A DNA stretch of 63,710 bases, filler included, from Perkinsus chesapeaki ATCC PRA-425 (lineage: Eukaryota > Protista > Perkinsozoa), in assembly GCA_013115145.1 (NCBI GenBank). It is 4 parts of 4 records of this genome, joined end to end, with 100 filler letters (N's around TTAATTAATTAA, not from the genome) between each part and the next. Parts side by side here need not be neighbours in the genome. Positions count along the whole stretch, not along the records: positions 1 to 28,201 come from JAAPAO010000481.1; positions 28,302 to 53,486 come from JAAPAO010000531.1; positions 53,587 to 62,103 come from JAAPAO010000971.1; 1 more part is not named here. One strand, 5' to 3'. Shown here in pieces: positions 1-63,710 of this stretch. The notes beneath the pieces are model-generated. The model saw only the letters and a list, made by a program, of their open reading frames with translations, searched no databases and was not told where the DNA came from. The position numbers and the translations under genes are program-made. How positions within the stretch are numbered: position 1 is the stretch's first letter; each line of letters begins with the position of its first letter.

Positions 1-10
1 AACTGGAAAA

Positions 11-232
11 GCCTCGAAGGTTACTCAGTCCAATACAGGCATGGGTGGTTTTCATCTCGTTTTATTATCAGCCACTTTAGCTTAGTGGTAGAGCGACTGC
101 TTCGTAAGCAGAAAGTTGTCAGTTCAATCCTGGCAAGTGGCTAGTGCGTTATTACCGGTCACTACAATAGGAGCTGGAGAAGCCACGAAGGTTACTCAGT
201 CCAATACAGGCATGGGTAGTTTTCATCTCGTT
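11..232 (+). repeat. 171-bp-period direct repeat: 51-bp tRNA-upstream block at 11-61 and 182-232
   Basis: GCC(T/A)CGAAGGTTACTCAGTCCAATACAGGCATGGGT(G/A)GTTTTCATCTCGTT, 49/51 identical; each copy ends 9 nt before a tRNA-Thr-like sequence. Confidence 0.85.
71..142 (+). tRNA. tRNA-Thr: tRNA-Thr(CGT)
   Basis: Acceptor stem GCCACTT/AAGTGGC; D-arm AGCTTAGTGGTAGAGC; anticodon loop TT-CGT-AA (one A-A mismatch at top of stem); T-arm GTCAG-TTCAATC-CTGGC; 72 nt. Confidence 0.8.
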
Positions 233-241
233 CTGTCGTTC

Positions 242-313
242 GCGAGTTCAGCTTAGTGGTAGAGCGTCTGCTGTGTAAGTAGAAGGTCGTCAGTTCAATC
301 TCGGCTATTACCT
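242..313 (+). pseudogene. tRNA-Thr(TGT)-like pseudogene
   Basis: Aligns without gaps to 71-142; anticodon loop TG-TGT-AA (U33 replaced by G), acceptor stem unpaired, T-stem mismatched. Confidence 0.65.
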
Positions 314-682
314 TCTCTCATCCTGGCTGCCTCAGTTGTTTTGTATAACCATGTCTGCCTTCACGTCTTCACCTAACACAGCCCACCACGGCCCGCGTGT
401 AAAGGACTTAGTCCACCAAAGGCCTTAGGACTACCACTCGGGCGGCATTCATTTTGCAGGAGTGCGGTATAAGTCGCAGGTGGGAAGAGCTTCCATAATT
501 TAAAATTAAAATTATTTATTTTTGTTGTCGACCGTCTGCCTCAGTATGGATCGACGTTGATGCAGCCTTCCCCGTGCAAAAGAAAACAGCGGATCAGAAG
601 AGGTGTAAGTTGACAGCGGCCCACATGAGGAATGTGTCACTGACCAGAACTTGGCTGCTCCGAGCAGCCAATGATGACTGAT

Positions 683-1194
683 CCAGGTACCACTCCAGTG
701 GCAGCTATGGCTGCGCTGTATGAAGTTAACTCAGAGTACCGTACGGAGATGAAGAAGAAATACCAAGTAAGTAGTCACTCTGATCTGCAGCACCATGGCC
801 TGCTAGGCGACCTAGGCTATGAATAATAACCGCTGCTCAGGCTCTGATATTCCGCTGCGAGTATCCATGGTCTGGTGGAGCTCCACATGAAGTGAAGGAG
901 AACTTCGAGTTCAGCAGCGACGGTAGGCCGTATGAGTAAAACAGCCTGTTCTGAACAGCGCACCATACATTGAACACATCGTTCTTCGTTCGCCACTATG
1001 ACTTTCGTCCAGCGGATGAACACACGCTGCTCCTGCCTTCTCAGTTTCATATTGTGACACAAGCTCGAACGGGAGTCCCATCATATGATATGATATCCCA
1101 CATATCAACATCAGAACTGAACTGCCCTTCGCGCCAAGGCAGCAGCGTAGTATGTGGCGCAGTTGTTGCCAACAACTTGTTGGCGAACTTTTAA
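683..1194 (+). CDS. Hypothetical spliced gene fragment
   Basis: Exon-like blocks with GTAAGT/GTAGG donors and CAG acceptors (GTTPVAAMAALYEVNSEYRTEMKKKYQ; ALIFRCEYPWSGGAPHEVKENFEFSSD; ORF 970-1194); no family recognised. Confidence 0.3.
1162..1183. mobile_element. Putative hAT excision footprint (T=GTTGTTGG)
   Basis: GTTGTTG-CCAACAAC-TTGTTGG, exact T[1-7]+rc(T)+T[2-8]. Confidence 0.65.
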
Positions 1195-1627
1195 TGGAAG
1201 GTTTTTGAAGATATTTTTGATAGCGCAGTGCAACGTAGCGATAGTAAAAACCCGCGGGGAGGTGAGTGCATGCGTGCAGATCATTGTGATGCACGTACAG
1301 TACACCCAAACACAATACGCAATCGACGTTCATGAACCGCTTTGGGCTAAATACTGTTATATTGAGGCCAAACAAGGCGATTATGAGCCAGTTGTTTGTT
1401 AATTATTTTTTTTAATCCTAGGTAGGGAGATGTCTCTCGATGGCTAATAAACTGATTTACATAAATCGACAAGAGTATTGTCATAAATTATTACTCATAA
1501 TACCATCGTAGACATGGATAGCACCAATCTCTCAAACAATCATCGAATTATAACTTAATTGAGACTCGGTGCTCTCCCCTTCCCACACTCCCGTACCATG
1601 GGTTTTTATGTGCAGTTAAAAGTTCAG

Positions 1628-1747
1628 CCCGAAATTGATTTCCATATCCGCGAAATTGTGATCCCTATTCGCGAAATTGATGTCCTTATCCGCGAAAATG
1701 ATTTCCTTATTCGCGAAGTTGGTGGCCTTAAACGCGAAATAGATTTC
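1628..1747. repeat. Degenerate 21-bp minisatellite, about 5.7 copies
   Basis: Units like CGCGAAATTGATTTCCTTATC recur every 21 nt. Confidence 0.85.
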
Positions 1748-1826
1748 TGGAAGGTATAATTACTAGTCTAGTCCAGAAGGTTTAAGTTGAGCCAACATGC
1801 ATACTGCATAGAAAATTCATTGGTGA

Positions 1827-1848
1827 GACCCAAATTGGGTCACCCAAT
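1827..1848. mobile_element. Putative hAT excision footprint (T=GACCCAAT)
   Basis: GACCCAA-ATTGGGTC-ACCCAAT, exact. Confidence 0.65.
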
Positions 1849-2141
1849 TAAAGTCACTCCGAATCATGAGTATTGCCCCTCCCCATTCGAGTAGGATATT
1901 ACTCCAACTCAACAGCATATCAGTTTCAAAGACAATGAGGGTAGCGTGGCTCGATCAAGTTGTTGCAAAAACTGCTATGAAATGGATGATTTCTTCATTC
2001 AATCGGCCCGATCCCCGATTGAATCGGGACTATTCAAACTGGGTTGAAATTAAAGATCCTAGCGCAGAAATGAGAATTACACTTCGTGACGAGGTCGTGA
2101 CTATTTGATCGTCCTCTCGTCGAGCTTCAACAAATCCTATC

Positions 2142-3848
2142 CTATGGCTTGATACACGGCGACGACTTTATGCTGCTTCCAAAGTTAGGATATTGAGACT
2201 GGTTAGTTAGAATACCACATGCACCTAAAATATCTGAATCCGGCTTGAGTAATGACTCTCACGGTACGATGCTTGAATAGTACGGTAGCTACCTCGGGGA
2301 ATTGCAGCTCCAGTCCTCTCGATATATGCAAAACCTTTCATACCCCAAGATTTGCCCCAAGAGTTCATAATCTTCCAATATCTGAGACATACTCGTACAA
2401 GATAAAGGAGGAACGACAGTGTATTACGGTATTCCAGTTGTTGAAGTACCATATCCAACAATTGTGACTTGGTGGTTGATATTTCCGTCACCACAGGCCT
2501 TGGCTGAGAAATAGCTAATAACCAACGGGAACTGTGTGTGTATCCGCTAACCTGTTATGATCCCCGATTTGTATTTTCTTAATGCTGGCGCCCCAGCATG
2601 CAAGGTCACACCTACAGGCCCTTGTGCAACAGCATACATCATGAATAATTCATTTGCCGGACGCGTCAAATAGACATGTGCGATATCTCCTGCCTAAGAG
2701 TCGGGAATAATGTCCACAATCTTGCCGTCAACTAACGTCTTTGAAGATATGACCTTGATGCACTGCTTCTGTGGATTGGTAACTAAAGTCGTCTTGCATG
2801 TCCCGTCCTTAGCTACATAAGGGTAGCTAGAGGCCTTTACCATACCCTGCTTGCGAGCATAGTCATACACGTATTCACTACGTCCACCACCACAGCCGCT
2901 AAGTAAGGAAAAGTTCCCAACGTCTGGCAGTCGTTAAAGCTTACTTGTTCATTGTGCTGCAGTCGACTATCTGTTGAACCGAGAAGGGCACAACTTTAGA
3001 TATTCCACTTTGAATTTTGAATCGGCTTTCCATCACAGCTGAGATTGAGGAAAGGCTCAATCACATCCTTCCGGTAACCTTGCTGGCGTAAGTCAAAGAA
3101 GCGGTAATCTACTGCATTATTTATACTGCATACTATGCGGTGCACGTACATCTCAGCGCTTTATAGACCATAATGGTTGATCATGAGATATACGACTTAC
3201 CAACGCTTGAAATAGCATAACAGCAGCCACAGCTCCGTAGCATCGCTACTTGGTCTCTAACCGGTCCGAGGGCACCTGCTGCTTCCCAATCGACGTCGGT
3301 CGGTAAGTCGCCCACATTTGTCCCATTGGGGACATCTGACTGCCCTGCAAAAAAATGGAAACATATGCGTATGATGTGCCTCGTGGACATAGTGGTTACC
3401 CGAACCTTCGTTGTTGCCGATTTCCAGTCTTCTGTTAGCAGCTTGACTCATGCAAGTCATAACCTTATTGAACTGCTCTTGTGGGATGTCAGAGTGTTCG
3501 TTGATACCAACCTCATGCTCCACAGCACCTGAAGAGCCGAACACTAAGAGTCACCTTATTAACTAAGGCTTAGTAAGCCTTGAACTAAGCCTGGCTTAGT
3601 CCATGAACACAAACCTACCGTTCCTCCTAACCTCTTCAATTTCTTTCACACTTTGAGCGAAGGCATCCATGGCAGCTTGATACTCCTCTGGGGATTTGTA
3701 GACTTTATTATACCTCCACACCGCACACGCTAAAGTCGTTTATCATCATAAAAACTCACTTCTTCACAAATCCTTGGAAATCCAGTTCAGCATATTGGAC
3801 TAAAGCTAGGGAGGAGTAGGACAAGTAAAGATACCCGGTTAGTCTCAT
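2142..3848 (-). CDS. Papain-family (C1A) cysteine protease, copy 1, multi-exon, N-terminal leader plus I29-like prodomain
   Basis: MRLTGYLYLSYSSLALV..., FQGFVKKYNKVY, LPTDVDWEAAGALGPVRDQVAMLRSCGCCYAISS (catalytic Cys), NHQVTIVGYG (His), YWKIMNSWGKSWGMKGF (Asn), ends GACGIL...SSPCIKP*; GT-AG introns. Confidence 0.9.
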
Positions 3849-4915
3849 GGCTATCTAGATTGGAGCAAACAGACTCAGATATGTCAAAGAAGGTACCGAT
3901 CTGACATCGGCGATCTCTAATTGGCACGGTAACTGAAATGGTCTTGGGTTTCCGTGGCGCCAGTGCGATGATTGTCTTCGTGTAGAAGCATTGTGACGCC
4001 ACGTTTTTACTGTCAGAGTTTCAGGGCGCGACTTCTCGAGCCACATACGTACTGCGAGTAGCCTCCTTTTTCCCCATAGTACATAAGTGACTGTAAGCCT
4101 CCTGTACAACAATGGAACAATTCGTGGTGAATTATCAGCACCTCAATTGTGAGTGGAGCTTGCAGTTATACCAGAGCCTGTGCTGCTACTCCGTTGCCAA
4201 ATATTACATGCAGCGCATGACGACTTGTAATTGACATGCCATAGTCATGTTTGAGCCATCTTTGGGTGTTATTTTTCTTTAAGGTAAGCTCATATGAGCA
4301 CAACGATAGACATATGTGCTCACTCGAATAAGTTCTAACTACCGCTCATTAATTAGCAGTTGATTGCTGAAGAACTGCTCTGCGCCATACTGCGGACTAT
4401 ATATGACTCCATCCAATGTACTGGAAAGGGTGGATCTCCGGCCCGTGGTGTGCTCAAGTTGCTCTCCCCTTGAGTGTGAATCACTATTCCATTAGTTGAC
4501 AAAAAAATTTGCTTAAAAATTCGGTATAGTACTCTTTATTAACCAACACGTCACTATACCGTATAGTATAGTCTATACGCCGTCTTCCATCTTAAACATA
4601 GGCCGGAGTATTTACCGTCTGTGAAAACCATCGAAACGGAGACTTGGGAATGTTGGGTAGCACAGAACAAGGCCCACCTGCTTTCAGGTCGCCATTTACG
4701 CCATCAGTTATACACGCGTGCCTGGGTACGTACCCTGGTGCAACCATGACTTTCTGAAATATTCCAGAGTTGCTGCGTCTTCGAGCATGCTGTCGATGGT
4801 GCAACGGTGAAGGGCTTTTACATCTCTTTTGAAGTCTCATCGCTTCAATATTCTTTTCTGTTCCCTCGGTGCTCAAATTTATGTATTTCGGAAGCTCTCG
4901 GTAAATGTTCTCTGA

Positions 4916-4988
4916 TACTCCCAGCGGGGTTCGAACCCTCGACTTACGGCTCATAAGACCGTCGCTCTAACCACTGAGCTACAGGAGC
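4916..4988 (-). tRNA. tRNA-Ile: tRNA-Ile(TAT), intronless
   Basis: Reverse complement GCTCCTGTAGCTCAGTGGTTAGAGCGACGGTCTTATGAGCCGTAAGTCGAGGGTTCGAACCCCGCTGGGAGTA; loop CT-TAT-GA; several G-U pairs and one T-stem mismatch. Confidence 0.8.
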
Positions 4989-5330
4989 TATGAATTAAGC
5001 GGACTTCAATCCCACTTCGTCACTTAACTTTAGTCCAATAATACCGTTCGAGCATCAAACTATCGTGTCCCATCATGGGACTCCCATGTTCGCCACAAGC
5101 TTGTGCGCGTGTCTCAATAGCAAGCTATAAATTGACCGTATTGACTCCAAATATCTAATCTGGGGCTCCCGGAATTGTGCTAAGCTGTCAGATAATATTC
5201 AAGTATCGCTTTCCTCGTGTATAATTAGTCGATCAGGGGTATTGGGTGAGGCCTGTGGTGATGTAGTCCAAGGCGATACTTGAGTGATGGTCAGGGCTTC
5301 GCTTAGAGCGAGTTAGATGCACGCTTAGAG

Positions 5331-6685
5331 CAAGTCTTCCAAGACTTGCAAGGATCCGGGTCGGAAGGCCATCGCTCATGAGAGCAAGGCGTCGCATCAA
5401 GCTGCTGTTGCGAGGCATAACACTGCCTCTGGTGCTACTCTATCGGTCGTGAGGAAGATGCATGATGCAGCCATCAAAGCCTTCAACAATAAAAGTATCA
5501 GTGATGCTGCCAATGTTAAAAACTATATCAAGATATCTCTCTGGCTCGCTGCCAGAGAGATTCCTCACACAACGAACTACACAGCAGCTATAGAGTTCAT
5601 TTCATCTTTCAATCCGTCGATGCTACACTGGGCCCAAAGCCGGGCCGATAATGCCCACTATAGGTCTGCGTCAATATGCACTGAGTTTATCTCTCTAAGC
5701 AGTGATGTCTGCGACAAACGTACAAGCACGAAGCTCAAGGATGGGATTTTGAAGTTCAAGCGCTGGGCTGCCCAGCCTGGGCATTGATGATTGACGAAAC
5801 AAGTTTATATGGTCAAAGCGTGTTGGCCATTTTTGCCCGGTTTCTGACGGGCGAGGGCATTGACCAAGCTGAGGTTATTGAGGAGCTGGTGGTTTGCTGT
5901 CCTATTAAGAGCACTAAAGCGGCTGCCATAGAAGACTGTTTAGTCAGTGAGTTAGAAAGTAGGGGGATAAACCGTGAAATGTGGAGTATGCTAAGCGCTA
6001 TGTCATGTGACGGTGCGTCAGCTATGAAGTCAGATCAACAAGGGCTCTTTGGCAGATTGAAGAGACGTTTCAAGTTGGACACACTCCAGTTTCATTGTCG
6101 GGCACATCGTGTTAATTTGGTCTCGAAAACAGTTTTATCGACTGGTGACTTCCCTCAGCTTGAGGCTGTAATCGCCCTATCGCAAGAGTTATACACTTTC
6201 ATGGGCAAATCTGACAAAAAAATTGAACTATTCAAACAGATATCCATGGAGGAAATCAGTAATGATGCAGAAAGTAAGTTGCCCGTATCGGTCACTTCAA
6301 CACTTGCTCATCAGGTAATAAGTCTCTCGACAGATTCCTTAAATTAGTGGAGGCAGGGGGTACACGCTGGCTGTCGCATAATAATAGCCTAGAAAGACTG
6401 ATAAGAGTGTATGTCCGACTTGTCAAAGTACTCGACCGAATAGCAGAAGACTCTGACTTCGATATGACGGATAGGTCCCGTGCAGAATACTTGCTGGCGA
6501 AGATGCTAAGCAAGGACACCGTTCTCTCTCTAACACTCCTTTCGAAGGTCCTCTCAGAACTAGCCCTGATGACAAAAGCATTTCAGTCTCCATCGTGGAC
6601 GCTGGATCGCGCGGCGCGATCCAGCGGCGAGATCCGGGTCTTCCGAAGACCCGGAAGAGTGCACCGGGTGCACTCTTCCATTTGA
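5331..6685 (+). pseudogene. hAT-superfamily transposase (DUF4371/ZMYM/C17orf113-like), disrupted
   Basis: WLAAREIPHTTNY, WALMIDETS (first catalytic acidic motif), MSCDGASAM, FHCRAHRVNLVSK (CxxH), LKLVEAGGTRWLSH (RW), ALMTKAFQS; frame breaks near 5783 and 6345; ends in a palindrome cluster; no TIRs found. Confidence 0.85.
5762..5783. mobile_element. Putative hAT excision footprint inside the transposase (T=GCTGGGCA)
   Basis: GCTGGGC-TGCCCAGC-CTGGGCA; deleting 14 nt restores K-R-W-A-L-M-I-D-E-T-S in frame. Confidence 0.75.
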
Positions 6686-6783
6686 GCAATACCGCGGATA
6701 TTAGGCGATTCAAGATCACTTGGAGTGATTCGCTTTAAGGTGTATGTAGGCAGCGTACTTTGCAGTTCCATTTGTTGTTCTTC

Positions 6784-17332
<10,549 letters not shown>

Positions 17333-18018
17333 TTGTCTCGAGTTTTAAGAGATGCATGCAGGCAATCGACTGTTTCAATGAACCAGTGCTCGGTTTGTTG
17401 TGATATGTAACAGCTAGTGACATACGATACAACAGCCTCAGAACCATAAAACTGTAAAGGGTCTTCTTGCTAGACAAAGGAACGAACGGGAGATACGTCG
17501 AAAGTACCTTTATTGCCTTGGCAACCTAGATAATACCCGATCAATTTCGGATGACTCGGACCGGAGTGTCGAGCGAGTCGCTCGGAGCGACACGAGAGTG
17601 GCTGGTCAGATAAGCTAGTACGTGACACACTCGAGTTGCACTCCAATGCAATGTAGAGACGGTACAATTGCGCTTCGACCTTGGTGAACGTGTACACTTC
17701 ACACAACATTTGTATGCGTACACTTGGAAGGTCAAGGACGCATGCATTGCCTTGCTTTGAATGAAGCGGTTATTTGTAGGATACAAATTGCATCTGTGGG
17801 TGCAACAAGCAACAGTGGTGCTGCACCACTTTTTCGTTGAGCAAGAAGAGCTATATAGTTCGACTTGATATTAACCGCTTTCCCGACCGGGAAAACGCAG
17901 AGCTCAGGCCCAAACATGAGCAGCGCTCTCCCCACTGGTGAACGTGCATGATGAGTTATGAGGAGCATGGTTCGTGATAGACAATCGTTGATAGCTCAAT
18001 CTATGATTTATTACTTAC

Positions 18019-18064
18019 GAATGAGAGATATTTGCCTCATCGAATGAGAGATATTTGCCTCATC
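18019..18064. repeat. Exact 23-bp tandem duplication
   Basis: GAATGAGAGATATTTGCCTCATC x2. Confidence 0.95.
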
Positions 18065-19087
18065 TTCATTTATCCTATCCTGAATTAGGTAGAATGACAA
18101 CGAGGAAGGCCCTTCCCTGTTTATGTCGCTACCTCTATCCCCAGACGCGAAGGTTTCGACTTCAGCAAAAGCTTCGGTCTTCCTCGCGCATGATATCCAC
18201 TAGGATTGTGTTAGACGACAAGTTATAGCTCAACATCTCTTATAGAGAAATACGGACAGTCACGACACAATTGCAGTCTAACAGATGTACTAACCAGTAG
18301 TTGAACCAGAGACATTGTGATTAATAGCTAGAGGATACACCAGTCCACCATTTCATCGTGCCGCTACAGACCGCATCATGAAGTACATGCAATCAATGCC
18401 AGGCAATAGCTGTAGACCCAGTGCCGCACCCGACTGGCAACTGTTTAGGTCACATAGGTTTAAAGATATTGTCATATCGAGAAACTCGATAAGATAAGCG
18501 ATAAAGAAACGTAAAACCCACATTCGGGCTTTGCGTGCCATGAATCTAATGAAGACTATCCCTTGATAATGTGAAACTGATATTCGTCATCGTTAGTGTT
18601 GCGCGTGAAGCCAATACAACTTCTAGATATTTGATTCTTTTCAATTCAAAATAGGAGTTATGTTAACTCAAACGGGAGTCGTTCAGAAAACAGCAATAGA
18701 GCGTCAACTGGATCAAATGGAGTTGGCATTTTATCATCGACAATAACCTGACTAAACGACTGATGCTTTCCAGATGCCAGTGGGACTTTATCGGGTCACA
18801 CGTTGGGCAACTCAAGAAAGGGTGAGGGACCACTGCTTCCATAGCAGGAGAACTCCTCAGAACGTGACATAATACTTGAGCTGCCACCAGGCTACCGGGA
18901 CTTGATCAAACAGGTGTTAACATTAGTGTTGGTAGTTACTCTCACAAGCTCCATTAAATGCGGAGCATTAGACAATAAATAAAAAAGGCAAGTTATTTGT
19001 GACTGTTGTAAAGCCCCCAATCCTGATATTGAGATTATTCTTGAGATGTCATCGTGAAGTCACTGGAGATTGCTCGCCTCCTTTCAA

Positions 19088-19357
19088 GTTTCAAAAAATC
19101 CTACTCTATGGTCTGATACATGGCGACGACTTTATACCACTTCCGAATACAGGATATTGAAACATTTCGGTTAGAATACCACACGCACCTGAAAAATATC
19201 TAAATCCGATGCAACTTGCAACTTCCGCAGAGCTCAAAATACCAGGCATGCTGGCTACCTCGAGGAATTGCAGCTCCGGTCCTCTCGATATATGCAAGAC
19301 CTTTCATACCCCAAGACTTGCCCCAAGTGTTCATAATCTTCCAATATCTGAGATATA
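19088..19357 (-). pseudogene. 5'-truncated C1A protease fragment (last two exons), inverted relative to copy 3
   Basis: YWKIMNTWGKSWGMKGLAYIERTG and GACGILTEMFQYPVFGSGIKSSPCIRP*; nearly identical to the reverse complement of ~21840-22110; homology stops a few nt into the upstream intron. Confidence 0.85.
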
Positions 19358-20458
19358 TGCTGCTGCTGGGCCAATTGTGGGTCACACTTTGTCACAGTTG
19401 CTGTGACCGTCACAGCTCTCGCAATCAATATAATAGATATACTAACGGGAGTCTCAAGGGTAGGTGATTTAATGAAATTTAGCAGAAGTACTTTGAATCA
19501 AACTGCTCGATAATGAAAACTACGTGGCTTGCCATTCTTTCTCTGAAGGGAATAGGTGTCAGACACCAGGTGTCTGATACCCCTAGCTGGCGCGGCCAGC
19601 CTCATGGCTTGGCAGCCGGTCTCTCACAGTGAAAGGGCCCCGCGTAGTACTCATCCATTCAGGTATCGCCACCCGGCCGGCAACTGTTCTATAGTAGTGT
19701 TCAGGGCGAACGATAAAGTCGGCAATTGTCCCAGCCCAAGCGTTACCACCACTCGGATTATTGTCATCCTAATTTTGCGCTACACTATCTGTTCTGCGCC
19801 ACACAAGCCAGAGCCCATCTAATTCAATAACAGAACAAGGTAGCAGAGGACTCGCAGTGAGCTTCCCTCCCTAACTCACAAGTACGTGGGCTGAAAGATT
19901 TGAGTACATGGCGACTAGAACCCCTGCTCCGTCCACCACACATGGAGCGGGTGAAAACTCCATATATTTTAGAGTAAAATGCTGACAGTGGTTTAGCGAG
20001 TAGCTCTGGGATCAATTATCGTGGCTACACGACTACGAGCGAGTCCCAGCGAAGAAATCTATGATGACCATGGCTTGCCATTCACTATTGATACCATCCG
20101 TTAATGGAGCAGTAACACAGGCTTTGGCACAATAGCTAATACTCCGCAAATTAAAGTATCGTCACTTAATGATGAATAACTGTATGAGAGGTTTACGAGT
20201 TCCGTATGAAAGGATGAGAAGTAGCCTATTATGCTCGTGGCTCACGGAGAATCATGAAGGGTCGCGGAATTTTGACAATAAAACATCGCCACGAGGAATC
20301 ATACACAAATAGCACTTGTCTCCTCCGCGCCACAGAAACCCAAGACCAAAGCTCGTTCATGGTACGACAGCGAGATCGGTGTTATTTTGGGCACATTCTG
20401 TAAGTCATAAGCCTCGTTTACTGCAAATTGGAGTCTCTCATATTGATATCTATTAGCA

Positions 20459-22091
20459 ATGAGAGTAATAGGATATCTTTACTCGTCCTACTCCTCGCTG
20501 GCCTTGGTCGAATACGCTGACTTGGATTTCCAAGGATTTGTGATGAAGTGAGTGTTTTATGATGATAAACGGCATTAGCGTGTGCAGTGTGCAGGTATAA
20601 TAAAGTCTACGAATCCCCAGAGGAGTATCAAGCTGCCATGGATGCCTTCACTCAAAGCGTGAAAGAAATTGAAGAGGTTAGAAAGAACGGTAGGTTGCCC
20701 ATGATGAAGTGTGGCTGATAGTCTTCGCCTCTTCAGGTGATGTGGAGCATGAGGTTGGTATCAACGAACACTCTGACATCCCACAAGAACAGTTCAATAA
20801 GGTTATGACTTGCATGAGTCAAACTGCTAACAGACGACTGGAGATCAGCACTAATGACGGTGAAGGCTAGAGGCCATGCGATGAAGTACGTCGTCTCCAC
20901 ATGCACTTCAGACCACAATGGCACAAATCTGAGGGACTTGCCGACCGTCGTCGATTGGCAAGAAGCTGGTGCTCTCGCAGCAGTAAGGGACCAATCAACA
21001 CTGTTACGGAGGTGCGGGTGCTGTTATGCTATGGCATCTACTGGTAGGTCATTCTGTATGAACGTATAGGATGATTATCATGCATGGCGCTAAAGCATCC
21101 GATATTTCACAGCTCCTGTGATTCATGCAGTGATTCCATCAATTCATGTTCGAAGTGACTTTTGACTATATAATGTTCGATTTTCCCCCTGTTAGCTGTA
21201 TTGGAAAGCCGATTCAAGATTCAGAGTGGAGTATCTAAAGTTGTGCCCTTCTCGGTTCAACAGATAATCGACTGCAGCACATCTTATGGAAACAAGTAAG
21301 CTTTGACAACTACTAGACGTTGGGAACTGTTTTTCCTCAGCGGTTGTAACGGAGGAGAGAGTGATGACGTGTATGCCTATGCTCGCAACGAGGGTATGGT
21401 AAAAGCCTCTAGCTATCCTTTTGAAGCTAAAAGTGGTACATGCAAGACCAATTTAGTTACCAATCCGCAGAAGCAGTGCATCAAGGTCATATCTTGAAGC
21501 CGATGTTGAGCTTCAGATGGATATTTATTCCTCGTAGGCCAGAGACATAGCACGTCTCCATCGCACCATTCCGGGGTCTGAAGCAAGTATGATGGAAGCG
21601 GTTGCACAAGGGCCAGTAGCTGTCAGCTTGAATGCTGACGCGGTAGCATTCAAGAAATATAAATCGGGAATTATTACAGGTTAGCCAACACATTGATATA
21701 ACGTGCTGCGGATGTACTATGTTTCAGCCAAGGCCTGTGGTGAGGGAAATCTCAATCACATTGTCACAATTGTTGGATATGGTACTTCAACAACTGGAAT
21801 ACCGTAATACACTGTCAATGCTCATTTATCTTGTACGAGTATGTCTCAGATATTGGAAGATTATGAACTCTTGGGGCAAGTCTTGGGGTATGAAAGGTTT
21901 TGCATATATCGAGAGAACTGGAGCTGCGATTCCTCGAGGTAGCCAGCATGCCTGGTATTTTGAGTTCTGCGGAAGTTATGAGTTGCATCGGATTTAGATA
22001 TTTTTCAGGTGCCTGTGGTATTCTAACCGAAATGTATCAATATCCTGTATTCGGAAGTGGCATAAAGTCGTCGCCATGTATCAGACCATAG
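20459..22091 (+). CDS. Papain-family (C1A) cysteine protease, copy 3, multi-exon
   Basis: MRVIGYLYSSYSSLALV..., VRDQSTLLRRCGCCYAMAS, NHIVTIVGYG, YWKIMNSWG, ...SSPCIRP*; same intron positions as copy 1. Confidence 0.9.
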
Positions 22092-22477
22092 AGTAGGATT
22101 CTTTGAAATTCTACTGGATGAGAATCTCTTCTGTGTGACCCCACTGCAAGTGGCTCAGCCATGCGATTAGGTCTCCAAATGCATTTTAGTATATCTTGGT
22201 TGCGATTGAGAGCATTCCAACAACCTGTCTTACAATGCCTACATTATTTTCGAAACTAATGTTGTCCATCTAACGAGTCTATGTACGTGTCCACTATCGC
22301 TTATGCTAACAGTTTTCTGGTCAATACCAAGCGGTTTGTGTCCCCTGTCGTTCACGCCATCGGTCCTCTGTTCAAATTCTGTCTGGTGTCACTCAAGTTT
22401 CAAGTCAAGTTCTGAGGTGTTTGACTTCTTCGAAATCAGTACCCTTTCCACAAGTGCCCTGTCCTTGATTTATTCAA

Positions 22478-25400
22478 GGTGTGCGGCACACCGTGTGCCC
22501 AATACAGTTTCAGCCGCATCTGGTAAGCATCAGTCGTCCAGGTAGAATTATTTATCTGTTGTTGTTAATTTAAATGCCATCAAGTAGGAATTCGCACGAG
22601 AGGTGGGTCCAAAGCTCTGTAAGTATAGCAGGGTTACAACTTCCCAGAGCTGAAGCGCATGGTGCGCTGCGCACCTACTTCTCCAATGGAATGGGATCAA
22701 AGATCGATAACTGGTATCAACTTCACTCGCAACCCCACACTCGCTGATGTCGAAAGAGAGGTATTGGGAAATCCAAGACGCAAATGTTAGTCTTTCTGAG
22801 GAACGTAAAGAGTAACGAGGTGTTGATGTTGTTGTGCGAGTTGCACAACAATAGAACCTCAGCTGAGCTGGTCTCTACTTGAGACTATTAGTGTCAATGG
22901 TAGTGGGAGAACTTGGCTATAAGTTCTTACCTTACTTTGGCCTGTTGAGTTCTTTGGTGGTTAAGGTTGGCCCGTAGTCTGTGTTTAGTTGATTTAACAC
23001 AGGAACACCGAATGACCTTCGACAAAGGCTAACCAGGATCGTGTTATCGAACCTAGTTCCAGCTTACTTTAGTGCCGACCAGTCAAGAAACAGAATGGGA
23101 GCAAAGAAATGAAGAGATGCTCGCACGGAGTGCTCGATGAAACTGGGAATATGAGTATCAATTGCTAAATTTATTTTATGTTTTCTGAGACTCGCTGCTT
23201 AGGCACCAAGCAGCTCCGTTATACGAACGTGCAGTAAAAGAGAGTGAGAGTCTCTCCACCAAGCGGCTACCGTTTTGGTCAAGTCTCGGCAGTCTGGTCC
23301 CCCCTCGAGTCCCAAGTCAAGCTCTGGAGAGTTTTCCTGCTTTGAAATGCAGTGGTTTCTTTCTCAGCGCCCCAGCTTTTCTTGAATCATCTAAGGTGCG
23401 GTCCGAAACAGTCTCAGTGACATTTGGAAAGCACAGGTCGTCTGGGCAGATTACTCAGCATTGTCAGTGATAACTTGTCAGCTCTAATTGTTTCGGTCAA
23501 TGTTGTTCTGTATGATCTCCGTTTGAGTTGGCAGAACTCTTGTGAATTAAATGGAATCAGAGGTTTATAGCTCCCATTGGCTTTGCTCGCAACCCCACAA
23601 TAACGAATACCAAACAAAATATCACAAAATTAATGCCACGCAAAGCTCAGATGTGAGAGAACAGACGTTAGGTAATTCCGTTAGGTAACTTTCGCTGTCA
23701 TACCAGACGTTCGCTCTTCTGAGGGCGCAGGAAGTAATGAGGTGTTGGCCTGCAGCCTGTGTTTAGCCCCTCCATGATCGACCACATGGCCTCCTAGAAG
23801 CAACCCTTCTTAACAAGCTGTCAGCGGCAACATCGGTGGCTAGCTGGGTTTGTGTTATCGAACCAAGTTACAGACGAACCTTCGAGTTGTTCGACGAAGT
23901 TGTTCGACGAACCTGGTTACAGTAGAATATCAACAGTGTGCTTGAGTGCCAAGTAGTCAGGAGCGAAGACGTTTCTAAACCGCCCCCACGGGAGTGCCCC
24001 CCCCCAAATTATGAGGCTGCGCCCTAGTATGAGCACCGAGCCCACTGGGCTCAGCCCAGATCTAGGATACCTACCATGGCCCTGGGTGGTAGGATCAGTT
24101 AGTCTGACATCCCCATGTTAGATTAGCTTCCAAAGTGGTTGATAAGAATTTGTCGCACGCTGAGGAGTTACTTTCCCGATATATCTGGTAGTACCAGACT
24201 GGTACAAGTGCGAATAACTCGCTGAAATTACGTGTGTATATCAGCAACAGCTATACTCATAATCCACTGCGCGCATAATGCCAAATATGTGATATTTAAA
24301 TCTTAAGATCGAAAAAAACGTACTGTAGTTGATAAGAATTTGCCAGCAAACTGACTGTGTACGTGTTTCAGGTGGTCAAGTTGAGTGTGAACGTGAATTA
24401 TGAAGATCAAACATTAAGTGTACGTGTTTTATGTGTACCGATCGTGAACATCCCGTCTCATATTAGACCACCACCGGGTGGCACCTCAACATAAAAAGTG
24501 GCATCAACTCCATTGAACTTGAATGTGTGATCATATGGCCTAACACCAGAGCCACATCTGGAACTGGTCTGCATAGTGTGATCGGGCGAGTTGACGATGA
24601 CCCTCAGATTTAGGAAAGGGTGGCTACAGGTCACGTTATATATACCACATCATAAGGCTTAATAGGGTAGAATTGTCGGGGGTATCCATGTCTACCACTG
24701 ATATACTTGAGAGTTAAGATAAGTAGTTGGGGGAGTAGTTTCAATGAGATGTCCATTCGGCGTAACGGCAGGGAATTTCCTACAACCCAATAAATTCTTG
24801 GCAATAAATTATTGCCAATAATTATGAAGTTTAATATCAACACATTGCACGCAGCACATAGATATTACCAGCGAGCGTCCATACCGTAACTGAAAGGGCT
24901 GAGAGGAGCGACCCACAACCTGCCGCTGGACTATTGTGGTCGCCAGGCCACCGGACTTAGTACTGCCATTCATCCGTTAAATTACCACACGGGCGCGTGG
25001 GTCTGGTGGGCGTGACTCGTAGAGTCCGTCCAAAGGGCAAGTTGTCACCAGCCGGGTTAGTGCGATATCTACACTGCACAGGAAACGATTGTTGACGACG
25101 AGCCCTGCACCCGGGAGTGGAGGGATGGGGGCGGAAATGCGATATGCATTACGCTAGAACATGAACACTGGCCTAGAGATCCACAAGGTGCTACAAGTAG
25201 AGCATCACACATTCCTATTCGTCACGACAGTCGATCCCCTTTCTGCTGTAGAGTGCGCGAACGCACAAAGCTATGCCAAATACACGCCCCCCCCACACAC
25301 ACAAAGTTCTACTCCACAATGTGGAGTCCACTCATGGACTCTCGCCAATGTGGAGTCATTCAACACCCATACTTCTATAGTAGACCCTCAGCCATGCTAG

Positions 25401-27438
25401 TCATATAATATTAATGTCTCGTGACCTAATTGTCTTCAAATCCGTACATACGCAATTGCACGCCTTTTGCAGCTCCACACAATCTTAGCAATGACACTAG
25501 ATCAGAAAAACTACGCAGCACTTTATAATTATAAAATCCTTTTGAGTGGCTTCTAAAACACTCAGTAATCTACTTCGCGCCTCTGTACGGCTAAAATGTC
25601 AATAAGTCTTTTGGGAACAGATCGGGTACAGCTCTCAATCACATCAGAAGAAATACGAGATCACGCCTGAAAAAATGGTGACCTTCAGCTCCGCTAGAGA
25701 CCTAAAAGTCGGCTTCCTCGGGCCATACAGGTCTTTAACCATGTATGCCGGGCATACTATGCCCAGATATTTTCTACTGAGGTCTGGGCTCAAGGCCGGC
25801 CACCTAGGACTCCTAGCCTAGGAGTCCTAGGCTAGGAGGGTTAATATCACGAGCACGGAACCAGTCGGCAGTGCTGCTGGTGCGACATGGTGCATTATCT
25901 TGTTGAAGCACGATACCACAGGCTTTAAACTCGTCTCAATAAGGAAGCAAGTGATTCGATAGAGCCGCCTTGCCAGTGGTAAACCTCACTGTTCCTTCGG
26001 ATCGTAATATCGGTGAGAGCAACCGAGTCTATCTTCAACTTGACATACTGAGCCGGAGGCACAGTGCCCTCAAATCGAGCATGAACCTACGAACAGTCTC
26101 CGCAGAGATCCATAGATCGAGCTCTTTGATAGCACTAGGAGCAGAAGACCCAGCGTTGTGGTCGGACCACAGTGGTCCACAAACTGTAGAGGAAGTAACT
26201 GTGAGGAAACTGTAGCGAACAACTCGGCGGCGGGCACGCTCGCTGAGCTTGAAGTTTCAGCCCTCTCTAAGAAGACTTCTTCTGCTGGATGGCATCGTCG
26301 TTCGCGGTAACCACTCGACACACAGACTGTGAGTCACAGTTGCCACATGAATATTATTGCCTTTGGCAATCACCTTGCGAGAGTAGCGACAACGGCCATC
26401 TGGTAGCTTCTGCGCGTGCATGGCTCTAATGCAAAACTTGTCTTGTGGAGTCAGCCTGACTCAGTCAGATTTTTAAGCATGATTCAAGCGTGCCATAGGG
26501 GATCTGTTAATCGACCAAGTTATTCTGGAGAAGGAAAAGTGCTTCAGTCACGAGAAAGGGAGGTGCTTCAAGGTTTTCTAAGATCCGTAATGCTAAGAGG
26601 AAGACACATAGTCTGTTACAATCTTGTTGCTGTCACTGTCTCTGCGACCGATTCAGAGGCTCGGGCGGGCCTAACGACGAGAGCATAGCACACAATAGCC
26701 TGCTGGCTTGGCAGCGACAAAAAGCTGCGGCAGAGCATTTGCCCATTTGTCCCTAAGGAGTGCGTAACACCGGGATTGAACCCGCGCTTTTCTTATGGCG
26801 ACATGCCTCAACAAAAAGTAGAAGTTTAGAGACCCGAATACACGATATTTGCTTCATAATATGGCGGATTTATGACTCTTATGGTAGTCTGAGACTACTT
26901 GCGCTAATAGAGACTACTAGTCTCTATTGGCGCAATGTGCAGGAGGTATGACGTCAACGATTCTCCAGCAAAATTTCCCATTATTTTTCTATTTCCCCCT
27001 ATTTTTCGGGAATTTTATCCCTACGGAATGAAGCCTAACCTATTTTTCGGAATGAAAAATACATATGTGTTGATAGTCCGGTTACCGATAGTTCCTACCC
27101 ACATCGATTTAAGCAGCTCCAATACCCACATATTAACTCAACATTGTTTCATTCGACCTTCTATTCTTGAGGCTTTAGTTTGTTGATCCAACCAATAGAT
27201 TCCTTGACTGAATCAACATTAGCTTACAGCATAGCATCTAACCCTGCGGTTGGTATTATCGATCCTCGCCGTAGAGTATCAGACTCGTGGAAATTAGACC
27301 GTCTAATGGACCAGACATTCGCAGATGTTCCGCTCAGAACTTCCGCTTCTCTTGGCTGAGCACATAGCTCAATATCGATGAATCTCCGCTTGAGCGCAGT
27401 CTCTTCTACATTGTCTGGCACAACTTGTGCCGCACAAG
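22478..27438. mobile_element. Cluster of ten putative hAT excision footprints
   Basis: Exact 7-8-7 at 22478, 24038, 25743, 26157, 27417; near-exact at 22654, 25312, 26319; two-tailed at 26884; compound at 25803. Confidence 0.65.
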
Positions 27439-27740
27439 CCTATCTGTCTAATGAGACAGATGTGTTTTAGCCAGCACCCTGAATGAAAGTGGTCCTGTCA
27501 AAAAAGGTGTGACTAACACGAGTTTGATAGATCCCAGAGAAGATTAATCATTATTAAGAAATCCTATTTCATAGCCTGTTGTTATTGATAGAAGAGCGTT
27601 CGGTATTGAAGAGGAAGAATGAAAATAAGCCTCTTCAAAAATGGCTATGATAAATGACTAAAAAAGGTTGCGGCATTCCAGACAATAAACTTGCCAAGAT
27701 TTTGGAGAACGCCATGTAGGTGCTTAGATGCCTTCGGCCT

Positions 27741-28201
27741 TTATCGAAGGAGGCTGAACCTTTTATTATCGAAAATCTTAAGCAAACCAGTGTGCTTGTA
27801 GAAGGGAGCCCAAATACCATACGCGACAACGAGGTCAAGCTTATAGCTGAGGAGATTCCTATCCACTGTTTCGGCTAACAGTGCGCCCTTAACCAGAAAG
27901 CCAGCAACTAGCGCATCAAGGCCACCCTCCAATGGAATATAGTTAGCTAAGATATTATCTTTGCCACCTCCAACAACACCAACACCGCCGAATGTGGCCG
28001 AAAGCAGATCAGTAGAAGCAGCTTTGAGAGATACTCCACCAGAGAGAACATAACCGCAACCTATCTCAACCACACCTCGGAAGTGTCGAGGATTACCACC
28101 ATCAAGAACCTCCAATTTTGCAGTAGCTTCCAGTCTAACCTCACCGTCTGTAGAAAAGACAACGGCAGATCCACCACCTGAAATATGGAGGTCAACCGCC
28201 T
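27741..28201 (-). CDS. Stop-free reading frame running into the scaffold end, unidentified
   Basis: About 153 open codons (AVDLHISGGGSAVVFSTDGEVRLEA...KRFSLLR*); could be an antisense shadow. Confidence 0.25.
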
Positions 28202-28301
28202 NNNNNNNNNNNNNNNNNNNNNNNNNNNNNNNNNNNNNNNNNNNNTTAATTAATTAANNNNNNNNNNNNNNNNNNNNNNNNNNNNNNNNNNNNNNNNNNN
28301 N
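28202..28301. other. Artificial scaffold linker N44-TTAATTAATTAA-N44
   Basis: Same 100-nt spacer at 53487-53586 and 62104-62203; stops in all six frames. Confidence 0.95.
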
Positions 28302-30176
28302 TGCCATCATCCTCCACCGGAACGGTGCCATCCTCTACTGGAACGGTGTCAGCAGGCTCTACGAGAACGGTGCCGTCCTCCTCCACTGGAACGGTGCCAT
28401 CCTCCTCCACTGGAACGACGTCAACATGCCCCACTGGAACGGTGCCACCGGGCTCTACGAGAACGGTGCCATCCTCCTCCACTGGAACGGTGCCATCCTC
28501 CTTCACTGGAACGGTGCCATTCTCCTTCACTGGAGCGGTGCCATCCTCTTCCACTGGAACGGTGCCATCCTCCTCCACTGGAACGGNNNNNNNNNNNNNN
28601 NNNNNNNNNNNNNNNNNNNNNNNNNNNNNNNNNNNNNNNNNNNNNNNNNNNNNNNNNNNNNNNNNNNNNNNNNNNNNNNNNNNNNGTGCCATCATCCTCC
28701 ACCGGAACGGTGCCATCCTCTACTGGAACGGTGTCAGCAGGCTCTACGAGAACGGTGCCATCATCCTCCACCGGAGCGGTGCCATCCTCCTCCACTGGAA
28801 CGACGTCAACATCCTCTACTGGAACGGTGCCAGCAGGCTCTACGAGAACGGTGCCGTCCTCCTCCACTGGAACGGTGCCATCCTCCACTGGAACGGTGCC
28901 AGCAGGCTCTACGAGAACGGTGCCGTCCTCCTCCGCTGGAACGGTGCCATCCTCCACTGGAACGGTGCCATCCTCCACTGGAACGGTGCCATCCTCCACT
29001 GGAACGGTGCCATCATCCTCCACCGGAGCGGTGCCATCCTCCTCCACTGGAACGGTGCCATCCTCCTCCACTGGAACGGTGCCATCATCCTCCACCGGAA
29101 CGGTGCCATCCTCTACTGGAACGGTGTCAGCAGGCTCTACGAGAACGGTGCCGTCCTCCTCCACTGGAACGGTGCCATCCTCCTCCACTGGAACGACGTC
29201 AACATGCCCCACTGGAACGGTGCCACCGGGCTCTACGAGAACGGTGCCATCCTCCTCCACTGTAACGGTGCCATCCTCCTCCACTGTAACGGTGCCATCC
29301 TCCTCCACTGTAACGGTGCCAGCAGGCTCTACGAGAACGGTGCCGTCATCCTCCACCGGAACGGTACCACCGAGATCGAGGGACGCATCAGAAAAGTCCT
29401 CTTTGAAGCTCACTAGTGAAGATGGTGTGCTCACAGAAGTCTCCACAAGCAGCTCTGAGCATCAAGTTATAGGTGAGGCAAAAAAACCAGAAGTCCGTAG
29501 TGAGGCACCTACACGTGCGGAGAAGCAACCTACTACATTAGAGAGGCCCGTGGTAGCCCGGCACACTCAAAGCCTAGTCAAACCGGGGGCTTCGCCTTAT
29601 GGAGCAGGCCATAAGGAGAAGAATGCTGAGTCATCATCGAAACCAGCTGCCGCGGTTTCCCAAGCTGCTCCGTCTGTAGCGAAGGCTGTGGATGAGGCAG
29701 ACTCTAGTACACCACAGAAGAATGGGAATGAAGCACGACAAGAGGGAACTGGCAGACCTGAACTAAAGGACAAAGGAACTCCCGCAAAAGAAGAGAGCTT
29801 CGAGAGGGTCCAGGGGCCCGGCGGCCGGTTAAATGCTTCCTTAACTACTACTAGCCGCAATAGGCCGCAGCACGGCACGTCAACTGGTTCGGGTGCCGAA
29901 GGGGAAGGTGCACAAGAAGGTGGCAATGATGGGAGGAGAGCGCGGCCTTCGAAGATCCAGAAAACCAGGTCCCCGAGGAACACTATTAAAGTGCGGATCC
30001 CCTACTCGTGGACACGTGGCTCGAGAGTGAGGTTTTCGGTGGATGGTGGTGTCGTTGAGTTTGTCCCGATGGATACGTGCTCGCCTGGTCAGATATTGAC
30101 CTACAACAAAACAAGTAATAAACTATTTTACGTCCCAGAGCCCAGAGCGGACGTCGAAGTCATCTCTCTCGAATGA
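28302..30176 (+). CDS. Ser/Thr/Gly/Pro mucin-like repeat protein, 5'-truncated, internal gap 28587-28685
   Basis: 21/24-bp units encoding P(S)SSTGTV and AGSTRTV variants, then a low-complexity stretch and a non-repetitive C-terminus (TIKVRIPYSWTRGSRVRFSVDGG...VEVISLE*) followed by AT-rich 3' sequence. Confidence 0.7.
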   Translation, partial: CHHPPPERCHPLLERCQQALRERCRPPPLERCHPPPLERRQHAPLERCHRALRERCHPPPLERCHPPSLERCHSPSLERCHPLPLERCHPPPLERXXXXXXXXXXXXXXXXXXXXXXXXXXXXXXXXXVPSSSTGTVPSSTGTVSAGSTRTVPSSSTGAVPSSSTGTTSTSSTGTVPAGSTRTVPSSSTGTVPSSTGTVPAGSTRTVPSSSAGTVPSSTGTVPSSTGTVPSSTGTVPSSSTGAVPSSSTGTVPSSSTGTVPSSSTGTVPSSTGTVSAGSTRTVPSSSTGTVPSSSTGTTSTCPTGTVPPGSTRTVPSSSTVTVPSSSTVTVPSSSTVTVPAGSTRTVPSSSTGTVPPRSRDASEKSSLKLTSEDGVLTEVSTSSSEHQVIGEAKKPEVRSEAPTRAEKQPTTLERPVVARHTQSLVKPGASPYGAGHKEKNAESSSKPAAAVSQAAPSVAKAVDEADSSTPQKNGNEARQEGTGRPELKDKGTPAKEESFERVQGPGGRLNASLTTTSRNRPQHGTSTGSGAEGEGAQEGGNDGRRARPSKIQKTRSPRNTIKVRIPYSWTRGSRVRFSVDGGVVEFVPMDTCSPGQILTYNKTSNKLFYVPEPRADVEVISLE

Positions 30177-30447
30177 GCTGTTGGTGTTTGTTATTTCTGT
30201 TTGGGACTAATGTATAATGCTTGTACGTAAATTACATTTCATTCTTCCTTTGCTGCTTTGAGTTCCTGTCAATTATGTGCCGCATCCATCATCGGATTTT
30301 TCGGCAACTAAGGATTCGCAAACTTGGTTTCATCAACGGTGACGCGCTTTTTCGTCGACTTCACAGTTCTCGGCGAGGATGAAGCCCCCTTCGCGCCATC
30401 TATCGTTCGATGAGCTCAATGTGCTTCAATAGGGATTGTTTTTCACA

Positions 30448-32572
30448 ATGACCACAACCGATAATCTGTTGGCGATCTTCTCGCGTCTACGGCCAAACGT
30501 TCGAAAAGGGTCATGGGTTTCCCTGGCCGCTTACCCCTACGTTGTCTTAATAGGCTGCCAGTCAGACATTCTGGTCATGATGCCTTCTAAGGACCAAAAC
30601 TCGTGTGAGGTGGTTGCCCACATAACCGACCTGCCGTCAGCTCCCCGTTACATCTGTCCGCTATTGGCAGAGGGTAGGCTGAGGCTTGTTGTCGGCTGCG
30701 AGGGCGGCACCATCATCGTCATGGACTTCGGGGAGCGGGCGTCCCATTGGAAGGTGGTTCAGCGGCTCAATGCTCCTGCGGAGATCGCTGCCATTGCGAT
30801 CGTCCCCAACACTATTCTAGTAGCATCTGAGGCGACCCTTTGGTCCTTTAGTGGGAGTGACCTCAAAAAAGAGTTTCAAACACGGAACGGTGAGGTCATC
30901 ACACAAGTCGAAAGCACTGAAGATGGCTCCGCGGTGTTACTATTGCGTCAAGGCGGCGGTCTTAGGCTCGCGATGGCCCCGGCTGGCTCGGGAATGTCAG
31001 TTTCGTACGGTCCTCCATTCCCTCCCGGAACCACTGTACACCGAATCGTATCGCAAGGTCAAGCCCGGCGAATTACCAAGGTACTTTGTCTCGTCACCAC
31101 TTCTCGAGGAGCCACAGTTTTCGAATGCGGTTTCCACGCCGACGCTGCACGCGCACCCAAGCTGCGACCAGTCGCCTATCTCGAGTCGCGCAGCGATATA
31201 AATTCAACCCTCCTTCTAACAAATCAAAACCCAGAGCTCATTTTGGCTTTACTCTGGACAAGCGATGAAGTTAGAATCCGAGCTCGACTATCCAATAGTA
31301 AAAATGACGAGATGCGTGCTTGCATAAGTATGGAAGGGGATAAAGCTGACCGTGGCGACAAACGAGGCGTGGACGATACGCAGAGGGAAGATTTTCGTAC
31401 AGTAGAAGTGAGGTGATTATCTTTGATTAACTTCAGCAATTTCGTCAGGACATCGCGCCACTCGGCGTGGGTTACGACGAAGCTCTCAGATCACCGGTTC
31501 TGTTGCTACTAGTGTACCCTAAGATTCAAGTAGGCTAGTGCGGGACAGTGCAGCCTAGTCATCTCACTATCTCAGCCTTCAACTCCGAGCATCGTTACAG
31601 TGATATTGAACGCATTACACAAAGAGACTTCGTCGATTACAACTGCCACCACTAAGAGCTCGCCTGTAGAAGTGCACGTATCCGCGCATAATCACCATGT
31701 TAGCTCCGCTCGTAGGGGTATATCGAATAAGCTACCGATGCACCGATGGTCCTCTGCAGGTTACAATGCCTCTGATGAACAAGCCGATATGCCAGCGCAG
31801 GCGCGAGATGGTCCGTGGCAAGACTGGCGGCTATGGTCCCAGTTTTCATCTTCCTGGCGCAATATAACTAAGGAAGGTTAGATTCATGTTAATCTGAAGC
31901 TTAACAACCTGTGCTCTTGCTAGCTCGATTGAAGCCATTGACTAAAGCTGTAACTTCAACTACATCCTCATCAAGCCTGTCACTGTCTTTAATAGAAAGT
32001 ATATCAGGAAACCAAACCAGCCATAAAGAAGTGTCTCCCCATGATAATCCTAGGCCCAAGGATGCCTGCCCTCACTTAGGTGGGGTTAGAAATGAAATAG
32101 CTTCCTTACCTTGTGCCATATTGCTCTGTTGCAGGTCACTGGCTTGGCACTTCCAGGCTGGAGGAGTCGCCGCTCGATCCTTGGCACAACCATCTCGCTA
32201 GTCCCTACCGCACAATAGAGCACTCACGGCGGAGCCAAAACTACAGGCGAAATATTTTACAGCGGGCCAAACTTAGCCGCTGCAGACCTGAGCTAGCCGA
32301 TCTTACGAACGAGCAGAAGCAGCTTCTCAACGTAGTCCGTGGCGTGCAGCCAGCGGAGCAGAGATTTGCCTCAGGAACCGATGGACCTTCCCAGGCGATC
32401 ATTGTCGTACGGGACGATCTACACGATGAGTCGAATGGAAAAGGAGGAGTTTTTCAAAAAGATCATAGCTCCCGTGCCCAACCCGTCAAAATCGTTTCAT
32501 AAGAAGATTGCACGGATTAGAATCAAAAGGTGGGTACAAACGCGTGCATTTGTTAGCTACGTTTTACTTTAG
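30448..32572 (+). CDS. Hypothetical beta-propeller-like protein, spliced 3' part
   Basis: ~320-codon first exon with WD-like strands (RLVVGCEGGTIIVMDF, IAAIAIVPNTILVASEATLWSF); further exon-like ORFs to 32572. Confidence 0.5.
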
Positions 32573-32988
32573 TGCTTCGTTGGCTTCCAAGGATTATCTT
32601 CGCCAGTTGTACCGGAAAACTGGAGCATTGGTTAGTCGGGCAGAAATTGGCAGCGGGAGCGTATGAAGCCGCTGGCAAGGTCGAGTTGCCCGCGTAGTCG
32701 CGTTTGATGCCTTCTTGGCGAGACGTCCTAGCATTTGTTGCACCTTTACTGACATCTTACCCACAATGGCATTGACTGCTACTTTACCAACGTCTCTAGT
32801 AGATTACCATTGTGTACTCTTCATGGCATTGTGCTCACTTTGTTGTTAACTTTATAAATCAGCTCGTGTTGTGCTATATAGTTCCCCGATGCGGCTAATA
32901 ACCTGCATTTAGTCCGAGGATCGTGGTTTCCTCTCCTCTCCTACTATGAGCGATAAGAACTCGAGGCAATAAGGAATGGGTGGATAAT

Positions 32989-35900
32989 TCACATCTCTAC
33001 AATCCTCGATCCATGACTCGGTCCCATGGCTCCTAGCATGCTTTTCGTCGGCATACCTCCTCCCAACGCCGCGACCATTCTCATTTCCATTTCGGTGGTG
33101 CTCGATTCACATTCGTGATGATACTTCGCCAGACTCTCACGGGCCAAAGCTAGTGGGTGGTCCGCTGCCAGATTCTCGGCTCTAGTGGGAGGGTCGCTTT
33201 CATGAGATGGGAAATTGGCTACGAGGTACCTAGGATACCTGAGCACCAAAAAGCTCCGTGACAGCTATCGGCGTAGAGGAGCTTACCGCTTCTCTGTAGT
33301 GACTGTCCTGCCGAACCAGCTAAGAACCCAATTAAGGACGCCGGCTGATGCAAACTCGGTCTCTCCTAGCATGGCCCAGCGTTCACGTGAGACCATCACA
33401 GCGGCGCGGGACTGACAATAACAAAGTTTTGACAAGTATCTTCAATAGTAGGGGCTCAGGGAAGGAGGGACAACAGCGAGGGATAATAGGAGCACTTACT
33501 GATATATCGTCGTAGCTGCTGGACATGATGGCGATGAGAAGATTGAGAAGGGTTATGTTAATAATATATGTATTAGCTACCACTATGAACCACATGTAGT
33601 CGGAACCCTAATAAAGGAAGGTTCAGCTCCAGTAAGCTTGGAGGAATATATACCCTCATATTGTCTATCTGACTCTCCATCGTATCACCGAGAACCCCAA
33701 TCCTATAGACTGATAAAAAGTAATACCAAACACGGGCGACACTGCCCGGTCTAGCGTCAGCTACGAGACCACCGAGAGTGGGTTGAGTGGGGTCAACTGG
33801 GTAATCTACCACCCATACGGCAAGCATCATCGACATTACAAAGACAGTAAGCATAACGAAGAACCATCTGACGGAGTAGCTGACTTCGACAACGAGCCTG
33901 AACATCCAGGCGAGATTCTCGAACCCTCGAAACATGGTGACGGTGTTGATGAGGATAACGATCATCGTCACAGAGGCGTACTGTGATAGTGACAACTTGC
34001 CACGCCAATGCTCGTGAAAATCTCGATCGGTGGCGAAGTCAATGGCAATGAGACTGACCATCATTGTCACAGCCAGCAGGAGTGAGAGATTAGTGGCATC
34101 GTCTAAGTAGCTGCGCCACGAAATTCTCTGAAGCTGTAGGCCTTCCTTAATATAATATGCAAATGACAAGCATAGCAAAATGCCTGCCAGCACCTCACGG
34201 CCGTGCCTATCCGTACTGTAGTCGATGATGTACTTAGTGCTCAGGGTGACATATAGCAACCACTGTACGAGGGCAGCTATAAATGATAGCCAGCCAAAGG
34301 TTTGCCATTGATGAGCGAAGAGCAAGCGCATTGTACGAGAGGTAAGGATCTCGTCGGGTAGATGGGAAAACCAAAGATCCCATTTGAGTGACCAAGAGGC
34401 GTTCGGTAAGCAAAGCACCTAACTCAAAGAATCAGCCAATTACCCTATGCCTTCTCGGGTGTTATTCAGTGGCACACATGCTTGTTAGCAATCGCTACAG
34501 AATTATCACCCTAATGTTGGACTCTGTGGTGTACTCATCAGACTCAGGTTTACGTATACCCAATGCCCGATAGTAGTCTCTTCTTGGCAAACCATAGGCG
34601 TTGGCGAATAAGGAATAATAAGTGGTGGTGATACATGTGGATATCTCATGCTTTCCACTTGAAGGAAGCACCTGTATAAAGATACTCCGAAGTAGCCGAC
34701 TGATAGCTTACCCCCGGTGCATTGCGATTTCCACCTGTCTCCATGAGCCGGGAGTCGAGAAAATCCCGTAACGAGGGAAGGTCGCTAGCCCTGTATGTCG
34801 AGGCCATCAGTATCGGCGTCAATAAGGATGAGATATATCTGAACGTCGCCACTGTTCTCCCAAAATCCTGATAGTCGAGCGCTCACCCGGCACCATGTCT
34901 TGATAAGGAGGTGGCATATGCTAGCTGTACGTCAAGGGCTTGGAAGCACTTATTAGAAAGGCTGATGAGCATCGTGCTCGTTATCCTGCCATCCAAGCGG
35001 AAGGATAGCTCAATACCGAGTTCCTCGGCTAGAGCATAGGCTGTGGCCATCGCTGGTGTGTTGTTTGTTTCAGCCCAATAATGAAGAATGGTGCCGCCAT
35101 TGTCCGGCAGCCAGTCGAGCAGGAGGCGAGGCTGAGTACGGAGGAGCGTCGCCAAGACCCAACCAGGCGTTCCTGCGTCCCGACCTTGGAAGTAGTAGAC
35201 GCCCTTAGAGAACGCCGCAGCGCTGTTGCTGAGGGCGGTCAGCTCGCCCCAGATCTCACCAAGGCTAGCCTCCCTACCCGGTTGTACAGGGTGAACCTCC
35301 AACGAACCGTCCGAGAGAACGATAGCAAGCATGCATGACGAGATAGTGCAACACCCGACAACTGTAAGATCGGCGGATGCCGTGGGAATGATACGTTCGG
35401 AGCGCATGCGAGATATGCCTCCGAAGGAAGTGAAACCGGTTAGACTGGAACCGCGACCAACAAGCGTGAGGTGTCTTGCTCGGCACGTTAGCATATCCCA
35501 GCGAATGCAGACACCATATACATCAACAGTAACAAGGTCTCTGGGGTCATCACCGACTTGGCAATCGACAATAACGCTTGGGAGACCACTGGGCTTCATT
35601 CTGTAGTTACTAGTATGATAGTGACCATCCAGTGAGCACAGACATACACGGCTTGGTATATGCCAAACTAGCAATACTCCGTCTTCGTCAGCGCTAACCA
35701 GTCTGGAAGGGTCACCGAGGACTTGCAAAGTGGATACTGCCGCATCATGCCCGACGAAAGCCCCGCGGGCCCCCATAGCGTTACCGGAACCAACTGCGTA
35801 GAAGGTTCGACTGCGGCCTGGAATAGCGAGAAGCTCCCCAGTATGAGGGCTCTCCACGATGCTTCTTAGACCGTGGGTGACGTCAACGGCACCGAGAGAT

Positions 35901-37974
35901 ATCCATTGCCTTGAAGTAGTTGAAACCAGAGCTATCCTGGTATCGAAGACGAGAGACCATCTGTCAGAGTGCGACAAGTATATAACCTTTCTGACCGCGG
36001 CATTGGGGTTATCGACAAACACCTTTTCAAGCGTTTTCAACAAGTCACTGCTTTCGGAGGTATCTTGAACATTTGTGTTGCTGCCGGTATGTTGAACATG
36101 GATGAAGCGACATGGCCTAATCGGTCCGGTAACCGAAGGTACTATGAGTATATCATACTCCTGAGAGCTTACCACCCCCGAGCAGTCCATCATAATACTG
36201 TAGTCGTTGTCATGGCTGTAGACATAGACTTCTGACAAGCGGTCGTTGAAAGTCTGCTCATCCAGTGCGTACCAATGAACAGCATGGGCGTCACCAACCA
36301 GTAGGAAGTGACCATTAGCGCGAGTTCTCATCATCACCGGTTGCGCTGATAGGGTGTTCTCGTTCTCCACGGCAACAGTTTCAGGACCTCCCAGTCGATT
36401 AATGCGACCACCATCCATAGGCCTCCAGAGCGTGAAGGGCCCTTCTGGAATGTTACATGTCAAGGCCAGCATACCGTTTCGAACACAGCTAAGTAGAGGA
36501 CTTCCTTGTCTCCGGTGACGACCGGTCGAGCATCTGAAAAATATATACTCGGACGCCTAAGAGAACCGCCTACCGATGGCCAAATGATACACGGTCAGCA
36601 CGGACCAATGAGCCCGCCGAAGATGAATCGATTTCCACAAAGTAGAGGACACCTTCAGAGAGCTCTCCTCCAGCTAGGACCAGCATCACCACAGGCGCCC
36701 AGGTCGAGACGTCCCTGAAAAGGCCATTCCCATGCAGTAGGCTGCAGCAAGTGTGGTGACCTTGATAGCCTGGATGACTGCTTCGGTGAGGATCCACCTC
36801 TAGAACTCAGCATGAATCCAAAACCGCTGCTCCTTGCTCGCTCTCGTAGCTTATGCAGCCCTCCACGGCTCCGAACAACAGCCTCTCCCATAACGTTGGC
36901 TACTCCCCGAACCACTCTGGACGGGAGAGGCGAGTCCGGCCGATCGCGTTCCTTCATTTCTACAGTGCTCACGTTGGAGGTGACGTGAACACCGGCGGAC
37001 ATGCTTACAATCGGGGGTCGGAGCCCACGAGGGAGGACTGCCTCTGGGAATGTGATAGTTCGCTCGACATCCCAGATCTCAAAGTTACGTATAGTGATAG
37101 ACCGCTGGTTCACATTGCTCGAAGCTAGCCTCAAACATGGATGAAGCTCAGTTCGCGGGAGGAAGCATAGCTCTCCTGGGACCTCGTTAGCGTGAGCCTT
37201 GGCGAAGGAGAGGAGTGATGATGCTTGATCAGGGTCCTCCTCGATGAATCCAGTTGCCACGTGGACCACATTCTCCTGTACAAATGCGACGACAGGGAAC
37301 TTGTGTCCAGCCAGTCCCTCCTGCACGGTGATGCCCGAGCTGGGAGGGAAGTCCTCCGAGCCATAAACTGGTATCATGCTACTATCGACATAAATCCAAT
37401 TCCAGGACGAAGAGGCGACAGCTAGACCTCCGATCACCAAAGGTATGTGTGCATGAGGGCGTGCAATAGGATTAACGCTGAGTTGGTTGTCCTCCGGCAG
37501 CGCCCAAGCCTTCGGTACTGCCGCTCCTTCAAGGACACCATCTCGCTCTACCACCAAAAAGGCGTCATCAAGCGCCCAGAGGAGACGGGGTGTCGAAAAT
37601 CCTTCACCAGTGAAACTGGGCAACAGGGTAGTGCATGAAGTCGGGGTGAACTTCATCTCAGCTATGTCTTTCCAGAGATGCAAGGAGACTTGGCCTTCAC
37701 CTCCAACCGTTAATGCGGCTAGCATAGAGCAAGTACGGGTAACGGACATCGCCACAATGTTGCATCCAACCGTCACGCTAGGTACTTCAACAGTTTGTGT
37801 GTGCTCGCCGTCAGGGTGTAGGACAGCAAAGCCTTCCTCTTCATCAGCCAGGAGTATCATCCAATCACCAGTGAACGCTCTATGGACCACCTCAGGGATA
37901 GATACCAACTCTACGCACTTCAAGTTCTTGAATCTGCCGTCTGAGATTCTTGTGGCCAATGGATACGAATTCAT
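32989..37974 (-). CDS. Large TRP-like cation channel with N-terminal WD40 propellers and an ankyrin-like repeat
   Basis: WD40: FVGHDAAVSTLQVLGDPSRLVSADEDGVLLVWHI; ankyrin-like: GGTILHYWAETNNTPAM; six hydrophobic segments in ORF 33573-34418; pore IGVLGD; S6 INITLLNLLIAIMSSSYDDI. Confidence 0.75.
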
Positions 37975-38140
37975 ACCGGTAGGGCCAATACCAAAGAAGT
38001 GTAGAGGAGCTGATGGGAATTGAGAGACCGCTAACGCAACGCTGTATACGACAAGGCGACGTGTGTGAGCACTGTACCATACGAGGATCAAAATACGCGA
38101 ACTCAGGGTGTTAATAAAAGGAACAGAAATACGTGTTAGT

Positions 38141-41100
38141 CTATGAAGCTATCTCTGTGCGAGGCCGGGATAAGGATCGGGTCCCTCCTCCATGGTGAAG
38201 GTGATAACGGACCTTCCAAGCTCCAACTGAGGAAACGAGCACCGTAAGCTCGAGGGGAAGCCAGATGGTTGGGATTACCGGCTCGGTGCCCATCCCGGCC
38301 ACCGTCTGGGGCCCAACGTGCTCTTTAAGTTTCATATAGGCGCCATAGGTCTCATTCCAGCGGCGTTGAAGATACAAAACATATAGTAGGGATGACAGCA
38401 ATGCCAAGCATCCAACAGTGATAGCTATGATGAAGTACCTAAGAGAAGATCTAGGAAGATACGAATAGTTCAACCGGTCCTGCCAAGGGAGACGGCCATC
38501 GCAGCTCTGTGTCTCCGGACCGGCAGGGGGGCCGCCTCGGACCATACATAGGCTATCGGAGACAACGTAAGAAACCTGCATTAAAGCAGCTGTGGAGTGA
38601 TGCAACAAAGCGATACCTCTTGGGAACCATTAACGCATTCGCCGACTGTGCGGACGTAATCTGAGGAAGAGCAGACGCGGCATGCCTCGGCAAGGTGCCA
38701 CTCAATCGACACATACTGCCCACCACATACACCTGAAGATATCTGAGTCGATACGAGACAAGGTCAGATTAATGGCTCACGGGAGTCCTGCGCTGTTGGC
38801 ACTAAAGTTGCCACAGGATAGGTGGAGGCATTGACCATACGAGGGTCGCATACCAGACTAACCTGACAACTGTTGGGTGGGCTATAGCGAGCACTCTCAA
38901 TCGGCCTACCATAGCTTCATTGCGACATGCCCCAACCTCGGCCGGGGCTGTCAGCAGTAGGGTAAGGCCATGGCTGGAAGCCTGTACACTATCCACTGAC
39001 TTGCCGATCACAACACGATCAGTAATGTCCTGAGCAACGCTTGCTGTCCACCACACTTGCTGTCTACAATAGGGAGACCTCAGAAGCAGCCGCCGAGCAT
39101 TTGTCTGCCACAACAGCCTTCGTTATCTCAGCTCTCCCAGCGATAGGGTTCACATAGGCGGCCCGACCATCTGGAAGGCCCAGAGGACCAGACTCACCCC
39201 ATACCTACGGATAGAGCCGATTGCAGCTAATGTGGTAGCCACGGTGAACCTTATCGTTCAAAGCTTTCATATCGAAGACAGCATCACCGATTATAAGGTC
39301 TGAACCGGTTGTTAAATAGCAGGAGTCGGAGCCTGTGACCGAGGTCATGCCGCTCGAACAAGGTAAGCATGATGCTGAGCCTTCAGTCGAAGTGTATGTG
39401 TTCGCCTGAAGACTTTACGTAGCAACACCAGTCTGATATTGATCTCACGGCGCATGGCTTGCAAGGAGCGCCTTCGGCGGAGGAGTACTGTCCTTTTGGG
39501 CAGTCTTGGCACAAGCCATCCTTCAGTGCCTGGCCGCTAGCGCAGGTCTGACATTTCCTAGCACCGCCACCTCTACTCGAAGTAAGAGTAAAAGAATGAA
39601 AAATAAACCTGATAGAGCCTTATGATACCATTTGTCAGCTTCAATTGACAGCTCGCTACTTCGTTCCCACTGCCCCCTCGCAACGTATTGAAATCTCCAT
39701 GACGTCCTTCGGTGGGATAGATACACCCTTGGCTGCCTGGGCGGGTGTTAATCTGATAGCCTCTTGGCCAGCTCGTGCGCCCAAAAAAACCTGACGTGGA
39801 TCTGGCCCTAGAACAACAGCAGCGCTGGCGGAGGCGACGCGTACAACAATGCCCGCCGCGGCGTCCCCTCGAGCTTGAATGGAATAATTCACTTTCAACA
39901 CGCCTCGGGCGAGCATCTCGACCCGCCATACAAGCTCCACACTTCTCGTCAAGTGCTCTGTTATCTGATTGCAGCTTGTATCACTTGGCAACCACTCATA
40001 CCTCGGTGGCAAGAGAACTCTGACGCGTCTGCCACGACCCTCCTTTGAATCGGAATGGCAGCGTCGATGGCTCAGGGAAGGAGTCAACGGTGAGTTCGAT
40101 GAGCGGGACCTGCGTTTTGTTTCGAAATGGCCATCTATAGCGGTTTCACCTGCCCCGCGGGGCATGAAGTGCACCCTATTGTCGTGGCTATCTTGCCTAG
40201 CTCTGCTGGGCAACTGATAATGAGCTTATAGTGAGGTTCAGCCGGGGCCGAGTTACCGAATGCAAAGGCCTTCCTGACGATCTAGGTAACTGCCGATCTG
40301 ACAATCTTCGCATGAAGTATTAGCAACATCTGTTGGCAGTGAGACGCTACTCGAAAGGGTAGGATCGCAAATGACCGGAGACGACCAGTTATAGTAGCTC
40401 TGACGATTAATGCCATGAGATTAGTAGTTGAAGGAGTACTCTTCTTTGCCACGTCACAGCGTCACAGTCCGAGTAATGTATCGAATAGTCTTCCGTTGTA
40501 CACGGTGGTCTTGGTGTACATGTAGAATCTCCCGGTGACGCGTACCTTCAACTCTACTCGTTGGTGCTTGCATGGGCGTGTTAGACCTTACTGACCGCTT
40601 GGGCAGGGTTGACACATACTCGTATTGTGATCAGGGTACTGGTCTCTGCCGCATGACAGGCATTGCTCTCGAACCGTCGTGGTAAGTGATCCTGACCGTG
40701 AGGTGAGCTCAACTTCCTCCTGCCCGCTTTACCCTGGTCTCCAGTAGGGCAAGGGAGACAGCCGACGTCTACAGCACGGGTGCCGATGAGTTCAATGGAG
40801 CGCAGCCATGCTCTATCGTAGCCGTAGTCATCGGACATGTCCTTGGAGTAAACCCACTCGAGGGTGTGAGGACCGGCTTCCAACGGCACCACTCCCTACA
40901 GGAAGGTCTTCTCAATGATGCAGAGATGTACTTGCCTCCTTCCAGATGAGCTTGCCGTCATCATCAACGGTCATGTACTCTGGGCCCAGCTTGATTGTTC
41001 CGTCAATTATGAGTCTAAACCCATCAAACTGGTCTTCACCGTCCACCTGAAAGTGTGCATGAGGCTGTGGGCCAACATTTCATTCAGCGATTGTCCGTTA

Positions 41101-41864
41101 TGGCAGGATCCTCTACCATGTAAACAAAGCGAACTTCGCCATCTCTTAGCCAGTTGTCCTGCAACCGAAGCACACTGTCCATATCAGATTTGCCGTAGTT
41201 CTCTCCGGAGTGAATGACATCACCGTTCTCGCCCGCCACCCAGGACATACCTACGCGGGGGTCTTGTCTCCCCTATCTATCAGTTTGGTTACATTTATTA
41301 TCACTGCTGCTGTTGTTGCCAGTGGCAGTTGCATTGGTCCTATAGGGCACGACAGTCTCCCCTATTGCCCATCCAAAACCAAACTCTAGGGAGTATACAC
41401 ACCAGCTCTTCAGGGAAAGGTGGGATCTTTCGGGCTCCCAAGAATTGATAACGTTTCCCCCGCCAAGACTGTATCTGGTATGATACCAATGCGTAGTGGA
41501 TGCCACTGTAGCTGGCGGACCGTCCATTCGAGCATTTGGAGCACTGGCCTTGGATATGCCTGTTAGCTATGCGACCGGTGTAGAAGTGTCCTTTATCGCA
41601 CTGAGCACTGCAGCTCCCCTCGTGCAGGGGAGCGGGCAACTGCGTGGAACAGTGGTCTAAGGTTTCACTGGAAGCAATTACTTCGCATGAATTGTTCATG
41701 TCAGGTTTCCGCTCAGCAAAAATGGCTACATCGGTGTAGCTGCTGCTGAGCGTGTGACAAGTGTCGAGTACTGTATAGAGGAGCTGATGGTCCTCACAGA
41801 GACGCTGCTCTCCTCCTTTTACGGGAACGAGAGCGATGATAGGCAACAATACCCAAAGCAACAT
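38141..41864 (-). CDS. KIAA1324/ELAPOR (UPF0577)-like Cys-rich type I membrane protein, multi-exon
   Basis: Signal peptide MLLWVLLPIIALVPVKG; CSAQCDKGHF...QCSKCSNG; GPHTLEWVYSKD...DRAWLRSIELIG...GCLPCPTG; C-terminal TM YFIIAITVGCLALLSSLLYVLYL followed by YMKL. Confidence 0.6.
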
Positions 41865-41948
41865 CGTACGACAACAGTAGAGACTAATACCACTCGCTGG
41901 GTAATTGACTACCAACTCAATAACAGCTCCTTAACAATGGACGGTATG

Positions 41949-43881
41949 TCATGGATGGTCACTGACACTTGAGGAGGAGGAGAAGGAGGACTCATCACTT
42001 GACTCGACATCATCGTCACTTGCATCCTCTTGGATAGACTGATCATCTAGTTGAAAGTGTCGGAAGCACTAGTGGACCTCAAGATTCTCACCGAGTAGCT
42101 CCATCCATTGTTGAATGACAGACTGAAACTCGTTAAATATAGTCTCTTTGGGATCGACCGCCGACACTAAAGGACGATGCAGCCATCGGACCACTACATA
42201 TCTTATCATTCATCACAAAGCAGTATTCCCCAAAGTTCGGCTTCCGCACTTGACATATTTCTTAGGGTCGTTTGAGCGATACTATTGATGAAATCAAATA
42301 TAAAAAACTGGTATCCAGTAACACTCCACCACCCTACAGTGTCGTGCTGCTTCTAGTGCCCTAGGGAAATCCCTGTCATTAAGATATCTTAGGAGCTGTG
42401 CCTTCATATTGAGTATCTTGCGACATTCCAATGAAGCATCTGTCAGCTGCTGCTGCCCACAGTTCCATCTGTTGCCATCTCCTCCACCTCGGCAACCCTT
42501 CTCTCTCTTGGACTGTATTGAAGCTGCAATACCTCAGGCGTTGCCCCTGGCGCAGTACTAGCCCGCGTGGATGCACCTAGGCTGGTGGAGCAGCGCTGCA
42601 GACGCACATTGCCTCACCGTTATCGTTGCTGTATGAGGGAGGAGCGGTCATGGCAAGGAACGACATGAGTGGTTGGATACCGTTCGTTACTAGGAGGTGA
42701 TGATATGGCAAAGCTATTGACTTTCACTTCCAACACAAACACCTGTCCCCCCTCTAGAAGACACCGAGAGTAATAGGAAGTTGACGACGTTTGGAGCATG
42801 TTAATATTTCCACAACGCAGCTGCCTTTTGACTGCCTACTGACCCTCGAAGGGCTCTACCAGTTCGATGGTCCCTGAACAGCCACAACAATGACCACTGA
42901 CCGCCGCGGCCACCATTGATACCGCAGTGGGAAGAAGCGCAGTATGCTCCCATGGGTGCAGGCCACTCCAGGTCGCAGCGACTCGAGTATCCGATCCTCA
43001 TTCGATTTGCATATTTCTCTTCTCAATAGTTCACGCTCTGCTCTACGCCGAGCAATGCATCTGAGTTCACCCTGTTTCTCGCGCGCCACTAAATTCCTAC
43101 TCCAGATCCCGCCACAGACTTTCCCGATCTTTAGGGAACAGGCTGGCAGTGTCGCTGTGGACCTGCTGGTATAACTTAAACCGGAGATTATACACCCCTT
43201 CTCACCCTCCACGGTAGGCCACGAGTGTCCCATATAACATCAATTACAGGATAGTGCTCATCATCCCCCTCGGCATCATCATCATCACATAGTACGACCT
43301 TCCCGTAGCCATCAGGAAGACTCAGGCTTACACTGTCCATCACGCTGGCCTGTAACGTATGAATCGAGCGCTTTATTGTTGGACCACCTGGACCAGCTCA
43401 AGCATGCGGTGAACTCTCCTCTGTGATCCTTTGCCTGCCTTTGTGAGCCGTGAAACTATAACAGGCCAGTGGTGCTGAGGGCGGCCGGCTGCCACTTTGC
43501 CTATTACACATGGAATCCAGCCCCGCTCCTATGGAAGCTAAACTAGCCTTCAAATCTTCATACTGTGGCTTAGTGTTATCGCCGCCTTTGGGAGCTGTTG
43601 ATGAGCCCTGATGCACTGAGGATTGGTCGTCTTCCTGCTCACCTCTAGCTTGGTGTAGGCCCTTGTCCTCCGACCTTGCTGGCAAAACGAATACCATTTC
43701 CACGCCCTCAATTCGAGATAGCAGTGGTGTGCTGACTGAGCTGTCGCCGAGGCATGCCTACCACATTCGATGATATGGTACGGGGAGATATTGCTACCTT
43801 ATCATCAGCTAACAAGGAAAGGAACCGGTCCCTTGATACCAGCTGTACTACTCGCTTCTGTGATGGAGGGGTATACATCAT
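41949..43881 (-). CDS. Hypothetical multi-exon protein with acidic/Ser-rich C-terminus
   Basis: Exon-like blocks with GT/AG borders (MYTPPSQKRVVQLVSRDRFLSLLADDK; GYGKVVLCDDDD; YVVVRWLHRPLV; DDQSIQEDASDDDVESS...HP*). Confidence 0.4.
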
Positions 43882-44513
43882 AACGTCATAACTAATATAC
43901 ACTAGCACTTTAAGGATGATTAAAACAATACACTTAATGGATGCAAGCGTTAGGAGTATCAATCATGCTGTCTTAACGTCTGCTTAGAACTACTTCCCCC
44001 TACAGAGGGCTTCCGACGGAATCTGCCTCTGTTTTCTCACAGCTGGCACCTCACGAAAATAACGAAAAAACCTCGCTGGCAGGAGGGTGACGTCCAGCGT
44101 GGTCGACAAGACCGCCGCAGAGGTTATATGGTACAGGATGTCAAAAACGGCTAAGTCAAAATAATCTTATCACTCATAGTCGGTGGAGTAGCGCTGAGCC
44201 CAATAGTGATAGAGACACGCTGAGGATGCAGAAGGCAGTATCCATGATAGCAGGGTCACCATCAGTCATAAAGTCAATTGGTTTCAGCATGGCCTTAATG
44301 ATATGGCTTATTAGTCTACTTGTACTGGGCTGGTTTAGTATTACTGTTACTATGGCAAATCGTAATACTGTGAGACGCCATAGTGCACGAATTGATCCAC
44401 CTACCATTACAATAGGAGAACTAGAAAGGCACTAACAAGATGATAACTAAACGCTGGCAAAGGCATAAAGAAACTATCATCATTCTGATTGACTGTTTAT
44501 CATTCTGGTTTCT

Positions 44514-45564
44514 TTAGGCACGCTGTTGTTTCTGCTGCTTTGACTTTTCAATCCCCTCATCAAGGGACTAAACAGGCCCTTCCTTATTCCCCTATTTATT
44601 ATTATTACCTTGCATAACTCCTCTACTACATCATCCTCCAGCATAACAGGAGTACCATCGGCCTTAAGCAAGCATACTTCCACATTTTTACCGCTAGGGT
44701 CCACAACTTCCAGTAGAGCTCGAACTGCCATGTTGATAGTGTCCTGCTCGGCCATATCCTCCTTGTAGTTCTTTTCAAGGTAGTCGCTCACTATGATGAG
44801 ATAACATCCACAATACCTCCGAAGGCCCGTTGGCACTACCTGTCTTCGAGTTCCTTCCAATAGCAGCAGCCTTCCAGGAGTTGAAGGTGCCAGAAGGGTC
44901 GGTTTGGTATCTAGAAATGGGCTAATACTGCGATATAGATATTGATAAATATGTACAGCTGAGGCTTCTTGTGCTCGTTCTGTCCAATAACCAAAGTCGA
45001 TATACCGAAAGGGCGGGCACCTATCCAATCCATGCTACTAGTTGATTCTTGCTTACTACTGCCTACCTCCCTTATAGGTGTATTGCTGCTGGACACCAGC
45101 AATGTATCGAGCAACATAGTCAACAGTTGGCTTATCCTCAACATTAAGACGATAACTTTGGCATTCAACACGTGCCTTGTTGGCTAGGACCTACCACTAC
45201 ATTACTCCCGAACTGTGGTGCAGGAGCCCCGGTACTACCCTAGCATCAGCGTTTAGACCAGCAAAGGCCAACATAACGTTCTGATCGATTTTAAGTATCT
45301 TTCGGACAGTCCTAAAATACGTATCATTCAGCCTCCTTCCCTTATATCTTCACCTTGGGTCTTGAAGCTTAGGAATGGCCTTTCTCTCTACTGCTAATAC
45401 AGCAACATCTTTACCTCTAACACCAACAGCAGTGGTGCCCTTCCTTACAGCCTCCAAAGCATATCTAATATAATAATGCCTACATTCCCCTACTAGACTT
45501 ACTCGACTTGAAATAGATGACCATCTGGCGAGAACACTGTGATAGCACGATCGTAACCGGACAT
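44514..45564 (-). CDS. PSMA7: 20S proteasome subunit alpha type-7 (alpha4), multi-exon
   Basis: [19 protein letters not shown]|[39 protein letters not shown]|[24 protein letters not shown]; RPFGISTL; [10 protein letters not shown]...AVRALLEVV. Confidence 0.95.
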
Positions 45565-46067
45565 GGTTTTGAGGTAGAAGAAGCAATAGAGTAGTAAAAA
45601 CTCTAATGACTTCAAGTTAGTCTAGGATGCCGCCATTCAAAGGCCTTATATAGTTATGTATCTTTATACAGCTATCGTTACGCGTTTCGAGCTTACTATC
45701 AACTACAAATGTACTTATCTGCAACTTCATCACTTCCATTTCGATATCCCCTTCCATCCACCGCCCAGGCACAATTCCGTAGTGCAGTTGCAAGAAAAGC
45801 GCATGATTCGTGCCAATTGCATTTCCCCCGCTGTTTGAAATGCTCGTCATCCGTTTGTCTCTGTTGTGCTTACTATTTAAGGGCACCACCTCTTCCCTTA
45901 AAGTGAGCCTTTCCTTCAACTTCTCCGCTGTAATTTATTATATTGTTCAGAAAAAGTTTGGGTCCCTAACCAAGTCGGTTCGTTCAAGACTAGGTAGCCG
46001 TGGAGACAGCAAGGTAGCACCCTCTTATTAGCTGCTATCTACTGTGGTTATCTAGCGTCATGGTCCC

Positions 46068-49000
46068 GTGCCACAAGACTGCACCTTAATGTACATGGCC
46101 TCTCTAACCAGTGGTACGATATATTACACAATCAAACTGGATGAGAGCCTTACAAGAATTAATACATTCACGAAAGGAAGGCAAGTTGCTGTTGATTATC
46201 TTATCTATGAATTGCATCTCCTTAGTGATGGGGGTTTGATGATAGGGAACCATCCCGATGTCATCGTGCTGCCCAAGAAGCCTAAAACCTGCAAGGATGC
46301 CCTCGAGACCGTTCTCAAGATGGGTGTCCAAGTGGCAGCGAACAGAGCCAATACTCCCTCCGATTGCGATGGCGGTCGACCTCTGGTAACGTCCGAAGTT
46401 GCTATGAAGCGAGTTGAGGATCGAATTCGCTCTACTGAGCCTCATCCTAATCTTGGCTGGTATGAACCTACTGATGCTCAAGGCTTGTGCTATATTATAT
46501 CGGACCTTTACAACGAAATTGAGGAAGTGATTCTACGGAGGAGAAGCTCTGTTCGTTTGGTAAGTATAATGCTTCAACCTCCTTTTACAGTATCTATCAG
46601 GGACCTCAACTGAAATGCGAGCTCACTGCCTCTGGAGACAGCGGCGATTTCTACCTATCATCGACCCCTAACGACGGCATCATGGCCTTCCGAAAAGATT
46701 CGTACGTCAGCCTCTTTGAGCCCCTATCGAACGAAATATCTTTCTTCAGTACATGGATTATACCTACAGCCAATCAGCAGGCTAATGGAGAAACTGAAAC
46801 ACAGACATGCGAAGAGCATCTCAGCAATATGTTGAGAAGAGCGATGGCGAACACAGCAACGATGAATCCTGCCTCCTTCTGGGGATGCCAGCCCTCAGAG
46901 AGATCGAGGACTGTGAAGGAGATAAGCCTCATGTTACCCGATAAGAAAAAATCTTCAAATAAGTTCCGTGGCTTGGCATGCTCGGTCCCAGTTCTCGATA
47001 ATCTATTCAGTGATGCGATGAAACAGCACACAGCCATTACACTAGTAAGCGTGTTCAGCTCTAGCAGTAGGGCGGCGCATAAGTTCTTACTGTAGGAGCT
47101 GGATACCAAAACCTGCGAATTTACTGCTAAGATAGCAGATCCGATGAGCTCACGAGGTCCACAAACTTTACGGTTGCAGTACAATGCAAAAGAGGGCGGC
47201 TTGTACATGATTGGGGACGGAGGGTGAGATGAGTCGAAGAGGTTGCGTATCTCAGTATTTGCTTTCATACCCGTTTATAGGATGTTTCGGTTAGATCAAC
47301 AGGATCTTGGCTGTCCCTTTCAGTATGAGGCTCTACGTCCCTCGTACCGGTTTGACACATATAACGCTGGGACAGGATGCATTCCACAGAGAACTACCGA
47401 TGCCAAACTTTAAGGATTGTAAAGATGGTATAACTAGTTTGCTACGAATAGGGGCTCATTTGTCCCACTCTACAAGCATAGCTGCGGATAATTTAGAAGC
47501 AATAGATCAACTTGTTCACGGTCTGGGCACGTCTAAACATTTGGATGGCATCAATGTGCTGCTCATCCCAGAAATACCTATTTACACTATGGCACTGTTT
47601 GATAAAATGAAAGGCATTAATAGAGGAGGCCTCGCCTCTATAGATGAAGTAAGAGAGAGTTAGCTAACAATTACCTAAGATCAATTTTGACAACTCAGAG
47701 TGCATCCTGCAGCCTACAAGAATCGTATGTAACGCATCTTGGTGATTTATACCTTATCCACCTTCATGCGAATGAGGACGCTCGACCAGTTGAGATTTCA
47801 ACAGCCTACATACCGAAGGACAAAAGACCGACACAGTAGGAACATTCTTTCGGAAGACAACGGATCCTACGAGGCTGTTTTTGGCCGTCCTCGACGGAAT
47901 CTTTTTCTCTTTCAGGGAGGCTAATATGAAGGTGAACACTTCTGTAGTTGGAAATTGTCCGTGTAAAGCATCGACGATCTTACCTCGAGGGTCCTGTCAA
48001 AATAGGCTGGCTACTACGTTATATGCCTGTTGGGGTTGCCTTGTGCACCAAAGCACTGATGTACATGACAGGATGCTCTATAAAGAGCTGGAAGAGTTCG
48101 CTCATCAACAAATCGTTAATGAAGCGAAGAGCCGCTGGAGCCCCATTGATTGGATGTCTCCCCAACCGAGGGCATATCGTATTGTTAAACATGGTTTAAC
48201 AACTGATATCCTCCACGAACTCGTAGGCAGTGTTGCTGGAAATGAAGAAAACGATTTCGGACGACTAAGAGAGAAGAGCACCATTGTAGGAAGAGACACG
48301 AACCTTAGGGGCTACTGTTGTATTCGATAGGACAGAGAAAGGCGGATGAAGCTATCAAGCAATCCTGGGTATGCTTTGTGCGAACTCCGCCTCAAAGATG
48401 AAAAGGATGATGATATTGACAGACTTCACCGACTGCTCCTAGACCACTCCTTTCGTATACTACGCATCACCAGCCCGAAGTAGGAAGGGGGGCACTACTT
48501 CACATGGAGCGTGAAGCGGACCTTGCCATCTTACCGGCAGGTATGGTCAGGGGGACGTTAGAAGTTTAGAGAAGCATTTGGCCGGTAAGGGATTGAGTAG
48601 ATTCTACGGGAAAGTTGAAGAGCCACAAACCAAGAGCACCGAAATATTATGCAAGCTGGCATTTATACATTACCTCGAGGCGATTCGCCTTTTACCGGAA
48701 GCTAAAAAATATCTGGATGCGCTACCAGGCCAGAGTCCGGGGTTCACTAATATTGAGGGCATCGAGATACATGAGGGTGTGTATTATACGGGGAGTTCAT
48801 CAGCTTTAGGAAGACTGTTGGTGGTACTAGGCCAGGTGGCACGCCAAGTTCATATGTAGGAACATCACTCTTGCTGTTACTATATTATGCTCAACTGGTA
48901 GAGACGAGGATTATGCGGTACCTAAAAGCTCACCGAGAGAGTCGCGCAGCAGTCCTCCCTCACCCTCATCGCGAAGCCGAAGCAAGAGGACTACATTGTA

Positions 49001-52000
49001 CGTGTTATTCGCCCATGAACAATCCCTAGCTCTAGTTGACAGATACTCCTCGCGAAGCATACCCTAATAATGATGTTATGAGATAATCAGTTGTTGTTGT
49101 TGTTGTTGTTGTGATGCTCAGGCTTGTGTTGTGAATTGAGGGATGCAAACTGACAAACTGATCCAGCCACAAATACAATAAAAACAGGACGGAATACATG
49201 AGGGCATTTAATGCTCACCCCTAACGCGCCATAGAAAAGGCAACACAAATCATACGGATCATACGTTCCGACTAGAGGTCGAGAGTGCTAGCAGCAGTTA
49301 CGCGGAAGGCAGTGTATTTACAACTATTCTTACGTACCATCACATGTGTGGTGGAACGCTGTGCCCTTGCAAAGGCTGGGTTGCTGCTAGATGCGTGGAG
49401 ATTCCGGTCACTTTGTTGGCATCAGAAATCGAAACAGTTCGAAAACTCCATGGGAGAGGATATCGAGGACAGCATGCGACGCACTTGACAGCTTTACACT
49501 TCCCATATGTCATACTGTCATCAATCATGTATACTGTTATTGCTCCTGATGCTGTTCGGTAACACCACAGCCCCATCGCACAAACCCACTAAAGTAAGCC
49601 AAGCACATCGGGCGGAGTAAAGGTTCGAATCAGCCTCCTTGTGATGTCGTTGAACCTTGAAAGATTACTCTTGTTCGGCGACATTTTGTGTTCTCTTGTT
49701 CAGAAGGACCATGCACGACGCATTAAGAAGAAGGTGAGCTCTCTTGACTTCTCTGCTCATTAAAGACGCCAGTGGCTGACCGAGAACATCATCGCAACTC
49801 TCAGGGATCGGACTTGTACTTGCCATGCGGTATCCGTTCACACGGGAGATCAGCTCCTGCCTATTACTTGAGGCTCGCCTCGGACAGGAAGCAGATTGAC
49901 GTCTTTCGGCGAGATGAGTAGGTGTCTGACTACCTTGGCGGGCTTGGCAACGAACATGCCGAGATTATCGAGCAACCTTGCGCAGGTTGCGATTGATTCC
50001 GAATAGGCAGTCTACCGTCAAAGTTGTCGGCGATTTGTCTTTATTTACAACAAAGGAATCAACTTCGAGCTGCAAAGAAGCTTTGAAGCTCTACTTGGAG
50101 AAGGGTGTGCATCTCTTGGATGACACGAAACCTGGACCGCTTCATCTTCGTAAAGAAACAAACGATGAAAAAATCGCACGCGTTGCTACTATAATAGAAG
50201 GTTTGCCGTGTGATGATGGCATTTACGAAGTGTTTGAAAAAGGATTTATTACCGACCTGCTCGATGCATTATTTGCTAGAGCCAGCAAGGCAGTTTTGAA
50301 AGAAGGAAAGGCGATCACCGCGGTAACCTACATAGCTTGGACCCGTCTTGTGGCGATTAAGTCTTATTTTACGGCTTAGGTGATTGATGAGGAATCTTGC
50401 ACCCTCCAATATAAGTACAATGAGTTAATATGTGACGGCCTAGAGAAGTCTTGCGAATCGAATGCCGAGTATACCTTAAGCTGCGACAAGGAAACAGGAT
50501 CCATAAAAGACCTTAGCAATGGCGTGTACGCTCATTAGATGACCAAGGACACCTTACCTGTTTTATATCAGACTCGCACTGTTCACGATTCCCCCTCCCT
50601 TGATGGAGTACCAGACACTAGGATTTAGCCACGTCTCGAAAAGACCCGAAGATCGGTCATGTATCGACACGCTGGGCCATTTCTTGACTGGTCGAAGCCA
50701 AGATATGAATCCCAGCATAAGGAGTAGTGAAATCATATCTACTCTGGATGGGTTGGTCAAAGATGATGATAACACAGTGAACATCAAGGTCCTCCTGGAA
50801 CTAGAATCGAGTTTGGTTGAACTGTGGAGCGCAGCTACCAGCGATATAGCCAGTTCTCAGGGAAAATACGGGTATTGGATGAGACATGTAGGAGAGCCGC
50901 TGCCACTTCACTCTGAAAAAATTTGATAGACGATGGCAATTTCAGGATGCCCGTTGCAGTGCTCGAGTACCAGTTACCGAGAAAACAGGACGTCTTGGTA
51001 AACACTATGAGCTAATGCTCACAAGGGACGGATCGGTCAAGGCCCACTTTTTCACGTCGAGTGACTCCAACTTCATTGCACCGTAATGACATCCACACCA
51101 GCTCTTTCCGCCGGTTTGGCTCTGCAAGGTTCAGTTTAGTGGAGACCATTTCTGGTTTAGTTACATCGAGCAGTCGTGGAGACCTGCTGAACGACATGCT
51201 TCGGAGCAGCCGCGCGCGGGGGTCGATTGTCGAGATAGACTTCTAAGTATAATCAAGAACGCTTATGATGCAGATGTTAAGAAGCGGTACATGTTCAAGC
51301 GTCTCATAGAAAGACAACTGGTAATTGAAAGTTCACAAGCTTGGAAAGCTTTGTCATCCTGGGACACTCCTCGGGTGTACGAGCTGCAACCTGACGACGT
51401 AGCCAGCAAGATTATCATTGGAAGGATGACATCCCTTGAGCAGAACGTGACTAAGCGCGAAAAGTTAGCGCTACCACAGCGCGACTTGAGCCAGCTTGTA
51501 AGTCCATCGAATCCAGATTCTTGTTTGACTGACCTGTCTTGTTTAGAGTAAAGATTCGGTATGCAAGTTCAAGGTGAAAAATACTCTGGCAGGATACTTC
51601 GAACTAGGGATTGACAATCTCTTCCAGATAAGCTACGTCAGCAATCGCACGTAAACTCCCCCTCCCCTTGTGGATGCATCTCTTACATCTCTGCTATGCC
51701 AGGAAAATCTTTCATCGACCGCGGTATCTCATGGCTGAGCTACAGCAACGCTTAGTCGTGCCTCGAATCGATATCAGTAGATCTTCAACCTCGGAGATGT
51801 GCAAACATGTATGTGTTGCGTACTTGAACGCTGCAACCATCTCCCCATCTACACCCGCGTCAATCATCCCCATTGCTGAGTGGAAAACAATCAAAAGAAC
51901 TGGCCAATACCTTGAGTCGAATGATAAACGTTTTATTGAAGCGATGAGAAGAATATTTGATGTTGCCCAGGAAGTAATAACTTGCACTGATGAGTAGATC

Positions 52001-53208
52001 ATGTGTTTTCTCTCAGGTAGAGCACATCGAAGTGGCAGATTACTCTGAGCCCTCAGACTCGCTGTCTCTAAAATAAGCTGTTTGTTGATTTACTCTCATC
52101 ACACCAACTGCTGTGCCGCGTTCACCATGTATCCTACCAAATGAGGTTGTCCGAAAAGCCTTGTCGTGTTCGTGATGGGGGAGTGGTATCCTGATGACAT
52201 CAAGGTGAAAGTTGGTATCAATTACCCTTAGTGTCCGTCCATGAAATACTGCGTCATAGCGCTGAGCATGTTAGCCCAGATCAACGGGCTGCAAGCCTTG
52301 AAGGTAAGATGCGGAACTCGTACTGTCACGTCCACTAGATAACGCCGCACTGAACGAATTGTCATCGCTGACACCCAAGATCTACTTGAAGCGAAATTCG
52401 ACAGATATGAGCGTCTAGATTTTGTAGTTCGGGCTATAGGAACCCGCCGAATCTTATTTAGGATGACACTCTTGTGTCTTTCACTTCTCACAACACGGTT
52501 CATGTTGGAAGCGCAGTATGTTTCCTTGTCTCAGAGGTTTTTCGGACGAGGAGCGAAAAAGCAAGTAAGAGACTTGAAGTTACATATTAACCCAGGAAAC
52601 AAGCTGGGCTCTCACCGTGGTGGAAAATGTTCTTACTCAGAGCACCGCCGATAGCAAATGCTCGCTTCGATATTCACAAGGAAACAACTCGTATTACGTT
52701 GAGCTCTTAGGAGACATGACGGATGCCGCAGTCCTCAGAAAAAACGAGTAAGGCATCAGTTATACCAATCATAGCTTATATTCATTCTTACAACAACCAA
52801 TGACTGAGAACGATTATTTGCAGGTGGAGACTGGTCAGGACCGCCACCTCGAGTTTTACGATGTCCCTCGATCGTGCACCGGTTAAATATGCATCTTGCA
52901 AACAAGCCATGGAAGACTACCTACGCAAACACATGGCTCCCCCCGCGAGACGAACCAGCAAGACAGGGTCGATGCGGAGAAAACCGGGCCTCAACATTCC
53001 CGAGCTGGATAGCGCCAACAAAAACACCAAGTCATTTGATATCAAAGCTGTAAACGAGGCTCTTGAGAAAATCCTTAGCGAAGGGTTCTCTAATTCTGAA
53101 AAGCAATATAACGAGGAATGGACAAAAGTTAAAACAGTAAGCAGAAACAGCTGCAGGTCCTTACCTGGACTGTCCTCGGTAGTCATCATGCATCTTCACA
53201 ATACGTAA
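46068..53208 (+). CDS. Large unidentified intron-fragmented coding region (one or more genes)
   Basis: A run of + strand ORFs of 85-180 aa with globular-looking composition, separated by short GT-AG gaps; no motif recognised. Confidence 0.4.
49090..49110. repeat. (GTT)7 microsatellite
   Basis: Read directly. Confidence 0.95.
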
Positions 53209-53713
53209 AGATTATAGGCATAAGTCGGAAATGTATTCCTATAATAAAGTTGGTAGAATATTTGGAACTATCCTTTCCCTATGACGCATCGTACACTTTA
53301 CCGTTGCACTGGACTCGACCAGCGACTGCGTGTGTGTGTGAGTTTATAGTCCAACGTCGAAATTGGCTTAGTTAGACTATCCATTCTCTGTGCAGCTTCC
53401 GAGCGAGAGTTTAAATAAACGGTAAACGAGGTTTGCCGAAGTAAAACGAGGGGGCTCCGCTTCGCCCTGTGCACGCGTGCGAGGCCNNNNNNNNNNNNNN
53501 NNNNNNNNNNNNNNNNNNNNNNNNNNNNNNTTAATTAATTAANNNNNNNNNNNNNNNNNNNNNNNNNNNNNNNNNNNNNNNNNNNNACGTGCTGTCCGTG
53601 CACGCGTGCCGCTTATTGACGACCACAACTAAACTTGTCTACTTCGTAAACCTCACTTATATAAGGAGCAATGGAACGTGACTGCGTATTGCTATACAGC
53701 TTTGATCAATAAA

Positions 53714-54049
53714 ATGCGCGTCTCTGTCCTCTGCATGCTTATCGCGGTTGCTGTAGCACAGACAACAACCCAGCAGGCTACCACGTCGGCTGCAACCACT
53801 ACTGCCGCGGCGCAGCTGATCACTACTACTGTCGGTTCGATTACAACGACCACAACTGCACCAGCAGCCACGACAACCGCCGCTATTACCACTACCGAAG
53901 AGACCACGATTGCCGCTACTGTTATCACCGGAGTCGCTGACACCACCACTGCTGCGGTTACTACATCTGGTCACGAGCATCATTCCAGTGCTGCGCCCGT
54001 TAAGTATGCGCTGGCTGTAGCGGTAACGCTTACGATGACTCTTGTTTAA
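53714..54049 (+). CDS. Small intronless Thr/Ala-rich mucin-like surface protein, probably GPI-anchored
   Basis: Signal MRVSVLCMLIAVAVA; TTT/AATT-rich body; small-residue SSAA site then hydrophobic tail YALAVAVTLTMTLV*. Confidence 0.8.
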   Translation: MRVSVLCMLIAVAVAQTTTQQATTSAATTTAAAQLITTTVGSITTTTTAPAATTTAAITTTEETTIAATVITGVADTTTAAVTTSGHEHHSSAAPVKYALAVAVTLTMTLV

Positions 54050-54538
54050 ATGAAGAGATCACAAAGCCCAATGAAGCAGCTCGTCACATGCTGCATGTGT
54101 GAATAGAAAGTACTCTCATTATGATATAACTGCCTTTTGTTAGCTTTGGGAGTTGAGCTCGGGAGACAAATCGTGCATTGAATTCAAGCATCTTTTCTAG
54201 ACGATATCTCGCTGAGTCGTCTCGAGTTGGTGCTTTGTACGCAGGGTCGATAGTATAAAACGATTGCAGAAACAGTCACTGTAGTCAGCACAATGCTTCG
54301 TGTAGTGCAACACTGCCGGCTTGGAAAGGAGCAACCACCGACGCACGGCCCATGGGTCTGGCTCCGACTATCCTAAGGGCTACTGTTCAACTCAAATGCA
54401 ACTGAGCACTTTTCGGTGGGCAGCGCATCACGCTGAGCATGACTTCTTAAGTAGGAAGATACAGCTGCCGTATGCATACTATCGACTCTGGGTGTTCGAG
54501 AGACTTCACTTCGATTCCGCAGTGCTGTGTTAGATTGT

Positions 54539-56220
54539 ATGGAGCGGCGTGCGCTCAAAGAGCACCGACTGCTACTTCTAGGCTGGGGAGCAGCCGCAGC
54601 AGAAGCTTTGAAGGCCATAAGAGAAATGACTACCTCCTGTAGCGTTGATCCCGCTGCCGACGAAGAGGCTGGAAACTGGCGAAAAGTTGAATGCCTAGTT
54701 GTAACACATGAGAAACAGAGTGTCGATGTAGACTTATCAGTAATGTGCGCGGAAATTGGATTTGAGTGTACGCCTACCAACTTGCGCGGAAGTATTTGCC
54801 GTTTGATTAGGCATCGTTCTGAAAGATGACAAGCATGACGAGATGCTCTTAGACGCGGCGCGAGATTATGGCCCACATCTTCTGATTTGCGTGAGCTATA
54901 GAAGGCGCATAAGGTCGGAAGTATTAGAAGTAAGTAGAGCAGTACTTTACTAAAGCGCACAAAGTTCGCCAATGGGAAGTGTACCCGGGCAGAAATACGC
55001 CCCGAGTTCCGATGTTTGCGATGATATGCTGCTCAGTTATGCCCAGGAAAATGTGTCAATTTCCATCCATCTTTGCTTCCAAAACATCGCGGATGCTTTA
55101 GCAGTTTTCATGCTATAATGGATGGAGACACTCACACAGGCGTCACTTGTCACCACATTCAGTAAGCCGGCCATATCGATCGATTACTCAACCGACTTGT
55201 CTTTCAGACAGAAGTACGACTCTGGCAACATCATAGACCAGGTTACCATCGAAGTTGGCCCGTCCGATACCTCACAGAGCCTTTACCGCAAGCTCCTTCC
55301 TATCACTAAAGAATGTATTCACCGAGTGCTCAAACAGTAAACAGTAGGCCCGGTCTTTTCCTCGCTGATCGACTACCATGTAGGGCAGATTTGCGATAGA
55401 GTATCCAATTCTGCAACATTGACTGTTCACAGTCTCAGGCGTTTTAGACCGTCATTGGAATGATCACGGCCGCCTATACACGTCAGTGGGAAATATGCGA
55501 AGTTATGATATCTATGAGGTGTCTCGCGGCAAGATTCTCGCCAGTTTTTAAATATCCTTACCCTGATAGCAAACCGCGGGAAATGTGTTCGAGAATGTTA
55601 CGCCAAAACTGAATTCCAACTATTTGCCACACTTCCCCTATCCAGAGTGCTTCCTGCTATCCCTGTTCGAAACCGTGCGCAACCTGTAATTCTTGAAGAT
55701 ACTTCGCCGAGGGTCTCACGTTCCCGGCTGGTATTCAACAAGATGCCTCTCGAAGCAGTTATCATCAACGAAGATTACCTTACGAAGGAGTAGCTCAACA
55801 AGATTGGAGTGAGGAAAAGATCGAACGTTTCATACGGTGAGTTGAGCACACCAATGTCATTTTGAACTGTATGGCATCACAACACTCCTCCGTCAGTTAT
55901 CCGCGCGAACTGTGTTGCATTAGTTTCTGATGCATCGTTCATGATGTTCGTCGATTTGTTGCCATCCAATGGGCGGCGTTGTGTGCGGAAGATTGTTTTT
56001 CTTGCTACAGTATGCCTGCACACACCTCTGTCGCCTGGCCAGAATAACAACTTCCCGTGTCATTCCGAAACTCCTCAGGGCTATGCAATACCCACCACTA
56101 GAAGGTGCCAGGTTTCCTTTGGCAAATGGGACAGTAGTTATCTGTGACACTTGGCAAGATTTCCTCCGCATTCGAGATTTGTGGAACCAATCATGCACAC
56201 ACAAGTTTGTGACGCCGTGA
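54539..56220 (+). CDS. N10-formyl-THF-dependent formyltransferase (Formyl_trans_N fold), multi-exon; start may lie further upstream
   Basis: RLLLLGWGAAAAEALKAI; CLVVTH; LLICVSYRRRIRSEVLE; CVNFHPSLLPKHRGCFSSFHAIMDGDTHTGVTCHHI; YDSGNIIDQ...DTSQSLYRKL; RRLPYEG...WSEEKIERFIR|AMQYPPLEGARF. Confidence 0.85.
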
Positions 56221-56235
56221 CGTGCCAAACGGTTC

Positions 56236-56257
56236 ATGTAAAGTTTACATTGTAAAC
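56236..56257. mobile_element. Putative hAT excision footprint (T=ATGTAAAC)
   Basis: ATGTAAA-GTTTACAT-TGTAAAC, exact, 16 nt after the formyltransferase stop. Confidence 0.65.
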
Positions 56258-56856
56258 TCACTGTTGGGTTTAACAGGCATATGTTGCTACTATGAAATGA
56301 GCTATATCTTTCAGATGTTCAAGACCATTTTTATACGGGCCCTGTAGACTGCGAATAAAATCGCCCGGTCTGGGGATCGAACCCGGATCCTTCGATAGCT
56401 CCACGGCGGAGCGAAGCTGCATGTGACGCTTTTTTTAAATTCTGGACCGTTACGCACTTGCTAGCGTTCTACCCCGACGAGTAGTTGTTGAGCCTTTCCC
56501 GGACAACGAATAACGAATCTTACGAGTGGCTAGCCGTATCTTTTTGGATTCTTTTGAGGTTAAATCGCTTGCACTGACTCTGCTCAGCAAATAATGTTCC
56601 TTCCTACCAATGTCTTCTATCGACACATCCACTAGCTCAGATACCCCTCCCGAGTATCTTGCTAAGGTGCGCATTCTTCTCACCTCAACTACATAGGGCT
56701 GTCACCTATGTCTACTTCTCGCGATATTCACGCAAATTAGAAGCGTTGAAGCTCGCTGAACCTACCTCTGGCTTTTTCATGTTTCTGTGCCGATTGTTTA
56801 TCATTTCCCCTGTACGTGGAGCTCCCACTATGGTTCCACATCATCCTTCTCGTAGC

Positions 56857-58900
56857 AGCTCCTTAACGGCATTACTAAGGATCGGTCGCCTTCTCAGATA
56901 GAAGCTCTGGAGGGTCGAATCGATGCTCTTCAGCGGCGGGTTACTTCCCAGGAAATCGTCATCCAGGAGCTGTGTGGTATTGGAGTCCAATGGAAACGGT
57001 CAGCTGGTCGATTGGATGCTTCAGAGCAGGTGCGCGGCCGTGAGTCTAGCGAGCTCTGATTATACGTTATCAGGCAAAGACTGTGTACACTCATCAGGAA
57101 CTGAGAACTGCGGTGATGAGCATAGCAGAAGAACTGGAAAATAAAAGGAAGGTGAGGGACGGAAGAGGGAAGAGTTTGGATTGACTTGTAGAGATCTCGA
57201 TATGCTGTTTATGGGTGCCTCGGAGCAGTGGCGGTGCTAAGTGGAGTGATTATCAGGGTAAGGTTTGTTGAGCTAGTAAGTATTTTGCACGCAATAAGCT
57301 TAGATACTCTATGCTCAATGGCAATACTCTTCCACTTTGATTAATTTTCATACCGCTCTCGTCGACAGCGGAGCGAGCCTTCCCCCTCTGGACGAACTAT
57401 CCCCCAGGTAACCGCGCTTCATTGGACTTGCTATAAATCCTCTTGCCGGGATTCGAACGTGTGCCATGTCCTCCTCACTGGATACATCATCAAGGCATTC
57501 TCAGTCCCCTTCTTCTTCCCGCTTCGCCTGTCCTGTCCGCCAATGAGGTGGCCACAGCTCCTCTTTGGGTTATTCTATCTGGTGTCCGATGGATGTAAGC
57601 ATTTGTATTCGTGGTACAGCTGTAAAATGACGTGCTCAGTTTACAGCAAATTGTGATGGCTGCGGCATCTGTTGTGGACCGGTTGCTCCGAGCTGTGGTT
57701 TGGGCTATGCTAGCTGCTTTACTCGGCTACAGCCTGCTGAGGTAATTCAGGGCGGCGCTAGGGCGTGACGGTGAGCGATCCTACCAGGATCGTTCCAATT
57801 CACTTGTCGGTCGATTTCGGGACCGATTTGTCGGTTTGTAATGCGGCTGGCTTGAAAATCGGTAATTAGACGATCTTAAAAATATGATGGCCACGTTGAG
57901 TTGGCGAGGAAAGACAAGTAGATGGAAGCTTCTCGATTGGTTTTTGCACCAGATCTTTCCCCGAGGGCGTTTCGGTTAGAAAATCTAGCTAGATAGGCGG
58001 CCAGGTATTTTACCAGTGACTTTTCAAAGATATGGTACATTACCTGACAAGCAAGGAATTGATAAAAAGTATCACATTACCCATCTGGCTCTTCTATTAA
58101 TCATATCTTCCAAAAAAAGGGAACATCACCAAATTTCGGGAATATCTCCGAACTTGCGGGGCTTTGTTCTGTTCCGCAATTACTAATACCGACTTGATCA
58201 GTACGTTTGCGGTTTGTATTTATTTCATCAGTATTCTGCTATGATGCGTTCCTGTCTTAGGAGGGTGAGGTCTGGGGGTGAGGAGGACAACGCCGAGCCC
58301 GAAGAAGAGCAAGGTCCTGTGGAATCAGACAAGGTAGGGAGCCGTTGTTTGATTCGCCTAAGTATGATACGGTCTTTGTGGGGAGTGAACAGTTTCCTTT
58401 TGAACTGCGCACGTTTTAATCACCTTCGAGCTGATGTGAGTGGTTTGTGTTTTAGGCGGCAGAAGTTAAGTCGTTGGAACGAAAAGTGTCGGAGTACACC
58501 CGACAACGAACAATTGATGACAGCGGGCGGACATTGCAGAGACGGATGACCGATCCACCGAGCGTGACAAGTGACAGATCGATAAATCACGGCGAGGAGT
58601 TGACGGGTGGAACTTATGTCGCTGACAATATAAAGCGGAGGTATACGGACCCGTTGAAGCTGCAGAAGCCGAGAGAAGATGAAGCGTTGGGGAATCGCGA
58701 GATTGGGCAAGTGGAGCAAGATGAGGGTCGAAGGCGTAGAGCTGCGTTGCGATATCCTATTGGATGGAGGCCTGCTGCTTTTCGACTGCAAGGTTGCCCT
58801 TGGTATGGACAAGGAGCATGGTGATATGCTCTCGCTGGGCATTGAACCTGCGTCCATTCGGATGAAAGGCGTGGATCTTATCCAATAGGCGACTGTGGCG
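56857..58900 (+). CDS. Hypothetical spliced gene(s) with coiled-coil and hydrophobic segments
   Basis: QIEALEGRIDALQRRVTSQE...EQ|AKTVYTHQELRTAVMSIAEELENKRK joined by a GT-AG intron; hydrophobic exon VVWAMLAALLGYSLLR. Confidence 0.3.
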
Positions 58901-59507
58901 TGCTGATGATGAATCCATAGAAGGGTGTGAAGGGATGCTACAGTGACTGAGGTGAAAAAGTTGTGGATGAAATGTGTAAAAGGGTCAACAGGAATTTATT
59001 GGGAAGGCTTCACTCACAGTTTCTACATGATCCGCCCGTCTTTGGTTGGGAGTTGTTGATGTTCTTCTTTTCTGACACCTCTAGCTTTATTGTATTTATT
59101 CAATATGACTTACTATACTCCTCACATTTTCATTCCCTGCTGCTGTGCGCTGATTTGTGTAAGTCTCATCGCACGACCGGTCCGATGGGAGTTTAAGGCC
59201 AGAGCTGATGTGGAGCTAAATCTGATAGCTCGAACTATTTTAGGCCTGAAATAAGCCCGTTGGTGTCATTCTGGTGTTGGTATGTCCGTGTGCTCGTCCA
59301 CATATATATGTGGACGATTGTGAGAGCTCATCTCCACTTTCTCCACCATTGTGAAGTGCACATTGTGCAGCTTATATAAGGATGTATATAATGGATACAT
59401 ACATTTTTGTTGTATTTATTATATATATTTATATTTTATTGCATTCTTGAGGAAATGGGGCATATATTCCAGTACGGTATTTCAATTGAAATCCTTTCTT
59501 TTTCAGA

Positions 59508-60772
59508 TGATTAGGTTTTGTCTGAGTGGAGCCTATCACAAAGCCTTCTCGAACATCCCTTGTCTGTTTGATAAGATAGTACCAAAAGATCTCCCAAAGA
59601 AGGAACAACGGAAACTGAAGGAAAACATGTGGTAGGTTTGTGGAGGAAATGGATCGGGTTGGATACGTTGCGTTATACTTCCCCGACCCTAGTGGTCCAC
59701 TCGTTGTGGAGTGATGCTTTCAGCATCCTCTGATGGTTCGGGGCTGACTCGATCGAGCACATGCTTGATGATTGTGTCGTTAAGGTACACTTGCTGGCAC
59801 ACTTTCACAAGTTGTTATGGCGGCTACGTCCTCTACCACGAGAAGTGGTTCAGCTTCCACAGGCTCTTCACCGACCCCGTGGGGATGTTGTTCGCGGATC
59901 CTGATATCTCCGACAGGTCTATTGCGGTACCACTCTCATCATCGGCTCCCTTTGATTTGATCGATTATTCTTTTCAGTTGGAGCGCTATTACCTTGTGGA
60001 GATCAGTTTCTGGTGCAGCTGTCTCGCATTCATTGTAGGACATCATTCGTCACGGCTCTCATGGCTCGGTTCAGATGATCGAGACGATTCGTTCGGATTT
60101 CTACCAGATGATTTTCCATCATTTTGTTACCATCAGCCTTATGGTTGGCAGTTTCTGTAAGCCCAGGGATGACAGTTCGCTCACACATTACTTGTTCGGC
60201 AGATTTGGGTTACCACCGCATTGGCATCACCGTTGTCTTCATCCACAACATCAGCGATGTGCCTCTGTACTTCGCGAAAACTCTCGGTTATCTCGCTGAT
60301 AAATACACTTGTAAACATCTTCCCGACTTGTATAGTGTGAAGTGTTGTCTTTTTCAGGGCTTAAAGGGCCGACGAATGTTGCCTTTGCGTACTTCGCCAT
60401 CAGCTTCTACGTCATGCGCCTGTATGTCTACCCCAAGACTTGTGTTATTCCCGCTTGCACTTACGGTAATACAAACCGAGGCGGTCGATCGAAGTTCTTA
60501 ACTCAGCTTGCGACTACAAGCGTCCCTTGTCGGACTGCATACTGGCTCTGCTCCTCGTTCTTTTACAGTGCCTGCATTTATTATGGGCAAGCATGATCGC
60601 TAGGATGGTGTACAAGACGCTTAGGGACCATGACGTTCTGGCGGTAAGTAAACCAGATTCGCTCATCTTTTATTTTGGCTTGCTTCAGGAGGGCGACATT
60701 CGCAGTGATGATGAGGGTGAGAACACACCGGCCAGTGAGAAGCCCATTGCTCACAAGAGGAAAGTACAATAA
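59508..60772 (+). CDS. LAG1: Ceramide synthase (LAG1/CerS, TLC domain), multi-exon; 5' end not resolved
   Basis: RKLKENMWYTCWH; LERYYLVEISFW; RSDFYQMIFHHFVTISLM; RIGITVVFIHNISDVPLYFAK; FYVMRLYVYP; LQCLHLLWASMIARM; EGDIRSDDE. Confidence 0.9.
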
Positions 60773-61191
60773 ATTCTCCAAGATGCTACTGTACAATATA
60801 ACACCAGACGCAACAGTGCTGCAAGCTCTGTAAGGGCTAAAAGGACTATGACTGTTCTATTAGAAACACATATGATTTTGCCGATGAGTGGCTGCGATAA
60901 CTGAATAATAATATTGGTTGCTGCTTTTCTAATTTCAAATTGTTGCGTTATCCAAGTTGAGATTTCACCCGATTCAAAGAAGACTTGAGAGCACCGCGGA
61001 AGATACAAAAACTCTGGTAGGCGTTCGAGAAGTGTAACTTTCAACCTCACCGACGTGAACAATAGCTCAGGGAAATGGTCAAGAGTTAATTCGGTCTTCG
61101 GACCTAGTGCATTATTATTGATAGAGGAATCACGGATCATGGGGCCCATTCGGAGTCTCCGAAGTGCCATCATCACCTTACACTTGTACAC
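60751..61191 (-). CDS. Hypothetical small protein
   Basis: ORF with ATG (MMALRRLRMGPMIRD...); no family recognised. Confidence 0.3.
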   Translation of the reverse strand: MYKCKVMMALRRLRMGPMIRDSSINNNALGPKTELTLDHFPELLFTSVRLKVTLLERLPEFLYLPRCSQVFFESGEISTWITQQFEIRKAATNIIIQLSQPLIGKIICVSNRTVIVLLALTELAALLRLVLYCTVASWRIYCTFLL

Positions 61192-61559
61192 GCATACGCA
61201 TTGCCGAATGCGACAGCAGTTGGATACCTACACTCTATCACCTTCCAGTTTCTCTATTTTGATTGCCTATAGCAATGGTACAGAACGAGCTAGACTTACT
61301 ATATGAGGGCATTATATCTGTATAGGAATGCACATTTTCGTGATGATGGTACTACAAACTTGGATACTCGCTGGATGCACGACGGAGCTTATCTATTCTG
61401 ATTAGCTTCAGTGAGAGCGACAACCTCGCTCAAAAAAGGTATTCCTTGACAACTCAACAATTTCATGATATATGAGAACGTGATTGCGTGGGGAATCCTA
61501 CCTCTCTGTACAACAATGCACAGAAAGAATTCTTTGGAACCCTTAACTCAATTACAAAA

Positions 61560-62103
61560 CTAAGACTGAGAACTGACACCAGCAGTAGGCTGGGCAGTGC
61601 TAGTCGTAGTAGCCGGTTGAACTGTAGTTGACGTCACAACCTGAGGTTGGCCATACTGCGGGAGCTGCACGTTGTAGGTGCCAAACGAGGGAACACCGAA
61701 TCCAGCACCAGGGTAGCCACCAGCATAAGAGTATGTAGCAGACGGGCCGGCTGTTGCGTAGGTAGCGGGTTGACCACTAGTTGAAGGACCAGAAGTAATA
61801 TACTGAACAGTCTGGGAGGGAACGTAGGATCCCGTCTGAGTCGTCACATACTGCGGGACGTAGGAGGTAGTCTGAGCAGGTACATAGGAACCAGCTTGGG
61901 CAGCCTGTTGTTGTTGCTGCTTCTTCTGTTCGGCTTCCTGCTGTGCTTGAAGCTTAGCCATCTTCTCAGCCATCTCCTTCTGAAGCTTCTGCTGCTGAGC
62001 CTGCATACAAAGCTGGCTGGCGGTGGCCTGAATCTGCATTCGCTGTTCTTGAGCACGTTGCTCGATCTCCATTCGTCGCTGCTGGTGCTGTTGGTCGAGA
62101 GCG
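61560..62103 (-). CDS. Gln-rich coiled-coil protein with Tyr/Thr/Gly-rich repeat tail, 5'-truncated at the linker
   Basis: ALDQQHQQRRMEIEQRAQEQRMQIQATASQLCMQAQQQKLQKEM..., then GSYVP motifs; open from the scaffold edge. Confidence 0.75.
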
Positions 62104-62205
62104 NNNNNNNNNNNNNNNNNNNNNNNNNNNNNNNNNNNNNNNNNNNNTTAATTAATTAANNNNNNNNNNNNNNNNNNNNNNNNNNNNNNNNNNNNNNNNN
62201 NNNTC

Positions 62206-63710
62206 GCTATTGTGGTCCAAGCCTGTCCGGCCGAGTCCTATCAGCAAGTCTATGTCTCCTGGAGTCGCCTTAAGCAAGGCCAAGGAGAAACTTTGGACGA
62301 CTTCCTCTACAAGGAAACTCAGGCTTATCGACGCCTACAACGGGCAGCCGATTACTATCGAGCTGCGCCTCCCACTTCTTATCAACGTGCTGTGGTTCTT
62401 CTCACTAATGTTCAGAAGACTTTGCAAGCTGCCTTTTCGGAATTCCTCCGGCGCGAGGGCATCGACCCCCGCTCGGTGACTTATGACTATGTGGTACAAT
62501 GGCTCCACACTTATGATACTTCGGTGGCAGCGAAATTCCCTTGGGAAGGAGGCTCTGATAATTCCAAGTCTACCTCTCCGTCCAAATGGGACAATTGGTA
62601 TAAAACTCCTACCTCTGGGAAGGTTTCCTCCTGGGATAAGGCTGACAAGAAGCTTCCCAAGAAGGACGTGGATTCTCCCAAGACCTCCAAGGAGGCATCT
62701 ACCTATAACGCCAGTGGTTCCGAAACTGCTCGGGCTACGGTTGGTTCCCTCACTAAGGTTATCTGCGATTATTGCCACAAGCCTGGTCATGATTCATCTA
62801 AATGCTGGGCAAAACACCCTGAGCTTCGCCCGAAGGGCAAGAAGACCTATGAAGTTCGTTCGTATGTGAACCCTTATGCCTTGTTGAAGGGCTTCAAGGT
62901 TTTGGTGCGTCATCTATATGGTGGGCAATATGTCGAGAGTCCTATTTATTTGGTCCCTGACACTGGTTCTAATGATACTATCTTCCCCGCTTCGTTCGTG
63001 GCTGCCTTGGGTGCTGGTGCGACCCCGACTCGGTCTCGTAAGGTCTGTGGTGTTGGTGGTTTCACGAAAGATGTGAATCAGGAGGCTGTTATTACTCTTA
63101 AGATTGGTGGTAAGGCTTGCACTCTCACCGGTGTTGTGTTCCCCGATGACCTCATGCCTGGTATCCCCGTTGTGCTTTTGGGTTGGGGTGCCATGGTGAA
63201 AATGCGTGCTAGCGTCTGCGTGCATGACGCGACTATTTCTCTTGGTGATTTGGGCCTTACTCTTCCTTTACAGGAACTACCTGATGCTTATGATGCTTTA
63301 CCGGTACATGAACGCCGTGTACAAGATCTTATCTGCTCTGGTCGACAGGAGCGCGTGGAGAAACGTCTTGTTCCTAAGAACATAGGTGGTGACACCCCTA
63401 GTGTTGACCCCATGGTAACTCAGAAAAGGGATCGTTTTAAGAATCCTCCCCCTATGATTATGTCGGCTATGTGTATTTCCACTATGGATGTGGAAGCTCA
63501 GCATCGCTATGTGCGCGAGCGCATGAGCACTTGGCAATGGCCAAAGGCCACTGCTACGGTTCGGTCTGGTGTGGCTGTCCCTAAACCTCGCGCTTATCCT
63601 CCTAAGACCGCTGATGAGGAGCAAGCTATGGAGGCTATTCTTAAGGACATGGTAGCGAAGGGCGTCTTGGATCCCATCGACCCTAGCTATCCTAAGTTCG
63701 ACCAGATCTA
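62206..63710 (+). mobile_element. Ty3/gypsy-like LTR retrotransposon gag-pol, partial, one uninterrupted frame
   Basis: 501 stop-free codons: capsid-like WSRLKQGQGETLDDF, zinc knuckle CDYCHKPGHDSSKC, protease LVPDTGS...VCGVGG...VVLLG, RT lead-in PKPRAYPP...ILKDMVAKGVLDP; open at both ends so absent from the ORF track. Confidence 0.9.

What the first reader, a model, noticed from the sequence alone, without database searches (positions are those of the whole stretch)
1162..56257. A stereotyped 22-bp '7-8-7' scar recurs across the window: candidate hAT hairpin-excision footprints sealed by 8-nt microhomology
Seen: nine exact copies of T[1-7]+revcomp(T)+T[2-8], each with a different 8-mer T: 1162 GTTGTTGG, 1827 GACCCAAT, 5762 GCTGGGCA, 22478 GGTGTGCC, 24038 GAGCCCAG, 25743 GTATGCCC, 26157 TGTGGTCC, 27417 GGCACAAG, 56236 ATGTAAAC. 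Four more are near-exact (19554, 22654, 26319 with one mismatch; 25312 with a 2-nt insertion). Fourteen of the 22 bases are determined by T, so the chance expectation at uniform composition is about 63,710 x 4^-14, roughly 0.0002 per window. Known: hAT elements make 8-bp TSDs, nick 1 nt into the flank and leave hairpins, so opened ends carry palindromes centred on the complement of the base next to the element. Inference: opening both hairpins 8 nt from the tip gives complementary 8-nt overhangs whose annealing yields exactly this structure, a net +14 bp. As I recall them, plant Ac/Ds footprints usually keep only 1-2 central bases, so a dominant +14 product would imply a distinctive, probably microhomology-driven repair route and heavy past cut-and-paste activity.
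Basis: partly seen in the sequence, partly recalled or inferred. Interest (0 to 1): 0.9.

Follow-up and report, generated by a model that had tools for sequence, protein, structure and literature searches.

The report
Uniform transposon excision scars in Perkinsus
The non-coding DNA of this mollusc-parasite genome is dotted with 22-base double palindromes of one fixed geometry that add 14 bases to the original sequence, likely the healed wounds left when hAT-type jumping genes cut themselves out, so the DNA would keep a countable record of past jumps and of how this protist mends hairpin-capped breaks.

Summary
Confirmed and extended. Ten of the 14 lie unchanged in contigs of two sequencing studies. 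They are insertions: the scar at 5762 shifts the frame of a hAT transposase remnant by 14 nt where three Perkinsus homologues read through, and 22478 is missing from two paralogues. Five variant joints imply the same 8-bp duplication (four exactly) with palindromic arms of 6-26 nt, and one 36-bp chain exactly fits re-insertion into an older scar. Best reading: hAT-type excision, hairpins opened about 8 or more nt from the tip, ends annealed through the duplicated target. Not shown: a filled element with TIRs and TSD, which transposase did it, and which enzymes repair. Loss of classical end joining is not supported: P. marinus is scored Ku70/Ku80/Lig4-positive in print. The scan noted the same scar before in other genomes, Perkinsus among them (five notes). 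A known kind of footprint in an unusually uniform, dense form.

The parts
1162..1183 (.). exact 7-8-7 scar, T=GTTGTTGG
1827..1848 (.). exact scar, T=GACCCAAT
   Evidence: spanned by contigs of both studies
2000..2028 (.). variant footprint, exact implied 8-bp duplication CAATCGGG; left addition 6 nt, right 8 nt, 1 filler base
3554..3600 (.). compound footprint cluster (2-mismatch scar at 3554 plus variant with centres 3573/3592); paralogous contigs are 40-43 nt shorter here
   Evidence: (tables 5, 5c)
4553..4579 (.). variant footprint, exact implied duplication ACTATACG, joined at a 2-nt internal microhomology
5350..6613 (+). broken hAT-family transposase remnant (first two catalytic Asp motifs, CxxH, RW; 3' part missing)
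   Evidence: tblastn to P0001/P0002/P0003, 41-70% identity; relatives carry PF05699; cluster name
5762..5783 (.). exact scar inside the transposase remnant, T=GCTGGGCA; shifts the reading frame by 14 nt
6600..6679 (.). three 1-nt-centred palindromes (arms 13, 11, 13) with no shared duplication; transposase homology ends at the first centre (6613); last two overlap by 3 nt
7269..7334 (.). variant footprint, exact implied duplication GCTGTCAT; left addition 26 nt, right 8-9 nt, 1-nt microhomology
7398..7433 (.). two 1-nt-centred palindromes joined at a 2-nt overlap, no 8-bp duplication (a 4-bp one fits)
17808..17829 (.). scar with one mismatch, T=AGCACCAC
19554..19575 (.). scar with one mismatch (an overlapping 2-mismatch reading starts at 19561)
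22478..22499 (.). exact scar, T=GGTGTGCC; two in-window paralogues lack 13-14 nt here
22654..22675 (.). scar with one mismatch, T=AGCGCACC
24038..24059 (.). exact scar, T=GAGCCCAG
   Evidence: table 7, run X3, place 24189
24787..24822 (.). five-unit chain (holds the exact scar at 24801); two-round footprint fits with 1 mismatch, 14-bp tandem duplication with 2
25312..25335 (.). scar with a 2-nt insertion or two mismatches, T=CTCCACAT, in a compound cluster
25743..25764 (.). exact scar, T=GTATGCCC
25803..25838 (.). five-unit chain; exact fit to a second insertion and excision in register on the central 8-mer of an older scar (T=CCTAGGAG)
   Evidence: 0 mismatches, next models 2
26157..26178 (.). 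exact scar, T=TGTGGTCC
26319..26340 (.). scar with one mismatch, T=CTCACAGT
26448..26469 (.). scar with one mismatch, T=GAGTCAGG
26884..26935 (.). variant footprint, exact implied duplication GTAGTCTC; left addition 8 nt, right 12 nt (19 with one mismatch, read from the sequence)
27417..27438 (.). exact scar, T=GGCACAAG
56236..56257 (.). exact scar, T=ATGTAAAC
938..54099 (.). further decayed scars with two mismatches starting at 938, 1480, 3896, 9980, 17773 and 54078 (22 bp each)
   Evidence: control mean for two mismatches 0.1 per window

Best explanation
The 22-bp motifs are 14-nt gains at unrelated 8-bp sites in a Perkinsus genome, likely the footprints left when hAT-type transposons excised and the two hairpinned flanks were rejoined through their 8-bp target duplication. 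Shown: the motif, its fixed size, its inserted nature at three sites, and variants that imply the same duplication. Inferred steps: (1) an element inserts and duplicates T; (2) the transposase nicks one base into each flank and seals hairpins, so each palindrome centre is the complement of the base that faced the element; (3) a host nuclease opens each hairpin on the 3' side about 8 or more nt from the tip (6-26 nt seen in variants); (4) the two 3' tails carry rc(T) and T, anneal over 8 bp, any flaps are trimmed, and the two 7-nt gaps are filled, giving T[1-7]+rc(T)+T[2-8] whatever the exact opening point; (5) when the duplication is absent or not used, long arms are kept and joined at 0-3 nt overlaps. 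The enzymes are untested; a tip-distal opener of the Mre11-Rad50 type acting in place of an Artemis/Pso2-type tip cutter is my guess.
For: Sharp k=8 peak, 14 exact against 0 in controls. Only 1-nt-centred palindromes are in excess; this centring on the complement of the adjacent base is the published Ac/Ds signature (PMC5873905 Discussion). Scar 5762 offsets the transposase frame by 14 nt against P0001, P0002 and P0003, the last reading RWALMID without a break. Paralogues lack 13-14 nt at 22478; one contig shows a single related 8-mer at 24184. Five joints with other spacings imply an 8-bp duplication, four exactly, against none in 20 controls. The chain at 25803 fits two rounds of excision with 0 mismatches. 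Among footprints that keep both halves of T, middle lengths 4-7 and 9-12 are empty and lengths 0-3 are near background (21 v 16.7, 12 v 5.3, 2 v 2.2, 2 v 0.6), length 8 has 14 v 0. A hAT transposase remnant is in the window; 9 of 14 long relatives tested pass the PF05699 cut-off. hAT elements make 8-bp duplications and flank hairpins (PMC10368747, PMC6900584 passages). 26 of 28 loci are in the first 28-kb piece, none within the AAA-ATPase gene region 10060-17330 and none in the 25-kb ORF-dense piece, as expected for a frameshifting gain.
Against: No filled element with TIRs and an 8-bp duplication was found in the window or in metagenome contigs, and no whole genome is held. The remnant is a victim of a scar, not shown to be the agent; it and its three closest relatives hit no hAT Pfam model directly. 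Target preference is weak (first base avoids T, 5 of 52 symmetrised) and is not the Hermes nTnnnnAn pattern. The paralogue gap at 22478 is 13 nt in the MAFFT alignment, not 14. Footprints with deletions cannot be seen by these scans, so 'dominant' holds only among those that keep both halves of T; a small excess of 1-nt middles (12 v 5.3) remains. Three variants have one side ending at 8-9 nt, so a preferred opening near 8-9 nt is not excluded. P. marinus is scored as having Ku70, Ku80 and Lig4, so the route is not explained by loss of classical end joining there. The read sets differ from the window by 0-1 letters per listed unique piece and may be the same strain, and are contigs, not raw reads.
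Confidence: 0.84

Rival explanations
1. Same repair route, different agent: a Mutator-like (Muta1-type) or other 8-bp-duplicating transposase that also hairpins the flank.
For: Muta1 forms flank hairpins in vitro (PMC5499845 passages). No filled allele ties the scars to a family. Merlin-related ORFs (8-9 bp duplications) exist in P. marinus (PMC8101967 passages).
Against: Muta1 excision in yeast was more than 90% precise when a duplication was present. No 9-bp class here (k=9: 0 exact), whereas MULE duplications commonly vary in length (recalled). The only DNA transposase I identified in the window is hAT. Dada elements of P. marinus make 6-7 bp duplications at fixed RNA-gene targets (PMC3706591 passages).
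Confidence: 0.09
2. Transposon-independent replication template switching or synthesis-dependent end joining that inserts a short inverted copy between two direct copies.
For: A four-point template switch can write the same string, centres included (reasoning). No element was caught at a scar site.
Against: Nothing in that process fixes the size: of core lengths 4-9 with equal gaps of 0-3 nt, only core 6 with 1-nt gaps is populated outside short-period repeats (18 hits). Variants with arms of 6-26 nt still imply an 8-bp direct duplication. The second centre of the 25803 chain is the complement of what a repeated switch or a 14-bp slippage gives.
Confidence: 0.05
3. Assembly, amplification or library artefact.
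For: The window is a gapped draft of four pieces joined by linkers; only contigs, not raw reads, could be laid.
Against: Ten of 14 exact scars are spanned without gaps by contigs of two studies; decayed copies with one and two mismatches exist; scars avoid ORF-dense DNA.
Confidence: 0.01

Closest known systems
Ac/Ds (hAT) excision footprints in S. cerevisiae, Arabidopsis and Candida albicans (PMC5873905; Discussion read whole, other passages)
   Same: Palindromic additions centred on the complement of the base next to the element; microhomology at the joint in 85-100% (Arabidopsis), 88-89% (yeast), 51% (Candida); yeast arms up to 20 nt.
   Different: Those spectra are heterogeneous and mostly short (Candida: 28 types among 128, longest addition 3 nt). 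Here one product that uses the whole 8-bp duplication dominates the visible spectrum and has accumulated naturally at about one per 0.8 kb of the scar-bearing DNA.
Hermes (hAT) transposition chemistry (PMC10368747, PMC6900584; passages)
   Same: 8-bp duplication; non-transferred strand cut first, hairpin on the flank.
   Different: Hermes prefers nTnnnnAn targets; the 26 sites here show only a weak G/C bias at the first base. No footprint spectrum of this form in the passages seen.
Muta1 (MULE) excision (PMC5499845; abstract and passages)
   Same: Flank hairpins; repair at the donor site depends on the presence of the duplication.
   Different: Muta1 repair restores a single T (over 90% precise); here the visible product is +14 with an inverted T. 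Precise events would be invisible here.
Ascot-1 footprints in Ascobolus and Tam3 footprints in Antirrhinum (recalled; papers not held; titles only in reference lists)
   Same: Non-random, palindromic, hairpin-derived footprints with biased processing.
   Different: Could not be read, so whether a T[1-7]+rc(T)+T[2-8] class occurs among their products is unchecked.

Membership tests
hAT excision footprint | 8-bp target duplication | tested here: met
   k=8 only: 14 exact, k=7 and 9-13 none; variants imply 8 bp
hAT excision footprint | Palindromes centred on the complement of the base that faced the element | tested here: met
   32 of 36 centres in 18 unconstrained cores; only 1-nt loops in excess
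hAT excision footprint | Derived from a single-T empty site | tested here: met
   5762, 22478 (13-14 nt), 24184 (one contig)
hAT excision footprint | Filled allele T-element-T with hAT TIRs at the same site | tested here: inconclusive
   none in the window or among the loose ends shown (tables cut); no genome or other strains available
hAT excision footprint | hAT transposase present in the host | tested here: met
   remnant 5350-6613, about 70% identical to P0003, whose cluster mate is named a hAT C-terminal dimerisation domain protein of P. olseni; 9 of 14 long relatives pass PF05699
hAT transposase (remnant 5350-6613) | DDE triad, CxxH and RW motifs, C-terminal dimerisation domain | tested here: inconclusive
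   two Asp motifs, CxxH and RW align with PF05699-bearing relatives (motif roles recalled); third acidic residue and dimerisation domain are lost by truncation; no direct Pfam or PDB hit
Hermes/hobo-type target preference | nTnnnnAn target consensus | tested here: not met
   T at position 2 in 19 of 52 symmetrised sites only
MULE (Muta1-type) footprint | Flank hairpin, long duplication, mostly precise excision | tested here: inconclusive
   hairpin geometry shared; no 9-bp class; precise events are invisible without orthologues
Dada | 6-7 bp duplication at fixed small-RNA gene targets | tested here: not met
   8-mers are all different and none lies in the two tRNA genes called
Repair in a lineage without classical end joining | Loss of Ku70, Ku80, Lig4 | not testable with these tools
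   no proteome for this organism; P. marinus is scored 3 of 3 present in PMC6635534 Table S1, which argues against

The most novel reading that the evidence does not exclude
Perkinsus opens transposase-made hairpins far from the tip and anneals them through the whole target duplication as its default route, despite holding Ku and Lig4. Most hAT excisions are thereby stamped with one self-identifying 22-bp mark, which gives a genome-wide, datable census of excisions, of target sites of vanished elements and of in-register re-insertion, something other genomes allow only through strain comparison.
Probability: 0.45. Interest if true: 0.72.

Novelty: new variant of a known kind. Interest (0 to 1): 0.5.

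Why it matters
Excision normally leaves short, mixed marks that cannot be recognised without an empty allele, so historic excision rates are hard to count. A mark that names its own target can be counted and aged from one assembly: here 26 loci in about 21 kb with no intact element left, which points to heavy past cut-and-paste traffic. It also reads out hairpin repair in an alveolate for which I found no account in the papers searched: long 3' tails and full use of an 8-bp homology, a lead on which nucleases open hairpins outside animals, plants and yeasts, and on what repair outcomes to expect in genome editing of this group. Because +14 shifts reading frames, the scars also mark DNA free of coding constraint.

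Tried and rejected
Whole-genome scan: no genome held. Search for a filled element: duplications of 4-10 bp with inverted ends up to 9 kb apart gave only chance-level or repeat-derived pairs (output cut in the middle); the ends of multi-copy repeats at 1216-1758, 22825-22869, 24454 and 25156 have no partner TIR or 8-9 bp duplication. Relatives of P0003 in metagenome contigs: 504 pattern matches, none confirmed. Direct Pfam and PDB searches of the remnant: nothing significant. Protein atlas: not answered, not repeated. Strain polymorphism: the five runs found (four laid) look like one genotype, so no empty or filled orthologue could be seen. A 6-bp class (2 exact hits, 1087/1092 and 3568/3573) was considered; one lies in the compound cluster at 3554 and no separate family is claimed. 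Short Ac-type footprints: of the 12 hits with a 1-nt middle, three (19081, 19209, 19211) lie in sequence whose paralogue looks the same length by eye and two overlap other footprints (2006, 17801), so no class is claimed. Two-round models do not fit 19547/19554 or 3554 (8 or more mismatches). Loss of classical end joining as the cause: not supported. Papers not held: Yu 2004, Colot 1998, Lazarow 2012, Huefner 2011, Hickman 2018.
Full report
Setting. The window is four pieces (1-28201, 28302-53486, 53587-62103, 62204-63710) joined by N-flanked linkers, with two further N gaps. No whole genome is held. Proteins of P. marinus, P. chesapeaki and P. olseni are the closest relatives of a gene remnant in the window, at 41-70% identity over the aligned stretches, so the organism is very likely a Perkinsus species; the species was not determined.

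Observation. A scan for T[1..k-1]+rc(T)+T[2..k] gives, at k=8, 14 exact hits, 7 with one mismatch and 11 with two, against 0.0, 0.0 and 0.1 in 10 Markov controls. Exact hits at k=5, 6, 7 and 9-13 are 1, 2, 0 and 0. The 32 hits form 28 loci. Palindromes with arms of 7 or more and a single central base number 56 against about 5 expected; other loop sizes from 0 to 8 are near background. Leaving the edge letters free, 18 cores are found, all with a 6-nt core and 1-nt gaps, and 32 of their 36 centres are the complement of the facing target base; two exceptions belong to a nested chain and two are single substitutions.

Not an artefact. Five public DNA runs of two studies hold the region; four were laid on 17300-28200 and two on 850-7600. 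The runs are contigs, look like a single genotype, and one may be the source of the assembly, so they exclude an assembly error but give no strain polymorphism.

The scars are gains. The scar at 5762 lies in a transposase remnant. Three homologues align in frame 1 up to 5769 and in frame 3 from 5778, with the same residue placed 14 nt apart; P0003 reads RWALMID through the site. At 22478 two paralogous stretches of the window lack 14 and 13 nt by BLAST and 13 nt each by MAFFT. At 24184 one contig of run X3 leaves the window at 24189 and continues with a single related 8-mer and the downstream flank (table 7). At the compound cluster 3554-3600 paralogous contigs are 40-43 nt shorter.

Footprint spectrum. 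Pairing all 1-nt-centred palindromes within 60 bp gives 22 pairs at distance 7 (control 0.05). Five pairs at other distances outside the nested chains imply the same 8-bp word on both sides, four exactly and one with one mismatch, against none in 20 controls. Their palindromic additions are 6 and 8, 9 and 9, up to 8 and 7 with a 2-nt overlap, 26 and 9 with a 1-nt overlap, and 8 and 12 (19 with one mismatch). Pairs without a shared 8-mer keep arms of 9-14 nt, two of them joined at 2-3 nt overlaps (7406/7423, 6644/6666); transposase homology ends at the centre of the palindrome at 6613, so its right arm is the added copy. Among joints that keep both halves of T, middle length 8 has 14 hits against 0, lengths 4-7 and 9-12 none, and lengths 0-3 are near background with a small excess at 1 (12 v 5.3). 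Joints with deletions and precise excisions cannot be seen. The 36-bp chain at 25803 matches a second round in register on the central 8-mer with 0 mismatches (14-bp slippage: 2); the chain at 24787 matches a second round on the right 8-mer with 1 mismatch (slippage: 2), which is less decisive.

Distribution. 26 of 28 loci are in the first piece and 2 in the third; the 25-kb ORF-dense second piece and the AAA-ATPase gene region 10060-17330 have none. That is about one per 0.8 kb of the remaining first piece. A +14 gain shifts frames, so purifying selection is the simple reading (inference); insertion bias is not excluded.

Agent. The remnant at 5350-6613 is hAT: of 14 long relatives scanned, 10 hit PF05699 and 9 pass its cut-off, and the cluster mate of its closest relative is named a hAT C-terminal dimerisation domain protein. 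The remnant itself and P0001-P0003 hit no hAT model directly. It was struck by a scar and is not shown to have made them. No filled element was found. The 26 target sites examined show only a weak bias and not the Hermes pattern.

Mechanism. hAT transposases make 8-bp duplications and leave hairpins on the flanks (PMC10368747 and PMC6900584, passages); the one-base offset of the nick is recalled, and matches the published centring of Ac/Ds palindromes (PMC5873905). The left hairpin reads T[1-7]+rc(T)+rc(left flank); the right one is its mirror. Opened on the 3' side 8 or more nt from the tip, the two tails expose rc(T) and T. They anneal over exactly 8 bp; trimming and filling give the scar whatever the opening point. 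Enzymes are untested. In PMC6635534 Table S1 (two rows and the head rows seen) P. marinus is scored positive for Ku70, Ku80, Lig4, MRE11, RAD50, XPF and the POLA/POLQ group and negative for RAD52; Artemis is not scored. Loss of classical end joining is therefore not the explanation in that species; a missing tip-cutting nuclease is an untested guess.

Known and new. Palindromic, microhomology-joined footprints are established for Ac/Ds in plants and yeasts, with yeast arms up to 20 nt (PMC5873905, Discussion read whole). Muta1 also hairpins its flanks but excises mostly precisely (PMC5499845, passages). Ten full-text searches found no description of this fixed product or of footprints in Perkinsus, but five primary papers were not held and may list it as a minor class; PMC3706591, PMC8101967 and PMC8062965 were seen as passages only. 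The scan itself recorded the same scar earlier in other genomes, three notes naming Perkinsus or a Perkinsus-like protist; my reading was fixed before I saw them, and they are unchecked notes, not support. What this window adds is the frameshift proof in a hAT gene, the long-armed variants and the exact two-round chain.

Verdict. A real feature, most likely hAT excision footprints sealed through the whole target duplication (0.84); a new variant of a known kind; interest 0.5.

Noticed in passing
window 2100-3960 (-), 20330-22130 (+), 19070-19357: Two paralogous intron-containing genes and a fragment that look like papain-family cysteine proteases by motifs read by eye (recalled, not scanned); 76-95% identical. 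The first copy carries footprints at 3554-3600 and 3896.
   Followed up: partly
window 10060-17330: AAA-ATPase gene, possibly bromodomain-bearing (motifs read by eye), with a 24-bp and a 12-bp tandem array in an intron; free of scars.
   Followed up: no
window 1216-1758: Multi-copy repeat (high contig depth, mixed flanks behind 1758) with 5.6 copies of a 21-bp unit near its right end; no TIR partner or duplication found. It holds the decayed scar at 1480.
   Followed up: partly
window about 24216-24454: High-copy repeat whose right end at 24454 has mixed flanks in all four runs' best contigs shown for three of them; no partner end in the window.
   Followed up: partly
window 18578-18910, 22380-22540, 23274-23612: Three diverged paralogous stretches (about 62-65% identity) of unknown nature; they supplied the empty allele for scar 22478.
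   Followed up: partly
window 70-143 and 4916-4988: tRNA-Thr(CGT), with a decayed tandem copy 171 bp on, and tRNA-Ile(TAT) about 360 bp upstream of the transposase remnant.
   Followed up: no
window 59294-59317: A perfect 24-bp palindrome with no central base, the only long even one; a different geometry from the scars.
   Followed up: no
window 7398-7433: The two palindromes also fit a 4-bp duplication (ATTC), which could point to a second hairpin-forming superfamily; a single case.
   Followed up: no
window 62204-63710: LTR-retrotransposon-like fragment with a zinc-knuckle and an aspartic-protease motif, read by eye from the sequence.
   Followed up: no
window 44480-45600 (-): Proteasome subunit gene (PF00227).
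   Followed up: no
window 28202-28301, 53487-53586, 62104-62203: Identical 100-bp linkers (44 N, a 12-bp six-frame-stop word, 44 N) join separate pieces; they are not biological.
   Followed up: yes
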